A stretch of 53,409 bases of DNA, taken from Acidobacteriota bacterium. GTDB taxonomy: Bacteria; Acidobacteriota; Blastocatellia; Pyrinomonadales; Pyrinomonadaceae. The notes under the pieces were generated by a model, which saw only the letters and a program-made list of their open reading frames with translations, was not told the DNA's origin and searched no databases. Positions 1-53,409 of this stretch are shown here, one piece after another. How positions within the stretch are numbered: the first letter of the stretch is position 1; every line of letters starts with the position of its first letter. The translations under genes and the position numbers were made by a program. The DNA is taken from contig JANMUW010000267.1 in the NCBI GenBank assembly GCA_031392105.1, positions 1-53,409 on the forward strand, read 5' to 3'.

Positions 1-117
1 GATGCCGCTCCGTGCCGCTGTAGTTCCTCGCCGATGAAAGGTGTAATATCCGCACCGAGATTAGATGGTAACTCAACGGGGTCATGGGTCAATTGACCGA
101 TGAGCTGTTCTTGAAAT

Positions 118-149
118 AAAAAAAGGCACGCTTCCGAAGGAAGCGTGCC
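118..149 (-). terminator. Rho-independent terminator downstream of the TonB-dependent receptor gene
   Basis: Perfect 11-bp stem GGCACGCTTCC/GGAAGCGTGCC (125-135 and 139-149) with a 3-nt loop. On the minus strand it is followed by 7 T (A-run 118-124 on plus). Confidence 0.8.
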
Positions 150-174
150 AAAGGGCGAAAAGCCTATTGATAAG

Positions 175-3100
175 TTAGAACTGGAACCGAGCAGCAAACT
201 GAATCTGTCGTTCGCGATAATTCGAGCTGCTCGATTCGGTGTTTTGACCGAAATTCGGATTGTAGTTCAGATTAGTACCCGAACGCGTGTAGAGGAGGTT
301 CTGTTCGATGAACACATGCGTACGGTTGAAGATGTTGAACCCTTCTGCTAACAACTCCAGTTTGTACCGTTCGGTAAATCTGAAGCGCTTCGACAGACGA
401 AGGTCGACATTCAGAATATTCGGCAGCCGGAACGCGTTACGCGGATTAAGCGGATAGCGTTGATCACCAAGCGTACCGTTCAACGTCGTTCCGGATACGG
501 TTCCATCATACGGTCGTCCGGTGTAGAACGTAACGATAGGTGCGATAGACCAGCCGTTAAGGACGTAGTTCTGAATTGACGATTCGCTTCCCTTGAAGAA
601 GGTCGGAGCGTAAACAGCACTCGCCACGAACTTGTGTCTCACGTCGTTGTTACTCGGCCCGGCATCGTAGCTTCGATCGAACGCGTTGTACGGAGAGTTG
701 TTCTGCGGGAACGGAGACGAGTTCTGGTTCGTGTCGGTCGATTTCGCAAACGTATAGCTTGACTGAACCTGAAGTCCATCCGTAAACCGCCGGTTGAACT
801 GGAACACAAGAGCGTTGTATTCGGATTTCGCCGAACTCTGAATTTGTGTCTGTGCCGAGTTTCCACTAACGCGGCCGTACTGCTCAAGCGTAAACACCTG
901 GCCAGCATTCGGACCGCCAACCGTAGTGTAGGTGACCGTCGTTCCGAGCGGTCGCAGATTTTGATCCACGAATGTCGGCAAATGGCGGCCGAGACTGCCA
1001 AGGTACGCAACGGAGACAACAGTATTCTTCATGATCTGTCGCTCGAGAATTATGTCGTACTGGTTGATCAGCGGCGACTGAAAGTTTCGGGCGAAGAATT
1101 GAATATTCGCACTCGCCGGAGTCAGAGTGCTCGGCAGAAGATTGGGGAAGATCGGGGCACATGGATTTGTCGCCGTCGTCAACACTGGGAAGCAATTCGT
1201 CGATACACTTGCATTGACCGTGAATTGACCCTGCCCACCGGGATTACCCGTGTTGAGCAATGCATTATAGATCTGAGCATTGATGATTCGGCCGTAGTAA
1301 ATTCCATAACCCATGCGAAGCGTAGTTTTGCCGTCGCCGGTAAGATCAATTGCTACGCCTACACGCGGTCCAAAATTATTCTTATCGCTCGGAAGGGTCG
1401 ACGTAGCCTCATTGAGTGTCCGCAAGTCATTCGGGATGACCGCAGTACTCGTATTAGCCAAAACCGCATTTGGAAGCTGCTGATATTCGTAACGAAGGCC
1501 CAAGTTTACGGTCACACTGGGGCTTAGACGAAAGTCATCCTGGACAAAGAAGTTGTATTCCGCGGTGCTGAACTTCAAGCCCGGTATCCCGACTCCCTGC
1601 AGGTAGGTTCCGTTGTAGCATCTGCCCGCACGATTCGTCGCGGTAGTAACACAGGTCGGATTTCCCGCAATCGGCGACTGCCAATTGACGTAGTCAATGA
1701 TGAAGTCATTGATCGTCGAATAAATATACGAACCGGTTTCAAAACGCAGATTCTGAATATCGTCGGTGACCTTGTTGTAGTCGCCGCCGAACTTCAGAGT
1801 GTGGCGTCCCATCGTCCACGTAACTGTATCGGCGATCTGGACTCGATCTTCGAACGGGAACTTAACGCGTTCAAAGTTTGCCGTAGTTCCAAAGCTGATT
1901 CCGTTCGTAAGAGCTACGCTCGGCGAACGCGGACCGGCAACGGTTGTTGCCGTCGTCGGCTCACCGGGGAGCGGTTCCTGACTGAATGCGAATTCGTGAT
2001 CCTGTGAGTACTGGAAACGAGCTTCGTTGAGGACGTTGGTTGAGAACGTTGTCTGCATACGAACGTTCAGATTATCGACGTCGACAAAGTCGTCGCCAAA
2101 GCTGCGGCGGCCAAGCGTATTGGTGGCCTGTGTTTGAAGACCGGCGGGCGACTCGGCTCTCAGCCGGTTGTAGCTCACAGTAAACAAATTGTTCTGATTT
2201 ATCTGCCAGTCGATCTTCGGGAGGATCAACGTCTGATCCTGACGACGCGGTGTTTCACCAGTCAATGAGTTGATAAAGCCGAGCGTGCTGTCGATCTGAG
2301 CAGTTGTAAGCCCCTTAGCCAGGAGAGTCGTTCGGTTCACCGTGCTCAGGTAATTCAGGTTCGGTCCAAAAACCGAAAGTCCCGGAAAGTTACGCTTCTG
2401 CTGATCGTAGCTGAAAAAGAAGAAGAGACGGTCTTTCACGATAGGTCCGCCGATCGTTCCGCCAAACTGATGACGAACATCCGTGGGTTTGATACCCACT
2501 ACAGTTGTCGTGTTATCGGGATTCAAGATCGTTCGAAATGCCAGAGGATTGCGGGCACCGTATTTGTTGTTCCTGTAATACTCAAAAAGGTCGCCGTGAA
2601 AACCGTTAGTACCGCTCTTCGTTACCGAGTTTACGACACCACCAGCCGAACGTCCGTACTCCGCCGAATAATTCGAGGTGTTTACCTGAAACTCGCGGAT
2701 CGCGGATTGACTTACTACATAACCGATTCGAGTTCGGCCGCGCTCTTCGGATTGAAACGCTTGATTGTTGTCACCACCGTCAACGGTGCTGTTATTGAGT
2801 AGACCTGAGATCCCACGGAAACTGATCAGACCGAACGTTCCGTCAGGAACTGTTGCAGGTGTAAGCAACACAAAATTCGATGCTCTTCGTCCATTGATGG
2901 GGAGCTCATTGATCGACGTCTGGTTGATGTTCGAGGACATATCCGCTGACGTCGTGTTGATTACCGGGGCTTCGGCCGTGACCTCAACTTCTGCAACTGC
3001 ACTGCCGACCGTGAGCGGGATGTCGACCGGAGTAGACTGCCCGACTTCCACGATGATGTTATCGGCCTTCGCGGGAGCAAAACCGGCGACGGTGGTTTCG

Positions 3101-3351
3101 ACGCGGTACGTGCCAGGTTGAAGGTTAGAGACCCGGTAGCCGCCGTCGTCGTTTGTGGTAACTGTCACGACACTATTTGTGCCGATATTTGTCACCGTCA
3201 CGGAAGCATTCGGAACAACACCACCCTGTGGATCGGTGATCGTCCCGTTGATACCGCCCGTCACTGTTGACTGAGCAAAAGCCTGCCCGAATCCGAGAAT
3301 TAAGCTCAGTGCGAGGAGGCTGAAAATTTTCATCGAAAGGTTCTTAGTCAT
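175..3351 (-). CDS. TonB-dependent outer-membrane receptor with N-terminal carboxypeptidase-regulatory-like domain
   Basis: 1058-aa ORF with Sec signal MKIFSLLALSLILGFGQAFAQ. The N-terminal GTITDPQGGVVPNASVTV...DGGYRVSNLQPGTYRV motif is typical of CarboxypepD_reg. A long beta-barrel-like body ends in an aromatic residue (..AARFQF). Confidence 0.9.
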   Translation of the reverse strand: MTKNLSMKIFSLLALSLILGFGQAFAQSTVTGGINGTITDPQGGVVPNASVTVTNIGTNSVVTVTTNDDGGYRVSNLQPGTYRVETTVAGFAPAKADNIIVEVGQSTPVDIPLTVGSAVAEVEVTAEAPVINTTSADMSSNINQTSINELPINGRRASNFVLLTPATVPDGTFGLISFRGISGLLNNSTVDGGDNNQAFQSEERGRTRIGYVVSQSAIREFQVNTSNYSAEYGRSAGGVVNSVTKSGTNGFHGDLFEYYRNNKYGARNPLAFRTILNPDNTTTVVGIKPTDVRHQFGGTIGGPIVKDRLFFFFSYDQQKRNFPGLSVFGPNLNYLSTVNRTTLLAKGLTTAQIDSTLGFINSLTGETPRRQDQTLILPKIDWQINQNNLFTVSYNRLRAESPAGLQTQATNTLGRRSFGDDFVDVDNLNVRMQTTFSTNVLNEARFQYSQDHEFAFSQEPLPGEPTTATTVAGPRSPSVALTNGISFGTTANFERVKFPFEDRVQIADTVTWTMGRHTLKFGGDYNKVTDDIQNLRFETGSYIYSTINDFIIDYVNWQSPIAGNPTCVTTATNRAGRCYNGTYLQGVGIPGLKFSTAEYNFFVQDDFRLSPSVTVNLGLRYEYQQLPNAVLANTSTAVIPNDLRTLNEATSTLPSDKNNFGPRVGVAIDLTGDGKTTLRMGYGIYYGRIINAQIYNALLNTGNPGGQGQFTVNASVSTNCFPVLTTATNPCAPIFPNLLPSTLTPASANIQFFARNFQSPLINQYDIILERQIMKNTVVSVAYLGSLGRHLPTFVDQNLRPLGTTVTYTTVGGPNAGQVFTLEQYGRVSGNSAQTQIQSSAKSEYNALVFQFNRRFTDGLQVQSSYTFAKSTDTNQNSSPFPQNNSPYNAFDRSYDAGPSNNDVRHKFVASAVYAPTFFKGSESSIQNYVLNGWSIAPIVTFYTGRPYDGTVSGTTLNGTLGDQRYPLNPRNAFRLPNILNVDLRLSKRFRFTERYKLELLAEGFNIFNRTHVFIEQNLLYTRSGTNLNYNPNFGQNTESSSSNYRERQIQFAARFQF

Positions 3352-3955
3352 TGGTTTTTGTTGACCTCAAAAGTAGTTGATCTGCTGATAAAATAACTGC
3401 GGCGACACGCCAATATTTTGAATTTTGGATATTTCTCTCGCTTTTTGGATTGCAGGTCTATCGAACCCAGCTGATCCCAAAATGCATTGATATCGGAAAC
3501 TCTCCGCCTTGATATATTAACTATTGCGTTTGTAAACTCTTACCAATTTCACGCATTAGCCTGAAAGAACGGCTGAGCTGGAGATGTGAAATTGTCGATT
3601 AAGGGCAATCATCATAACGCAAGTTCGGTTCCGAACGACAACATAATGCGTAGCCCTGTGAGGCTTTTGGTATAAACAAAACTACACTCTCGTGCGTGTT
3701 CGAGACCACCGAATCGAAACATGGCGAAACTTCTCCGTAACATATACCTTTCCTTCCCAGATGGTATGCCGGCAGACCGAGAAGCCCGCCCGCCTTTACT
3801 CTCAAAGGTCAAAACGGCTTGAAAACAAATAATTTGCGTCTTTGAGCGAAACTTGACTTTTTTGTAATTGTGGTTTAGATTGTTCGGGCGTTAATGCTGG
3901 TGTTGTCACAAAATCAGTTGAAGCGTGTATATTAACAGCGAAAAAGGGGGGATTT

Positions 3956-4357
3956 ATGGCTCAGGTAGATTATTCTACATCATCATACAGGACGCCGATG
4001 CATCATCGCATTCTGGCGAATATGCCGGTGAAGGCGAGTTGGATAGATGAGGAAAGCGGTAAGCGAATCAGCGTAGAAGGTATTACTGAAAACGTTGGCG
4101 AGACAAGCACATTGGTGAATCTCGAGCAGTTACCGCCAGTCGGAAGCGAGGTCAGACTTAAGATCCTCGAAGAAGACAAACCGATCATTGAAGTTTCGGC
4201 ACAGGTTATCCGGGTCGAACGAGATCCCAGCAAGCCCCTTGCGGCCTTGACCATTTCTGAGAATCTTAAGAAATGGAAGTCGGTCGCAATGGATGCAGCC
4301 GAGAAATGGGTGATACGTCACTGGCAACTTAACTACGAAGAAGAATGGGTTAATTAG
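3956..4357 (+). CDS. PilZ-like domain protein (c-di-GMP motifs degenerate)
   Basis: 133-aa ORF with G-rich SD (AAGGGGGG) upstream. The layout HHRILANMPVKASW..ISVEGITENVGETSTLV..VGSEVRLKI..AQVIRVER resembles the PilZ beta-barrel. RxxxR and DxSxxG are not intact. Confidence 0.45.
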   Translation: MAQVDYSTSSYRTPMHHRILANMPVKASWIDEESGKRISVEGITENVGETSTLVNLEQLPPVGSEVRLKILEEDKPIIEVSAQVIRVERDPSKPLAALTISENLKKWKSVAMDAAEKWVIRHWQLNYEEEWVN

Positions 4358-4399
4358 TTTCGTCTTCATTCGTTATTTTACTTATGCGGGAAGGTCTAT

Positions 4400-5539
4400 A
4401 TGAGCTTCCCGCTTTTGTTTGATTCGACAACGAAACTCCCGGCGCAGGCATCTTTCAATAGAATGAAAAGTACCGTAGTTGTTTTTCTCCTTCTCTTATT
4501 TTCATATTCCGCAGCTTTTTCACAGGAAAAACCACTTACACAGGCGGAATACGTGAAGCTGCTGTATGGACTGCAGAAGAATCCGGCCTCGAAAACGGAA
4601 ATTATCGATGCGTTGCGGCGGCGCGGGATCGCGTTCACGCTGACCGACGGCCTTCGCGGTCTGACGCGCTCGAAAGGCGCGAATGACGAAGAGCTGAAAC
4701 GCACACTTGAAGAAGCCGAGCGACGGCGCCAGAACCCGGAAGCCTCAAAACTGCCTTCACCGACGGAATCCGTCGGCCTCATTGATAAGGCTCGTGAAAA
4801 AGCCCTCGAGACCGTTCAGGAAATGCCCGATTTCGTGGTCAAACAGCTTATAACTCGCTTTGGAGCATACGCCGGAACCGGTAATTGGCGACCGTACGAT
4901 AACCTTGTCCTTGCCGTCAGCTATAGCGCCGAGAAAGGCGAGCAGTATCGAATGCTCGCGCAAAACGGGGCCCCTGTCCAGGACGCAGTTCAGTCGAATA
5001 GTTATAGCGGACTCGAGGGCGCAACCTCCGGAGGTGAGTTCGTCGAGGATCTGGCAAAAATTTTTAAGCCGGCTAGCAAGACCCGATTCGATCTTCAGAC
5101 GACCGATTTGATCCGTGGACGGCGAGCGCTGGTATACGAGTATCAGATCAACATCGAGAACAACAAGGACGGTGGTGTTGGCTTAAAGGGCGCGAAGGGT
5201 GTTCCGATGGGATCGGCTCCGGCGGGTGAGAAGGGCCGCATTTGGATCGATCGCGAAAACCATCGCGTGCTTCGAATCGACTATCAGCTCACCGACATTG
5301 CACCGACTTTTGCAGTCAAAGCGGTAACTAAATCGATAGACTACGACATGGTTGAGATCGCGGGGGAGAAATATCTCTTGCCGATAATTTCCGATTTTCG
5401 CGGGACAGTCGAGGGAACGGATTACAAGCGTTTCGAAAGTCGCAACGTTATCCGGTTTAAGAACTATCAGAAATACGGGACGGATGTGATCGCGGTCGAA
5501 GAGGATTCTGAACCGGTTGTAGAAGAGAAGCCTAATTAA
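4400..5539 (+). CDS. Secreted hypothetical protein
   Basis: 379-aa ORF. GGAAGG lies 6 nt upstream of ATG 4400. An internal ATG at 4463 gives a cleaner signal peptide (MKSTVVVFLLLLFSYSAAFSQ). I recognise no family. Confidence 0.6.
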   Translation: MSFPLLFDSTTKLPAQASFNRMKSTVVVFLLLLFSYSAAFSQEKPLTQAEYVKLLYGLQKNPASKTEIIDALRRRGIAFTLTDGLRGLTRSKGANDEELKRTLEEAERRRQNPEASKLPSPTESVGLIDKAREKALETVQEMPDFVVKQLITRFGAYAGTGNWRPYDNLVLAVSYSAEKGEQYRMLAQNGAPVQDAVQSNSYSGLEGATSGGEFVEDLAKIFKPASKTRFDLQTTDLIRGRRALVYEYQINIENNKDGGVGLKGAKGVPMGSAPAGEKGRIWIDRENHRVLRIDYQLTDIAPTFAVKAVTKSIDYDMVEIAGEKYLLPIISDFRGTVEGTDYKRFESRNVIRFKNYQKYGTDVIAVEEDSEPVVEEKPN

Positions 5540-5675
5540 GCGAAAAATAGGCAATAACTGCGGGAACGAAAAGCCACAAGAGACCTTTTACCAAAAAGAA
5601 GACAAAACCAGCTGCGCCAAAGCGCTTGACCCAGGTTCGGGCGGGGCATTTAGCTTTTACTGGTTCGGTCTCCAT
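5532..5675 (-). CDS. Possible 47-aa small membrane protein (not in ORF track)
   Basis: My translation of the minus strand is METEPVKAKCPARTWVKRFGAAGFVFFLVKGLLWLFVPAVIAYFSLN: a basic N-terminus followed by one clear TM helix. The SD is weak. The 3-prime end overlaps the convergent upstream CDS by 8 nt. Confidence 0.3.
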   Translation of the reverse strand: METEPVKAKCPARTWVKRFGAAGFVFFLVKGLLWLFVPAVIAYFSLN

Positions 5676-5696
5676 CCTGATATAAAATAGCCGTTC

Positions 5697-6419
5697 ATGC
5701 GGATGTTTTCAAACTTTTCACATAAGTTTTGCTTCAAAATGAGAAAACGGGTTCTTAGATTTACGCTTCCGGCTCTTTACTTTATTCTTGTTTCGGGCGT
5801 ATTCGCTCAGAACGCTCCACCTCAAGAACACGATAAGCGAGGGGCTCATTTGGTTGAACTCACCAAGTTAGACAACACCATAAAACTGGATATACGCTAC
5901 GCGACCGCCAACAACTTCGTCGGCCGCGCCGTCTATCCCGAAGCGCGTGCCTTTCTTCAAAAACCGGCCGCGAAGGCTGTAGCGAATGTGCACAAAAAGT
6001 TACGGAAGAAAGGGCTCGGGCTGGTCATTTTCGACGGTTACCGACCGTGGACAATTACAAAGCTATTTTGGGATGTCGTCCCGGAAGATAAGCGGAAGTT
6101 CGTTGCCGATCCGGCTAAAGGCTCGAAACATAATCGCGGATGCGCCGTCGATCTTAGTGTCTTTGATCTAGAAACCGGAGAGTTGATCGACATGCCCTCC
6201 GGATACGACGAATTTACGGAGCGTGCTTCGCCCGACTATGCGGGCGGGACCGTTGACCAGCGTGGAAACCGAGATATGCTTCGCAAGCTGATGGAAGACG
6301 AAGGCTTCACGGTCAATCCTAACGAATGGTGGCACTTCGATTACAAGAATTGGCAGGATTACTCGATTTACGACATCTCGTTCGATGAAGCGGCAAAAGG
6401 TGAAAAAGTGAAAGAGTGA
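5697..6419 (+). CDS. ddpX: D-alanyl-D-alanine dipeptidase (M15D, VanX/DdpX family)
   Basis: Contains IKLDIRYATANNFVGRAVY, VIFDGYRPW, SKHNRGCAVDLS and EWWHFDY, the hallmarks of VanX/DdpX. It carries a signal-like N-terminus. An alternative start is ATG 5739. Confidence 0.88.
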   Translation: MRMFSNFSHKFCFKMRKRVLRFTLPALYFILVSGVFAQNAPPQEHDKRGAHLVELTKLDNTIKLDIRYATANNFVGRAVYPEARAFLQKPAAKAVANVHKKLRKKGLGLVIFDGYRPWTITKLFWDVVPEDKRKFVADPAKGSKHNRGCAVDLSVFDLETGELIDMPSGYDEFTERASPDYAGGTVDQRGNRDMLRKLMEDEGFTVNPNEWWHFDYKNWQDYSIYDISFDEAAKGEKVKE

Positions 6420-6451
6420 AGTCGTTTCTGTAACGCCTTTCACTCTTCACT
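6399..6451. repeat. Word-built imperfect palindrome (GTGAAAG words) between convergent ddpX and yceI-like genes
   Basis: GGTGAAAAAGTGAAAG (6399-6414) pairs with CTTTCACTCTTCACT (6437-6451) with 2 mismatches and 1 indel. The left arm encodes the ddpX C-terminal tail GEKVKE. Confidence 0.45.
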
Positions 6452-6459
6452 CCTCGTTC

Positions 6460-7134
6460 TTACTCCCCCTTCGGCGCGTCTTTCGCTTTTCCAGCCTCGA
6501 TCTGAAGCACTACCTTCACTTCATCTGAGAGGGCCGGAACTCCGCTCGGAAGATTCGTCCCGTAATTAACGCCAAAATCGCGACGGTTGAGCGTGGTTTC
6601 CCCCGCGATCCCCATCTTCATTCCTGCACGATCGCTTGCCGGCAGCCAGCCCGCGATCTCAAAAGGGATCGTGACGGATTTGGTAACTCCTTTCATCGTG
6701 AGATCACCGGTGACGATCCACCCCTTTCCTTTTTTCTCGACCTTCGTGCTGGTGAAAGACATCTCGGGATACTTCTCAACCTCGAAAAAATCAGCGGTCC
6801 GAAGATGTTTATCGCGACCGGCGACGCCTGTATCGACACTTGTCGTCATCGCTTTGAAAGTTACCTTCGATTTCGAAACGTCTTTCGAATCAAAATTCAC
6901 TTCACCGGTGAAGTCGCGGAAGTAACCGGGCACTTCAATAAGCCCCATGTGCCTGACCTTAAATCCGATGAAACTGTGCGCCTTGTCAAAGCTGTAGACG
7001 CCCGACTCGCCGGTTTGTTTTGCGTCGGCGACAAAACTCTCGGCAAACGTCTTGTTGTCCACACTGGTGACACTACCCAAATAAAATATGCCGGCGGCGA
7101 TAACGATCACCGCCAGAAACAAAATCTTTTTCAT
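6460..7134 (-). CDS. YceI family periplasmic protein
   Basis: Contains FDKAHSFIGFKVRHMG..VPGYFRDFTGEVNFD..TSVDTGVAGRDKHLRTADFFEVEKYPEMSF..GDLTMKGVTKSVTIPFE, preceded by a signal peptide. Confidence 0.88.
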   Translation of the reverse strand: MKKILFLAVIVIAAGIFYLGSVTSVDNKTFAESFVADAKQTGESGVYSFDKAHSFIGFKVRHMGLIEVPGYFRDFTGEVNFDSKDVSKSKVTFKAMTTSVDTGVAGRDKHLRTADFFEVEKYPEMSFTSTKVEKKGKGWIVTGDLTMKGVTKSVTIPFEIAGWLPASDRAGMKMGIAGETTLNRRDFGVNYGTNLPSGVPALSDEVKVVLQIEAGKAKDAPKGE

Positions 7135-7258
7135 CTAAGCTCTCCTGATTCTGGTTTTTCTTTTTGAATTATGCGGCAAAAACGATTTGATGCAAACACG
7201 TAAAAAAGCGTTCGGTCAAGGGCATGCTTATTACGGTTATTCTGCTAAAATCCATGGC

Positions 7259-7771
7259 ATGAGTCGACCGGAAAAAACGGAATACGATCCGTACTACGAA
7301 CGCTATGTCTCCCTGGTTGAAAATGACGTCATCCTCGATACTCTTGCTTCGCAGTCTACAAAGTTGAACGCACTTTTTCTGGATATGCCGGAGAAACAGG
7401 GCGAGTTCAGATATGCCGAAGGCAAATGGAGCATCAAGGAATTGCTCGGGCACTTGATCGACGGCGAACGAATGTTTGCGTACAGGCTGTTTCGGATCTC
7501 GCGCGGCGACGAAACTCCGATCGAAGGCTTTGAGCAGGATGGCTACATCGAGAATGCTCATTCTGATAAACGGACGTTCACGAATTTGCTCGTTGAATTC
7601 TCCCTCCTACGACAGGCAAACATGCTCTTCTTCGAAAATCTGACGGCGGAAGCATTGGTCCGGGTCGGAACGGCTAACAACGCGAAAATCTCCGTCCGCG
7701 CCCTTGTCTATATAATGGCCGGCCACATCGAGCACCACCTCGCCATCTTGAAGGAACGTTACCTGGTGTGA
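7259..7771 (+). CDS. DinB family protein
   Basis: Contains MSRPEKTEYDPYYERYVSLV, WSIKELLGHLIDGERMFAYR and GHIEHHLAILKERY, a DinB_2-like His triad. The ORF track starts at 7187. I prefer ATG 7259 because family members start at this motif. Confidence 0.75.
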   Translation: MSRPEKTEYDPYYERYVSLVENDVILDTLASQSTKLNALFLDMPEKQGEFRYAEGKWSIKELLGHLIDGERMFAYRLFRISRGDETPIEGFEQDGYIENAHSDKRTFTNLLVEFSLLRQANMLFFENLTAEALVRVGTANNAKISVRALVYIMAGHIEHHLAILKERYLV

Positions 7772-8934
7772 ATTTGAAGTTCGACGTCGTCGTCATTGGT
7801 GGCGGAGCAGCCGGTCTTTTCTGTGCGATCGAGGCCGGACGCCGAGGTCGCAGAGTGCTCGTGATCGAGCGGAACGCGCAGGTCGGCCGCAAGATCATCA
7901 TCTCGGGCGGCGGACGGTGTAACTTCACAAATATCCATACTGGACCTGACAATTTTATTTCGGCGAACCCGCACTTCTGCAAGTCAGCGCTAGCCAGATA
8001 CACCCCGGACGATTTCCTGAGGCTGGTAAAGAAACATAAAATTGATTTTTATGAAAAGAAGCTCGGACAGCTATTTTGTCGCGAAAGCTCTCGCGAGATC
8101 GTCGAAATGCTTTTGAGTGAGTGCCGGCGCTCGAAGGTCGACATCCGGACAAGCGCTTCGGTTTCAAAAATCGAACGCCGCGACGTATTCCACCTGGAAA
8201 CATCCTTTGGGCCGGTCTCTTGCACAAGCCTTGTAATCGCGTCCGGTGGACTCTCATTCCCAAAAGTCGGAGCAACCGGTTTCGGTTACGAAATTGCAAA
8301 ACAGTTCGGATTGAAACTTGAACCTACTCGACCTGCACTCGTCCCCTTAATGTTTGAGAAAGACCAGTCAAACGCGAAGCTCGCCGGCATGTCAGTCGAC
8401 TCGGTCGTTTCGACAACGAACGCCAGTTTTCGAGAGAACATTTTATTTACCCATCGCGGATTGTCCGGTCCCGCGATCCTGCAGATCTCGAACTATTGGA
8501 CAAGGCCTGATCCCGTGTCAATCGATCTAATGCCCGAAATCGTGATCGAGGATCTTTTCGAGCACGAAAATCAAGGTCGGCAGACACTGACAACCTTTCT
8601 CAGTCAGTTCCTACCGGCGCGGCTTACAGAAATGTTCCTGCCCAACGAAATGGCGAGAACGCCGTTGCATAGGATTTCCCGGAAGGATCTGGAGGATGTC
8701 GTGTCGAACGCAAAAGAGTGGAAGGTAAGATTTCGGGATTCCGAAGGGTATGACAAAGCCGAAGTGACAATAGGCGGCGTATCGACGGATGAGCTATCAT
8801 CTCAAACAATGGAAGCCACACAGGTGGCCGGGCTTTTCTTTATCGGCGAAGTCGTCGACGTGACCGGCTGGCTTGGGGGATACAATTTCCAATGGGCCTG
8901 GGCTTCGGGATATGCGGCCGGCCAGTCGGTTTAA
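7768..8934 (+). CDS. HI0933/BaiN-like NAD(FAD)-utilising flavoprotein
   Basis: N-terminal FDVVVIGGGAAGLFCAIEAGRRGRRVLVIERN..GRKIIISGGGRCNFTN. The GTG start overlaps the DinB stop (GTGA at 7768-7771). Confidence 0.88.
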   Translation: MNLKFDVVVIGGGAAGLFCAIEAGRRGRRVLVIERNAQVGRKIIISGGGRCNFTNIHTGPDNFISANPHFCKSALARYTPDDFLRLVKKHKIDFYEKKLGQLFCRESSREIVEMLLSECRRSKVDIRTSASVSKIERRDVFHLETSFGPVSCTSLVIASGGLSFPKVGATGFGYEIAKQFGLKLEPTRPALVPLMFEKDQSNAKLAGMSVDSVVSTTNASFRENILFTHRGLSGPAILQISNYWTRPDPVSIDLMPEIVIEDLFEHENQGRQTLTTFLSQFLPARLTEMFLPNEMARTPLHRISRKDLEDVVSNAKEWKVRFRDSEGYDKAEVTIGGVSTDELSSQTMEATQVAGLFFIGEVVDVTGWLGGYNFQWAWASGYAAGQSV

Positions 8935-8994
8935 AAAACGAAAGGGGAAACGTCTCCCACACCGTCTCCCCCCGTTCGAACCGATTGCGTGGAG

Positions 8995-9094
8995 CAATCG
9001 GTAACGAAGCTGGTCTTTAAATCGACCTTTATTTCAAAATTTCTTTACAATCGGTGAACGACCGTGTAGGATATTTACACAATCGTTGAAGGTT
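8995..9094 (+). promoter_or_regulatory. Three direct CAATCG(G/T)T(A/G)AA(C/G)G repeats plus candidate promoter upstream of and overlapping the HTH gene start
   Basis: Copies are at 8995-9009 (CAATCGGTAACGAAG), 9048-9062 (CAATCGGTGAACGAC) and 9080-9094 (CAATCGTTGAAGGTT). An inverted CGATTG at 8981-8986 forms the hairpin ACCGATTGC/GCAATCGGT. A possible promoter is TTTACA (9044-9049), a 17-nt spacer, then TAGGAT (9067-9072). Confidence 0.35.
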
Positions 9095-9523
9095 GTCAAC
9101 ACAAAATACGTGGCGGACGAAAAAAATCTTTTCATTGATCGATTTGTTGAAGTATGCGGGACTTCAGAGGCCGCGAAGATTCAACGATTGTTGGACATTT
9201 CCTACCAGGCCGCTAAGAATTACCTTCAAGGCCGACTGCCTGACTCCTATGTGCTCCGAACCATCGCGGAACGAACGCCATACTCCTTAAACTGGCTCCT
9301 GACGGGTAAGGGTGAAAAGCTGGTCTCGGAACCTGTTCAGGAAGACACACCTCTATCTGCCAGCCAAATTCGCGATTTGATCCGGAGTGAATGTGTGGGA
9401 CTAATCAACGAAGTGTTGGCGAGCCGAGAGTCGACCCGCCAAAAAGTCGTCGTACTACAGTCCGGAAGCTTGAAGTCGGAAAAGGTAAAGGAAGCTTCAA
9501 CCATCCCCGAACACGAAAACTAA
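9086..9523 (+). CDS. Phage CI-type helix-turn-helix protein without S24 domain
   Basis: FIDRFVEVCGTSEAAKIQRLLDISYQAAKNYLQGRLPDSYVLRTIAERTPYSLNWLLTGKGEK resembles the Phage_CI_repr HTH. The start is TTG 9086 or GTG 9110. The C-terminal 65 aa have no recognisable fold. Confidence 0.65.
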   Translation: MKVVNTKYVADEKNLFIDRFVEVCGTSEAAKIQRLLDISYQAAKNYLQGRLPDSYVLRTIAERTPYSLNWLLTGKGEKLVSEPVQEDTPLSASQIRDLIRSECVGLINEVLASRESTRQKVVVLQSGSLKSEKVKEASTIPEHEN

Positions 9524-9541
9524 AGAAACGCTCAGCTTTCT

Positions 9542-9799
9542 TTATAGAATCGTGTCAATATAGTCGGAAATCGAACGCACGGCTGAACCAAAGTAGGCTG
9601 CCAGGCCGCCTCCACCCATTTCGCCGTCCTCTGTTGTCATTGTCACAACAACTTTCCCAGTCCTGCCGTTTTCTCCAGAATCAGCCAGGCCGCCTCCGCC
9701 CATTTCGCCGTCCGCGAAAGCCGCTCCGCAGAATAGTGCGATCAAAACCATTACCTTGAGAGAGTTGTTCCTGATATTTTTCATTGTCTTCGTCTCCAT
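9542..9799 (-). CDS. Small secreted protein with duplicated DGEMGGGGLA motif
   Basis: Sec signal MKNIRNNSLKVMVLIALFCGAAFA followed by DGE. The likely start is ATG 9784, with GGAGA 10 nt upstream. The predicted mature peptide of about 56 aa carries two DGEMGGGGLA copies, encoded by 30-bp direct repeats at 9600-9629 and 9684-9713 (29/30 identical). Confidence 0.55.
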   Translation of the reverse strand: METKTMKNIRNNSLKVMVLIALFCGAAFADGEMGGGGLADSGENGRTGKVVVTMTTEDGEMGGGGLAAYFGSAVRSISDYIDTIL

Positions 9800-9814
9800 T
9801 TTTCTGTTTTTCTA

Positions 9815-9843
9815 TTGATACAAGGGAGTATCGCCGCTATAAT
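9815..9843 (+). promoter_or_regulatory. Near-consensus sigma-70-type promoter for the TPR/S24-like gene
   Basis: TTGATA (9815-9820), a 17-nt spacer, then TATAAT (9838-9843). The first ATG downstream is at 9872. Confidence 0.5.
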
Positions 9844-9871
9844 ACACCCGACAAAACGAATCCCTCAGCCT

Positions 9872-11344
9872 ATGAATCCCCGCCACCCACAGACAGCCCG
9901 CGCTCATAGCGAACTTGTCCGCGAACTATTCGCGTTAGAACGAAGCGGACATTTCGAGCAGGCAATGCTGGAGTTGCGAGGTACTTGGGATGACACAACG
10001 ATTGAGCCAAGTGTTACAGGTTTAGACCCGCGACTTGCCGCGGAAATTTATCTCAGATGCGGCGCGTTGATAGGTTTCCTCGGACACAGCCGGCAAATTC
10101 CTTCGGCACAGGAGAGGTCCAAGAATCTCCTTACTAAAGCCCGCTCTATTTTTCTCGAACTCTATCAACCTGAAAAACTCGCTGAGTGCGAGGACTATCT
10201 TGCGCTCGCCTACTGGCGGACTGGCGAGATCAACGAAGCAGAAAGCTGGATCGAAGAATCCCACGCACACGACATCTCCGACACATGCGACGCTCGCCTT
10301 TACTCGCACGTCATTAAAAATCTCGTCCGGTTGTCACAAAAACGATTTGCGGAGGTATGTGAAAACTTTTCAGCGTTGCGGGAGTCTTTTTTGGAGAATG
10401 CAGATGACTTCCTGATCGGCAATTTCTATATGAATTTCGCAATCGCGGCGAGAAACATTGGCGACATTTCCAGCTCGCAGGACGCTCTGTATCAGGCCCG
10501 GGATTTTTTCGCCAGGGCGGGCAACAACGTTCAGGTCGCAATGGCAGAGAATAATCTTTGTTATCTCTATAAATCGGAGCGAAAATTTGTCGAGGCACAC
10601 AATGCGATCGACCGCGCGACGGACCTGTTCAAGCAGATCGGAGATCGTACGCGTGAGGGTTTCTCCCTGGATTCAAAGGCTCTGATATTTTTGGACGAAG
10701 GTAAGTATGATGAAGCTCTCGACGCGGTGGATCAAGGCATTGCGATTCTTAGGAAGAGTGAGAACTACGGCTACTTGACCGAAACCATTGCCACGAAAGC
10801 AAGGATCCAATTGTTTTCGAACGACTTTTCCACGGCAACGCTTACCCTTCTCGAAGCTGTCGAGCTTGCGAAGGTTCGGATCGGCGAAGAGGCCGCTATG
10901 CGTCTCATCCGCGAATTCGAACAGGCTCTCGACGATCGGAATTCTGGACGCGGCCGTAACCCGGAAGGCGAGCGGTCAGGTCTGGCCGGCGATGATCTGA
11001 AACTGGTTCTTCCGACATCGATTTCGCACTTCGACGATTATCAGGGAATCTGGATAAGCAACTCTGACCTCGAGCCATACGGACTCGCACGCGGGTCGCT
11101 GGCCGTTGTCGTTGATGACAAGGTTCGGCGCGGCGATCTGATCGCCTTGGTCGAATTAAGTACCGACCTCGTAAGTTGCGGATTTTACGATTCTGACTTC
11201 GGGATTGTATGTCTTGAAGCGGGCGGCTCGGAACCGCAGCTGTTCGATAAGTCGGATATAAAGATCCTTGGAAAGATCGTCGGCGTATGCAGGCAAGAGA
11301 AGAACTCTGACGGCACGCTTGACGTGATACCGCTCGAACTTTAA
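9872..11344 (+). CDS. TPR-like repeat protein with C-terminal LexA/CI S24-like beta-barrel domain (probably non-catalytic)
   Basis: The ORF track starts at TTG 9815, but that TTG is the -35 element of a consensus promoter, so ATG 9872 is preferred. The central part is helical repeats (LALAYWRTGEINEAESW, NNLCYLYKSERKFVEAHNAIDRA, ALIFLDEGKYDEALDAVDQG). The last 110 aa or so (..GIWISNSDLEPYGLARGSLAVVVDDKVRRGDLIAL..ILGKIVGVCR) align by eye with the E. coli LexA C-terminal domain. Confidence 0.6.
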   Translation: MNPRHPQTARAHSELVRELFALERSGHFEQAMLELRGTWDDTTIEPSVTGLDPRLAAEIYLRCGALIGFLGHSRQIPSAQERSKNLLTKARSIFLELYQPEKLAECEDYLALAYWRTGEINEAESWIEESHAHDISDTCDARLYSHVIKNLVRLSQKRFAEVCENFSALRESFLENADDFLIGNFYMNFAIAARNIGDISSSQDALYQARDFFARAGNNVQVAMAENNLCYLYKSERKFVEAHNAIDRATDLFKQIGDRTREGFSLDSKALIFLDEGKYDEALDAVDQGIAILRKSENYGYLTETIATKARIQLFSNDFSTATLTLLEAVELAKVRIGEEAAMRLIREFEQALDDRNSGRGRNPEGERSGLAGDDLKLVLPTSISHFDDYQGIWISNSDLEPYGLARGSLAVVVDDKVRRGDLIALVELSTDLVSCGFYDSDFGIVCLEAGGSEPQLFDKSDIKILGKIVGVCRQEKNSDGTLDVIPLEL

Positions 11345-12157
11345 CTAACGGAAAGCCGAGATGTCCATCCCGTAACGCTCCTTTACGTATTCCTCTGCGG
11401 CCTCATTTACATTTTTCAGATTTGCCAGCCTGCGTTCGGATTTTTTGATGAAGCCTTTCGTGCGCTCGGCCATGTGCTTCAACAGGTCCCTGCCTTCGCC
11501 GAACTCCGCATTTATTTTCTCCCGCAGCACAAACAGCTCGGAAAGCTCAGCCTTTGATTTTTCTTCCTTCAATTCCTTCAGCCTGACTTTGATCTGTGCG
11601 ACTTGCCGGATCGCGCGAACAATATCGTCGCCGACCGAATCACCCTTCACAATATCGGGACTGTTCTTGAAATCGTCGACGAGCTTGTTGAGTTGGGCCT
11701 GATCGCCGGCAGAATAGGCTTCGTTTAGTTTCGCCATGAGGCCGTGGCGCTTTTCCTTTTCTTTCGGATCGAGCGCGAGGTCGGGATGAATAATGCGGGC
11801 AAGATTATGATAAGCCTTCTTTGCTTCCGGCGTGGGGTTCCATTTGAATGAGCAAGCCTCGGCGTTCTCACTATTCGCCGCGGATTCTTCAGCCCGACGT
11901 CTAAGCTCATCGGCTTTCTTTTTTATCTCCTCGTCGTCAGGTACGAGCTTGTATTCCTCTTCCGCGATCTGTGCTTCGATCTCGTCCAGATCGGCGTAGA
12001 GCCGGCCGACTTCCATCTTGTATCGCGCTTCGAACTGTTCAAGCTCTCCACGAAGATCGGCCATTTCTTCTTCACGATCGGCAAGCCGGTCCTTCAGGCG
12101 CCCAAGGAGTCTGTGCTTCTTGTTCAACTCATTTTCTTCAGGTGTTAGCTCGATCAT
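11345..12157 (-). CDS. J-domain (DnaJ-like) protein embedded in coiled-coil regions
   Basis: Contains AKKAYHNLARIIHPDLALDPKEKEKRHGLMAKLNEAYSAGD with the HPD tripeptide, flanked by E/K/R-rich heptad-like segments. Its ATG overlaps the stop of the upstream deacetylase gene (ATGA at 12154-12157). Confidence 0.75.
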   Translation of the reverse strand: MIELTPEENELNKKHRLLGRLKDRLADREEEMADLRGELEQFEARYKMEVGRLYADLDEIEAQIAEEEYKLVPDDEEIKKKADELRRRAEESAANSENAEACSFKWNPTPEAKKAYHNLARIIHPDLALDPKEKEKRHGLMAKLNEAYSAGDQAQLNKLVDDFKNSPDIVKGDSVGDDIVRAIRQVAQIKVRLKELKEEKSKAELSELFVLREKINAEFGEGRDLLKHMAERTKGFIKKSERRLANLKNVNEAAEEYVKERYGMDISAFR

Positions 12158-12891
12158 GAGTAAAGATTCGTCGGCCGGGTAAGCAGGTCGACCGGATCAT
12201 CGATGTTCAGTGCTTCCCTCACGTAAAACGGCTCGCCGGCCTGGGTTCCGATCAACGATCCGAAGTAACGCGAACGGCTTTCAAGCTCATCGAGAAACGT
12301 GCTGCTTGTCAGCCGCGTTTCCGGTTCTGTCGAACCGGGATCGTAGAATTGCGACTTGTGGGCGCGTATCGCGGCCATCTTTTCTTCCAAAAAATCCGAG
12401 ACGTCGACGATAAACGACGCCTGAACTCGGCGCGAAAAAAGATTGTGAGCGACGTTCGGCACCACGATTTTTTCCCCGCCGGTTTCCTCATCGTATCGCT
12501 TCATGCTCGAGAGTCGTGCCGATTCACGAACCAGTTGCGCAATATGATCATGATCGGGGTGCGGGTCGTTGATCTGATGTGTCAGGATCACCCTGGGCTT
12601 CAATCGCCGAAGAGCTCGAACCAACTTTGTCCGGGATTCGTCATCACAGAAGACATGACCGTCCGCGAGACCGAGATTCTCCCTCACATCAAGTTTCAAT
12701 ATCGCCGCCGCATTTTTCGACTCTTCTTCTCGTCCCTCCACGGTTCCGCGCGTTCCCATTTCACCTCGAGTAACGTCCAGGGCTCCGGTCCGGTATCCAA
12801 GATGTTTCATCTTTAAAAGCGTGCCGCCGACGCATAGTTCGACGTCATCCGGATGGGCGAAAATTGCGAGAATGTCGACAGGTTCCATCAA
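12154..12891 (-). CDS. bshB1: PIG-L family deacetylase, BshB1-like (bacillithiol biosynthesis)
   Basis: Contains ILAIFAHPDDVELCVGGTLLKMKHLGYRTGALDVTRGEMGTRGT and HPDHDH, matching my memory of BshB1 N-termini. Confidence 0.7.
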   Translation of the reverse strand: MMEPVDILAIFAHPDDVELCVGGTLLKMKHLGYRTGALDVTRGEMGTRGTVEGREEESKNAAAILKLDVRENLGLADGHVFCDDESRTKLVRALRRLKPRVILTHQINDPHPDHDHIAQLVRESARLSSMKRYDEETGGEKIVVPNVAHNLFSRRVQASFIVDVSDFLEEKMAAIRAHKSQFYDPGSTEPETRLTSSTFLDELESRSRYFGSLIGTQAGEPFYVREALNIDDPVDLLTRPTNLYS

Positions 12892-12923
12892 GTTAAATCT
12901 AGCATAATTGGTATCATTCGATT

Positions 12924-13712
12924 ATGGAACTAACGGTTCTCGGCTCAGGCACGTCCGTGCCAAACGCGAAGCGGAGCAGCTCCGGCTTTTGGCTGCAGAC
13001 GAATGGCGGCTCGATATTGCTCGACTGCTCGGCATCGGCGATCCACCGCATGGCGCAGGAGAAACTCGATTGGCCCGGCCTCGACGCGATCTGGATATCT
13101 CATTTTCATCTCGACCATTGCGGAGGCCTCGCGCCGTTTCTGTTCGGGACCAAACATGCACCGATCATGCAGAATCGGACCAAGCCGCTCCGCATCGTCG
13201 GGGGAAAAGGCTTGAGAAATCTGGTAACGAAATTCAGCGACGCAAACAATTACAATTTGCTTGAGCAGCCATTCCCGATCGAGTTTATTGAGATGGCGCA
13301 CCTTGAAAAGATTGAGATCTTAGACGGTGTCGAAGCGGTCGCGTATTCAACGATTCATACTGAGGACAGCCATGCAATTCACCTTCGCGAGAACGATTCG
13401 ACATTCGTCTACACGGCTGATACAGGGTTCGATGAAACCCTCGCGACCTTCGCGCGTCGCGTCGACTTACTGTTGATGGAGTGCTCGTTTATCCGGAACA
13501 AGCCGATCGACAAACATCTCGAACTCGCCGAAGCAATTCATTTGATCAGACGTGCGGAACCTTCACTTGCCGTGCTAACGCACTTCTATCCGGAATGGGA
13601 TGAGGTGAGTTTTGTTGAGGAGGTCTCAAAATTGTCGCCAGGACGTGATGTGATTGAGGCGACCGATGGATTACGGATCTCCCTTCCGAACAAACTAAAA
13701 ACTAAAAAGTGA
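12924..13712 (+). CDS. MBL-fold metallo-hydrolase (RNase Z/BN-like)
   Basis: Contains LTVLGSGTSVP and the metal motif ISHFHLDHCGG, then TADTG and LTHF. Confidence 0.8.
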   Translation: MELTVLGSGTSVPNAKRSSSGFWLQTNGGSILLDCSASAIHRMAQEKLDWPGLDAIWISHFHLDHCGGLAPFLFGTKHAPIMQNRTKPLRIVGGKGLRNLVTKFSDANNYNLLEQPFPIEFIEMAHLEKIEILDGVEAVAYSTIHTEDSHAIHLRENDSTFVYTADTGFDETLATFARRVDLLLMECSFIRNKPIDKHLELAEAIHLIRRAEPSLAVLTHFYPEWDEVSFVEEVSKLSPGRDVIEATDGLRISLPNKLKTKK

Positions 13713-13775
13713 AAACTGAAAACGCCTTGACGGTCATTTTCAGTTTCCACTTTTTAGTTTTAGTTTGTTCGGAAG
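13683..13775. repeat. 93-bp near-perfect palindrome (ACTAAAA words) between convergent genes
   Basis: The 40-nt arm at 13683-13722 pairs with the 39-nt arm at 13737-13775 with 1 mismatch and 1 indel. The loop is 14 nt. The left arm encodes the last 10 codons (LPNKLKTKK) of the MBL gene. Confidence 0.85.
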
Positions 13776-13776
13776 C

Positions 13777-14205
13777 TTAGCCGCCCACCTTTCGCTTCGC
13801 CATCGCCATCAGCTCGTCAGGCATCCATTTCTCAATTACCTTGTCTTCGGCTTCGGCGATCGACTTGCCGCGGTTGCGCCATTCCTTTGCCGGATCATCC
13901 TCGCGACCCGATTGTTTCGGATAGTTCTCAACCTGTTCAAGGCTGATGATGATGCCGTGAACGACATCGGTCCAATCGTCATTCTGAATTCCGCGAAGCA
14001 CGATCGGTAATCCCGCCGTCCAATCTTCTTCCGGTGCGATGTTGTCGTATTCCGGGATGGTTAAAAACGCGGTCGCTGGGATCGGCTTTCCACTGAATTC
14101 ACTCATCAGCTGTCTTTTCACGTCAGCATAGGTGCCATTCGGATCGGCGGTTCGCATTTCGAGAGCGCGGCGAAAAATATCGGAGACAGTTGGTTGAATG
14201 CTCAT
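13777..14205 (-). CDS. Hypothetical protein
   Basis: 142-aa ORF with ordinary amino-acid composition and no competing ORF. I recognise no family. Confidence 0.55.
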   Translation of the reverse strand: MSIQPTVSDIFRRALEMRTADPNGTYADVKRQLMSEFSGKPIPATAFLTIPEYDNIAPEEDWTAGLPIVLRGIQNDDWTDVVHGIIISLEQVENYPKQSGREDDPAKEWRNRGKSIAEAEDKVIEKWMPDELMAMAKRKVGG

Positions 14206-14299
14206 AGAAATTATTAGCCACAGATTATCACAGAACGTGACCGCAGATAACCGGCTCGCATCCGGATCCGTTATAATCTGGTCGCCGGAATAAAATGAA

Positions 14300-14815
14300 A
14301 TGTCTATGAAACGTCTTATTTACCAACTCCATCTGATCCTCGGCATAGTTGTTTCGATACCAGTTCTGGCGTGGGCGTTGAGCGGATTTCTCTACGCTCT
14401 GCCGAACGTGGTCGAAGGCGGGACGGTCGAAAAGATCGACGCGGCTCGCGTAAAAATCACACCACCCGAGGCGATCGAAAAGGCCAACGCCCTCGCCGGA
14501 AGATCGCTGCCGACCACCGCGCTTGCTCTTCTCATGAGAGACGGTCGGCCGCAGTACCAGTCGATCGGCGGGCTCGGAGCGGATTCGATATTCATCGATG
14601 CGGAGAATGGTGAAACAAGTTTCGCTAAACCGCCGACCTGGAAAACCAGATTCTTCCGCGAGGCTCATTTTTACTTTTTTGCCGGAAGTTGGCAGGTGAC
14701 GCTAATGCTATTGTTCTCCGCTCTCGCGGCCTTATCTGCGGCCACCGGGATCTATCTGAATATCATTTACTGGTCGCGACGGCTCGGCTGGCATACGGTT
14801 CGTAACCAAAATTGA
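14300..14815 (+). CDS. PepSY-domain membrane protein
   Basis: N-terminal TM segment LHLILGIVVSIPVLAWALSGFLY, a central PepSY-like segment (ITPPEAIEKANALAG) and a C-terminal TM helix. Confidence 0.6.
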   Translation: MSMKRLIYQLHLILGIVVSIPVLAWALSGFLYALPNVVEGGTVEKIDAARVKITPPEAIEKANALAGRSLPTTALALLMRDGRPQYQSIGGLGADSIFIDAENGETSFAKPPTWKTRFFREAHFYFFAGSWQVTLMLLFSALAALSAATGIYLNIIYWSRRLGWHTVRNQN

Positions 14816-14887
14816 TCTCCCGACAACTTTACCATTGCTGAATATCATCAGAACCGCTAGCCTAATCTCGTGGTCAGGAAAACTCTG

Positions 14888-15568
14888 ATGAAATTTATAC
14901 TCGCCATTGCACTCATTTTTAGTGGTCTGATGTTCGCCCAAGGACAGGGCGGCAACGAGCAGGCGCCGATCGTCGAAAAAGACATCGTCTATAAGGATTG
15001 GGTCTATAAGAACGTCTTGACCGGGAACGATATGAACCTTCGTAAGTTCACGGTCGGAAAGAAACTGGTGATGGTCGTCTATTTCGCTCCGTGGTGCCCG
15101 AACTGGAAACACGATCTTCAGTTCGTCCAGTCGATGTACGACAAGTACAAGGGCAACGGATTTGATGTAATCGCGGTAGGCGAATATGACCCGATCGATT
15201 CAATGAAAGCGCACATCGGCCAATACAGACTGACTTTTCCCGTGGTCTGGGAATCCGACGCCCGAACGGCAAAGCAGACCACACCGCATTACGCGTATCG
15301 CAGATCTGTCGGCGATACGCGCAACTGGGGATCGCCCTGGTACATTTTTTTGGAAGTTAACAAGCTCGAGCCGGCCGGCTTGGAGATGACAAAAAGGGCT
15401 TCGATAGTGAATGGCGAGCTAATTAAACCCGACGCGGAAAAGTTTATCCGCGAGAAATTGGGTCTTCGTGCTGAAGTAGCCGTGGGGACCGCGAAAGCGG
15501 CAGAGATCGAAGTATGCGAATCGGAAAAGAAAAACGCCACGCTCATAAAGCCTGACGCTAAGCCTTAA
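14888..15568 (+). CDS. Secreted thioredoxin-fold (TlpA/redoxin-like) protein with single-Cys WCPNW motif
   Basis: Signal peptide MKFILAIALIFSGLMFAQ with AGGAAA 6 nt upstream of ATG 14888 (the ORF track starts at GTG 14870). Contains KKLVMVVYFAPWCPNWKHDLQFVQSMYDKYKGNGFDVIAVG. Confidence 0.7.
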   Translation: MKFILAIALIFSGLMFAQGQGGNEQAPIVEKDIVYKDWVYKNVLTGNDMNLRKFTVGKKLVMVVYFAPWCPNWKHDLQFVQSMYDKYKGNGFDVIAVGEYDPIDSMKAHIGQYRLTFPVVWESDARTAKQTTPHYAYRRSVGDTRNWGSPWYIFLEVNKLEPAGLEMTKRASIVNGELIKPDAEKFIREKLGLRAEVAVGTAKAAEIEVCESEKKNATLIKPDAKP

Positions 15569-15595
15569 GAGATCTTCATTCCGAAACAGAAATAC

Positions 15596-15630
15596 GGCGG
15601 ACCCGATTTACGAGTCCGCCTTTATTTTTT
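15596..15630 (+). terminator. Rho-independent terminator
   Basis: Stem GGCGGAC/GTCCGCC with an 11-nt loop, followed by TTTATTTTTT. Confidence 0.75.
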
Positions 15631-15643
15631 GCCTAACCGAATT

Positions 15644-16180
15644 CTAGAGTTCCGCGTTCGGCATTGCGGCAAGGGTGTCGTTGAGCTTTTGCTGAACGGT
15701 CCGAAGGGGCGTGTTTGCCGCCACGAACCTTCCTGCGATCGCTGATGTTTCCGCCTGGCCCGCAAGATCTGAAATACCCTGGATCGTCGGCAGGTATTTC
15801 TTGAGTACCGCCTTTACCCGAAACTCCGATTCAAGCTTCACCATCCCCTCGCGGAGATTGCGTATCGCGGCGATGACCTTTTGCTTGTCAGCGTTATTCT
15901 TGTCTACCGCTTCCTTGTTGAGCCGCTTGGTCTTCAATTCGACGTCCAGAGCCTCGATCGCCTGAGCGATCGAGCCAAGCCGCTCGGTAAATAAGGTTAC
16001 ATTCGCGAGCTGGTTTGAGACCTTTACTCGAGCCGCGCGGACATCAAGCGGAGGAAGCGTCGAGGTTTTTGTCGTCGTTGTCGACCGCTTTACCGGCTTT
16101 TTCGTACCTTGGGCGTACGCTCCAATCGTCAACAAAGCCATTGCCGAAACTGCTAAAAACAAATATCTTGTGATCTTCAT
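15644..16180 (-). CDS. Secreted helical hypothetical protein
   Basis: ATG 16180 is preceded by GGAGG and gives the signal peptide MKITRYLFLAVSAMALLTIGAYAQ. The longer ORF-track version (to 16366) would overlap lipB and has no signal peptide. Confidence 0.6.
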   Translation of the reverse strand: MKITRYLFLAVSAMALLTIGAYAQGTKKPVKRSTTTTKTSTLPPLDVRAARVKVSNQLANVTLFTERLGSIAQAIEALDVELKTKRLNKEAVDKNNADKQKVIAAIRNLREGMVKLESEFRVKAVLKKYLPTIQGISDLAGQAETSAIAGRFVAANTPLRTVQQKLNDTLAAMPNAEL

Positions 16181-16228
16181 CGTCCTCCCCACCTGTTCAA
16201 AGTATGCTGAACATTTTATCATATTGGA

Positions 16229-16927
16229 ATGTCGGAGAGATCGTTGGAGGTTCGCAGGCTGGGCCGAGTTGCCTATTCGGACGGTCTGGAGTTCCAGAAG
16301 CAGCTTGAGCATGAGGTTATCGAGAACCGCGGGCTCGACTATCTTTTGCTGCTCGAACACCCACATACGTTCACTGTTGGCAGGCGTTCGAAGACCGAAG
16401 GTGTGCTCGCAACGGCGGAAATGCTAAGGAAACTAGGCGTAGAGGTCTTTGAAACGAACCGCGGCGGAAAGGTAACTTATCACGGGTTAGGCCAGGTAGT
16501 AGGCTATCCCATAATTTCACTCTCGCCCGATCGCGAGGATGTTCACAAATACGTCCGCGACATCGAGGAAGTGCTGATCCGCACGATGGCGGATTTCACT
16601 ATCGAGGCATTTCGGATCGACGGCCTTACCGGAGTTCATACGACCGAAGGCAAAGTCGCCGCCATCGGTGTCCACATCAAGCGTTGGGTCACGACTCATG
16701 GGTTTGCATTGAACGTGAATACTGATCTGAGCTATTACAACTGGATCATCGCTTGCGAAGGTGAACCGGTAATATCGATGAATAGTCTCCTCGATCGTGA
16801 AGTTGATATGGGCGAGGTGGAAGATCGGCTGGCAGAAAATTTTAGAGAGGTTTTTGGATACAGATCGGAGCCAACGACACTGGCGGAAGCCCGAGCGGTA
16901 GCGAGGGTGTCTGATGTAAGCGTCTGA
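16229..16927 (+). CDS. lipB: Octanoyltransferase LipB
   Basis: Contains LLLLEHPHTFTVGRR, NRGGKVTYHGLGQVVGYPI, KVAAIGVHIKRWVTTHGFALNV. Confidence 0.9.
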   Translation: MSERSLEVRRLGRVAYSDGLEFQKQLEHEVIENRGLDYLLLLEHPHTFTVGRRSKTEGVLATAEMLRKLGVEVFETNRGGKVTYHGLGQVVGYPIISLSPDREDVHKYVRDIEEVLIRTMADFTIEAFRIDGLTGVHTTEGKVAAIGVHIKRWVTTHGFALNVNTDLSYYNWIIACEGEPVISMNSLLDREVDMGEVEDRLAENFREVFGYRSEPTTLAEARAVARVSDVSV

Positions 16928-16977
16928 AGGACACACTCCCTACCGGTCGTGTTCTGCCTTTTGCAACGAGGTTATCT

Positions 16978-17931
16978 ATGAAAAGAGTTTTCGGCTTTAT
17001 TATTGCATCGATGATTGCGACCGCTTGCGGATCCGCACCGACGAACAACACTACTAAGTCCAACGCATCAAACGCCGTTAACTCGACGACACCGGCGGTG
17101 CAAACGCTCTCAGTCGTCGACACGCCGCAGCGGGTCAAGGACATGATGGCTGCACGTGGCGAGCAGGATGCTGCACAGCCGACGCTGAAGATCGTCGAGC
17201 CCGCGGCCAATTCGACCGTCAGCAGCTCGACTGTGAAGGTGAAGCTCGCGCTAAGTGGCGATTTAAAAGGCTACCAGCCGCACAAAGATCCGACGACGCA
17301 GATGGGTAATCACATCCACGTGATACTCGACAATCAACCGTACGAAGCGTATTACGAGATAGACGGTGCACCGTTCGAGTTGAGAAATGTTTCTGATGGT
17401 GAGCACACTCTCCGCGTTTTTCCATCGCGACCATGGCATGAAAGCTATAAGAACGCCGGTGCTTTCCAGATGGTGAAATTTACCGTTAAGAACGGCGGTG
17501 CGGAGGCAAACAAACCCGCAACGACGAGGAACGGCCAGCAGATGTCGAATGCAAATTCGAATGCAAACGCGGCTCCGCCGGCCGAAGGCAAAGACATGCA
17601 GAACTCGACTTCGGGTGCGGTCGATGCGACAAAGCCGCTACTCACCTACAGCCGTCCCAAAGGTGAGTACAAAGGCGCAGAAAGCGATCCAATCATGATC
17701 GACTTCTGGTTCGAGAACGCAAAGCTTAAGGGTGATGGCGGACAGTACCGAGTGCGTTACTCCATCGATGGCGGCGAGGCAAAGTACATCGACAAGTGGG
17801 CACCCGTTTGGTTATCGGGCTGGACCGCCGGCAAACATACGATCAAGCTCGAGCTCGTCGATGAAGCCGGCAATCTCGTCGACAACGGCGGATACAATTC
17901 GACGACGCGTGATATCACCGTGGTCAAATAG
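16978..17931 (+). CDS. Lipoprotein, hypothetical (two related beta-rich modules)
   Basis: Lipobox-like signal MKRVFGFIIASMIATAC. Two similar modules are present (GNHIHVILDNQPY..GEHTLRVF and YRVRYSIDGGEAKY..GKHTIKLELV). Confidence 0.6.
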   Translation: MKRVFGFIIASMIATACGSAPTNNTTKSNASNAVNSTTPAVQTLSVVDTPQRVKDMMAARGEQDAAQPTLKIVEPAANSTVSSSTVKVKLALSGDLKGYQPHKDPTTQMGNHIHVILDNQPYEAYYEIDGAPFELRNVSDGEHTLRVFPSRPWHESYKNAGAFQMVKFTVKNGGAEANKPATTRNGQQMSNANSNANAAPPAEGKDMQNSTSGAVDATKPLLTYSRPKGEYKGAESDPIMIDFWFENAKLKGDGGQYRVRYSIDGGEAKYIDKWAPVWLSGWTAGKHTIKLELVDEAGNLVDNGGYNSTTRDITVVK

Positions 17932-17938
17932 CTTTTCT

Positions 17939-18014
17939 GTAACTATCCACTCGAAACTATCCACTAGTCACTGAAGCTTCAGTGGGTAGTGAATAGTTTC
18001 AAGTGGATAGTCAC
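17939..18014. repeat. 76-bp loop-less imperfect palindrome (AACTATCCACT words)
   Basis: The 38-nt arms (17939-17976 and 17977-18014) match at 33/38 positions. The centre is CTGAAG/CTTCAG. Confidence 0.8.
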
Positions 18015-18058
18015 TGCGGGCCGACCGAATTTCGTTTATGCTTCCTTAGCTAAATTCT

Positions 18059-18799
18059 ATGAGAAGAGACACAACTTCGTGGTACAGCCACAATCTGAAC
18101 ATGGACATGCCGCTCGTGGCATATGGTCACGCGGGCTATCCGCTTTTGATGTTCCCGACCGCCGCAGCCGACTATCTCGAATACGAGCGCTTCCATCTGG
18201 TCGACGCGATCAAGCCCCTAATCGAGGCGGGAAAGATCCGGGCGTACTCGATCAACTCGGTCAACAAGTACAGCCTGTTGAACCGCGAATCGCATCCCGC
18301 ATGGAAGGTCGAGATGCTCGAGCGCTACGACAAGTACATCATGGAAGAAGTGCTGCCCCTCATCCGGAACGAATGCGGCGACGACGCAAAACCGCTGACC
18401 ACCGGAGCGTCGCTTGGCGCCTTTCTCGCGGCGAACACATACTTCAAACACTCCGATGAGTTTCGTGGGACAATCGCGATGAGCGGCAGCTACGACATCT
18501 ACAACTATCTCGACAAAGGGTTCTACGACGACAACGTCTACTTCAATAATCCCGCGATGTACCTGAAGAATCTGAACGATGATTTTCATCTCCCGCGTCT
18601 TCAAAAAGCGGATTCGATCGTCATCGTTTCAGGCCAGGGTTCATACGAAGCGCCTGATCGCAGCCGCGAGCTTTCGGACATTCTCAATTCAAAAGGCATT
18701 CCGCATCTGCTCGAGCTCTGGGGTCACGACGTCGCGCACGATTGGCCGTGGTGGCGAAAGATGCTTCCCTATTATCTCGGACGCTTTACCGGTCAGTAA
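18059..18799 (+). CDS. Esterase family protein (alpha/beta hydrolase)
   Basis: Contains the GASLGA nucleophile elbow, with the YGHAGYPLLMFPT and WGHDVAHDWPWW segments typical of putative-esterase family proteins. Confidence 0.7.
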   Translation: MRRDTTSWYSHNLNMDMPLVAYGHAGYPLLMFPTAAADYLEYERFHLVDAIKPLIEAGKIRAYSINSVNKYSLLNRESHPAWKVEMLERYDKYIMEEVLPLIRNECGDDAKPLTTGASLGAFLAANTYFKHSDEFRGTIAMSGSYDIYNYLDKGFYDDNVYFNNPAMYLKNLNDDFHLPRLQKADSIVIVSGQGSYEAPDRSRELSDILNSKGIPHLLELWGHDVAHDWPWWRKMLPYYLGRFTGQ

Positions 18800-18801
18800 A
18801 G

Positions 18802-18926
18802 CATTACGAAATTACCAATTACTTAATTACAAAATTAAAAGCATACAAAGACCTTCGAAGCTCTTCAGCCCACGAAGGTCTTTTCTCATTCAATTTTGTA
18901 ATTAAGTAATTAGTAATTTTGTAATG
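18802..18926. repeat. 125-bp nested palindrome (ATTAC words) filling the spacer between convergent genes
   Basis: The outer 35-nt arms (18802-18836 and 18892-18926) match at 33/35 positions. The inner hairpin AAAGACCTTCG/CGAAGGTCTTT (18847-18857 and 18873-18883) ends in a short T run. Confidence 0.85.
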
Positions 18927-18930
18927 GAAA

Positions 18931-21078
18931 TCAGCGAGCGAGCGAGACGCTGATGTGCGACGGATATTTCGCCGAACGGTATATCTTCTGAGTCGCCGGT
19001 TGAAAATCAGCTTCTTCAGCACGAAGAATATTCGGAACGAACTTCTGCGGATTACGATTGTAGAGCGGGAACCAGGTGCTCTGGATCTGGACCATGATCC
19101 GATGTCCTTTCTTGAATGTGTAATCGTTCCCGCGCATGTCGATGGAATATTTCCTCGCAGCGTTTGGCTTCAAAGGTTCGGCTTTCTCAAAGCTCTTCAG
19201 ATATCGCCCGCGAAATATCTCACTCGCCACCATGAGCTCATAGTTCGACATCTTCGGATCCTCAGCACCCGACGGATAGATATCGATCAGCTTCACGACC
19301 CAATCGCTGTCCGTGCCGCTCGTCGAAGCAAAAATATTTGCGATGATGTTACCGGTGATCGTTACCTCGTCGGTAAGCGGATCGGACTTCCAAATCAGAA
19401 CGTCCTTGCGATCGGAGACGAAGCTCTGGTCGTCGACAAGCCAAGCGTACCATGTCGAGCCTTGACCATAGGTGGGTAGTATCGGGCGTTTGCGATAAGG
19501 GACCGGATTCCCCGGATCAGAGACGTAGGAATCGGACGCATCGGATCTATCAGTCGGTTTGTCGAATGAAAGTTTGCCTGACGCGTGAAGGTATAATCCA
19601 GCCTTCCGATTTGTTTTCGGTGTCCATGAGTCGTACCCCATCCACCGGTTCGAGCCGGAACGAAAGATAGACGCCTCCGGAAGCTTCAACGACCCTTTAC
19701 CTTTCAGATGATAAGCAAAAAATGGCGCGAGGATCTCGGATCGAAAATGCCGGCCGGTGTCGCTACCGAAATCGATCGCCGCAAGCTTGCGGCCGCGTCC
19801 GCCCCATCCGCCGTGGTTCCACGGCCCCATCACAAGATTGACCTGATCATCTCTATCAGCTTTCTCGAGCGTCTTGTAAAGAGCGAGTGGGCCGTACAGG
19901 TCCTCCTGATCCCACCAACCGCCAACGATCAACGTAGGGACACTCGTGTCCCTTAGATACAAATTCGTGGCTCGTGCCTGCCAGTACGCGTCCCAGTCGG
20001 GATGCTCGAGAAACGCTTTCCACGAATGCGACTTCGTCGCGAGTTCGGTCGCAAGATCCGACATCTTCTTCGCACCCATGTACCACTTGAAAAGATCAGG
20101 CTCTTCAAACTTGATATCGCCACCTTTCTTCGCCGACTCGAGCGGGACCGCCCACTCGTGTGCGTACGTTTGACGCAAAGCTCCATGATGCGAGAAATCG
20201 TCTCCCATCCAGAGATCGGTGACCGGTGCCTGCGGCGACGACGCCTTTAGCGCCGGATGCGGATCAAGCAATGCTACGGCCGCGAGCCATCCGGGATAAC
20301 TGACTCCGCAGATGCCGACGCGTCCGTTATTCTTCGGAACGTTCTTCAGCAAATATTCGATCGTGTCATACGTGTCCGTGCTTTCGTCGACTGATTTCGG
20401 ATCGCGTTTGTCACGGGGCGGCCGGAGCATCTCGAATACGCCTTCGGAATCTTCACGCCCACGGATGTCCTGAAACACGAAGATGTAACCATCTTTCACG
20501 AGCTCGGCTTTCGCCCCGTTAACGCGGGAGGAGTTCCAGCCTGCGACACCGTACGGTGTTCGTTCCATGTAGATAGGCAAGTTCTCGGTTTGGGATTCCG
20601 GTGTAAGGATGATGGTGAAGAGTTTCACCCCGTCGCGCATCGGGATCATTGCCTCGGTGCGTTTAAACGCAACACGAGTATCCTTCGCCGGCTGGTCCGC
20701 GATTTTCTTCGTATGAAATTCCGCCCCGTTCTGCCGCCATATCATTCCGTTTACGCGTCCCGAAGGATCACGAACGAATTCTGCGGATGCAGGGAATGCT
20801 TTCAAAACAAATTTGTTCTCAGTGCTCGGAAAGATCTCTACCCTGTCCTGATTAGTTCCCTGAAGATAAAACTTTTCACCCTCACGAAAGAACGACAAAA
20901 TGAGCCCACCCAGATTCTCCGCGTCCTCATACTGGCCGACAAATGGATCGAACGCCTCCGGTGCGATCTTGATCTCAAACGGTGTCGGCTGCGCGGTTGG
21001 CTGTTGGGCGTCGACCCGAGAACCGAGAAAGAGAGACAAGAGAACAAGTACGATCGTGATGTAAGTTGGAGGAGTCAT
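18931..21078 (-). CDS. CocE/NonD family hydrolase (S15 X-Pro dipeptidyl-peptidase-like)
   Basis: Contains ERTPYG, FVFQDIRGR and GVSYPGW. ATG 21078 gives the signal peptide MTPPTYITIVLVLLSLFLGSRVDAQ. The 70-aa ORF-track extension is Arg-rich and overlaps the neighbouring terminator. Confidence 0.85.
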   Translation of the reverse strand: MTPPTYITIVLVLLSLFLGSRVDAQQPTAQPTPFEIKIAPEAFDPFVGQYEDAENLGGLILSFFREGEKFYLQGTNQDRVEIFPSTENKFVLKAFPASAEFVRDPSGRVNGMIWRQNGAEFHTKKIADQPAKDTRVAFKRTEAMIPMRDGVKLFTIILTPESQTENLPIYMERTPYGVAGWNSSRVNGAKAELVKDGYIFVFQDIRGREDSEGVFEMLRPPRDKRDPKSVDESTDTYDTIEYLLKNVPKNNGRVGICGVSYPGWLAAVALLDPHPALKASSPQAPVTDLWMGDDFSHHGALRQTYAHEWAVPLESAKKGGDIKFEEPDLFKWYMGAKKMSDLATELATKSHSWKAFLEHPDWDAYWQARATNLYLRDTSVPTLIVGGWWDQEDLYGPLALYKTLEKADRDDQVNLVMGPWNHGGWGGRGRKLAAIDFGSDTGRHFRSEILAPFFAYHLKGKGSLKLPEASIFRSGSNRWMGYDSWTPKTNRKAGLYLHASGKLSFDKPTDRSDASDSYVSDPGNPVPYRKRPILPTYGQGSTWYAWLVDDQSFVSDRKDVLIWKSDPLTDEVTITGNIIANIFASTSGTDSDWVVKLIDIYPSGAEDPKMSNYELMVASEIFRGRYLKSFEKAEPLKPNAARKYSIDMRGNDYTFKKGHRIMVQIQSTWFPLYNRNPQKFVPNILRAEEADFQPATQKIYRSAKYPSHISVSLAR

Positions 21079-21188
21079 ATGAATTTGAGAAAAGTATGCG
21101 CAGATTCTACGCACTTTCTGAACGAAAAGTTTACGCTGCAGAGCGAACCCGGATAGCCGCATCCTTACCGCCTGGAGATCCCTCCGGC

Positions 21189-21215
21189 AAAAAAGGCTCC
21201 CCGAATCGGAGAGCC
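21189..21215 (-). terminator. Rho-independent terminator after the class A PBP gene
   Basis: Stem GGCTCCCCG/CGGAGAGCC (8 of 9 pairs). On the minus strand it is followed by 6 T (A-run 21189-21194). Confidence 0.7.
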
Positions 21216-21241
21216 TCTTTACTATTTGCGAAATACGGCGT

Positions 21242-23809
21242 CTAACCGTCGCCTTTCTTCCCTTTCCGCTTCTTTCCCTCGGGAACATCCGCCGGTGCGG
21301 GATCCGGATTTCGCGGAGGCGGTTGTGCGATCACCGGTTTCGATACTGGAGGATTATCTCCTGACGGATTTGTCTTCGGTGCGTCGGTGTCCCCGGCCGG
21401 AGCGTCCGCACCGCCCGTTGCGCCGGGAACCGCAGTAACGCCGGTAGACGTACCAGCATCGGTCGAGAGCGTCGCTCCTGATTTGATCGCGGCCTGGTCG
21501 GCCTTCTCGAGTTTCTCAAGCTCTTCGCGCTTGTTTCTCTCGATCAAGGTCTTGATCTCGGATGGTATTGGAGGTGCGCTCGGGAAACTCTCCTTCGGTT
21601 TGTCCTTCATGAACGGATTCATGAACGCGTTGAAAAACGGCAAAGCTCCGTGGCCGCCGGTCATGTATCCGCCGAGATTCTCTTTCTTCTCCGGATTCCC
21701 CATCCAGACGCCGGTCGCATATGTCGGTGTATAACCAATGAACCAAACATCCGTGTGATCATTCACCGTACCCGTCTTGCCCGCCAGAGGTTGTCCTCCC
21801 GCCTGGGCACCAGCGGCAGTTCCTCCGCCGGCCGTTACGCCTCGCATCATGTCAACCATCGTCAGGGCGACGTATTCACTTGTAACCTTCGAAGTCGTAT
21901 TCTTCCACTCTTCGAGCAGTGTTCCGTCGCGGCTGTAAACTTTGCGGATCAAATGTGGAGAGACTCGAATACCTTTGTTTGGGAACGACGAATACGCCGA
22001 CGTCATCTCAAGCAGCGACGCTTCGCTCGCTCCAAGCGCCGACGGCAAGCTCGGAGCCATAGGATTAGTAATTCCGAACCGTCTAACCATTTGGCCGCCG
22101 GCCTGAATTCCAACCTGCTCGAGTAAATGTACAGCGGCGAGATTATAAGATTTCGCCAACGCGATCTTCAACGGGACGTTTGGATGGCTCGTGCTTCCGT
22201 CGAAGTTATGCGGCATCCATCCGCCGCGCTTGATCGGCGCACCGCTGACAAGCATGTCAGGTGTCATCCCGTCTTCGACGGCCGCTGTGTAGATAAACGG
22301 CTTGTACGCCGATCCCGTTTGTCTTAGTCCCTGCGTCGCGTTGTTGAATTTGTTAGTGTGAAAGTCGTAACCGCCGACCATGCATACGATCTCGCCGGTG
22401 TGGGCGTTGATCGAGACAAGCGAGGCTTGAATCTCCGGTACCTGCGACAACTCGACCTGCAGTATCTGGTTCTCGTTATCGACTTTCTTGACGAGGAACT
22501 CAGGAAGAAAACCGATCTTCAACTCTTCACGCGGCCCTTTTCCGCTGCGGCCCATATCGGCGCGCGTTACGACAGCTTTGTACTTTCCGAATCGAACGCC
22601 AACTTCGTCCGAACCGGCGTTGGCTTTGACGACGAGGCCCTTGATGTACTCGCCTTCGTCGTATTCGTCGCCATACCAGTCGGCATGTTTGTACGAGGCC
22701 AGTTTGTTTGCGATCTCCTTTTCGTCGGTCAAGGGCTGGTTTTCGGCATCGACGAGAATGTTTTGATAATCAGACCGCCACCGTCGCCCCTTATCAAACG
22801 CGCGGAGGCGTTCGCGGATAACCTTGGTCGCGATCTTCTGTGCTTCGATGTTGATCGTCGTGTACACCTTCAACCCGCCCTGGGCGACGCGAGTCGTGTA
22901 TTCGTTTTCGAGATAACGGCGGATCTCCTCAACCGGATAGTCCCAGGCCGTAGACTTAGGAAGCGATTGATAGTAAGCCGTATCTGCAAGCTTGATCGGA
23001 TTGGCCTTGGCTGCGTCGACGGCTCCCGTCGAATACCGTTCCGGGAAATACTTCTCCATCTGATCTAGAACGATGTCACGACGCATCTTGGCCTTTTCCA
23101 TGTTGCGCGTCGGTGAGTACTCGGGCGATTTCGGGATGGCCGCGAGCAGAGCCGCTTCCTCCAGACTTAAATCCTTTAGCGACTTCCCGAAATACGTTCG
23201 TGCACCGGCTTCGAAACCATAGGCGCCGGCTCCGAGAAACACATAATTCATGTACATCTCGAGGATCTGTCGTTTGGTGTAAAGCCGCTCGATCTGAAGC
23301 GCGACCGCCCACTCGTTTACCTTTCGCGAATACGTCTGGTCCTTGTAGAGGAAAAGATTTTTCGCGAGCTGCTGCGTTATCGTAGAACCACCTTCAAGCC
23401 GGCCGCCTGTCAGATTCTTGACGACCACTCCCGCGATGCGGTACGGGTCGATGCCGATATGATCATAGAATCGATTGTCCTCGATCGCGATCAGGGCGTC
23501 TTCCACGTTCTGAGGAATGTCCTGCTCCTTGATCGGAATGCGCTTCTCGATCGCGAATTCGGCGAGTACCGTCTCACCGTCATCTGCGTAGATCGTTGTG
23601 ACCTGCGGCGGCCGATACGTAGCAAGCGCCGAGACCTCCACCGAGTAACGGGAGTTGTTCAGGTAGTAGGAAAACAGGATCCCACTCAACGCACCCGCCG
23701 CAACGGCGAGCAGCAGAGACATGGCGAGCCACGTGAGTTTAAATGACCATCCTCGATCGGACCCGACCGATCTCACTTCCCGTTCAACAATTCTTCTTTC
23801 TCTCGCCAT
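21242..23809 (-). CDS. mrcA: Class A penicillin-binding protein (PBP1A; glycosyltransferase plus transpeptidase)
   Basis: GT51 motifs ALIAIEDNRFYDHIGID and GGSTITQQLAKN. The transpeptidase part carries SAYKP and KTGT. The C-terminal tail is long and Pro/Ala/Gly-rich. Confidence 0.92.
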   Translation of the reverse strand: MARERRIVEREVRSVGSDRGWSFKLTWLAMSLLLAVAAGALSGILFSYYLNNSRYSVEVSALATYRPPQVTTIYADDGETVLAEFAIEKRIPIKEQDIPQNVEDALIAIEDNRFYDHIGIDPYRIAGVVVKNLTGGRLEGGSTITQQLAKNLFLYKDQTYSRKVNEWAVALQIERLYTKRQILEMYMNYVFLGAGAYGFEAGARTYFGKSLKDLSLEEAALLAAIPKSPEYSPTRNMEKAKMRRDIVLDQMEKYFPERYSTGAVDAAKANPIKLADTAYYQSLPKSTAWDYPVEEIRRYLENEYTTRVAQGGLKVYTTINIEAQKIATKVIRERLRAFDKGRRWRSDYQNILVDAENQPLTDEKEIANKLASYKHADWYGDEYDEGEYIKGLVVKANAGSDEVGVRFGKYKAVVTRADMGRSGKGPREELKIGFLPEFLVKKVDNENQILQVELSQVPEIQASLVSINAHTGEIVCMVGGYDFHTNKFNNATQGLRQTGSAYKPFIYTAAVEDGMTPDMLVSGAPIKRGGWMPHNFDGSTSHPNVPLKIALAKSYNLAAVHLLEQVGIQAGGQMVRRFGITNPMAPSLPSALGASEASLLEMTSAYSSFPNKGIRVSPHLIRKVYSRDGTLLEEWKNTTSKVTSEYVALTMVDMMRGVTAGGGTAAGAQAGGQPLAGKTGTVNDHTDVWFIGYTPTYATGVWMGNPEKKENLGGYMTGGHGALPFFNAFMNPFMKDKPKESFPSAPPIPSEIKTLIERNKREELEKLEKADQAAIKSGATLSTDAGTSTGVTAVPGATGGADAPAGDTDAPKTNPSGDNPPVSKPVIAQPPPRNPDPAPADVPEGKKRKGKKGDG

Positions 23810-23852
23810 AAAACTCTTCGTTCAGATTGCAAGTCTTCCCTCATCCATTTTT

Positions 23853-23903
23853 GCCACAGAGGACACAGAGAGCTTTCCGAACTTGCTCTGTGTGCTCGGT
23901 GGC
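23853..23903. repeat. Imperfect palindrome (CACAGAG words) downstream of rodA
   Basis: GCCACAGAGGACACAGAGAGC (23853-23873) faces GCTCTGTGTGCTCGGTGGC (23885-23903). No U tract follows on the minus strand. Confidence 0.6.
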
Positions 23904-23938
23904 ATATCTTCGGAACAAGCTAAGCATGCGCGGTGACC

Positions 23939-25057
23939 TCAATTCACAAATCGCCGCATCTTCACACTGACAACAAAACCGATCGCAATGAACGTCGAAA
24001 GAATCGCCGACAGCCCGGCGCTCATAAGCGGCAGCGGCACGCCGATCACCGGCAGGAATCCGAGCGCCATTCCGACGTTGATAAAGATCTGAAACACCAT
24101 TGCAGTCGCAATCGACATTATAACAAGCATACCGGGCCGTTCCGAGGCCGAGCGCGCGCCCGCAATAAGCCGAGAGATCAGCAATGCGTACGCAATCAAC
24201 AGCGAAACGCAGCCGATGAACCCTGTGTTCTCAGCAGTGACCGCAAAAATGAAATCTGTATGCGGCTCAGGTAAAAACTTCAGCACGCTCTGAGACGTCT
24301 CCGGGTCGCCTTTTATTCCGGTGAGGCCGCCCTTTCCGACCGTTATGATCGACTGCATCGTGTGATAGCCGTATCCTTTCGGATCTACGCTCTCCGGATC
24401 GAGCACGGCGTTGATGCGTTCCTGCTGATAACGTTTGATCACTCCCGTCTTAACTCCCACGATATAAGTCGTAGGCACAAAGACAGCCGCTACAACGAGC
24501 GCGATGACCACGTAGCGGATCTGGATCGCCGACAAAAACAAGACGGCCGCAAAAATCGGGAAGTATGTGATCGCCTGACCGACATCGGGCTCGAGCATTA
24601 TCAGTCCGATCGGCCCGGCCATGATAACTCCGCCGACGATGACCTCTCGCACAGTAAGCGAGCCTGACTTTCGAGCACCGAAGTATTTCGCGAGCATTAA
24701 AACGGTCGGGATCTTTACGAACTCAGATGGCTGAAACTGTCCGACGACCGGAAGTTTGAGCCATGCTTGCTGGCCGTTGACCTCGACGCCGAGCGGAGTA
24801 AGCACCAGGGCGAGCAGCACCAATCCGAACCCATAGAAGAACGGAGCCAATTCGATGATGCGGCGGTAGTCGCTGAACGCGATGACCAGAAAAGCGACGA
24901 CAGCAATGCAGAGACCGATGATCTGTTTTGTCCAGTAACTCTCGCTTGGCAACGCATTGTGTATCTGCCAGATACCAAAACATGCGATCGCGATGGCCAG
25001 AAAAGTCGTCAGCCAGTCAAAGTCGCGCAGATCCCGGTTTTCTATTATCGCTACCAT
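23939..25057 (-). CDS. rodA: Rod shape-determining protein RodA (SEDS family)
   Basis: 372-aa polytopic protein containing QPSEFVK, PEPHTDFIF and GVPLPLMSAGLS, directly downstream of mrdA. Confidence 0.9.
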   Translation of the reverse strand: MVAIIENRDLRDFDWLTTFLAIAIACFGIWQIHNALPSESYWTKQIIGLCIAVVAFLVIAFSDYRRIIELAPFFYGFGLVLLALVLTPLGVEVNGQQAWLKLPVVGQFQPSEFVKIPTVLMLAKYFGARKSGSLTVREVIVGGVIMAGPIGLIMLEPDVGQAITYFPIFAAVLFLSAIQIRYVVIALVVAAVFVPTTYIVGVKTGVIKRYQQERINAVLDPESVDPKGYGYHTMQSIITVGKGGLTGIKGDPETSQSVLKFLPEPHTDFIFAVTAENTGFIGCVSLLIAYALLISRLIAGARSASERPGMLVIMSIATAMVFQIFINVGMALGFLPVIGVPLPLMSAGLSAILSTFIAIGFVVSVKMRRFVN

Positions 25058-25060
25058 GTA

Positions 25061-26956
25061 TTAACGCTTGGCCACAAGATTCGGATCTACCGGCGGCACA
25101 AATCCTTTTTTCGTAAGGTATGTTTCGTAGACTCCCTTTGCCGCCGGCGCCGCATTCGCTCCACCAAAACCTGAATTCTCGATCAGCGCGATCACCGCGA
25201 TCTCCGGTTTAAATGCGGGTGCAAAACTTACGAACCACGCATGGTCCTTATTCGCACCAACATCCTTACCGAGTTCGGCGACCTGCGCGGTACCGGTCTT
25301 GCCGGCAATCTCAAACCCAGGGATCCTAATTCCCGCTCCCGTTCCGCCGCCGTTCACGACGCCCCACATGCCTTTGACGACCACGTCGTTTTGTTCCGGC
25401 GTCATTTCTATAAGCTTAGGCTCCGGATGCTGGAACCCCATCGCTTCACGCCCCGGGATAAAATTCAGATCGCTTTCCTCACCGATAGGACCGATGGCGC
25501 GGAATTCCTTGAGGAAATGCGGCGTATACATTTGACCTCTCATCCCGATACTCGATACGGCCCGAAGCATGGAAATGGGTGTCACAACAACCGTGTCCTG
25601 GCCGATGGAGGAATACACCGTTCGAATGTCGCTCCAGCGCCCCTCGCGTTTTTCGATGATCGGCTTCCAGCTCTTTGGCGTCTGGCTGATTTTTTCATTC
25701 GGCAGATCGACGCCGGTCCGCTTATCGTATTCGAACGTCTCAACCATCTTGATCACCCCTTCGATCTTCATTTTGAGGGCCAGGTGATAGTAGTATCCGT
25801 CACACGAATGAGTGATGGCATAGTCGAGCGGAGGTGAACCATGACTGCCCATGCATCGCGTGAACTTATTGCCGATCTGAATACCACCGCCACAGAGCAT
25901 ATTCGAGTTCTTGACCGTGATCACACCTTGCTGAAGCGCGGCCACAGATTCTGGGAGTTTCCATGTCGAGCCCGGCGGATAACGGCCTTGGATCGCACGA
26001 TTGTAAAGCGGACGTTTTTCGTCCTGCCAGTAGGCTGCGATCTGCTTTCGCCCCTCAGGCGTTTTGCTGCCCTGCACGAAAATATTGGGATCGAACGACG
26101 GGAGCGACGCCATCACAAGGATCTCGCCGTTGTTCGGATCCATCGCGATTATCGTTCCGCGTTTAGAGGAAGAGTCGGCCAGCTTCTGTTCTGCAGACAG
26201 CTGCAGATCCAGATCGATCGTTGAGACCATGTCCTGTCCGGCTTGGGCCGGTACGACGCCGATCTCACTTTGGACGCGTCCGCGGCTGTCGACGATGACC
26301 TTTCGATAGCCGGGCTTGCCGCGCAGATACTCGTCGTAATATTGTTCCAGGCCGCCTTTGCCGATGATGTCGCCCGGCTTGAGTCCCTTGTCCTTCCACT
26401 CTTCGCTTTCGAGCTGTTTCGGACTGATCTCGCCGACGTATCCAAGAACGTGAGCGAGTTGGGTGCCGTGTGGATAGAACCGCTGCGGCTGGTTTTCGAC
26501 GCGGAGTTCAGGAAACTCAAGCGAGTGGGACTCGACCCATGCGATGTCCTGCATCGTCGCGTTCTCTTTCAACACCATCGTCTCGAACTCGTTCTGTTTC
26601 TTGATTAGATCGAGACGTTCGACAACGAAGCTGGGGTCGAGATTCAACCCATCCGCATATTCTTCGACGCGGGAAGTAACATCGATCTTTTTGATCGGCT
26701 CGTTTGAAAGGACAACATTCCACGTCGGTCTCGAGTCGACCAGTATCTTCCCCTCGCGATCGAATATCACGCCACGCGGCGCCGGGATAGGAATGTGGCG
26801 AATGCGCTGATTCTCGGCACGCTCGCTGTAATACTCACCCTTGACGACTTGTAAGAAGTAGAGGCGAACCCCGAGAATGCCGAGTAGAACGAACGCGACG
26901 ATCTGTATCGTCCCGATCCGTAATCCGAGATTCTGTGAATACTCGTTTAACTTCAT
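25061..26956 (-). CDS. mrdA: Penicillin-binding protein 2 (MrdA)
   Basis: Contains an N-terminal TM helix, RGVIFDREGKILV, STWK and KTGTAQV. It sits between mreD and rodA. Confidence 0.9.
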   Translation of the reverse strand: MKLNEYSQNLGLRIGTIQIVAFVLLGILGVRLYFLQVVKGEYYSERAENQRIRHIPIPAPRGVIFDREGKILVDSRPTWNVVLSNEPIKKIDVTSRVEEYADGLNLDPSFVVERLDLIKKQNEFETMVLKENATMQDIAWVESHSLEFPELRVENQPQRFYPHGTQLAHVLGYVGEISPKQLESEEWKDKGLKPGDIIGKGGLEQYYDEYLRGKPGYRKVIVDSRGRVQSEIGVVPAQAGQDMVSTIDLDLQLSAEQKLADSSSKRGTIIAMDPNNGEILVMASLPSFDPNIFVQGSKTPEGRKQIAAYWQDEKRPLYNRAIQGRYPPGSTWKLPESVAALQQGVITVKNSNMLCGGGIQIGNKFTRCMGSHGSPPLDYAITHSCDGYYYHLALKMKIEGVIKMVETFEYDKRTGVDLPNEKISQTPKSWKPIIEKREGRWSDIRTVYSSIGQDTVVVTPISMLRAVSSIGMRGQMYTPHFLKEFRAIGPIGEESDLNFIPGREAMGFQHPEPKLIEMTPEQNDVVVKGMWGVVNGGGTGAGIRIPGFEIAGKTGTAQVAELGKDVGANKDHAWFVSFAPAFKPEIAVIALIENSGFGGANAAPAAKGVYETYLTKKGFVPPVDPNLVAKR

Positions 26957-26963
26957 ATATCGC

Positions 26964-27512
26964 TTATTTGCTTAGTCGGATAGGATTTCGGCGCCGCGTC
27001 TGTCTTCGCGCCGGGAACATGTCACGCCGTTTTGCACGCCCCATTCTCTCGGACAGTACAAAGTCGAGCAGCAGATAGATCATGGTGCCCGCGATCGTCG
27101 TGCCGATCAGCGTGTAGGAGATGATCACAAACACCTGACCGGTAGGCTCCTGGCCGAGCAGTCGGTGCGTTCCATAATAGACGAGATCATCCAGCAAGCA
27201 CGCCCCCGCTATGACGGGGATGCGAAGCAAAAGGTTGTCCATGTAGACGCGCCTCGCAAGCTCAGAAACCATGTATGCAATCAACGTTTTAGAGAACCCG
27301 TTGGCACCCAGGAGCCCACCGCTGAGAGCGTCGACCGCGATACCGGCAAAAGTTCCGAAAAAGATGGCTTTGATCGAGTTGCGTTGGAGTGCCGCGTAGA
27401 CAACTATGATGAGCGGAAAATCTATATAGGCAAGCGGTTCGGCGATGCTCCGGAGCGTCCATTGGAGCAGAACCGCGATGATCAAAGCTAACGTGATCTT
27501 GAGATTTTCCAT
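26964..27512 (-). CDS. mreD: Rod shape-determining protein MreD
   Basis: 182-aa multi-TM protein directly after mreC. It has a basic C-terminal tail. Confidence 0.75.
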   Translation of the reverse strand: MENLKITLALIIAVLLQWTLRSIAEPLAYIDFPLIIVVYAALQRNSIKAIFFGTFAGIAVDALSGGLLGANGFSKTLIAYMVSELARRVYMDNLLLRIPVIAGACLLDDLVYYGTHRLLGQEPTGQVFVIISYTLIGTTIAGTMIYLLLDFVLSERMGRAKRRDMFPARRQTRRRNPIRLSK

Positions 27513-27518
27513 CCGTAG

Positions 27519-28418
27519 CTATTTCTTGGCTTCCTTCAAAGCGTTTGGGAGTTTTTGGTCAAACTCAACTTTAGCGGGCGGCTCATACAGCAGGACGCCT
27601 ATCTCCTTGATGGAGTTGATCCCGGCACTTGGCCGGATAAAGATCTGATGCGGAACGGTCGCGGAGCCCGATCTCACTTCGACGATCTCGCCGATCTTAA
27701 GACCGGCCGGATAGATTCCGTCCTGGCCCGTCGTGTAAACTTGCTGCCCAACCTGTACGTCCGCGCTTCCCGAAACATATCTCATTTCGACCAGATCACG
27801 CTTGCTTGTACCGGCGACAACCCCAAGTACATTGGACGAACCGATCTCTCCGACAACGCCACCAACGCCCGATTTGTCGCGAGTGATCAGATCGAATTGA
27901 GCCGTCAGCGGCCCCACTGCCGTAACTCGTCCTATCAAGCCGCCATCGCTGACGACAGGCATGTTAAGTTTTACCCCGTCCAGACTCCCGCGATTAATAA
28001 TAGACGAGTCGAACCAAACGCTTGGATCGCGCCCAATGATCCGGGCCGTCAGAATTTTGTATTTGCTGTTCTCTTTTAAGTTAAGGAGTGAGCGAAGGCG
28101 ATCGTTCTCTGCGGTCAGGTCTTCTTTGCCTTTTATCTCAAGCTGAAGTTCCTGAACCCTCTGATTAAGGATGTCGTTATCGGTCTGCGCCGAGCGGAGA
28201 TTTGAGATCGAACTGAAATAGTTTGAGAGACCCGAGCTTACACTGGTCACGGGCGACTGGACGAAGTCGGCGACGGATTGCGACCAAACGCGAATGATCC
28301 GCTGGCCCGACGTGATCTCACGAGCATCAAACGCCATCAACATAAAGTTTCCCAAAAGCAGAACTATCACCAGCCAAGGTGTCATCCGCCATACTTCTTG
28401 TTGACTACGCTCAACCAT
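27519..28418 (-). CDS. mreC: Rod shape-determining protein MreC
   Basis: N-terminal TM helix, a coiled coil (LNQRVQELQLEIKGKEDLTAENDRL), then beta domains with GMPVVSDGGLIGRV and GIYPAGLKIGEIV. Confidence 0.88.
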   Translation of the reverse strand: MVERSQQEVWRMTPWLVIVLLLGNFMLMAFDAREITSGQRIIRVWSQSVADFVQSPVTSVSSGLSNYFSSISNLRSAQTDNDILNQRVQELQLEIKGKEDLTAENDRLRSLLNLKENSKYKILTARIIGRDPSVWFDSSIINRGSLDGVKLNMPVVSDGGLIGRVTAVGPLTAQFDLITRDKSGVGGVVGEIGSSNVLGVVAGTSKRDLVEMRYVSGSADVQVGQQVYTTGQDGIYPAGLKIGEIVEVRSGSATVPHQIFIRPSAGINSIKEIGVLLYEPPAKVEFDQKLPNALKEAKK

Positions 28419-28427
28419 CCTCTCTAA

Positions 28428-28497
28428 GTTTCGGGTTCCGAGTTTCTGGTTTCGGGTTACAGAACGTGCTCGAAACCAGAAACTCGAAACGCGTAAC
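28428..28497. repeat. Hairpin/palindrome (GTTTCGG words) in the mreB-mreC spacer
   Basis: Perfect 16-bp stem CGAGTTTCTGGTTTCG (28439-28454) with CGAAACCAGAAACTCG (28471-28486) and a 16-nt loop. The flanks are imperfectly complementary. No U tract follows. Confidence 0.8.
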
Positions 28498-28500
28498 TAC

Positions 28501-29547
28501 CTAGTTGCCTGTCATTAATGAATTGTCCCACTTGACGCGTTTGAGAAGTTCGATGTCCGAGAGCATTTTTCCGGTTCCCAGAACAACTGAAGAGAGTGGA
28601 TCGTCGGCGATCACGACCGGAAGTCCGGTCTCGATCATTAGACGCTTATCTAGATTCTTGAGGAGTGCTCCACCGCCGGTTAGAACGATTCCGCGCTCGA
28701 CGATATCGGCCGAAAGTTCGGGCGGCGTGCGTTCGAGAGCGACGCGGACAGCATTAATGATCGTCGAGACCGCATCCGAGAGCGCTTCGCGGATCTCTTC
28801 ATCGGTCATTGTAATCGTCTTGGGTATGCCTTCGATCAGGTTTCGCCCACGAACATCCATTGAGAGGGGTTCATCCAACGGGAAGGCGCTGCCGAGCGCG
28901 ATCTTGATAGCTTCGGACGTTCTTTCACCGATCAGCAGATTATATTTCCGCTTGATGTATTGCGTGATCGCCTCGTCCATTTCGTTTCCGGCGACGCGAA
29001 CGGCGCGTGAGTAGACAATGCCGGAAAGGGAAATTACTGCTATGTCGGTAGTTCCGCCGCCGATGTCGACGACCATATTTCCGTGCGGCTCGGTGATTGG
29101 AAGCCCAGCCCCGATCGCGGCCGCCATCGCTTCTTCGACGAGATAAACTTCCGAAGCTTTCGCCCGATATGCGGAGTCCTCAACAGCACGGCGTTCGACT
29201 TGCGTGATTTCAGACGGGATTCCGATCACGACACGCGGCCGCACCCACGATTTCCCGTTGTGCGCCTTGCGGATAAAATGCTGAAGCATTTTCTCGGTCA
29301 CTTCGAAATTCGCGATGACGCCGTCTTTCATCGGACGGATCGCGACAATGTTCCCGGGCGTGCGCCCAAGCATTTCTTTTGCGTCACGTCCGACCGCCTC
29401 AACCTGATTCGTTACTTTGTTGATAGCTACAATTGAAGGTTCCGAAACGACGATGCCGCGCCCCTTAGCATAAACAAGGGTATTTGCTGTTCCGAGGTCG
29501 ATAGCAAGGTCGCTCGAAAATAAACTAAACAGTGATTTAAAAGCCAT
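28501..29547 (-). CDS. mreB: Rod shape-determining protein MreB
   Basis: Contains [24 protein letters not shown] and LTGGGALL, the actin-fold signatures. Confidence 0.95.
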
Positions 29548-29803
29548 TTTTTAATTCTTTCTTCTGAACGCAAGATTCAGACGGTTCTTGTGTTGTCTGG
29601 AAGAGTGCCGCCGCCCTCAAACATCGCTACTTGGGTATGATTTTATGAAGTGACCGTGGGCCCCAAACGCCTGAAGAACAAGCATACACTCTTTCATCCG
29701 CGTTTTTCTACTGTAATCGCGGGATTTTTCCATTTTTTTTTCACAAGTGGAAAAGGTTTGCGACGCTTCGCACTTGAACCGACGCTGCAGTCGATTCTCA
29801 AGC

Positions 29804-29831
29804 GCGAAAAAGGCGGTCCGAAGACCGCCTT
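29804..29831 (-). terminator. Rho-independent terminator after the 706-aa secreted protein gene
   Basis: 9-bp stem AAGGCGGTC/GACCGCCTT with loop CGAA. A T run follows on the minus strand. Confidence 0.75.
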
Positions 29832-29853
29832 AGCAATTGGTCTGACGCCGAAC

Positions 29854-31974
29854 TTATGGCAGAGCCACGAAATTCTGGTCAGTTATGTTGTCATTGACGG
29901 TCACGTTGATCGGCCCGGGGAAGCTATAGAGTCTTGAATTAACTCCCATCGAGTAGGTGATGCCTGTCAGGACTCCATCAAACCGGTAGTAACCAAACGG
30001 GTTCGTCAAAGCAATGCGCCTGATACCCATCGGGTCGTTCAGGAAAACATAGACATTTCCGATTCCCTGTCCACCCTGATTCGTCACGCGGCCGCCGACG
30101 GATACGTTGGATGCGACTGCCGGGGTCGGACCCTGAACCTGAACGGTGATCGGGGCGCCGGTCTTAAAGAAGCCGACGATCGCATTAACCGTTTGCGGGG
30201 GGCGGTTCGAATCGAATCTGAAGTTATACATCGAGCCCCAGCGAATCGCGTTAGCATTTTCGTTGAGCGCCATCGTTTCAGAACTCCAACTGACCTCCGA
30301 TCCGGTCTGCGTCGGAGCCCACGGCGTGCTGCTGTAGCCAGAACTTCCCACGGTACCGTCTGCTGCCGAGCCGGGATGCTGAGGCGGTGCGTGGAACCCA
30401 ACATTACTCAACGTAACACCGCTTCCGGTCGGAACGGTGAACGACTGAATTCCTCGGTCCATATTCTGGTTGTAGACAACATACTCATAGTGCCAGACAC
30501 CCGGAGATGGGTTCGTAACCTTGAAGCCGATAAAGCCGATGCCGTCGACACCTGGGGCGGGCCTGATCTCGGTGATCGTCGATCCGGTCCACGCATTGAT
30601 CGCAGGCTTTGTTCGCTGAGTCGACCCGGCCGGGGAGAAGCTGAACGGGCTGGCCGTTCCCGACACATTATACTGACGGTAGGAGACGTTGTTGTACATA
30701 TTGCACTGAGTCGGATTGGCCTGACACCAAACGTACTCGTGCGGTGTAATGTACTGTCCTTCCGCATAGTAAGTAGCTCCCGGATTCTGCGAAGTGCTCA
30801 GGTCGGCAATCTCGGTCAGGATCCTGTGCGAGGTACCGTTGTGGGCGTGACTACCGTGACTGTTATTCGGCGTCGCCGAATCGTTACGGGGATAAAAACC
30901 GCTAAACGGATTGATCCAGGCTCGCGAGCCTAGATTCGGACCGGCGTTCAAGCTTGCTCCATAGGGATCTGAACATCCCGAACCAAGCCTCGTTCCGCCT
31001 ACTCCATTACAACCGAGGTTGCAAATATTGTTCGTCAGAGCCGTAAACGCGTGCTTGACGCTCGACTGGCCGATCTGTTCGAAGCGTTCGTTGTTCGTGG
31101 CACCGCCACTCATACGATAGAGGTTCTGCGGGATCACCGGATGATCGTTCGCCGGATTTGCGAACCAGTTCAAGTCAACAGTGCCGAAGTTGCACGAATC
31201 GGTACCCACGGCGAGTCCGACCTGTGTTCCGCTGCTGCTGCCAAACTGTGCAAGTCCGTTCAGATCTCCGACAACAACGTCTGGGCCCGGTACGGTTCCA
31301 GCCTCAGGACTGGCACCTGCCCCTGCCGGCAGAACATCGCCTTTGACGTCGCCGTCAACGATCTCGGTAACCTCGATCGGCTGCATCCTCGCGTTGATCG
31401 AAATCTGGCCGATCACCGATCCGGCATCGGACGGTCGTCCCAACTCCGCCGCAAACTCGTTCGAGATCAACAGCCTTCCAAGCCGGATACTGAGCGAACG
31501 GCTATCGGCGATATATTCAAACTCCTGGCCCTCGATGTTGAAGAAAACGAAACCCGATTTCGCATCACGGACAACAAGTTCATACTGTCCACCCCACGGC
31601 AGGCTCTCGACAGCCAGCTGCCTGTAGGAGGAATTTAATTTCGTCGGTAAAGTCGCGGAGGTTCGCGGAATAAGATCCATCGAACTCGGGAGCATTCCGC
31701 GAAACTCACCGTTAAAGGCAAGTACCTTAAAGAAAGAAGAGTTTGGCACATCAAACCGAAGCGAGCCTGACGTAGACCCTTTTGCCCGAGGTCCTCCGCC
31801 ATTGAGTCGGCTCAAATTGAGATCCATGGCAACGTTGCCGTCTGCCACGATCATCTTTTCTAACGTCCCGCTATCCTGTGTTGCCTTTGGGCTAATCTTG
31901 GAAAATGAACGATCCGAACCGTTGCTAAAGAAGATGAGCAACGGAAGCAATGCGACGAGTATTGTCTTCAACAT
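29854..31974 (-). CDS. Large secreted Cys/His-containing hypothetical protein with C-terminal CarboxypepD_reg-like domain
   Basis: Signal peptide MLKTILVALLPLLIFFS. The central region carries paired Cys (NICNLGCNGVGGTRLGSGCSDPYG, WCQANPTQC) and a His cluster (NSHGSHAHNGTSH). The C-terminal GGRVTNQGGQGIGNVYVFLND..NPFGYYRFDGV is a CarboxypepD_reg-type fold. Confidence 0.7.
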   Translation of the reverse strand: MLKTILVALLPLLIFFSNGSDRSFSKISPKATQDSGTLEKMIVADGNVAMDLNLSRLNGGGPRAKGSTSGSLRFDVPNSSFFKVLAFNGEFRGMLPSSMDLIPRTSATLPTKLNSSYRQLAVESLPWGGQYELVVRDAKSGFVFFNIEGQEFEYIADSRSLSIRLGRLLISNEFAAELGRPSDAGSVIGQISINARMQPIEVTEIVDGDVKGDVLPAGAGASPEAGTVPGPDVVVGDLNGLAQFGSSSGTQVGLAVGTDSCNFGTVDLNWFANPANDHPVIPQNLYRMSGGATNNERFEQIGQSSVKHAFTALTNNICNLGCNGVGGTRLGSGCSDPYGASLNAGPNLGSRAWINPFSGFYPRNDSATPNNSHGSHAHNGTSHRILTEIADLSTSQNPGATYYAEGQYITPHEYVWCQANPTQCNMYNNVSYRQYNVSGTASPFSFSPAGSTQRTKPAINAWTGSTITEIRPAPGVDGIGFIGFKVTNPSPGVWHYEYVVYNQNMDRGIQSFTVPTGSGVTLSNVGFHAPPQHPGSAADGTVGSSGYSSTPWAPTQTGSEVSWSSETMALNENANAIRWGSMYNFRFDSNRPPQTVNAIVGFFKTGAPITVQVQGPTPAVASNVSVGGRVTNQGGQGIGNVYVFLNDPMGIRRIALTNPFGYYRFDGVLTGITYSMGVNSRLYSFPGPINVTVNDNITDQNFVALP

Positions 31975-32149
31975 AATTTCAAGTCCAGTTTTTAGGTTTC
32001 AGCCCCTGGGGCTAAGCAAGTGATGACTTCAAGGTTGTAGTCACGGTGTTATGGAGCATTCCTTTTTACACCCTTTTGGGCGCTTTAATCAAGTCGGGGT
32101 ATAGTATTCGTTCACCCAGCTTGTCGTGTGAACGCCTGACGATAGTTTT

Positions 32150-34045
32150 ATGAAAAGCGGTTGCGTAAGCCAGGAAACCAGGGCCAAGCGGGTTGTTCAG
32201 CTCCCAGTCCTTCAAAATTCCACAGCTAAAAACAGCGAGAAAAGCGAGATAAGCGAGTCAAAAACAGCCCGTTGGCGGGCTGCGGCGCTCATCGTCCTTT
32301 ACCTGCTGATGATCGCCCACATCATCCAGTGGCGGCTGATGGGCGAGACCGTTTCGCCCATCGAGCCATCCGAGACAATGTACACGCTTCAGAACGGAGC
32401 GATCAATGCCGGGTTCATCTTTTTTACGTTGGCCATTCTGGCAACTCTTATCTTCGGCCGCTTCGTCTGCGGGTGGGGGTGCCATATCGTCGCGCTCCAG
32501 GACTTTTGTGCGTGGCTGATGAAGAAGTTTGGGCTGACGCCGCGGCCGTTCAGATCGCGGCTTCTTGTATTTGTCCCGCTCATCGTCGCACTTTATATGT
32601 TCGTCTGGCCAACTGTGTCCCGCTACCTGGTCAAGCCGGCGAATGAGTCGCTGTTTCCCCAGTTTACGAATCACCTGATCACGACCGACTACTGGGCGAC
32701 GTTCCCTTCGGTCGCTGTCGCTATTCCTTTCCTGTTCATTTGCGGATTCATGACCGTCTACTTTTTGGGGTCGAAAGGATTCTGCACATACGCTTGCCCG
32801 TATGGTGGCTTCTTCGGTCTGGCCGACCAGATCGCGCCGGGAAAGATCCGCGTCACCGATGCGTGCAATCAATGTGGCCACTGTACTGCGGTTTGCACTT
32901 CGAACGTCATCGTTCATGCGGAGGTAAAGCAATACGGAATGGTTGTAGACCCGGGCTGCATGAAGTGCATGGATTGCATCAGCGTTTGTCCCAACGATGC
33001 TCTGTATTTCGGCTTTGGAAAGCCATCCATCGCGGTGAAGAAATCGATCACTAAGAATTATTCGATGACGTGGCCCGAAGAGATTTTCGCAGCCGTCGTT
33101 TTCTTCGCAAGCTTCATGGCGGTATGGGACGCCTACCAGCTTGTCGCCATGCTGATGGCACTAGGGATCGCAACGGTCACAACGTTTCTCGCCGTGCGGA
33201 CGTTGAAGTTGATCCGATCAAGTGATTTGTCCTTCCATCGTTGGAACTTAAAATCGGGCGGCGTGATCAAGAAAGCGGGTTGGGCATTCCTGAGTTTCTC
33301 GATAGCGTGGATCGGCTTGAACGCTCACAGCGGATACGTCCGCTATCACGAGCGCGCAGCTGCGATCGCATTTGAGAATATTCGAATTCCCGACGAGCTC
33401 GCTCTCGCCCGAATAAATCCGGCCCGATGGCTGAGTGCTTCCGACGTCGCCAATATCACGGCCGGAAAAAATCATTTTTATGCTGCGCGGAAGGCGGGTC
33501 TTTTCGTCAACAAAGAAGCTCTCTCAAAGCTTGCGTGGATCGAATATCTCTCGGGCAATACGGTAGAGGCCGTCAACTTACTGGACAGTGCGGCTGAGCA
33601 TCAGAGTGGCGAAGGTAGGGCCCTCAGCCTTTACTATCGTGGTGCTATCCTTAATCGAATCGGACGTCAAGACGAGGCATTAAGGAGTCTGGATGAAGCA
33701 CTGATCGAGCGTCCCGACCTGGTTACAGCACGCGAAGAAAAGGGTGAAGCCCTGTGGCGGCTTGGCCGTCGCGATGACGCGATTTCCGCCTGGAAGGACG
33801 CGGTGAGTGGCAATAGTAATCTTCCACTCGCGAACAATTTGCTGGCGGGTGCGGCATTCGCGTCAGGCAACTCGGACGAAGGCTCCGCGTACGAACGACA
33901 AGCCGATCAATTCACACCTAACGATCCTTTGTTTCACTGGATGCTCGGGCTGCGACTGCAGAATGTTGGAATGAACGACCTGGCGGAAGAACACTTCGAA
34001 CGCGCGATCCAACTCAATCCGGACTTCAAGCGAGCGCGGAATTAG
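32150..34045 (+). CDS. Membrane polyferredoxin (NapH/CcoG-like 4Fe-4S protein) fused to C-terminal TPR domain
   Basis: Several TM helices carry CGWGCH and CTYACPYGG. There are two ferredoxin motifs (CNQCGHCTAVC and CMKCMDCISVCP). The C-terminal 200 aa or so are TPR-like (ALSLYYRGAILNRIGRQDEALRSLDEAL..). Confidence 0.75.
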   Translation: MKSGCVSQETRAKRVVQLPVLQNSTAKNSEKSEISESKTARWRAAALIVLYLLMIAHIIQWRLMGETVSPIEPSETMYTLQNGAINAGFIFFTLAILATLIFGRFVCGWGCHIVALQDFCAWLMKKFGLTPRPFRSRLLVFVPLIVALYMFVWPTVSRYLVKPANESLFPQFTNHLITTDYWATFPSVAVAIPFLFICGFMTVYFLGSKGFCTYACPYGGFFGLADQIAPGKIRVTDACNQCGHCTAVCTSNVIVHAEVKQYGMVVDPGCMKCMDCISVCPNDALYFGFGKPSIAVKKSITKNYSMTWPEEIFAAVVFFASFMAVWDAYQLVAMLMALGIATVTTFLAVRTLKLIRSSDLSFHRWNLKSGGVIKKAGWAFLSFSIAWIGLNAHSGYVRYHERAAAIAFENIRIPDELALARINPARWLSASDVANITAGKNHFYAARKAGLFVNKEALSKLAWIEYLSGNTVEAVNLLDSAAEHQSGEGRALSLYYRGAILNRIGRQDEALRSLDEALIERPDLVTAREEKGEALWRLGRRDDAISAWKDAVSGNSNLPLANNLLAGAAFASGNSDEGSAYERQADQFTPNDPLFHWMLGLRLQNVGMNDLAEEHFERAIQLNPDFKRARN

Positions 34046-34091
34046 AACTGGTTGCCGCTCAGCAAACCGAAGTCTCTAAGCTACAATCAAG

Positions 34092-34130
34092 AAAGGCAGC
34101 GGTTGAATTACCACCCGCTGCCTTTCGTTT
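34092..34130. terminator. Hairpin terminator between convergent polyferredoxin and lon genes
   Basis: 11-bp stem AAAGGCAGCGG/CCGCTGCCTTT (34092-34102 and 34115-34125), followed by CGTTTCTG. Confidence 0.6.
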
Positions 34131-34145
34131 CTGTCTGCTATCAAC

Positions 34146-36668
34146 TCACACTTTCTTTTGCTGGGCGATCAGCGGCTCGTTGCGATCCTGAGAATCACTC
34201 GGCTGGATGACGAACGGTTTTGACGCGTCATCCGCATCAGCACCAAGTGCCGCCTTGAGGACGTCGCTCACCCGCGTCGCGGGGACGATCTCGAGTTCAT
34301 TTCGAACGTCTTCGGGAATTTCTTCGATATCCGACTCGTTCTGCGCCGGCAGAATGATCCGCCGAATCCCGGCACGATGCGCCGCGAGAACTTTCTCCTT
34401 AACTCCACCGACCGGGAACACCAAACCTGAAAGCGTGATCTCACCGGTCATCGCAGTATCGGATCGAACTTTTCGTCCCGTGTAGAGCGAAGCCAGCGCT
34501 GAAGCCATAGTCACGCCGGCGCTCGGGCCGTCCTTCGGGATAGCTCCCGCCGGTACGTGCAAATGAACTCCGTTCTGCTTGATCACTTCAGGATCGATAC
34601 CGAACTCGGTCGCATGCGACCAGAGATAACTGCGTGCCGCTTGCGCCGATTCCTTCATCACTTCGCCGAGTTGCCCCGTCAGCGTCAGCCCGCCGCCGCC
34701 GGGAAGCAGCGTCGCCTCAATGAACAAAACTTCGCCGCCCATCTCTGTCCATGCCATTCCGGTCGCGACGCCCGGCGGCAATTCTTCGCGAGCCGATTCG
34801 GGATAAAAGCGCGGCGACCCAAGATACACTTTAATATCCTTTGCAGTGATGACGTACTTTGCAGACGCCGATTCCATTTGCCCCGAACTAGCCGGGCCTT
34901 TGTTGGTTCCGGTTCCAGCTTCTTCAGTCGGAGAAGCTTCGGCCACTTTCAATGCAATTTTGCGCGCCAGATTCCCGATTGTCCGCTCGAGTTGCCGTAC
35001 GCCGGCCTCGCGAGTGTATCGCGCCGTTAAAAGATTTATCGCGTCGTCCGTAATCTCCAGCTGTTCCGGCGTCAGGCCGTTCTCCTTTATCTGTCGGGCG
35101 ATCAGATACTGCTTCGCGATATTCAGCTTTTCGCGATCGCTGTAACCCGCGAGCTGGATGATCTCCATTCGGTCGCGGAGCGGAGTTGGGATGGGGCCGA
35201 GCTGATTCGCGGTCGCGATAAAAAATACCCGCGACAGATCGAAGGGAAGGTCGAGATAGTTGTCACGAAACGTGTTGTTCTGCTGCGGGTCGAGTATCTC
35301 CAGCAGCGCCGACGACGGATCGCCTCGATAATCGTTACCGAGCTTGTCGATCTCGTCGAGCATCATCACCGGATTGTTCACACCCGCACGCCTGAGGGCT
35401 TGAATGATCCGGCCCGGCATCGCACCGACGTACGTCCGCCGATGACCGCGAAGTTCTGCTTCGTCGCGCATTCCACCGAGGGACATTCTTTCGAACTCAC
35501 GACCGAGCGCTCGTGCGATCGAACGGCCGAGCGAGGTCTTGCCGACGCCCGGAGGCCCGACGAATAAAAGTATCGGCGACTTTCCGTCTGGTCGAAGTTT
35601 TACGACCGCGAGCGATTCCAGGATGCGCTCCTTGATGTCTTCGAGCCCGTAGTGATCTTCGTCGAGTATCTTTCGCGCTTCATTCAGATCGAGCCGTTCT
35701 TCACTCGATTTATTCCACGGCAGCTCGATTATGTATTCGAGATATGTACGAATCACGTGATAGTCGGGCGCAGCTTGCGGCAACGCTTCCATCCGCTTCA
35801 ACTCACGCTCCGCTTCCTTTCGAACCTCGGCGGGAAGATCTGCTGTCTCCAATCGCTCTCTCAGTTGCTCGGCCTCAGCCTTCTCACCTGTCTCGTCTTC
35901 GCCAAGCTCTTTCTGGATCTGCTTCAGCTGCTGTCGCAGGACATAATCGCGTTGCGACTTGTCCATCTCGCTCTGCGCTTCGGTCGCGATCTTCGAGCGG
36001 ATCTGCATGATCTCGAGTTCACGTGCCAGAGCCGCGTGTGTCAGAGTCAGCAGTCCGTCGACGGTACTCGACTCAAGCATCTTCTGCTCGGTCTCCGTCC
36101 CCAGGTCGAGGACCGAAGCGAGAAAATATGAAAGCTGGACGGGGTCCTGCTGGTTCATGACCGCCATGCGGATCTCGGGCGGAACTTGCGGCAGCAGCGC
36201 AAGCGCCTGCTGGATCATCTGCTGAATGTTTCGTTTCAGCGCTTCGATCTCTTCATCGTCGACGCGTCTCAGCTCGGGAAGAATCTCAACACGCGCCTTC
36301 AAGTAGGGCTGCTCCGTAAGCCATTCCTTTATTTCGAACCGGTCCGTGCCCTGGACGATGAGCTGCATGACACCTTCGTTCCGCATCATGCGCTTTACGT
36401 TGACGATCGTTCCGATCTTGTAGAGGTTGTCGTATTTCGCCTCGTCGCCGGTCACGTCCGGTGTTTTCGTTGTCACGCAAGCCAGCAGTTTTTCTTCCGT
36501 CGCGAGTGAAGACTCGACGGCACGCATCGAGCGCTCGCGGCCAACCGCCAGCGGCACGACGGTTTCCGGAAACAGCGTCGTATTCTGAAGAGGAAGGATA
36601 GCGATTTCAAATTGCTGCGGCAGCTTGTTCGCAACCGCTCCCGTTTTTTCTGTAGTCTCGTCTGCCAT
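34146..36668 (-). CDS. lon: ATP-dependent Lon protease
   Basis: Contains the LON N-domain (LPLQNTTLFPETVVPL), Walker A GPPGVGKTS, and the protease domain with PKDGPSAGV. Confidence 0.95.
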   Translation of the reverse strand: MADETTEKTGAVANKLPQQFEIAILPLQNTTLFPETVVPLAVGRERSMRAVESSLATEEKLLACVTTKTPDVTGDEAKYDNLYKIGTIVNVKRMMRNEGVMQLIVQGTDRFEIKEWLTEQPYLKARVEILPELRRVDDEEIEALKRNIQQMIQQALALLPQVPPEIRMAVMNQQDPVQLSYFLASVLDLGTETEQKMLESSTVDGLLTLTHAALARELEIMQIRSKIATEAQSEMDKSQRDYVLRQQLKQIQKELGEDETGEKAEAEQLRERLETADLPAEVRKEAERELKRMEALPQAAPDYHVIRTYLEYIIELPWNKSSEERLDLNEARKILDEDHYGLEDIKERILESLAVVKLRPDGKSPILLFVGPPGVGKTSLGRSIARALGREFERMSLGGMRDEAELRGHRRTYVGAMPGRIIQALRRAGVNNPVMMLDEIDKLGNDYRGDPSSALLEILDPQQNNTFRDNYLDLPFDLSRVFFIATANQLGPIPTPLRDRMEIIQLAGYSDREKLNIAKQYLIARQIKENGLTPEQLEITDDAINLLTARYTREAGVRQLERTIGNLARKIALKVAEASPTEEAGTGTNKGPASSGQMESASAKYVITAKDIKVYLGSPRFYPESAREELPPGVATGMAWTEMGGEVLFIEATLLPGGGGLTLTGQLGEVMKESAQAARSYLWSHATEFGIDPEVIKQNGVHLHVPAGAIPKDGPSAGVTMASALASLYTGRKVRSDTAMTGEITLSGLVFPVGGVKEKVLAAHRAGIRRIILPAQNESDIEEIPEDVRNELEIVPATRVSDVLKAALGADADDASKPFVIQPSDSQDRNEPLIAQQKKV

Positions 36669-36682
36669 ATGTGCTTCTTGTT

Positions 36683-36745
36683 CTCTTTGCGACTTTGCGC
36701 CTTTGCGGGAAATTTATCTCCCGTAAAGACGCAAAGCCGAAAAGG
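36683..36745. repeat. Imperfect palindrome (three CTTTGCG words) in the hsp20-lon spacer
   Basis: CTTTGCGACTTTGCGCCTTTGCGGGA (left arm) faces TCCCGTAAAGACGCAAAGCCGAAAAG (right arm). Several mismatches. Confidence 0.6.
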
Positions 36746-36748
36746 AAT

Positions 36749-37111
36749 CTATTCACCCTTCCAAAGGCGAATTATCAAAATGCCGTCTTCAAAATTATGT
36801 TCGATCCGCGCACCCTCTATCGCTGACGGAAAGTTCAGCGTCTTTTCGAATCGGCTATACGTGATCTCCATCTGTTGGAACGAATGCCCCACCGCGCACG
36901 ATCGGTCTTTTCGTGCTCCGGCGATGTAAAGAACGTTTCCCTGTATGTCGATCTCGATATCTTCAACCGAAACCCCGGCAAGCTCGACCTTCACGAGCCA
37001 GCCTTCCGGCGTCTGATACACGTCCGCAGCCGGAAGCCACAATTGCCCCGAGGGCCGCGCGTTTTTCGACGATGCGAGAAACTGAAAATGCCGGTTGAAT
37101 GATTTTGCCAT
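36749..37111 (-). CDS. Hsp20/alpha-crystallin small heat-shock protein
   Basis: Contains PAADVYQTPEGWLVKVELAGVSVEDIEIDIQGNVLYIAG and EDGILIIRL. Confidence 0.88.
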   Translation of the reverse strand: MAKSFNRHFQFLASSKNARPSGQLWLPAADVYQTPEGWLVKVELAGVSVEDIEIDIQGNVLYIAGARKDRSCAVGHSFQQMEITYSRFEKTLNFPSAIEGARIEHNFEDGILIIRLWKGE

Positions 37112-37120
37112 TTCTAGAAC

Positions 37121-37199
37121 AGTGATGAGTGACTAGGGACGAGTGACAAGCTTCGGAAAAGAATTTCGTCACTCGTCATTTTCCCTCGTCACTAACACT
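37121..37199. repeat. Imperfect palindrome built from GTGAYNA heptamers (CBS-hsp20 spacer)
   Basis: The left arm is GTGATGA GTGACTA GGGACGA GTGACAA. The right arm is CGTCACTCGTCATTTTCCCTCGTCACTAACACT. It shares AGTGATGAGTGAC with the element at 50371-50486. Confidence 0.75.
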
Positions 37200-37662
37200 A
37201 CTTTTTACTCCAAAAACTACTGCCGCTCGAGATCTCTTCCAAGGCCTCCATGATCTCGCGTTCATCTTCCATCTCGAGAGCGATGTCGGCCATCGCTATG
37301 ATCCCGGCTAACGCTCCGGACTCATCAACAACCGGTATGCGGCGAACCTGTTTGTCGCCCATCAAGCGGATCGCCTCGAAAACGAAATCGTCGGGCTTAA
37401 CGGAAAAGATCTCTGTCGTCATCGCCTCACCGACCGCTGACGAAGCGTCGAGCCCGTCCGCAATCGAGCGCACGACGATGTCACGGTCGGTCACTATCCC
37501 GACGAGCTTTCCGTTCTCAACAACCGGTACGGAGCCCATGTCGCCATCGCGCATCATCACCGCTGCATCCCTTAGCGGCATGTCCCGCGTCGCGGTCTTG
37601 ACGTTCGACGTCATTATTTCCCTGCACTTGATGCGGGCAGCGCGCGAGGCTTCGGTCATCAA
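37198..37662 (-). CDS. CBS domain pair protein
   Basis: Two CBS motifs: IMTSNVKTATRDMPLRDAAVMMRDGDMGSVPVVENGKLVGIVTDRDI and VKPDDFVFEAIRLMGDKQVRRIPVVDESGALAGIIAMADI. Confidence 0.88.
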   Translation of the reverse strand: MMTEASRAARIKCREIMTSNVKTATRDMPLRDAAVMMRDGDMGSVPVVENGKLVGIVTDRDIVVRSIADGLDASSAVGEAMTTEIFSVKPDDFVFEAIRLMGDKQVRRIPVVDESGALAGIIAMADIALEMEDEREIMEALEEISSGSSFWSKK

Positions 37663-37852
37663 TTTCTCCTTTCAATTATTTTGTTGGACTTGGGCAAAGA
37701 AAGCAAGCGATTCGGAATTGCCGTTGGCGCTTGTCCGGATGTCGTTGACTTGCCCGCGTGTTTGATAGTACAACCTTCGAGTCCCTACCTTTCAGAATCC
37801 GCATCCGACGCACTTCGACGTCTGATGGCTGTTGTATCAAGGAGAAAAGACC

Positions 37853-39133
37853 ATGCTTAAAAACTTCACGATCGCGGCGTTATCCATTCTCTTTTCACTT
37901 ATGTTTGCCGGCCCCGCGTCGGCGGGATCCGGACCGGTCGATACGACCGGAGAGATCAACGGAGCGCCTTACCGCATCGCTATTCCCGAGAACTGGAATG
38001 GAACTCTGCTCGTTTACGGGCACGGCTACCGGGACAAGGCTGACCACCCAGGCGAAGTCGACAACCGGAATCCGGATATCGCGCCGAATGCGGCGCTCGC
38101 AACGGCGTTGCTGGCACAGGGATATGCTCTCGCCGGGTCAGCTTATCGCGACAACGGTTGGGAGGTTGAGGGCGGTATTCACGACTTGAAAGACTTGACC
38201 GTCTATTTTCGCAACACATACGGCAAGCCCGACGAGACAATTCTCTGGGCCTTCTCGATGGGAACTTACATTGCGTTCGAAAGCATGGAACGGTTCGGTG
38301 GGATCTACGACGGAGCACTCTGCGGTTGCGCGGGCGGGGCCGGTGCAACGCGGTCGTGGGATGGGGCCGGCGATCTCGCCGTCGCTTACGATACTGTCTT
38401 TGGAATGCCCGCCACCTGGGGAAATGCCGGAGACGTTCGTGACACGATCGATTTTGAGTCAGAGGTTCAGCCAAAGTTGATCACCGAAGTTTCGAACCCG
38501 GCTAATTTCCCGAAATTCGAATTTCTTCGACTCGTTGTTGGAACACCCGGACGCGGCATAACTCCACCGGCGCCACCGGCCTTTTATCCGGGATGGCTGT
38601 TTACCGACATGTTCTTCACGATGGAGGCGCGCTCCGAGCTTGAACGCCGGGCGGGCGGGCCGATCGTCCAGAACCTTGATCGCAATTACAATCTCACCGC
38701 GGCTGAGCGCTCTTACCTAACCGGTTTGGGAGTTCCGGCGGTTGTTATCGACGGATGGCTCGCGACGATGAACAACTCGCGAATCTTCGAAGCACCGAAG
38801 TTCTCTCGGAATTACGTCGAGCATTATGCAAACTACACCGGCAGGATCAAGCATCCGATACTGACGATTCACACTGTCATCGACCCGCTCGTAACAGTTT
38901 CGCAAGAACACGAATACGCCGAAACGATCTCCGCTGCAGGCCGAAGCCGGCTTCTCAAACAGACCTACACGAATGGAATTGGACACTGCAATTTCACTGG
39001 ACCTCAGTTGCTAACCGCTATCGCTGCGATCCACGGGTGGGTAGAGACGGGAGTCAAGCCTTCGGACAGCGCGTTCCCGGCGGCCCTGGGCTTCAATCAG
39101 GCATTCGTTCCACCACCAATGAATCAGCCATAG
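37853..39133 (+). CDS. Secreted alpha/beta-hydrolase-like protein
   Basis: AGGAG SD precedes ATG 37853. Signal peptide MLKNFTIAALSILFSLMFAGPASAGS. Contains a possible nucleophile elbow (AFSMGT). I cannot name the family. Confidence 0.6.
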   Translation: MLKNFTIAALSILFSLMFAGPASAGSGPVDTTGEINGAPYRIAIPENWNGTLLVYGHGYRDKADHPGEVDNRNPDIAPNAALATALLAQGYALAGSAYRDNGWEVEGGIHDLKDLTVYFRNTYGKPDETILWAFSMGTYIAFESMERFGGIYDGALCGCAGGAGATRSWDGAGDLAVAYDTVFGMPATWGNAGDVRDTIDFESEVQPKLITEVSNPANFPKFEFLRLVVGTPGRGITPPAPPAFYPGWLFTDMFFTMEARSELERRAGGPIVQNLDRNYNLTAAERSYLTGLGVPAVVIDGWLATMNNSRIFEAPKFSRNYVEHYANYTGRIKHPILTIHTVIDPLVTVSQEHEYAETISAAGRSRLLKQTYTNGIGHCNFTGPQLLTAIAAIHGWVETGVKPSDSAFPAALGFNQAFVPPPMNQP

Positions 39134-39140
39134 CTGCACG

Positions 39141-39172
39141 AAGAGCCGGAGCGATTCCGGCTCTTTTACTTT
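39141..39172 (+). terminator. Rho-independent terminator
   Basis: 10-bp stem AAGAGCCGGA/TCCGGCTCTT with a 5-nt loop and a T run. Confidence 0.75.
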
Positions 39173-39288
39173 GAGGGCATCGAGCGTGTTCGCGGTGTTT
39201 TGCCGCGCACCGCGAAAAATCGGGCAAACCATTCAGTCTGGAGCGCGTCAAAAGTGCTCGTGCTTGCTAAGCCTGCACGGCAAAAATC

Positions 39289-39765
39289 ATGAAAAGAACT
39301 GTATCTATCCTCGCATTCGTCATCACATTCCTTTCGACGACCGGGGCCTTTGCCCAGGGCCGGCCGGAGTGGATCGGACAGGTCAAACAAACGCTCAAGC
39401 AAAAGGAGACGGCATGGAAAATCGAGGATGGTCTCCTTAATGACAGTGAGGTGATGTATGAGGAAAGCTTTCGGTTTAAGAAAGGTGCGTTTACCGGCGT
39501 CGTTGAGATAGACGTCTACTACATACTGACAAATCCGGAAGAAACTTTTGGCGGTATCGTTACGGTAACGGACAACCTTAGTAAGCGCGAAAAGAAGACA
39601 AAGCTTCCCGGTCTCGGGGATGAGGGATATATGTGGACCAGCAGCAACGCCGGCGACTACACAAAGATCTTATTCAAGAAAGACAAGACTTTCGTTTCGA
39701 TTTGGCTCCCTGGACGGGCCCTCGCGCAGCGTGTTGCGAAACATGTGGCGGCTCACATGCCATAG
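39289..39765 (+). CDS. Secreted hypothetical protein
   Basis: Signal peptide MKRTVSILAFVITFLSTTGAFAQ. I recognise no family. The 3-prime end overlaps the convergent ferredoxin gene by 13 nt. Confidence 0.55.
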   Translation: MKRTVSILAFVITFLSTTGAFAQGRPEWIGQVKQTLKQKETAWKIEDGLLNDSEVMYEESFRFKKGAFTGVVEIDVYYILTNPEETFGGIVTVTDNLSKREKKTKLPGLGDEGYMWTSSNAGDYTKILFKKDKTFVSIWLPGRALAQRVAKHVAAHMP

Positions 39766-39998
39766 TCATATTCGCTGCCACCGATCGCTTCGACTGGGCA
39801 TGCATTAAAAGCTTCTTCACAGAGCTCCCGCTCCTCGGGCGATTCGGGCTGTTTATAGACGTACGAGTATCCGTTCTCGTCGTTACGTCGGAAGTTCGCG
39901 GGTGAGGTATCGCGACACACGTCACAATCGATACACTGCGAGTCGACAAAATATCTGCCCGGAATATTGTCCGGAAGCTTATCTCCTAGAAATGCCAT
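39753..39998 (-). CDS. Small ferredoxin
   Basis: 81 aa with CIDCDVC...CPVEAI, a single-cluster ferredoxin pattern. Confidence 0.8.
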   Translation of the reverse strand: MAFLGDKLPDNIPGRYFVDSQCIDCDVCRDTSPANFRRNDENGYSYVYKQPESPEERELCEEAFNACPVEAIGGSEYDYGM

Positions 39999-40006
39999 AA
40001 GAACAT

Positions 40007-40077
40007 GCCCGCGAAATACGCGAAAGATGCGAAAGTAAGAAGGCTCTCTTTCGCGTCATTTCGCCTATTTCGCGGGC
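40007..40077. repeat. 71-bp palindromic element, GCCCGCGAAA family (CGCGAAA nonamer words)
   Basis: GCCCGCGAAATACGCGAAAGATGCGAAAG faces CTCTTTCGCGTCATTTCGCCTATTTCGCGGGC. The outer 12 bp pair perfectly. The termini and length match the element at 51741-51811. Confidence 0.8.
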
Positions 40078-40083
40078 AGATTT

Positions 40084-41199
40084 CTATCCCGCTTTTTTCT
40101 CCGTCAGCGAGATCATTCGTTCGAGTGCGATCCCAGCAAAATGTTTTGTCTCGTCGTCGACTACGATCTCATTCACCACGACTCCGTTCACCAGATTATC
40201 CATCGCCCACGCAAGATTTGGCGGTGCGATCCGGTACATCGTCGCGCACATGCATAGGTCGGGTGCGAGAAGGCGAATCTCCTTGTCGGGAAAACGCTGT
40301 TGAAGACGGTTCACGAGATTCACTTCTGTCCCGATCGCCCATTTCGATCCCGACGGCGAGTTTTCGACGGTTTTAATAATGAATGAAGTCGATCCGTCGA
40401 GATCGCTGATCTCAACAACCTCCCGCATACACTCTGGATGGACAAGGACCTGAACACCCGGAACCTCGCCGCGGATCTTATCGACGTGCCAGGGTTTGAA
40501 TCTTCCGTGCACCGAACAGTGTCCCCGCCACAGGATCAGCTTCGCTTCGCGTAGTTGTTCTGCCGTGTTTCCGCCGAGCTCCTCATGCGGATTCCAAAGC
40601 GCCATCTTGTCTAACGGGATGCCGAACTTTGCTCCGGTATTTCGCCCGAGATGCTGATCAGGAAAAAAGAACATCTTGTCGAACTGTTTGAGATAGATGT
40701 CGAACAGCGGAACGGCATTCGAAGAAGTACAAACGACGCCTTCGTTCCGACCGCAGAAAGCTTTTATCGCGGCGGACGAATTCATGTAGGTGATGGGCGC
40801 GACTTTTTGTTCGAGCACGCCGATATCGCGAAGCTGCTCCCACGCGTCCTCGACCTGGTCGATCGTCGCCATGTCAGCCATCGAACAACCGGCGCCAAGA
40901 TCCGGCAAAATTACACGCTGCGAAGGTTTCCCCAGAATGTCGGCCGACTCGGCCATAAAATGCACGCCGCAGAAGACAATGTACTCAGCGTCTGTCTGCG
41001 AAGCCATGACCGATAATTGATATGAATCGCCCGTAAGATTTGCATGGCGAATTACATCATCGCGTTGATAGTGATGGCCGAGAATGACAACACGCGGACC
41101 GAGCGCCTCGCGGGCAGCTTCGATCTGCGTCGCCAATTCGTCGTCTGACATGACTAGGAAATCTTCGAGCGGCCTGACTTGTTCTACTACTAATGGCAT
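40084..41199 (-). CDS. nadA: Quinolinate synthase NadA
   Basis: Contains ILGHHYQRDDV, FCGVHFMAE, CSMADM and VHPEC. ATG 41199 is preferred over the longer ORF-track start at 41235. Confidence 0.88.
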   Translation of the reverse strand: MPLVVEQVRPLEDFLVMSDDELATQIEAAREALGPRVVILGHHYQRDDVIRHANLTGDSYQLSVMASQTDAEYIVFCGVHFMAESADILGKPSQRVILPDLGAGCSMADMATIDQVEDAWEQLRDIGVLEQKVAPITYMNSSAAIKAFCGRNEGVVCTSSNAVPLFDIYLKQFDKMFFFPDQHLGRNTGAKFGIPLDKMALWNPHEELGGNTAEQLREAKLILWRGHCSVHGRFKPWHVDKIRGEVPGVQVLVHPECMREVVEISDLDGSTSFIIKTVENSPSGSKWAIGTEVNLVNRLQQRFPDKEIRLLAPDLCMCATMYRIAPPNLAWAMDNLVNGVVVNEIVVDDETKHFAGIALERMISLTEKKAG

Positions 41200-41362
41200 C
41201 AGGAAAATGATGGCGCTTTCGCAGGTGGGAATCAACCGCCGAGGCGCAGAGAGCGGAGGTAGGAAGAATTAAAATGCGAGCTTGTATTGAAGCGACGGAG
41301 TGGGAAGTGAGGGTCATTGTACGCTGATACCATTGTGTCTCAGGGTCTCTGGGGTCCTACTG

Positions 41363-42439
41363 TCAGGCAACGCCTGCGATCTTTTCTATCATGAGGACAA
41401 CAGCGTAGGTCAGCGCTGCAATCAGTGCAGCCATAGGAATAGTAAGGATCCATGCCCAGACGATTCGCCCTGCGACGCCCCATTTGACCGCTGAAAGTCG
41501 TTTGGCGGCACCGACGCCGACGATCGATCCGGTGATCGTGTGGGTGGTCGAAACAGGGATGCCTGTGAAGGTCGCAAAAAATAGTGTCACGGCACCGGCT
41601 GTTTCCGCACAGAACCCGCCGACCGGCTGAAGCTTCACGATCTTCGTGCCCATGGTCTTAACAATGCGCCATCCGCCCGATAGAGTCCCCAATCCGATCG
41701 CCGCGTGCGCCGCGAGCACCACCCAAAGTGGAACTTCGGGCAACTTCCCGTCGGGCAAGGCCTGAAGAAAACCACCGGCCACGAGGACGATGGTTATTAT
41801 TCCCATCGTCTTCTGTGCATCATTTCCGCCGTGACCAAGCGAGAATGCAGCAGCCGAGAAGAGTTGACCAATGCGGAAGCCTTTGTCGATCTTGTGAACT
41901 GACACCTTTCGGAATATCCAGTAGACCGCGACCATTAGGAAAAAGCCGAGCGTCATCCCGATCAGCGGCGAGAGAACGATAAAGGAGAGGGTCTTTATCC
42001 AGCCGGCCGCTTTCAGAACCGTCTCTACCCCGAAAAAGCCGAAGTGCCAGATATAGGATGAGATCGCGGAACCTGCATACGCTCCGACGAGCGCATGCGA
42101 ACTGGAGGTCGGAAGTCCGAGGTACCACGTGATGAGATTCCAGATCGTTGCTCCGAGCACCGCCGCAAGTAGCACGTATAACTGATCGCCCGGCGGGATC
42201 GCCGCAATGTTTATCATATCGCCGCCGATAGTTTTGGCGACCGCGGTTCCAAAAACGACGAACGCGATAAAGTTGAAAAATGCAGCCCACGCAACTGCGA
42301 CTCCAGGGCTCAATACGCGCGTCGCGACAACCGTCGCTATCGAATTGGCCGCATCGTGAAAGCCGTTCACGTAGTCGAATATGAGTGCGATCACGATGAT
42401 CAACACTACAAGGCTCAGCGCGGCTGTTTGTCCTTCCAT
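41363..42439 (-). CDS. pit: Inorganic phosphate transporter, PiT family
   Basis: Contains FDYVNGFHDAANSIATVVATR and GHGGNDAQKTMG, in a polytopic protein. Confidence 0.9.
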   Translation of the reverse strand: MEGQTAALSLVVLIIVIALIFDYVNGFHDAANSIATVVATRVLSPGVAVAWAAFFNFIAFVVFGTAVAKTIGGDMINIAAIPPGDQLYVLLAAVLGATIWNLITWYLGLPTSSSHALVGAYAGSAISSYIWHFGFFGVETVLKAAGWIKTLSFIVLSPLIGMTLGFFLMVAVYWIFRKVSVHKIDKGFRIGQLFSAAAFSLGHGGNDAQKTMGIITIVLVAGGFLQALPDGKLPEVPLWVVLAAHAAIGLGTLSGGWRIVKTMGTKIVKLQPVGGFCAETAGAVTLFFATFTGIPVSTTHTITGSIVGVGAAKRLSAVKWGVAGRIVWAWILTIPMAALIAALTYAVVLMIEKIAGVA

Positions 42440-42519
42440 GTATTGGTAGTCGGTAGTAAGTAGCCGATAGAAAAGCGTCCAAGCAGCGCGAGCTGCTACC
42501 TTCTGCCGGCTACCGGCTA

Positions 42520-43140
42520 CTAGTTGTGCTTCAAAACTATGCTCTCAATGATATTGGCCACGCTTTCGCAGCGATCGGTTGCGTTCTCGAGAATCTCGTA
42601 AAACTCTTTCCACTTGATCACTTCGATCGGATCTTTCTCGTTTTTAAATAGCTCACCAATGGCGCGGAAGTAAACGTCGTCGGCCTCATTCTCGAGCCGG
42701 TGAATTTCGCGAAACCGTTCGGTAATTCCATCGGGCTTTTTTAGTACCGATACCGCACCGTTGATCTCCACGCCCAGGTCCTTGATGATCCTCGCGAGCT
42801 GGCGCGAATACGCGTTCTGATGGCGAATGTCGTACATCACGATCGCCCGAACACCCGCGTCGATGTAGTCGCAGATGTCGTCCAGAGCGACAGCGAGGGT
42901 ATATATGTCCTCCCGATCGAAGGGCGTGATGAACGATTTGTTCAGCTTGTTCGTGATCTGATGCGTGATCTGGTCGCACGCATGCTCGACGTCCTTGACG
43001 CGCGTTTTGAACGACGCAAAATCCGCGTCCGGAGTGTCAAGCATCTCGGTCAGGATCGCCGATGCTTCCTCGATCTTCCCGGCCATCTTCGTGAACAAGT
43101 CGAAATAAACGTCTTCGCGCGGCAGTAAGCTAAATGCCAT
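42520..43140 (-). CDS. DUF47/PhoU-like PiT accessory protein
   Basis: MAFSLLPREDVYFDLFTKMAGKIEEA matches my memory of TIGR00153/DUF47 N-termini. GGAG SD precedes ATG 43140. The gene sits directly upstream of pit. Confidence 0.8.
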   Translation of the reverse strand: MAFSLLPREDVYFDLFTKMAGKIEEASAILTEMLDTPDADFASFKTRVKDVEHACDQITHQITNKLNKSFITPFDREDIYTLAVALDDICDYIDAGVRAIVMYDIRHQNAYSRQLARIIKDLGVEINGAVSVLKKPDGITERFREIHRLENEADDVYFRAIGELFKNEKDPIEVIKWKEFYEILENATDRCESVANIIESIVLKHN

Positions 43141-43231
43141 AGGAAATCTCCGAATTTGAATCGTCAGTTTTGAGGTGTTCAATATAGCCGAGCCAACATG
43201 GCTTGTCTATTAAGGTAAAAATTGCGCAAAG

Positions 43232-43282
43232 GTTACGAAACTATGAGTTCCGTGTTAACGGGATGTTAACTCGGAGTTACAT
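43232..43282. promoter_or_regulatory. Pho-box-like array: 11-bp-phased GTTA(A)C repeats
   Basis: GTTACGA at 43232, GTTAACG at 43254, GTTAACT at 43265 and GTTACAT at 43276, all on one helical face (multiples of 11 bp). The array lies in the divergent region between the DUF47-pit operon and the DUF2490-like gene. Confidence 0.6.
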
Positions 43283-43322
43283 TTCGATCCCTGTGTGAAC
43301 GACCGGTTATAGACTTGTAACG

Positions 43323-44024
43323 ATGAGATTAAACAAACCTTACATTACGCTGCTGCTTGTTGTTATCTCGGCTGGTATTGCGGGCGGGCAAGAGTTACCG
43401 CCGGATACGGACTTTCAGGTCTGGCACGAGACGACCTTTGTTCTGCCTATCGTCAAAGCGAAGGATGACAAAGGGAAAAGTTTTGACAGACTTTCCCTGC
43501 TGATGATCGCATCCTTAAGGCTCGGACAGAACCGCCTGGCACCGGTTGACGAACGAATCGGCGGCGGCTTCGATCTAGTACTGAATAAGAATTTCAACTT
43601 TTCGCCGACATACTTATACATTGCCGCACAGCCGGCCCGCGGCAGAAAAGAATTCGAGCATCGACTTCGTTTCGAGCTAACTTACAACTACAAGTTCAAA
43701 CACTTTTCGATCAAAGACCGGAACCGAGTCGAGCATCGGATGGTGAATTCACGTATCAACACGACCCGATATCGGAATCGTATAAGCCTGCACGTACCAG
43801 TCAAGCGGGATGGTAAGGAGTTGTTTGTGCCGTTCGTTTCCACCGAGCCGTACTATAACTTCACTATCAAGCAATGGGTACGAAACGATTTCGCGGCGGG
43901 TATCACAAAGAAGTTCAACGACCGGCTGTCCGCGGATTTCTTCGGCGGCTGGCGATACAACCGCGCGGGGTTGCCTAAGGACGTACTTATTCTGGGCGCT
44001 AATTTGAAAGTCAAGCTCAAGTGA
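43323..44024 (+). CDS. Putative outer-membrane protein (DUF2490-like)
   Basis: Signal peptide, then alternating beta-strand-like segments with frequent aromatic ends. The family assignment is from memory only. Confidence 0.5.
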   Translation: MRLNKPYITLLLVVISAGIAGGQELPPDTDFQVWHETTFVLPIVKAKDDKGKSFDRLSLLMIASLRLGQNRLAPVDERIGGGFDLVLNKNFNFSPTYLYIAAQPARGRKEFEHRLRFELTYNYKFKHFSIKDRNRVEHRMVNSRINTTRYRNRISLHVPVKRDGKELFVPFVSTEPYYNFTIKQWVRNDFAAGITKKFNDRLSADFFGGWRYNRAGLPKDVLILGANLKVKLK

Positions 44025-44054
44025 TTTGAGACGGAGAACCGTCGCTTTTAGTAC

Positions 44055-44735
44055 TTACTCGGACGGAGGTGTTGGCGAACCGTAGCGGTGCTTGATGAAG
44101 GCGGCTTCACGGAGATAAACGTTGAGCTCGCAAATGTCTTTCACATAGTCTCCGATCCGCTCGAGGTGCTTGGCCACAAACAGCAGATGAGCGGCTCCGG
44201 TCGTAGCTGCCGGGTTATCGATCATCATCTCGAGAAGTTCGCTAAAGACACGGCGATACGCTTCGTCGATCAACCTGTCGCGCTCGATGATCTCGCGGGA
44301 AAGCGCGGCATCCTCGCTGGTAAACGCATCAAGTGCAGAGCGAAGCATTTCGGTCGCGGTCTGCGCCATGATCGGAAAGTCGACGTAATTCTTAGTATGC
44401 GGCTCGTTATTTAGTATTATCGCGGCCTCGGCAATACTGCCCGCATGGTCCGCGATCCTTTCCAGGATCGGCGTTATCTTCGCGACCGAGATGACGAAGC
44501 GCAGATCGTGCGCCGCGGGTTGCTGTAGCGCGATTATCTCAATACTTAGACGATCGATCTCGAGCTCCATCTGATCGATGATCTTGTCTTCCTCGAGCAC
44601 CTGCTTTGCGAGCTCGCTGTCGCGCTCTACGAGAGACTGCATCGCCCTCTGAACGGCTTGCTCCGTGGCACCGCCAAGCAGAAGGATCTTATCGCGAAGG
44701 TGGTCTAATTGTTGGTCAATGATCCGATGATCCAT
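44055..44735 (-). CDS. phoU: Phosphate signalling complex protein PhoU
   Basis: Two PhoU repeats (E..D..ID and RIGDYVKDICE), directly after pstB. Confidence 0.88.
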   Translation of the reverse strand: MDHRIIDQQLDHLRDKILLLGGATEQAVQRAMQSLVERDSELAKQVLEEDKIIDQMELEIDRLSIEIIALQQPAAHDLRFVISVAKITPILERIADHAGSIAEAAIILNNEPHTKNYVDFPIMAQTATEMLRSALDAFTSEDAALSREIIERDRLIDEAYRRVFSELLEMMIDNPAATTGAAHLLFVAKHLERIGDYVKDICELNVYLREAAFIKHRYGSPTPPSE

Positions 44736-44779
44736 GTTTTATTTATCCTAACACAGAAGAAAACCCAGCTAATTTCTAA

Positions 44780-45538
44780 TCATCCAAACCGGCCGGTGAT
44801 ATAGTCCTCAGTCAATTTCTCATCCGGATTCTGGAAGACCTTGTCGGTTCGGTTGAATTCGATGAGCTTACCAAGCATGAAGAACGCCGTCCGGTCCGAA
44901 ACGCGGGCAGCCTGCTGCATGTTGTGGGTGACTATCACGATCGTATAATTCCGCTTCAATTCGACAACTAACTCCTCGATCTTTTGCGTTGCGATCGGAT
45001 CGAGGGCAGAGGCAGGTTCGTCCATCAACACGACCTCCGGCTCGACCGCCAACGCTCGGGCAATGCACAGCCGCTGCTGTTGGCCACCGGACAGTCCAAA
45101 CGCCGACATGTTCAACCTGTCCTTAACTTCCTCCCAAAGCGCCGCGTTCCGAAGGGCATTCTCGACTCTGTCCTTTAGATCGGTCTTGTTCGAATGAATT
45201 CCGTTGATCTTAATTCCGTATGCGACGTTATCGAAGATCGACTTCGGGAACGGGTTCGACTTCTGAAAGACCATTCCAACCTTCCGTCGAAGAGCGACGA
45301 CATCGGTACCGGCTGCGTAGATATTCTCGCCGTCGATAATAACCTCACCTTCAACACGAGCCCCGGGGATGGTGTCGTTCATTCGATTCAGCGTGCGGAT
45401 GAAAGTCGATTTGCCACAGCCCGACGGGCCGATAAAGGCGACGACCTCGCGCTCCGGGATCTCAAGCGAAATGCCGTGCAGAGCTTGGACCTTGCCGTAA
45501 AAGAAATCCAGATTGGAAATACTGATTTTCGTTTGCAT
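44780..45538 (-). CDS. pstB: Phosphate ABC transporter ATP-binding protein PstB
   Basis: Contains [34 protein letters not shown] and [13 protein letters not shown]. Confidence 0.95.
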
Positions 45539-45545
45539 CCCGTTG

Positions 45546-46400
45546 CTAAAATCTTTTCCTCGTCACAAACCTTACCAGGATATTAATAAGAAGTATCAAA
45601 CCTACAAGTATCAGCGTTGCGGCCCACGCCATCGCGTGTTCGACCTCGAACGGGCCAGTCGCGTAGTTAAATATCTGGACGGTGAGAGACGACATCGGCT
45701 GGTCGTAATATAAATTGTAGAACCTGCTATTGAGCGCCGTGAAAAGCAGCGGTGCGGTCTCACCCGTTACGCGTGCAATTGCCAGCATCGCTCCGGTCGC
45801 AATTCCGGAAGCGGCGGCCGGTAGGACGATATTTAGCGAGACGCGCCATTGCGGTGCTCCCAGAGCAAGAGCGCCTTCGCGCATCGAATTAGGGACGAGC
45901 CGGATCATTTCCTCGGTAGTTCGGGCAACGATCGGAAGCATGATGATGGCGAGGGCGAGTCCCCCCGCGAGTCCTGATTGCCGGCCCATTGGCAACACGA
46001 CGAGTGTGTAAACAAAGATCCCGATGATTATCGAGGGAATGCCGATAAGAGTGTCGGCAATAAATCTGACCGTGTTCCCAAACCAATTTCTGCCATACTC
46101 CGCGAGATAAATGCCTGCCGCGATACCGACGGGTAATCCAATGACCGCCGCCAGCAGTGTCATCATTGCCGATCCGGCGATCGCGTTACCGATTCCCCCG
46201 CCCTCGCCTACCGGTTTCGGGGTTCCCACGAGAAACTCAAAGCTCAACGACGAGATGCCGCGGACGGCGATGTACGAGACGATCAGTAGCAGGATGGCCG
46301 TTGCGAAGATCGCGCAAATAGCCGTCAGGCTCGTCATAAGCGTGTTCGTCAGCCGCCGCCGCCGACCAAAAAGTGTCGTCGCGCTCCCCATATCAATCAA
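45546..46400 (-). CDS. pstA: Phosphate ABC transporter permease PstA
   Basis: Polytopic permease containing EGALALGA..W, at the expected position in the operon. Confidence 0.88.
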
Positions 46401-47323
46401 ATACTCTTCGCCCCTCCGCCTCGCGCGACGCTAAGAATCAATAGCTTCGCAAATGCGTTAACAACGAACGTGACAAGGAAAAGGACGAGCCCGATCTCGA
46501 TCAGGGCGCTCAGGTAAATCTTGTCCGTCGCCTCCGCAAAGTTTGCGGCAAGAAGCGAAGCGATCGTATTCGCAGGCTCGAATAACGAAGCTGTTATCTG
46601 AGGCGAATTACCGATGACCATTGTTACGGCCATCGTCTCTCCGATAGCCCGGCCAAGGCCCAGCACGACAGCTCCGGCGATGCCTGACGCAGCGTTCCTT
46701 AGTACGATTGTTGTCGTTTCCCACTTCGTCGCACCGAGGGCGAGTGCAGCCTCCCGCTGTGTGGTGGGCACGGCTTCCAGCACATCCCGGACCACGGCGG
46801 TGATTATCGGCGTTATCATGAGTGCGAGGATGATCGAGCCGGTTAACATACCGATTCCCGTCAGCCGTCCCTGAAACAGCGGGACAAATCCGAAATTGCC
46901 TTGCAAAAACGGACCAAGATAGTTACGGATGAACGGAGCCAGGACGAATATACCCCACAGGCCGTAGACAACCGACGGGATCGCCGCTAACAGCTCAACC
47001 ATAAATGCGATCGGACGTGCGATCTTTTGCGGAGCCTGTTCGACGAGAAAGATCGCTATGCCTAGCGAGATGGGAACTGACAGCAGCAGCCCGATGACCG
47101 ACGAGACGACCGTACCGTAAATAAACGGTAACGCACCGAAACTCTCCTGGGCGGGCTTCCATTCGCGGCCGAAGAAAAACCCTGCGCCAAAGCGCTCGAG
47201 TGTCGGCATCGCACTCTGTGCCATCATGACAAATATTGCGGCCACGATGACTAGAATGCTCGCGGCCGCACAGAGAACGAGAGTACGAAAAATTTTGTCG
47301 CCGATGGCGCCGGTACTTGCCAA
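46397..47323 (-). CDS. pstC: Phosphate ABC transporter permease PstC
   Basis: Polytopic permease containing REAALALGATKWE. It overlaps the pstA start by 4 nt. Confidence 0.88.
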   Translation of the reverse strand: MASTGAIGDKIFRTLVLCAAASILVIVAAIFVMMAQSAMPTLERFGAGFFFGREWKPAQESFGALPFIYGTVVSSVIGLLLSVPISLGIAIFLVEQAPQKIARPIAFMVELLAAIPSVVYGLWGIFVLAPFIRNYLGPFLQGNFGFVPLFQGRLTGIGMLTGSIILALMITPIITAVVRDVLEAVPTTQREAALALGATKWETTTIVLRNAASGIAGAVVLGLGRAIGETMAVTMVIGNSPQITASLFEPANTIASLLAANFAEATDKIYLSALIEIGLVLFLVTFVVNAFAKLLILSVARGGGAKSI

Positions 47324-47324
47324 C

Positions 47325-48425
47325 TTACTGTCGCAGCGGTTTGCCGCTGTTAGTTATTGAATTGATCTTCGTCTCGACCTTTTTTATTACCTCGGCCGGG
47401 AGCGGAGCGTAATGAAGCTCGGCTGCAAACTTTTCTCCATCGTGTAACGCCCACCACAGGAAATCGACAAGAGCCTTTCCCTTGGAAGCGTCACCCTGAT
47501 CCTTATAGACCAGAATATATGTGTAGCTCGAGATCGGATAAACACCCGCTCCTTCAGCATCTGTGATCTGTACGCGAAGATCATCCGGCATTTTCGCAAC
47601 GGAGCCAGCCGCTGCGGTTTTGACCGTCTCTATGCTTGCGTCGATAAACTCGCCGGCTTTGTTCTTGATTTGGGCGGCGGGAAGCGTATTGGCTTTTGCG
47701 AAGGTCAATTCCACGTAGCCGATCGAATTTGGCGTCTGCTTGACTTGTCCCATCACGCCGTCATTCCCTTTCGCTCCGACTCCGACGCCGGTGATCCAGC
47801 TTGGTTGTTTATTCATGCCGACCTTGGCTTTCCAATCCGGAGAGGTCTTCGAAAGAAAATCCGTAAATACTGCCGAGGTGCCGCTCGAATCCGCTCGGTA
47901 AACCGGCAGGATGTCGGCGTCAGGAAGGGTTACACCGGGATTATCCTTTGCGAGTCTTTCGTCGTTCCACTTCTTGATGTTGCCGAGATAAATGTCAGAG
48001 ATCGTTTGCCCCGAAAGCTTCAACGGCTGTTTCACACTCTCAAGATTGTACGTAAGCACCACTGCACCGAGAACGGTCGGAATATGAAGGATCTCGCCGG
48101 TAGCAGATTTCAGATCGTCGTCGCTCATCGGATCGTCCGAAGCTCCGAAATCGGCTGTTTTCGCAAGCAGGGCTTTTTGACCTGCTCCCGATCCCGTCGC
48201 TTGATAATCGATCTTGACTGCCGGATTAACCTTGCCGAATTCGTTCACCCATTTCTCGTAGATCGGCTTAGGAAAGCTCGCCCCCGAACCCTGCAGCCGA
48301 ACTGTGCTGCCGCTGCTCTGAACGTTTGTGTCACCCCCCTGACCCATCTTTTGGCCGCTGCATGCGATGCTGGCAACAACAAAAACGAGAACGAAGGTAT
48401 ATTTCGCAATTGATCCATGATTCAT
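47325..48425 (-). CDS. pstS: Phosphate-binding protein PstS
   Basis: Lipoprotein-like signal (..VVASIACSG). Contains GSGASFP, YQATGSGAGQ and FGASDDPM. Confidence 0.9.
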   Translation of the reverse strand: MNHGSIAKYTFVLVFVVASIACSGQKMGQGGDTNVQSSGSTVRLQGSGASFPKPIYEKWVNEFGKVNPAVKIDYQATGSGAGQKALLAKTADFGASDDPMSDDDLKSATGEILHIPTVLGAVVLTYNLESVKQPLKLSGQTISDIYLGNIKKWNDERLAKDNPGVTLPDADILPVYRADSSGTSAVFTDFLSKTSPDWKAKVGMNKQPSWITGVGVGAKGNDGVMGQVKQTPNSIGYVELTFAKANTLPAAQIKNKAGEFIDASIETVKTAAAGSVAKMPDDLRVQITDAEGAGVYPISSYTYILVYKDQGDASKGKALVDFLWWALHDGEKFAAELHYAPLPAEVIKKVETKINSITNSGKPLRQ

Positions 48426-48478
48426 AGGGCAAATTATACGGTAATCAAAGTTCCCAATCAGGGGCCGACGGTCGCAGA

Positions 48479-48507
48479 GTTAACATCCTGTTAACATCGT
48501 TCTCATG
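48479..48507. promoter_or_regulatory. Pho-box-like direct repeats upstream of pstS
   Basis: GTTAACATCCT GTTAACATCGT TCTCATG. Two perfect GTTAACATC copies lie exactly 11 bp apart (48479 and 48490), with a degenerate third. The word is the same as in the pit control region. Confidence 0.6.
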
Positions 48508-48603
48508 GCGATTCGTGTATTATAGACAGCCTCAACAAAATCTATTGTCCATGGCCGGGCGGCGGATCGGATAGCCGCGAAACGCTGGTACGTTTAGGAG
48601 CAT

Positions 48604-48804
48604 ATGAATCTGATAAACGAATTGGGCACAGACCTCGCACTCGCGGTCCTCGTCGAGCAGCGCTACCGGCAGAAGATCGATTCCGAAGATGCATTGGCGT
48701 TGATCACCCGTGTAAGACGGCTCTTGGAGTCAGCTTCGCACGAAACGGCCCGCGTTGAACGCACCACCGGTCCGGAAAAGACACGTATTTCATCGGCCCA
48801 CTGA
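48604..48804 (+). CDS. Small hypothetical protein (66 aa)
   Basis: AGGAG lies 4 nt upstream of the ATG. The composition is helical and ordinary. I recognise no family. Confidence 0.45.
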   Translation: MNLINELGTDLALAVLVEQRYRQKIDSEDALALITRVRRLLESASHETARVERTTGPEKTRISSAH

Positions 48805-48951
48805 TTATTTACCATCCCCTCGCCATTGGGGCTTTTTCGGCGAACCACTTCGAGTCCCGAGCACATCAAATCCCCGCCAAAACTTATGGTTGATTCGCGC
48901 TTTCCCGGTAGCCTAGAATCGATCATGTGAGAACTATCCGGAGATTTAAAA

Positions 48952-50367
48952 ATGAGAACACCGTCAATACCTAGACGCTTGGCGTCGGCCGCTCTGATCT
49001 GGACGCTTGCTGTATTACCGCTGGTGGCGCAGACGCGCGTCACGATGCCGAAGAACAAATACAAGGTACAGGACGACGTGAAACTCGGGCGCGATGCCTC
49101 ACGACAGGTCACGCAACAGTTCCCGTTGCTCAATGACAATCAATCCGAACGATATATTGAGAGCGTCGGCGAGCGACTCGTCGCGGCCATCCCGCAGGAA
49201 TTTCAACAGTCGGCGTTCGATTATCAGTTCGATGTCGTGAATGCCCGAGACATTAATGCGTTCGCTCTCCCGGGCGGACCGATGTACGTAAATCGCGGAA
49301 TGATCGAGGCGGCGAAGAATGAAGGCGAGATGGCCGGCGTCATGGCTCATGAAATCAGCCACGTCGCGCTTCGTCATGCGACGGCTCAGGCGACGAAGCA
49401 GAACAGTATCGGCAATCAGCTAGGCACGATCGGATTGATACTCGGCGGAGCTATCCTCGGTGGTCAGGGCGGTGCCCAGCTTGGAGCTGCCGGCGCCCAG
49501 GTTCTACAGACGCGTTACAGCCGAGATTATGAAACTCAGGCGGACGTCCTCGGGTCACGGATCATGGCGAACGCCGGATACGACCCGCGCGATCTGGCGA
49601 ACATGTTCCGGACGATCGAGCAGCAAAGCTCAGGCGGCCGGGCTCCGGAATGGATGAGCACTCATCCGAATCCCGGAAATCGCTTTCAGAACATCAATCG
49701 AGAAGCGAGCCTCTTGAACGTCGTTCCGAACCCTCGGAAAGTAACCCCGGAATTCCGTCGCGTTCAGGAACGCCTGCGAAGTATGCCGCGTGCGCGTTCG
49801 ATGGCTGAGATACAACGTGATTATCAGAGGACCGGCGGAAGCGGGAACACTTCACAGGGCCAGAGCCCGATCGCGAACGGGAACTATTCTCGCACCGTCG
49901 CAGCTCCGTCTACGGGGACTCGCGTTTATTCGAACAGTGCGATGAGCGCGAACATACCGAGTAACTGGCAAGACTTCAATACGAGCGGCCAGGTGTGGTT
50001 CGCTCCCGAGGGCGCGTACGGCAGCAATGGGATCACACACGGAGCGATGATCGGCGCGGCGCGTTCAAACTCGACGAATCTAAGCCAGGCCACGAGTCAG
50101 TACATCGACGAGTTGCTTCAGGCGAACAGTTATTTGCAACAAACCGGAAGCCAGCGAAGCTCAACGGTCGCCGGTCGCACCGGCATCATGACCGTCCTTT
50201 CAGGCCGTTCCTCTGTGACGGGCCGAAACGAGGTCGTTACCGTTTACACGGCACAGCTTCGTAGCGGAGGTCTCTTTTTCATCGCCACCGTGTCGCCTGA
50301 AGAAGAGGTTTATCGGTACAATTCGGCATTCAGGAACTTGGTTTCTTCGATTCAATTGAATGACTAA
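48952..50367 (+). CDS. M48 family metallopeptidase with C-terminal extension
   Basis: Signal peptide, then FALPGGPMYVNRG and GVMAHEISHVALRH (HExxH), and later E..AD. Confidence 0.88.
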   Translation: MRTPSIPRRLASAALIWTLAVLPLVAQTRVTMPKNKYKVQDDVKLGRDASRQVTQQFPLLNDNQSERYIESVGERLVAAIPQEFQQSAFDYQFDVVNARDINAFALPGGPMYVNRGMIEAAKNEGEMAGVMAHEISHVALRHATAQATKQNSIGNQLGTIGLILGGAILGGQGGAQLGAAGAQVLQTRYSRDYETQADVLGSRIMANAGYDPRDLANMFRTIEQQSSGGRAPEWMSTHPNPGNRFQNINREASLLNVVPNPRKVTPEFRRVQERLRSMPRARSMAEIQRDYQRTGGSGNTSQGQSPIANGNYSRTVAAPSTGTRVYSNSAMSANIPSNWQDFNTSGQVWFAPEGAYGSNGITHGAMIGAARSNSTNLSQATSQYIDELLQANSYLQQTGSQRSSTVAGRTGIMTVLSGRSSVTGRNEVVTVYTAQLRSGGLFFIATVSPEEEVYRYNSAFRNLVSSIQLND

Positions 50368-50370
50368 AGA

Positions 50371-50486
50371 AGTGACGAGTGACAAGTGATGAGTGACGAG
50401 TGATGAGTGATGACTGGCGAGAAGAGTAGCTGACACCATCTTCGCCATCTCCTGACTCCCGTCACTCATCTGTCGTCACTCGTCAC
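50371..50486. repeat. Heptamer-array palindrome (six AGTGAYR repeats plus inverted partner)
   Basis: AGTGACG AGTGACA AGTGATG AGTGACG AGTGATG AGTGATG (50371-50412) faces GTCACTCATCTGTCGTCACTCGTCAC (50461-50486). The right arm encodes the MFS C-terminus (..VTSDDR). Confidence 0.8.
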
Positions 50487-51713
50487 CGCCCTTTGCCGGA
50501 CCGTCAGCAGACACGCCGACGCAATGATCGAGATCGCCGCGCTCATCAGGAACGCCGGCGCAGCACCGAACTCACTCCAGACAAATCCGAAGATGATCGA
50601 CGCCGGAAAGACGGTGATGCCGTATGCGAGATTATATAGGCCGAATGCCGTTCCGCGTTTTTCGTCGGAAACCAGGTCGGCGACGAGGGCTTTCTCAACG
50701 CCTTCGGTCAGTCCAAAGTAGAGGCCATAAATAATAAACAGGGTCCACGCCTGCCACGCCGAATCGGCAAACGCGAATCCTGCGTAGACGACGGCGTAGA
50801 TCACCCATCCGGTTAAAATAAGTGTCTTCCGTCCGACCTTGTCCGAGAGATCTCCGCCGATGATCGAGCTAAACAGTTTGCTGAAATGGAGGGCCATCCA
50901 GAGCAACGGCAGCATCGCCGGCGCGACACCGGTTTGCTCGGCGCGAAGGAGAAGGAACGCATCGGTCGAGTTCGATAACGTAAAGAGCGCGACAACGACG
51001 AGAAAGCGTTTGAAATTCGAATCGAATGCCCGAAATGAAAACTTGATCGGCGCCGCGTCGATCTCGGGTATCGGTTTCCTGGCTTCCCGGACGAAGAAGA
51101 CAATGACGAACAATCCGATCGCGACCGGGATCGACGCAAACAGGAAAACCTGTTGGTACTCGCGCGCGGTCGGTGTCGCGGGGTCGACGGCAAGGTAAGT
51201 CAGAAGTAAAAACGCGACGACCGGCCCGACAACGGCGCCGAGATGATCGGCAGCACGGTTAAATCCGAAAGCAAGGCCCCGCGAATTGTCGGGAACCGTC
51301 GCCGCAAGCAACGCATCGCGTGGAGCTCCTCGGATCCCCTTACCGATCCGATCCGTCATTCGAACGGCGAGCACCTGCGGCCAGCTGGTTACAAAAGCTA
51401 GCAACGGACGCACGACAGCTGCCAGCGCATATCCGAGAAAGACGGGCAGTTTTCGATTACCCAACTTATCGCTCAGATAGCCCGAGAAAAGCTTGAGGAT
51501 GCTGGCGATCGATTCGGCAAAGCCTTCGATCAAGCCTATGGCGAACGGACTGGCGCCAAGCGTCAGCGCGAGAAAGGTCGGTAGAAGCGGATATATGATC
51601 TCGCTCGAGGTGTCGTTGAGAAAGCTGACAATGCTGAGAGCAAAGACCGTCGGCGAAAGATTGCGATATCGCCGCAACAATCCCGTACGCTTGTCATTGT
51701 CCGATTCGTTCAT
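50466..51713 (-). CDS. MFS transporter
   Basis: 415 aa with about 12 TM helices. Contains the MFS loop motifs DRIGKG and LSDKLGNRK. Confidence 0.85.
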   Translation of the reverse strand: MNESDNDKRTGLLRRYRNLSPTVFALSIVSFLNDTSSEIIYPLLPTFLALTLGASPFAIGLIEGFAESIASILKLFSGYLSDKLGNRKLPVFLGYALAAVVRPLLAFVTSWPQVLAVRMTDRIGKGIRGAPRDALLAATVPDNSRGLAFGFNRAADHLGAVVGPVVAFLLLTYLAVDPATPTAREYQQVFLFASIPVAIGLFVIVFFVREARKPIPEIDAAPIKFSFRAFDSNFKRFLVVVALFTLSNSTDAFLLLRAEQTGVAPAMLPLLWMALHFSKLFSSIIGGDLSDKVGRKTLILTGWVIYAVVYAGFAFADSAWQAWTLFIIYGLYFGLTEGVEKALVADLVSDEKRGTAFGLYNLAYGITVFPASIIFGFVWSEFGAAPAFLMSAAISIIASACLLTVRQRAVTSDDR

Positions 51714-51740
51714 ACCCGTCCAAAGGATGAAGACAGTTTT

Positions 51741-51811
51741 GCCCGCGAAAAACGCGAACGGCGCGAAAAGTCGGTTTTTCTCTTTCGCGTTATTTCGCGT
51801 TTATCGCGGGC
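51741..51811. repeat. 71-bp palindromic element, GCCCGCGAAA family (second copy)
   Basis: GCCCGCGAAAAACGCGAACGGCGCGAAAAG faces CTCTTTCGCGTTATTTCGCGTTTATCGCGGGC. Length and termini match the element at 40007-40077. Confidence 0.8.
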
Positions 51812-51825
51812 GATCTTTTCTTCAA

Positions 51826-52068
51826 CTACCGCCGCCTGTTAGCGGGCGGTTTCAGCTTTGGTGTAGCGTCCGTGCTGAAATACCAAAGCGAGACGCTGCC
51901 AGCGACCGCGATGACGAGAATCACGACGACGATCACCAGTCGGATCGCCATTTTCGCAGTTTTCTTAAGAGCCTTGAACGCGATGTAGGCTGCTCCGGCG
52001 AGGATCAGAAAAAAAGATACGGCGGCAACCGCACCGATCATCCCACCGCTTGGTGCTATATCCAGCAT
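51826..52068 (-). CDS. Small two-TM membrane protein
   Basis: 80 aa with two hydrophobic helices (GMIGAVAAVSFFLILAGAAYIAF and LVIVVVILVIAVAGSVSLWYF). It lies 2 nt downstream of yacG. Confidence 0.5.
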   Translation of the reverse strand: MLDIAPSGGMIGAVAAVSFFLILAGAAYIAFKALKKTAKMAIRLVIVVVILVIAVAGSVSLWYFSTDATPKLKPPANRRR

Positions 52069-52070
52069 GA

Positions 52071-52277
52071 TTATTTTCCCTGCTTCTCTTCTAACGCTTT
52101 TTCGATCTCGGCGACATCGTCTTCGCCCAGTTCTGCGTGTTCAGCCGGAAGGCTATATTCCTCGTCAGCCCAAGCACCAAAATCAAGTAACTTGCATCTC
52201 TCCGAACAGAACGGCCGGAACTCGTTTCCCTGAAATGGCGTTTCTTTCCCGCAATGCGGACACTTAACAACCGTCAT
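52071..52277 (-). CDS. yacG: DNA gyrase inhibitor YacG (zinc finger)
   Basis: Contains [39 protein letters not shown] 52277 is preferred. The ORF-track N-terminal extension has no support. Confidence 0.8.
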
Positions 52278-52450
52278 AAAACACTCGTGAACTGAAAGGT
52301 TAACACACGGCGAAGCCGATTTTCGAGGCGAAAAAACTCTTGTACCGACGTCCCGCAAGATGGTAATTATACAAAGGCCGTGTGCGAAACAGCATCAAAG
52401 CGAACAATCGGACAAAACGGTTCGTACTTGAGACAGGAGTTTGCAAAACG

Positions 52451-53409
52451 ATGAGTGATTACAAGGAACGTTTTGAGAAATGGCAGCGTGATGCGAAGGA
52501 AAAGTTTGATGAGATCGACAAGCAGCTGGGCCTGAAAGAGAAGATCGAAGAAGGCGCGCGTGCTGTTGTCGAGACCGCTCAAAAGGGCGCCGAAAAGATA
52601 AAAGCCGAAGCCGAAAAGAGCGACGTCGGGAAGCAGGCCGTTAGAGTTGCAGAGGAGACGATCAAGACCGCCGAGGCAACTGCCAAAAAAGCCTGGAGCG
52701 CGAGCGAACCGATCAGGGACGTCGCCGAAGATGCCAGCGAGCGAGCCGGTGACGTAGTAGGCGCCGCTGGAAAAGCTGCCGGTGAGGTTATCAGCGTCGC
52801 CGCTGAAAAAGCCGGCGATATTTTCGATGATGCCCGCGAGACTGTCGGCGCAAATGCGAAGCGTGTCTCGCGTGCATTCAATTTCGGAGCAGGTTTTAGC
52901 CGGACGATGGACTCGGCGTTCAAATCATTCTCCAAGGCATCAGGATGGGTCCAGGAGAATCCGCTACAAGCCGCGACGACCGGAGTTTCGATGGCGGTCG
53001 GTGCCGGCCTCGGCGTCATCTTCACGGGTATCAGCTCGCACTGGCTTTTCAACTCCGCCCTCCCCGCATGGTCGGTGAAAAAGATCGGTGAGCAGTTCAA
53101 TGAATTCCTCAAACGCAAAGAAGAGTTGATCGAGAAAGGGCGTCTGAGCGAAGCTGAAGCTGAACGAATTCGCTTCGAACGCGATATCGCGAAACGGATC
53201 GGAGCACCTCTGCTCGGCGCGTTCTCATTCGCGTCCGGCGCGGTGATGATGACAAATATCTTCAACCCGAAAACGATCACCGGTGCTCCGATAGACTGGA
53301 TCATCGGCGGTAATCCACTACTCGAGGGAGTTTGGTTCTTCGGTAACGGAATGGTCTGCTTCAAGACAAGCTACGACTTTTTCATGATCGCCCTCGACGG
53401 CCAGGAAGA
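52451..53409 (+). CDS. Hypothetical membrane protein with A/E/K-rich amphipathic N-terminal region (partial, runs off the window; not in ORF track)
   Basis: I translated 319 open codons from ATG 52451 to the window end: MSDYKERFEKWQRDAKEKFDEIDKQLG..AVVETAQKGAEKIKAEAEK.., followed by hydrophobic segments (VSMAVGAGLGVIFTGI, LLGAFSFASGAVMMTNIF). A possible promoter is TTGTAC, 18 nt, TAATTA near 52340-52369. Confidence 0.6.
   Translation, partial: MSDYKERFEKWQRDAKEKFDEIDKQLGLKEKIEEGARAVVETAQKGAEKIKAEAEKSDVGKQAVRVAEETIKTAEATAKKAWSASEPIRDVAEDASERAGDVVGAAGKAAGEVISVAAEKAGDIFDDARETVGANAKRVSRAFNFGAGFSRTMDSAFKSFSKASGWVQENPLQAATTGVSMAVGAGLGVIFTGISSHWLFNSALPAWSVKKIGEQFNEFLKRKEELIEKGRLSEAEAERIRFERDIAKRIGAPLLGAFSFASGAVMMTNIFNPKTITGAPIDWIIGGNPLLEGVWFFGNGMVCFKTSYDFFMIALDGQE

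Follow-up and report, generated by a model that had tools for sequence, protein, structure and literature searches.

Post-gene hairpins with heptamer-repeat arms in Pyrinomonadaceae: site persistence and word turnover

The closest described systems are the inverted heptamer arrays of Xanthomonas, based on the word GGGAATC, and the STRR of heterocystous cyanobacteria; the hairpins reported here are a little-described relative of these. The Xanthomonas arrays consist of tandem 7-nt units, are mostly intergenic, lie at a mean distance of 28 nt from the upstream ORF and, in 70 to 75 cases per genome, comprise two inverted arrays with the potential to form a stem-loop (Rehm et al. 2015, PMC4692102). 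Most are found between co-directional genes, with 16% in convergent and 7 to 8% in divergent contexts, and when one gene pair is compared in Xcc and Xac, array length and sequence are found to vary (PMC4692102). Tandem heptamers, inverted pairs, proximity to an upstream ORF, a mostly co-directional setting and variability at the same gene pairs are all shared with the hairpins. Xanthomonas, however, belongs to another phylum and uses one G-rich, G-quadruplex-capable consensus, whereas the words here number in the dozens, are unrelated and are seldom G4-capable, and persistence of the site with turnover of the word is demonstrated here across ~80 genomes. The STRR, too, are non-coding tandem arrays of heptanucleotides, and a single genome has several words. 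Jackman and Mulligan (1995) reportedly described nif intergenic regions as 'highly variable but structured', and Vioque (1997) is said to have observed an RNase P RNA helix lengthened by STRR. The STRR differ in phylum and in words and have been described mainly as direct arrays, used for fingerprinting; in the accessible part of the STRR literature, no description was found of a systematic link to stop codons or of arm-by-arm mirror symmetry. An earlier note on this DNA had recognised no described family with such an architecture, a view overturned by the Xanthomonas and cyanobacterial precedents.

Eukaryotic foldback (FB) transposable elements also have long inverted arms made of short tandem units, with variable arm length and centre, and are kilobase-sized with demonstrated transposition. 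The present hairpins differ in being 50 to 170 nt long and in the absence of a target-site duplication at a clean presence/absence site. REP/BIME elements, including GTAG-tagged REPs, are extragenic palindromes situated after genes and are thought to act as mRNA stabilisers or terminators (PMC3733652). Relatives of the present genome carry true REP-like GTAG palindromes in the very same spacers, and one subfamily of hairpins (word CGCGAAA) somewhat resembles a low-copy REP. Most of the hairpins differ from REP/BIME in having neither a shared consensus nor a GTAG/CGTC tag and in having internally repetitive arms with words that vary by locus and genome; the earlier separation from REP/BIME or MITE consensus copies holds for most elements. 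A REP, MITE or classic terminator identity for the class as a whole was rejected, there being no shared consensus and a U tract in only 1 of 91 cases.

Hairpins of the window

The window is the whole 53,409-nt stretch of DNA that was analysed, for which at least 12 long intergenic palindromes with tandem-array arms had been proposed. Folding relative to 200 dinucleotide shuffles predicted a single long hairpin for all 12 stretches, with dG values of -18 to -55 kcal/mol and z scores of -4 to -14, except for 42445-42523 (z = -2.6), which had already been flagged as weaker. An einverted-type scan detected 10 inverted repeats scoring at least 43, compared to 0.18 in 40 whole-window shuffles and an expectation of 0.01 when only the intergenic spacers were shuffled (100 shuffles). 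The internal periodicity of every listed arm was significant relative to shuffled arms (P <= 0.02), while chance-level inverted repeats inside window genes had no significant arm periodicity in the same test. Tandem Repeats Finder (TRF), an independent method, detected arrays in both arms of most window elements. These results confirmed that the hairpins and their arm periodicity are real and far beyond chance. The elements are listed below; codes such as L001 and L002 denote related loci in a comparison set of 1.14 Mb from 80 related genomes.

6399..6451, no strand assigned: periodic hairpin of period 8 with the word GTGAAAG, in the spacer of the convergent M15 dipeptidase (+) and YceI (-) genes; its 5' arm takes in the final 21 nt of the dipeptidase CDS; dG -18.4, z -3.96; arm periodicity P = 0.02; TRF array 6395-6420.
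13683..13775, no strand assigned: 39-bp stem of period-7 units ACTAAAA/AGTGAAA/ACTGAAA, mirrored unit by unit in the opposite arm, in the convergent spacer between an MBL-fold gene (+) and a 142-aa gene (-), taking in the final 30 nt of the MBL CDS; score 103; dG -50.5, z -12.5; TRF 13692-13723, period 7.
17939..18014, + strand: period-14 hairpin with two AACTATCCACT-type units, between a co-directional 317-aa gene and an esterase gene; score 73; self-matches at shift 14 of 16/22, P < 0.001; z -10.2; in the orthologous spacer, L004 has a REP-like GTAG palindrome and L001 a decayed half-array.
18802..18926, no strand assigned: composite hairpin in the convergent spacer between esterase (+) and S15 peptidase (-) genes; a GC-rich, terminator-like inner stem (~18847-18882) with A/T tracts on either side is lengthened by AT-rich periodic outer arms (AATTAC plus 2 to 3 nt, period 8); score 113; dG -51.6, z -13.95; in L002 and L005 the outer word is kept and the inner stem is different.
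23853..23903, - strand: short hairpin with two periodic CACAGAG units, in the spacer of rodA and a class A PBP gene; score 43; z -4.2; arm periodicity P = 0.001; the orthologous spacers of L002 and L005 hold palindromes unrelated to it.
28428..28497, - strand: heptamer hairpin, AGTTTCG/AGTTTCT on the sense strand, occupying the whole mreB-mreC spacer; score 63; z -6.6; TRF period 7 in each arm; for its orthologous spacers and covariation, see the next section.
36683..36745, - strand: hairpin with period-8 arms of the word CTTTGCG, in the hsp20-lon spacer; score 52; z -8.9; L002 and L008 retain the word at their orthologous sites.
37121..37199, - strand: heptamer hairpin, GTGAYGA, between a CBS-pair gene and hsp20, overlapping the CBS stop codon and ending 9 nt upstream of the hsp20 start; z -5.7; self-matches at shift 7 of 15/20; 9-mers in common with the 50371 element; at the orthologous site, L002 carries a related word, and L005, L008 and L021 carry REP-like GTAG palindromes.
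40007..40077, - strand: hairpin of period 9 in the spacer separating nadA from a ferredoxin gene, its unit being CGCGAAA plus 2 nt and its termini GCCCGCGAAA; score 69; z -8.75.
42445..42523, - strand: weaker heptamer hairpin, GGTAGYC, between PhoU_div and PHO4 transporter genes, overlapping the upstream stop codon; score 32; self-matches at shift 7 of 10/13; z only -2.6; TRF array 42495-42520, period 7.
50371..50486, no strand assigned: longest of the heptamer hairpins, whose left arm has 7.3 units of AGTGAYG; it lies in the spacer of the convergent M48 peptidase (+) and MFS transporter (-) genes and takes in the final 21 nt of the MFS CDS; score 65; dG -55.1; self-matches at shift 7 of 34/42, z 7.2; TRF arrays 50371-50421 and 50460-50486.
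51741..51811, - strand: another copy, the second, of the period-9 hairpin with CGCGAAA and GCCCGCGAAA, flanked by an 80-aa ORF and the MFS gene, a gene context unlike that of the 40007 copy; score 53; z -6.5.

The arms had been described as tandem arrays of 7- to 13-nt words. The arrays were borne out, with corrected periods: the true period is 7 in the 13683, 28428, 37121, 42445 and 50371 elements, 8 in 6399, 18802 and 36683, 9 in 23853, 40007 and 51741, and 14 in 17939 only, and hence some 'words' are a 7-mer with a linker of 1 to 2 nt. One element had been placed ahead of the next co-directional gene. None, however, is solely ahead of a gene: 37198-37662(-) proved to be a CBS-pair gene and 39753-39998(-) a ferredoxin gene, and all 12 elements therefore lie directly after or overlap a stop codon, in agreement with the claimed location after gene 3' ends.

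Heptamer arrays and word turnover across related genomes

In this Pyrinomonadaceae genome (Acidobacteriota, from soil and sediment), as across the entire family, many post-gene gaps hold long hairpins with heptamer arms. Period 7 was found in 81 of 102 periodic hairpins from the 80 related loci. When stringent arrays of at least three units were counted in the 1.14 Mb from 80 genomes, period 7 accounted for 85 and every other period from 5 to 12 for no more than 2, showing that 7-nt tandem slippage is by far the main way in which these genomes form and alter short repeats. This count matches an excess of heptanucleotide SSRs in prokaryotes, in which 7 is the favoured period of long SSR units and which has been credited to polymerase slippage (Mrazek et al. 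2007, as quoted in PMC4679880 and PMC4692102); the excess, as far as it is quoted there, concerns direct repeats and differs from the present case in that paired inverted arrays forming site-conserved hairpins are not described. An inverted partner was present within 100 nt for 63 of the 85 heptamer arrays (74%) versus 2/85 in the control, leaving about a quarter unpaired, and spacers crowded with several different arrays also occurred among the 80 related loci. The period-7 hairpins used ~48 distinct canonical words with no common terminal consensus.

Changes in the arms were visible between close relatives. Between L050 and L052, whose flanks are 98% identical, one hairpin differs by a 14-nt indel and a second by a 7-nt indel, each in one arm only, showing that a single arm can gain or lose whole units independently and supporting the earlier suggestion of an expansion process. 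Arm complementarity fell from 0.87 in register to 0.72 after a shift of one period. Of the cells in one word family, 92% were paired, two-sided changes were present in 9 of 28 pairs and the covariation score was reached by 0 of 500 shuffles, showing that in-register pairing is preserved through two-sided changes. In the AGTTYCN family, an AGTT core was constant in every unit across nine genomes.

Of 76 genomes, 56 had a strong hairpin in the mreB-mreC spacer (64 at a looser cut-off), and 45 of the 56 hairpins were periodic, with many different words; the hairpin was absent from L033 and L037, which have 21- to 23-nt spacers, and from L018 and L029. The word could differ completely at an orthologous site despite MreC proteins being 92 to 94% identical, and non-periodic or REP-like palindromes occupied orthologous sites in other genomes. 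The hairpin is thus shown to stay in the same spacer family-wide (~80 genomes) while its word turns over. The comparison of orthologous spacers suggested in the earlier note detected gain and loss of hairpins between relatives with flanks 83 to 88% identical; at the clean presence/absence site, where L075 has a hairpin and six relatives have a ~20-nt spacer, no target-site duplication was observed.

Periodic hairpins at the related loci were located in 91 co-directional, 13 convergent and 6 divergent contexts. The stem began a median of 4 nt past the stop codon and the next start codon lay a median of 12 nt beyond the hairpin, most hairpins being inside operons. Only 1 of 91 stems was followed by a T-run (6 or more T in 9 nt), in keeping with the claim that most lack a U tract. 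Among spacers of 50 to 250 nt, 60% of the convergent ones had a long hairpin, compared to 38% of the co-directional and 14% of the divergent ones, an order repeated by non-periodic hairpins. These results showed that the hairpins lie at or beside stop codons, lack a U tract and are biased to spacers holding a gene 3' end.

Possible role and competing explanations

The interpretation we favour, at somewhat better than even chances, is that these are U-tract-less RNA hairpins at 3' ends or between cistrons that would be built and remodelled by heptamer slippage, their unusual make-up being the footprint of a lineage-wide mutational process. In the transcript, a stem of 25 to 40 bp could form a structural barrier or processing site, blocking 3'-to-5' exonucleases, serving as an RNase III target or acting as a weak U-tract-less attenuator, and may thereby tune the levels of adjacent cistrons against each other, with mreB, for instance, kept above mreC and mreD. 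As both arms are repeats and a stem slipped by one unit would retain ~72% pairing, unit gain or loss may be tolerated as nearly neutral and sequence drift may be fast. Selection could then restore complementarity, as could intrastrand template switching (quasipalindrome correction). The few periodic hairpins in truly divergent spacers count against a 3'-end RNA hairpin. The ~14-nt loops are large for an RNA-stability element, which also counts against an RNA role, and a search for RNA runs containing the hairpin sequences found none.

It is possible, though we think it doubtful, that the hairpins are DNA-level by-products without RNA function, generated by heptamer slippage and fold-back or template-switch copying and surviving where they are least harmful, in short post-gene spacers. 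Among mismatches, sense-strand G:U did not outnumber A:C (94 versus 113), although this test is weak here because canonical terminators gave only 33:25, and sense and antisense RNAs folded equally well (42 versus 48); there was, therefore, no pointer to the transcribed strand specifically, which counts against an RNA role and fits a by-product. The unpaired arrays and the genomes lacking the mreB-mreC hairpin, which likewise count against the favoured interpretation, fit this explanation, as do the multi-array spacers, the gains and losses between relatives and the spacer length, which is essentially that of the hairpin and so makes the positional pattern partly circular. It accounts less well for retention of the mreB-mreC hairpin in 56 to 64 of 76 genomes despite complete word turnover, for substitution by unrelated plain or REP-like hairpins at the same sites, for the order of spacer types shared with non-periodic hairpins, for in-register pairing above the level expected from shared words and for covariation. 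A role of the words as protein-binding sites, for a cold-shock/S1-type heptamer binder or a regulator, with the hairpin secondary, would explain the limited, partly genome-specific vocabulary and the constant AGTT core, and PMC4679880 discusses CspB as a binder of heptamers; the number of canonical words, their complete replacement beside MreC proteins that are 92 to 94% identical and an inverted layout with compensatory changes, which argue that pairing is what is kept, make it very improbable.

Copying between spacers as small mobile foldback elements (MITE- or REP-like), by a transposase such as a RAYT or IS200-type Y1 enzyme encoded elsewhere, was suggested by the re-use of words. The expectation that the word changes by locus was only partly upheld: many words were found, but sharing within a genome was enriched (19/180 pairs versus 302/7796; odds ratio 2.9, P = 1e-4), GTGAYGA is common to the 37121 and 50371 elements, and arm stretches of >20 nt are identical at different loci of one genome in L075, L073, L021 and L016. 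The 40007 and 51741 elements are ~75 to 80% identical copies of one element and are members of a dispersed, sequence-conserved subfamily (CGCGAAA, period 9); it also occurs downstream of nadA in L002 and L075, with further copies in other contexts, and in L021 a variant, CACGAAA, is present in all units of both arms at two loci, a uniformity that a protein-binding site would also explain. The L075 hairpin at the presence/absence site and the GTAG palindromes at the same kinds of site likewise favour mobility. Against it are the dozens of words without a terminal consensus, the missing target-site duplication, the unrelated loops of the copies, the evolution of orthologous hairpins in situ by unit indels and substitutions, the lack of a transposase gene in the 53-kb window and the few copies per family (CGCGAAA in 3 of 80 related loci), and we regard this explanation as unlikely. 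Merely long intrinsic (Rho-independent) terminators are less likely still. The 3'-end location, convergent spacers included, and the inner stem of 18802-18926 with its A and T tracts, which resembles a bidirectional terminator, are what such terminators would give, but the near absence of T-runs, the ~30-bp stems, the ~14-nt loops and the position of most hairpins inside operons, close before the next start codon, are not.

Canonical terminators form a separate set, as the earlier note had held. The six short GC-stem, U-tract terminators that it listed (118, 15596, 21189, 29804, 34092 and 39141) proved to be real, and the organism therefore uses canonical terminators as well; the clear ones in the window have UUCG-type loops and stand at operon ends.

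Periodic hairpins in the window and in related genomes

The earlier note listed twelve long hairpins between positions 6399 and 51811 of the window, each with arms built from tandem copies of a short word. All twelve stretches folded into a single long hairpin, with folding z-scores of between -4 and -14 for 11 of them (200 dinucleotide-preserving shuffles each) and a marginal score of -2.6 for element 42445-42523, which had already been flagged as weaker. Energy-only local folding (Lfold) produced ∼300 equal-energy matches in coding DNA and was unusable as an element finder; hence, an einverted-type dynamic-programming scan was utilized instead (match, +3; mismatch, -4; 1-nt bulge, -7; loop, ≤40 nt). 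At an inverted-repeat score of at least 36, the window contained 14 inverted repeats, 10 of which were listed elements; an eleventh, 6407-6451, was exactly at this threshold, and element 42445 fell below it with a score of 32. Ten matches scored at least 43, relative to 0.18 expected from 40 whole-window shuffles and 0.01 expected when shuffling was restricted to the 36 intergenic spacers, and six scored at least 60, with none expected from the whole-window shuffles. These palindromes are, therefore, real. Periodicity within the arms was detected in all twelve elements (P ≤ 0.02 versus shuffled arms), with best periods of 7, 8, 9 and 14 and a period of 7 in five cases, and was absent from the arms of chance-level inverted repeats within genes. 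The arrays were recovered independently by Tandem Repeats Finder. No Rfam matches were obtained for the whole window at gathering thresholds. An assembly artefact was ruled out by the presence of the same architecture in 80 independent assemblies, including two complete chromosomes.

An E. coli origin of the window was checked and gave no match, and a cyanobacterial origin was rejected, as its genes and relatives are those of Acidobacteriota. The window matches a freshwater-sediment metagenome and carries the following genes:

window, TonB-type outer-membrane protein gene
window, mreB-mreC-mreD-pbp2-rodA cluster, then a class A PBP gene
window, lon, hsp20 and nadA genes
window, PHO4 transporter gene and PhoU-like gene
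window, pstSCAB-phoU
window, several peptidase genes
37198-37662, minus strand, CBS-pair gene (real ORF, hidden in a simple ORF list)
39753-39998, minus strand, ferredoxin gene (real ORF, hidden in a simple ORF list)

Recognition of the CBS-pair and ferredoxin ORFs placed all twelve elements directly after, or overlapping, a stop codon, in agreement with the proposal that they follow gene 3′ ends but not with the assignment of one of them to a position ahead of the next co-directional gene. Five are in convergent spacers and seven are between co-directional genes. The palindromes had also been described as running into the last codons of genes; arms were found to overlap the last 7 to 10 codons of three genes (13683-13712, 6399-6419 and 50466-50486), such that repeat growth rewrites C-terminal tails. 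The MBL-fold protein overlapped by the arm at 13683-13712 ends in LPNKLKTKK*. Not all operons are punctuated: pstS-pstC-pstA-pstB-phoU (44055-48425) has short spacers and no long hairpin, while the adjacent PhoU_div-PHO4 pair does have one. Gene callers differed on the start of mreC (28386-28418; 288 or 299-300 aa); the upstream ATG, only ∼7 nt past the hairpin, was favoured by tblastn, in which almost every locus was conserved from residue 1 onward.

A survey was performed on loci from related genomes (numbered L001 to L080), comprising the best 80 of 116 MreC relatives found when one genome per species was scanned. These were MAGs labelled Pyrinomonadaceae, Blastocatellia or Acidobacteriota with 64 to 94% MreC identity. 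L041 and L080 lie in complete chromosomes (OZ252004.1 and OZ244558.1). Together with the window, the loci totalled 1.19 Mb and contained 289 inverted repeats with a score of at least 36, of which 117 had clearly periodic arms. Among periodic hairpins of the 80 loci scoring at least 43, the median arm was 30 positions, the median loop was ∼15 nt, and the period was 7 in 81 of 102. Tandem arrays of at least three good units showed the same preference (85 with a period of 7 and no more than 2 for each other period from 5 to 12). The heptamer arrays were mainly intergenic (74/85), and an inverted copy was present within 100 nt of 63 of the 85, versus 2 of 85 in the control. About a quarter of the heptamer arrays were unpaired. 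Upstream of mreB, ∼450 nt were packed with successive unpaired heptamer arrays of different words, including GAGTTCC, ATCGTRA (14 copies), GTAAGCC, AAGACCR and GTCACTC (L050:8342-8505, L052:8051-8437 and L055:8361-8467); this looks like a repeat "jungle" within a probable 5′ leader or promoter region.

Of the periodic hairpins, 91 were between co-directional genes, 13 were in convergent spacers, 6 were in divergent ones and 3 fell within coding sequence. With the mreB-mreC site left out, the stem started a median of 4 nt past the upstream stop codon and ended a median of 12 nt ahead of the next start codon. For spacers of 50 to 250 nt, mreB-mreC again excluded, the share with a long hairpin of any kind was 60% for convergent, 38% for co-directional and 14% for divergent contexts, and the share with a periodic hairpin was 18%, 15% and 7%, respectively. 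This order of preference indicated that periodic hairpins, like non-periodic ones, follow gene 3′ ends.

Persistence of sites and turnover of words

The stop-to-start spacer between mreB and mreC was readable in 76 genomes (median length, 81 nt). A strong fold (dG ≤ -20, z ≤ -3) was detected in 56 of these spacers, rising to 64 with a looser cut-off, and 45 of the 56 strong hairpins were periodic, 41 with a period of 7. The words included GGTGAGT, AAGGAGA, GGCAGTT, GTCAGTT, GAGAGTC, GGGATGA, AAGTCCA, AGTTCCG, ATGATGA, GGTAAGT, AGTGAAG and GACGCGG, with others besides. Sister genomes had words in common and some words recurred in distant clades, while genomes with 92 to 94% identical MreC could have unrelated words. 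The hairpin was absent from L033 and L037 (spacers of 21 to 23 nt), was represented by half an array in L018 and was non-periodic in a few genomes. These data demonstrate persistence of a site with turnover of its word across a bacterial family.

Comparisons of close relatives indicated how the hairpins change. Loci L050 and L052 have flanks with 98% identity; the only difference between their mreB-mreC hairpins is an indel of two units (14 nt) in the 5′ arm, and at a second hairpin one of the arms has an indel of 7 nt, providing direct evidence of unit slippage on single arms. With flank identities of 84 to 90%, the word was usually retained and substitutions sometimes shifted the pairing register, while at 80% or below the hairpin was often replaced outright. 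At some orthologous sites the word was conserved (CTTTGCG downstream of hsp20; AATTAC where the esterase and peptidase genes converge); at others, a palindrome of the REP-like GTAG type or of another kind had taken the place of the hairpin. An anchor-projection screen for empty sites gave many false calls, as spacers differ in length, and direct alignments were used instead. These alignments detected the presence/absence polymorphism for which a comparison of orthologous spacers had been suggested: L075 has a 97-nt hairpin in a spacer that is ∼20 nt long in six relatives. No target-site duplication was visible around this hairpin.

Arm complementarity was 0.87 in register and 0.72 after a slide of one period, indicating that the arms can pair in several registers. 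The true register nevertheless pairs better than shared words alone would give. Covariation was analyzed for nine mreB-mreC hairpins of the AGTTYCN family, whose unit has an invariant AGTT core and three variable last positions. Ninety-two percent of cells were paired, and changes on both sides were observed in 9 of 28 pairs. The covariation score of 0.209 was reached by none of 500 shuffles and by no slid control. These compensatory changes fit RNA-level selection and DNA-level correction of one arm by the other alike.

Sharing of words between loci was examined within and between genomes. A shared 9-mer was present in 19 of 180 within-genome locus pairs (10.6%) versus 302 of 7,796 between-genome pairs (odds ratio, 2.9; P = 1e-4), and different loci of, for example, L075, L073, L021 and L016 had arms that were identical over more than 20 nt although their loops were unrelated. 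A small dispersed family includes the two CGCGAAA elements of the window, which have a period of 9 and GCCCGCGAAA termini; the sequence of the copy after nadA is conserved in L002 and in L075, whose MreC is only 65% identical, and other copies are in other gene contexts. The earlier description of a word that changes from locus to locus, hence, holds for most loci, but the class is heterogeneous, and it was an overstatement to assign each locus a word of its own. In L021, CACGAAA replaces CGCGAAA in two hairpins (4243-4319 and 19125-19226) compared with L005:4322-4405 and window 40006-40078. The change affects all units of both arms in one hairpin and the loop-proximal units of both arms in the second, whose outer units are still of the older type; compared with L005, the order of the arms is also turned inside out. 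This pattern looks like concerted evolution.

Other palindromes were observed in these genomes. REP-like GTAG-tagged palindromes (GTAGGACAGGCTGTTAGCCTGTCC) were present at L021:1277, 17259 and 18048, L008:1133, L003:4571 and, in L004, within the spacer orthologous to window 17939-18014, with up to five arms per 20-kb locus. As the corresponding spacers of the window contain heptamer hairpins, one type of hairpin seems able to take the place of another at a given site. A second dispersed family has GTTCAGAGTGCGCGATTTATCGCG arms and variable centres (L005:14564-14697, L005:20390-20494, L002:14522-14587 and L001:8242); its sites include the rodA-PBP spacer, which in the window is occupied by the CACAGAG hairpin. 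Upstream of a 317-aa gene, the window also has an inverted repeat without periodicity (16882-16958; GAGCGGTAGCGAGGGTGTC ... GACACACTCCCTACCGGTCG). This repeat had no Rfam match, and its sequence is conserved at the orthologous position of several relatives (L002:19206-19290, L001:12738-12845, L008:19501-19671 and L027 near 2344), with a loop filled with heptamer arrays in L008.

Comparison with terminators and described repeats

Intrinsic terminators have a short GC-rich stem, a small loop and a U tract, whereas the periodic hairpins have long arms and ∼15-nt loops, and a T-run (at least 6 T within 9 nt) followed the stem in only 1 of 91 outside the mreB-mreC site. They are, therefore, not canonical terminators, which upholds the earlier separation of mostly U-tract-less long palindromes from the six short GC-stem, U-tract terminators of the window, themselves genuine. 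Canonical terminators with short GC stems, UUCG-type loops and 5 to 7 U (125-149, ∼21185-21215 and ∼29800-29830, all on the minus strand) were located at apparent operon ends, and periodic hairpins were mostly within operons. Matches to a terminator-like consensus, taken together, were barely above shuffles.

Among the descriptions consulted, the closest is that of the Xanthomonas GGGAATC heptamer arrays (PMC4692102), which number 186 in one and 183 in the other of the two genomes analysed, with 70 to 75 cases being inverted pairs with stem-loop potential. The distance of those arrays to the upstream ORF averages 28 nt; most are in co-directional contexts, with 16% in convergent and 7 to 8% in divergent ones, and they differ between species at the same gene pairs (PMC4692102). 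Both systems have 7-nt tandem units and inverted pairs just downstream of an ORF. The Xanthomonas arrays, however, have one genome-wide word, GGGAATC/GGGANTN, with G-quadruplex potential, whereas the period-7 hairpins described here have ∼48 distinct canonical words, none of them dominant and few with G-runs. The hairpins had not been recognised as a described family; the Xanthomonas inverted arrays are a clear likeness, and what differs is the use of many words instead of one, the unit-by-unit mirroring of the arms and the persistence of sites despite word turnover, together with hints that units, arms and loci change in concert. A general excess of heptamer repeats and the idea of polymerase slippage are cited in PMC4692102 and PMC4679880. 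Cyanobacterial STRR are likewise heptanucleotide tandem arrays in non-coding DNA (compare the largely intergenic arrays of this survey) but have other words and occur in heterocystous cyanobacteria rather than in Pyrinomonadaceae of the Acidobacteriota. REP/BIME elements are high-copy families with one palindromic consensus and a terminal GTAG/CGTC tag, whereas the words here differ between most loci, with CGCGAAA as a partial exception, and the arms of the twelve elements have no common tag; the GTAG-tagged palindromes of relatives are a separate family. MITEs have defined ends, a target-site duplication and a conserved interior, whereas no duplication was found at the L075 hairpin and loops were unrelated. 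A literature search found no account of such elements in Acidobacteria.

Origin and possible role

Several comparisons addressed whether the hairpins act as RNA or as DNA. Mismatches on the sense strand (G:T, 94; A:C, 113) showed no asymmetry, and sense and antisense RNA were equally stable (42 versus 48). A control on 104 canonical-looking terminators was also flat (33:25), which indicates that the mismatch comparison has little power here. Whichever strand is read 5′ to 3′, the first arm was G-rich and the second C-rich in 70 versus 14 periodic hairpins of the window and the 80 loci (41 versus 11 without the mreB-mreC site). Non-periodic intergenic hairpins had the same polarity (42 versus 8), plus a preference for A in the first arm. 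As this polarity is the same on both strands, it is uninformative on which strand matters. Searches of RNA runs yielded only one distant wetland metatranscriptome, which contained 7% of the words and did not cover the spacer.

From their position, the persistence of their sites and the occurrence of other types of hairpin in their place, we infer that the hairpins may act within the transcript, as a barrier lacking a U tract, a processing site or an attenuator, and would thereby tune neighbouring cistrons. The main rival is that they are a function-free by-product of a DNA-level process that is merely tolerated after genes. Such a by-product is consistent with the existence of unpaired arrays, the gain and loss of hairpins and the flat strand comparison, a test that was also flat on canonical terminators. 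An origin from mobile foldback or REP-like elements fits in part: words are shared within genomes and CGCGAAA forms a subfamily, but words are diverse, loops are unrelated, a target duplication is missing and the hairpins evolve in place, all of which fit such an origin poorly, and no transposase or RAYT domain was detected when ∼45 ORFs of the 53-kb window were scanned against Pfam.

A further reading, which we consider rather unlikely, is that the "periodic foldback" hairpins of Pyrinomonadaceae form a system that renews itself. A DNA process specific to the lineage would generate them at new spacers and also homogenise them within a genome, through slippage of heptamers, correction of one arm on the template of the other, and copying or conversion between loci; the cell would use them as interchangeable operon punctuation. 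This reading draws on the change to CACGAAA that in L021 extends over units, both arms and two loci, on the identical long arms with unrelated loops at different loci and on the appearance de novo of a genome-typical hairpin in a 20-nt spacer. If true, bacteria would have their own version of the concerted evolution of eukaryotic foldback or palindrome repeats, in which a dedicated enzyme or a binding factor that co-evolves with the hairpins might take part.

Soils and sediments harbour Pyrinomonadaceae and Blastocatellia in abundance, and, to our knowledge, almost no molecular genetics exists for these bacteria; we also know of no explanation for the excess of heptamer repeats in Xanthomonas, cyanobacteria and other bacteria, despite decades of observation. 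A density of ∼1 hairpin per 4 to 5 kb extrapolates to the order of a thousand per genome, a number that would make these hairpins a main type of gene punctuation, missed by terminator predictors and annotators. With the same sites, different words, single-arm unit indels and compensated arms, the ∼80 genomes already offer comparative material in which the effects of mutation (by slippage and template switching) and of selection on structure could be told apart, and in which the reason for a 7-nt unit could be sought. In practical terms, C-terminal tails are altered where hairpins enter genes, and short-read assemblies are likely to break at hairpins. Variation extends to strains within one sample. 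In metagenome run X2, a contig of a related strain from the same study aligned with both flanks and skipped the exact 82-nt mreB-mreC spacer (window 28419-28500), while loose ends at 28508 carried a different word, CACACTC..., indicating that strains in one habitat differ at this hairpin.

Follow-up and report, generated by a model that had tools for sequence, protein, structure and literature searches.

A conserved chromosomal cassette of Pyrinomonadaceae that looks like a domesticated phage-style switch and may sense a peptide

The RRNPP(A) systems (Rap, NprR, PlcR, PrgX, AimR and Rgg/ComR) are found in Bacillota and in their phages and plasmids. In the arbitrium system (AimR-AimP-aimX) of Bacillus phages, a receptor that is also a transcription factor is combined with a secreted peptide and a non-coding RNA at a lysogeny-type switch. 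In pCF10 prgX/prgQ (Anti-Q and Qs RNAs) and in Vibrio (Qrr), the mRNA of a key regulator is the target of small RNAs, and closely spaced, opposed promoters also mark these peptide/quorum circuits. Tandem pheromone copies occur in Phr propeptides, which provides a precedent for repeated motifs and tandem peptide genes (PMC11343458). The preliminary description of the locus studied here knew of no Gram-negative equivalent with this domain split, and in the literature searched, RRNPP-type systems were indeed described only for Bacillota and their mobile elements.

The window, i.e., the whole 53,409-nucleotide stretch of acidobacterial DNA analysed, contained the three ORFs claimed earlier at 9044-11344, all in their places, encoding a helix-turn-helix (HTH) protein, a small exported protein and a TPR protein (Table 1). 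A fourth component, a structured minus-strand RNA, had been overlooked. Like the RRNPP(A) systems, the cassette has a cytoplasmic TPR-type protein encoded beside a small exported-peptide gene, has relatives in mobile-element-like loci and is proposed to act through an HTH regulator. Unlike in these systems, its receptor has neither an HTH nor the Rap-type N-terminal three-helix bundle and ends instead in a dead S24 domain, the HTH resides on a protein of its own, the bacterium is a diderm of the Acidobacteriota, and the peptide motif is N-terminal in the mature product and shows hardly any diversification. As to membership in the RRNPP family, Pfam and NCBIfam gave generic TPR matches only; RapJ (4gyo) was matched at E = 0.036 in the PDB sequence search, and the Rap matches in Foldseek (~E 1e-5) ranked below eukaryotic LGN/Pins TPR. 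With arbitrium, the cassette shares a matching set of parts and the occurrence of TPR relatives in integrase- or phage-like loci, whereas AimR is a single polypeptide (HTH+TPR) and the cassette has separate HTH and TPR proteins, the latter with an S24-like domain; moreover, the cassette of the window is chromosomal with conserved housekeeping flanks rather than phage-borne, and its RNA appears to target the mRNA of the receptor itself. This RNA has no sequence or structural relation to the pCF10 and Qrr RNAs, from which it also differs in being trans-encoded, with two hairpins, 1-3 tandem units and predicted pairing in the first TPR codons.

Table 1. Positions of the cassette components and associated elements in the window.
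Feature	Position	Strand	Basis
Candidate small RNA, ~130 nt	~8933..9065	-	covariation, strand test, covariance model
U-run of small RNA	8933-8943	-	
Hairpin B, invariant loop GGUGUGGGAGA at 8953-8962	8944-8971	-	RNAalifold
Hairpin A	8975-9008	-	RNAalifold
Back-to-back promoter/operator region	9044..9099	.	promoter scan and cross-locus conservation
Plus-strand promoter	-35 TTTACA 9044-9049; -10 TAGGAT 9067-9072	+	promoter scan
Imperfect dyad GAACGACCGTGTA-N7-TACACAATCGTTGAA	9056-9090	.	conserved arms
Minus-strand promoter	-35 TTGACA 9099->9094; weak -10 TAAATA 9077->9072	-	cross-locus conservation
CI-type HTH protein, 137 aa	9110..9523	+	Pfam, PDB, PHROG matches
Small exported protein (predicted), 80 aa	9542..9784	-	ORF, homologue family, pN/pS
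TPR gene promoter TTGATA-17-TATAAT	9815..9843	+	11/12 consensus match
Spacer dyad of TPR promoter GATAC/GTATC	9817-9821 / 9828-9832	+	
TPR protein, predicted cytoplasmic, 490 aa	9872..11344	+	Pfam, AF2 model, homologues
Candidate pairing site for RNA loop, TPR mRNA codons 2-7	9876..9892	+	duplex energy, codon choice
TPR solenoid, residues 6-359	9887-10948	+	AF2 model
Dead S24/LexA-fold domain (modelled), residues 376-490	10997-11341	+	AF2 model, fold search

The cassette was followed in 59 independent species-level loci of Pyrinomonadaceae and relatives, with TPR protein identities of 40-86%. The peptide gene was divergent from the TPR gene in all 57 testable loci, and the HTH gene was located upstream of the TPR gene, always on the same strand, in 50 of the 54 species loci. 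The RNA core was present in 48 of the 50 loci with an HTH gene; it was absent from the HTH loci L002, L042 and L062, and in four loci (L036, L038, L040 and L052) both the HTH gene and the RNA were missing, with the peptide and TPR genes kept. The flanks in the window are housekeeping genes (HI0933-like flavoprotein, DinB_2, PIG-L and MBL fold), syntenic across many species, and the cassette was also retained in loci whose flanking genes differ. The earlier proposal that the three genes form a conserved unit was thus borne out in related genomes, with order and orientation kept, different flanks included. From this co-occurrence, together with the distant relatives and a covarying RNA complementary to the TPR mRNA, it follows that the cassette is one conserved, previously undescribed regulatory unit, chromosomal and kept as such in Pyrinomonadaceae and relatives (Acidobacteriota, class Blastocatellia). 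A peptide-receptor-regulator-ncRNA switch with RRNPP/arbitrium logic is the best explanation overall, with a roughly even chance of being correct.

The TPR protein was taken as 490 aa, since the start of the 509-aa ORF is not used by homologues. Upstream of it, TTGATAC-N6-GTATCG-N5-TATA(A/C)T was conserved across loci, and no more than 88 bp separate the starts of the peptide and TPR genes. The AF2 model of the protein (pLDDT 86) comprised 17 helices over residues 6-359 (pLDDT mostly >90), followed by a disordered linker and, at residues 376-490, a beta domain. Pfam TPR_12 was matched with 41 bits, above GA; the N-terminus is hydrophilic, no signal peptide was detected, and no HTH was found on the 490-aa protein in Pfam or in the AF2 model. 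The C-terminal 119 aa modelled alone (pLDDT 88.5, pTM 0.81) had as their best 36 PDB matches exclusively LexA, UmuD' or lambda CI C-terminal domains (TM 0.6-0.7, rmsd 1.6-2.2 A), among them 3k2z at E = 6.7e-5 and 1jhf with an rmsd of 1.6 A over 90 columns, in agreement with the S24-like barrel that had been recognized by eye; LexA 3k2z was also the best match in the PDB by sequence. Among 1.8 billion proteins, the profile of this domain reached a genuine HTH_3+Peptidase_S24 protein (E = 5.7e-5) and otherwise matched almost solely TPR-S24-like proteins of 440-495 aa. PF00717 did not match the window TPR protein at E<=1, and its relatives P0337 and P0342 scored 20.2 and 16.6 bits, both below GA 23.3; judged by sequence, the domain is only remotely homologous to Peptidase S24.

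In the register given by the GL..GSL / GI..GDL motifs and hhalign, the position of Ser119 was occupied by D, H, Y or N, with a variable neighbouring Ser, and that of Lys156 by an invariant Gly (alignment to LexA 3k2z); no invariant Ser or Lys was present in the domain. Neither AG nor CG was found at the self-cleavage site in 35 sequences, the equivalent segment reading LKLVLP(P/T)SISH(Y/F). Autocleavage is excluded for an S24-like half without catalytic Ser and Lys, and RecA-stimulated self-cleavage is not expected because the Ser-Lys dyad is replaced, the Ala-Gly site is missing and no N-terminal DNA-binding domain is fused. Thus, the model indicates a LexA/UmuD/lambda-CI (S24) fold that is catalytically dead, and the TPR and S24 folds described previously stand, corrected for the loss of the catalytic residues.

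The HTH ORF read from a TTG start covers 9086-9523 (145 aa); because homologues usually have 137 aa, the protein probably begins at GTG 9110. The HTH domain occupies approximately residues 1-70, and the C-terminal ~60 aa form a conserved helix and strand with no PDB or Pfam match beyond ~residue 80. The window protein alone scored 18.6-18.8 bits against Pfam Phage_CI_repr (PF07022), under GA 22, whereas 24 of the 25 family members matched it (best E = 9.7e-10); the family profile matched the N-terminal domain of phage 186 CI (2fjr, E = 2.6e-5), and the PHROG match was phrog_3037, a transcriptional repressor (E = 2.4e-8). These similarities assign the protein to the phage 186/P2 CI type and uphold the CI-type N-terminus at the level of the family. 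As previously noted, an S24 domain is absent; a C-terminal oligomerisation domain as in 186 CI was likewise not found in Pfam or PDB. By fold, the S24-like domain also weakly matched the C-terminal domain of 186 CI (2fkd; E = 0.15, prob 0.99), so both domain types of a 186-like repressor are present in the cassette. Unlike in 186 CI, they are located on two proteins, a 360-aa TPR solenoid precedes the S24-like domain, whose best fold matches are LexA, and the HTH protein ends in 60 aa of its own that are unrelated.

Distant relatives of the TPR protein (~27-29% identity) were found in integrase- or phage-like loci beside Xre/Cro-type HTH genes, usually with a mini-ORF carrying a Gly-rich motif. 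In L063, the neighbours of a TPR-HTH_8-S24-like gene are an integrase, an HTH_17 protein and an AAA_24 protein, and a 69-aa ORF with a signal peptide runs divergently. In L065, a TPR-S24-like gene directly follows a Cro-like and CI-like HTH_3 pair with PHROG matches; L066 contains Cro-like, Xre HTH, DGEMHTGG peptide and TPR genes in the order of the window; L067 has a motif peptide, and L068 a 33-aa ORF with three GxTPGGG repeats. The HTH partners in the distant loci had no homology to the window HTH, and INPHARED and IMG/VR gave no matches. P0337 and P0323 carry a Fis-type HTH (HTH_8) between the TPR and S24-like domains, exactly where the window TPR protein has a deletion; the splitting of one CI repressor in two, as first suggested, is therefore not the simplest history. 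Most likely, the cassette goes back to a CI/Cro-type switch that was carried by a mobile element.

The small ORF extends over 9542-9799 of the minus strand, with ATG 9784 as the likely start, giving 80 rather than the 85 aa reported before. The product reads MKNIRNNSLKVMVLIALFCGAAFA, followed by DGEMGGGGLA...DGEMGGGGLA..., the two copies being located at 9683-9712 and 9599-9628. Visual inspection of the n-, h- and AxA regions showed a Sec-type signal ending in AFA, and the C-terminus is hydrophobic or amphipathic; the signal and the duplicated motif were thus seen again. In six close loci, pN/pS was 0.24-0.51, which indicates purifying selection, and the profile collected 190 relatives, every one annotated as hypothetical. 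Conservation at the protein level, on which the earlier proposal depended, was thereby found, and the ORF is evidently a coding gene for a protein predicted to be Sec-exported. The signal with its AxA site was kept in all 57 Pyrinomonadaceae-type loci as well as in L063, L066 and L067, and in L041, L042 and L060 peptide genes were tandemly duplicated.

Whether this protein is the input of the switch has to be weighed against the possibility that it is the output, the HTH and TPR-S24-like proteins and the small RNA forming an intracellular switch for another cue, which would control, among other things, the divergently oriented gene, whose disulfide-containing small product would act in the periplasm or outside the cell (e.g., in the matrix, in adhesion, in metal binding or as an antimicrobial). 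With ~45-65 aa, the mature form is long; its termini are conserved, Cys pairs (KTCTxNC, CPPPCTENC) are frequent, and the C-terminal helix is amphipathic. The DGxMGxGG motif hardly changes throughout the lineage and lacks pheromone-like diversification; the compact promoter region common to the TPR gene fits co-regulation; and no importer was found. Against this, the pairing of Gly-rich mini-ORF and TPR-S24-like gene survives to ~27-29% identity, also in mobile-element-like loci and even with a 33-aa leaderless form that is hardly more than three motif copies, a persistence not easily explained for a structural effector, and tandem duplication of peptide genes by a single TPR gene resembles the arrangement of pheromone genes. 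The output role is on balance considered unlikely.

The alignment of the RNA element comprised 67 copies, for which RNAalifold gave two hairpins; 96.7% of cells pair, with double changes at 11 of 17 pairs, a result reached by 0 of 500 shuffles. On the minus strand, 96.7% of pairs were canonical with 186 G-U cells, versus 81.3% and 10 G-U cells on the plus strand. A terminator-like match was located on the minus strand (8958..8945). The covariance model found a single copy in the window (93.5 bits), and no Rfam family matched the element at 8919-9022 (cmscan of 8800-10000, E<=1). Across loci, the element occurs as 1-3 tandem units, of which only the last has the U-run. The promoters of the RNA and the HTH gene are back-to-back across a 33-bp dyad, which is conserved with both arms clade-specific (AACGACCGTGTA/TACACAATCGTT vs AACAATTGTTTA/TACACAGTTGTT). 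TGTCAA was present in 49 of 53 loci and minus-strand TTGAC[AT] in 50 of 53, many with a -10 of TAAAAT or TAATAT at a spacer of ~16; the minus-strand -10 of the window itself is weak and was not recovered by the promoter scan. Promoter geometry places the probable 5' end of the RNA near 9065. The 'CAATCG repeats' reported previously exist, but as arms of the operator-like dyad (9056-9090) and as the stem of an RNA hairpin (8975-9008).

Complementarity to the invariant loop of the RNA was found in codons 2-7 of the TPR mRNA. The duplex energy with GGUGUGGGAGAC was -13.6 kcal/mol in the window and -12.9 on average over 58 loci, whereas control windows taken from these TPR genes averaged -7.3 (sd 2.8). 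The complementarity was specific to TPR +1..+30, where 72% of loci reached -12 kcal/mol or lower, versus 0-6% of controls (within the gene, TPR 5' UTR, and peptide and HTH start regions). Codons at the pairing site were fixed (His CAC 24/24, Thr ACA 19/22 and Leu CTC 13/13, with background frequencies of 38%, 23% and 22%), a constraint on synonymous sites. Comparison by eye of the RNA alignment with the TPR starts showed rare loop variants without compensating changes in the target, and the three RNA-less HTH loci still had the CUCCACACA motif at the TPR start.

Since the loop motif and the TPR-start motif share a DNA strand, a shared protein-binding DNA site is possible, and the conserved element might be only a bidirectional terminator and DNA site, with the TCTCC(C)ACAC motif bound by one DNA-binding protein. 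This would agree with the retention of the target motif in loci without the element, with the lack of covariation between loop and target, and with the T-runs that flank hairpin B on both strands in one clade. It is nevertheless improbable: the excess of G-U pairs on the minus strand, compensatory changes in both hairpins, the U-run missing from all tandem units except the last and the minus-strand -35 conserved at a fixed place all count against it, and an invariant loop of 13 nt would be superfluous in a plain terminator.

A ligand could also be sensed inside the cell, the TPR protein binding the precursor before its export or the Gly-rich motif from a pool in the cytoplasm, so that the cassette would report peptide expression or export (secretion-coupled or autoregulatory) rather than serve cell-cell signalling. 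Small secreted proteins are commonly chaperoned by TPR proteins, and a weak match to the NCBIfam SctY chaperone was found (E = 0.012); no re-import route would be needed, and in L068 the motif peptide lacks a signal sequence and directly follows the TPR gene. The Sec-type signal, needless for a purely cytoplasmic ligand, is nevertheless retained in every Pyrinomonadaceae-type locus and in three of the distant ones, and this reading appears quite improbable. That the genes are mere neighbours, with an ordinary autoregulated Xre-type HTH regulator and unrelated roles of the TPR protein and the small ORF, is hardly credible: the four loci without an HTH gene and the non-homologous HTH partners of the distant loci would suit it, but order and orientation are kept at 40-86% identity, also in loci with different flanks, TPR-S24-like genes are again paired with some Xre/CI-type HTH gene in L065, L066 and L068, and the RNA adjoining the HTH gene shows complementarity to the beginning of the TPR gene.

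In the preferred reading, a peptide-responsive switch, a dimer of the HTH protein would bind the dyad, which covers both -10 boxes, and so control its own gene and the divergent small RNA. This RNA, with its two hairpins and terminator, would pair through the G-rich loop with the TPR mRNA and tune TPR translation. The TPR protein would act in the cytoplasm as sensor and as co-regulator of the HTH protein, its dead LexA-like domain serving as a dimerisation or docking module and not as a protease. The exported protein, the gene for which would be transcribed divergently from the TPR gene, could supply the ligand of the TPR domain through its DG(D/E)MGxGG motif or a released fragment. We infer the contacts of HTH protein with dyad, RNA with mRNA, and TPR protein with peptide and with HTH protein, as well as the sign of each regulation, the passage of the peptide out of and back into the cell, and the output that the switch gives.

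It is plausible that the cassette senses a peptide in the manner of RRNPP or arbitrium systems. Against this, the peptide would cross the inner membrane of a diderm and the TPR protein is cytoplasmic, with no importer identified, and DGxMGxGG stays nearly constant, whereas RRNPP pheromones diversify. Given its length, frequent Cys pairs and amphipathic C-terminus, the product may fold as a small protein instead of serving as a pro-pheromone. As a whole, the cassette resembles a phage-style switch that has been domesticated and may respond to a peptide. Its fullest form, a domesticated phage-derived switch in which a Sec-exported Gly-rich peptide is sensed by a TPR protein, dimerised by its dead LexA-like domain, that governs a separate 186-CI-type repressor, with a previously undescribed small RNA replacing Cro and feeding back on receptor translation, is tentative and somewhat doubtful. 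If true, it would be the first case of peptide-receptor communication with RRNPP/arbitrium logic outside the Gram-positive world, in soil Acidobacteria.

The window derives from a member of the Pyrinomonadaceae (Acidobacteriota, class Blastocatellia), and every named homologue came from a MAG assigned to this family or to Acidobacteriota. The three ORFs of the preliminary description were all found in the window. The likely starts of the HTH and TPR genes were set by homologues, and that of the small exported protein was judged from the n-region of its signal peptide and a GGAGA ribosome-binding site; the coordinates are collected in the table. A locus scan with one genome per GTDB species yielded 59 loci (TPR protein identity 40–86%). 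The peptide gene was present in all 57 testable loci, and in 50 of 54 loci the HTH gene was found upstream in the same orientation, so that the proposed co-occurrence and order of the genes were borne out. The four loci without the HTH gene (L036, L038, L040 and L052) had unrelated upstream genes. The cassette was kept despite different flanks, as seen in the window and locus L001 versus locus L002. On the opposite strand, a gene for a coiled-coil protein of 270 aa, which weakly matched the J-domain (DnaJ, E = 4e-4), converges on the TPR gene, stop codon to stop codon; synteny of this gene extends to close relatives (L001), and, since it is missing from L002, it is probably not a member of the cassette.

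Location of the cassette features and related elements (window positions unless a locus is named)
Feature	Location	Strand	Remarks
Two-hairpin RNA with terminator	8933-9065	minus	strong covariation; loci L001-L061
Hairpin B	8944-8971	minus	invariant loop GGUGUGGGAGA, then U-run
Imperfect dyad between RNA and HTH gene	9056-9090		GAACGACCGTGTA-N7-TACACAATCGTTGAA
HTH gene, likely start	GTG 9110	plus	137 aa
Gap between convergent 3' ends of HTH and peptide genes	9524-9541		18 bp; inverted repeat AAAGAAA..TTTCTTT inside
DGEMGGGGLA motif copies	9599-9628; 9683-9712	minus	29-30 nt direct DNA repeat, one base different
Small exported protein gene, judged start	ATG 9784	minus	80 aa
Dyad GATAC-N6-GTATC	9817-9832		position shared by about 50 loci; in a few loci GATGC/GCATC, or A-to-G giving G-U on minus strand only
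TPR gene, likely start	ATG 9872	plus	490 aa
J-domain gene	11345-12157	minus	
Tandem peptide paralogues, two or three, beside single TPR gene	L041 3407-3920; L042 2726-3902; L060 1133-1668		
ORF directly after distant TPR-S24-like gene	L068 1693-1794		33 aa, no signal peptide, MKIGETPGGGFVKNGDTPGGGGFTGKGHSPGGG

As judged from profile comparisons, the assignment of the HTH protein to the Phage_CI_repr type is secure at the family level. The window protein alone scored 18.6 bits, just under the Pfam threshold of 22, and 24 of 25 orthologues matched Phage_CI_repr (best E = 9.7e-10), while the family profile matched the N-terminal domain of phage 186 CI (2fjr, E = 2.6e-5); the CI-type HTH proposed at first reading is thus upheld. 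The top PHROG match was a transcriptional repressor family. As had been described, the protein carries no S24 domain; instead, the HTH is followed by about 60 residues forming a conserved helix and strand (QIRDLIRSEC..LINEVL...KVVVL...EKV), for which relatives were sought and none were detectable. The terminator scan made no call at the inverted repeat between the convergent HTH and peptide genes.

The TPR protein model (AlphaFold2, 35-sequence alignment) comprised 17 helices (residues 6–359), a disordered linker (360–375) and a beta domain. In a fold search, the whole model returned generic TPR proteins, with LGN/Pins at the top and Rap proteins next. When the final 119 residues were modelled by themselves (pLDDT 88.5, pTM 0.81), their first 36 PDB fold matches were exclusively C-terminal domains of LexA, UmuD' and lambda CI (TM-scores 0.6–0.7, rmsd 1.6–2.2 Å); the S24 barrel recognised by eye is therefore correct, and because the search returned nothing but S24 domains, an alternative assignment of the C-terminus to a PUA domain (Cbf5, E = 0.27) was dropped. 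Remote homology of this domain to LexA/S24 proteins is supported by its profile, whose best PDB sequence match was LexA 3k2z (E = 0.047) and which, among 1.8 billion library proteins, reached a genuine HTH_3+Peptidase_S24 protein (E = 5.7e-5). The position equivalent to LexA Ser119 is D, H, Y or N (GL..GSL / GI..GDL register), the catalytic Lys of LexA is replaced by an invariant Gly, and no Ala-Gly site lies ahead of the barrel; the register was taken from motif spacing and from an hhalign comparison of the profile with E. coli LexA alone, which was not significant (E = 0.26) and served for register only. By its residues, the domain is a pseudo-peptidase from which the catalytic dyad has gone, and it falls outside peptidase S24 on three counts (dyad absent, cleavage site absent, score under threshold). 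By analogy with its role in LexA and CI, it most plausibly acts as a dimerisation or docking module.

The small ORF was found on the minus strand in every locus with enough upstream DNA. In almost all of them about 70–110 bp separate its start from that of the TPR gene, the distance being greater in a few. Its product has a Lys- or Arg-containing n-region, a hydrophobic core 12–16 residues long and an AxA site, in most cases AFA or ALA, directly followed by the motif (D/E)G(D/E/N/Q/T)MG(G/S/N/A)GG in 1–5 copies, the number of this DGEMGGGGLA-type motif varying among species. A Cys pair is frequent (KTCTxNC, or CPPPCTENC repeats), and the C-terminus is hydrophobic and amphipathic (e.g., ILxxVQxYLxSIFG). 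A pN/pS of 0.24–0.51 shows that selection acts on the protein. The profile matched 190 proteins of 57–138 aa, all acidobacterial and all annotated as hypothetical. A lipoprotein reading was rejected: the Cys of LFCG is not conserved and a lipobox is absent, the conserved site being AFA↓D instead. In the window, the single-base difference between the two repeat copies suggests a recent internal duplication. Some genomes carry two whole TPR and peptide loci (OZ244725.1, with L036 and L040; JAJQRF010000002.1, with L042 and L058).

The 80–100 nt separating the HTH promoter from the upstream gene were conserved almost to the base in 48 of the 50 HTH loci, as an element in 1–3 tandem copies per locus. 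Two hairpins were folded from the alignment of 67 copies, in which 96.7% of cells pair and 11 of 17 pairs show double changes; this pairing score was approached by none of 500 shuffles and by no slid register. The RNA strand is the minus strand (96.7% canonical versus 81.3% on the plus strand), and plus-strand RNA is ruled out by 186 G-U cells that would be A-C mismatches if read on that strand. A minus-strand terminator was called at hairpin B, and in tandem arrays the U-run is confined to the last unit. An Rfam scan of positions 8800–10000 returned no family matching the element; the matches to Moco-II (9695–9724, E = 0.49) and UCA1 were weak, lay inside coding sequence and were treated as chance. 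A covariance model detected a single copy in the 53 kb of the window and none in 13 other loci searched, by which a dispersed-repeat (REP/MITE) origin is ruled out.

The imperfect dyad between the RNA and the HTH gene is conserved, and both of its arms change between two clades, the other clade having AACAATTGTTTA / TACACAGTTGTT. The -10 of the plus-strand promoter (TTTACA-17-TAGGAT) falls within the dyad, as does that of a promoter on the minus strand. The -35 of the latter, TTGACA, was retained in 50 of 53 loci, many of which have TAAAAT or TAATAT as the minus-strand -10 at a spacing of about 16. In the window clade, TTGACA is out of frame with the HTH ORF, and coding is therefore not the reason for its retention. 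The CAATCG repeats of the preliminary description correspond to the arms of this dyad together with the hairpin A stem. The TPR promoter is near consensus (TTGATA-17-TATAAT) and has the conserved GATAC-N6-GTATC dyad in its spacer; the changes seen in a few loci (table) hint that this dyad may fold as a hairpin within the peptide mRNA, in its 5' UTR, instead of or besides serving as a DNA operator.

The loop of hairpin B (loop B) is complementary to positions +5 to +19 of the TPR mRNA, typically (C/U)UCUCCACACACA. The mean duplex energy over 58 loci was -12.9 kcal/mol versus -7.3 (sd 2.8) for random windows of the same genes, and values of -12 or lower were reached in 72% of loci versus 5.6% of controls. 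In the TPR 5' UTR and in the peptide or HTH start regions such values occurred in none to 2%, and no complementarity to the peptide and HTH start regions was found. The TPR N-terminus is disordered in the model, and its codons are fixed nonetheless: His is CAC in 24/24 cases (background 38%), Thr is ACA in 19/22 (23%) and Leu is CTC in 13/13 (22%), these counts, like those for the target, coming from related sequences and so not being independent events. As far as codon usage indicates, the TPR start is under constraint at the nucleotide level, which is consistent with the predicted pairing of loop B in the first codons. It is possible that the two motifs represent a shared DNA site, since both lie on the same DNA strand; the TPR-start motif also occurs in loci without an adjacent RNA, and for the few variants of loop B no convincing compensation was seen in the target. 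Whatever the role of the peptide, the element is a well-supported candidate for a new structured RNA with a specific predicted target.

The S24-like profile matched 106 cluster representatives, nearly all of 440–495 aa with the same architecture, or fragments. A few matches were catalytically dead S24-like domains standing alone (P0295, P0296 and P0311; 144–147 aa); P0313 and P0320 (193–219 aa) were listed with these forms, and proteins with two domain-profile stretches also exist. In the distant relatives P0337 (locus L063) and P0323 (L064), about 85 aa are inserted between the TPR and the barrel, a point at which only IREFEQAL is left in the window protein. The P0337 insert matched the Fis-type HTH_8 (24.7 bits, above the GA of 22); P0323 gave no HTH_8 match, its homologous insert being visible in the alignment only. 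P0337 neighbours a phage-type integrase, an HTH_17 protein and an AAA_24 ATPase, and a divergent 69-aa ORF in this locus has a signal peptide and a hydrophobic C-terminus. In L065, a locus with PHROG matches, P0339 lies directly 3' of a CI-like HTH_3 gene (173 aa), and a Cro-like HTH_3 gene (74 aa) is divergent from the CI-like one. The order in L066 is Cro-like, Xre HTH, peptide (..ILA↓DGEMHTGGRSC..) and TPR, i.e., that of the window with a Cro-like gene in place of the RNA. The L067 peptide has a GEQHSGG motif, and the 33-aa ORF of L068 contains three GxTPGGG repeats resembling DGxMGxGG. The window HTH family showed no homology to the L065 and L066 HTH proteins beyond the generic HTH. Pattern scans of IMG/VR, for which P0339 and the family alignment served as queries, yielded no relatives; among 50,697 phage genomes, tblastn searches with P0001 and P0339 gave no match, and in BFVD the fold matches were confined to generic TPR proteins and a few CI repressors. 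Thus, at the distant loci the TPR-S24-like family goes with Xre/CI-type HTH genes and Gly-rich mini-ORFs in switch-like settings, and the cassette of the Pyrinomonadaceae resembles a domesticated form of such loci.

The best-supported reading of this anatomy and these comparative patterns is a CI/Cro-type switch, every contact of which we infer. The HTH protein would control its own gene and the RNA via the dyad, the RNA would tune translation of the TPR protein, and the TPR protein, dimerised by the dead S24 domain, would modulate the HTH protein, with the Gly-rich-motif peptide as the presumed ligand. The main rival, in which the exported protein is the output of the cassette and not a signal, is considered unlikely, and sensing of the ligand inside the cell is more improbable still.

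A switch of this kind would be similar in logic to the RRNPP systems and, part for part, to arbitrium (receptor/regulator, peptide and ncRNA), but the cassette lies outside RRNPP on two counts, namely, family-level similarity is absent and the receptor has no effector domain. Signalling by peptides via cytoplasmic TPR receptors is viewed as particular to Bacillota and to the phages and plasmids of these bacteria (PMC10075063, PMC12700828), and in the literature examined RRNPP(A) systems were described solely in Bacillota and their mobile elements. Several pheromone copies in one propeptide are known from RRNPP systems (PMC11343458). The cassette includes a new RNA candidate. Four uncharacterised families (TPR-S24-like, HTH, peptide and RNA) are defined here with exact coordinates, motifs and testable contacts. 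Acidobacteria are abundant and poorly cultured soil bacteria, and to our knowledge almost none of their regulatory circuits are known. In the cassette, a TPR sensor would carry the LexA/CI fold as a module without catalytic function, a new use of this fold, and if this is a convergent or distantly related system in diderm Acidobacteria, it would widen the range of bacteria in which peptide communication is to be expected.
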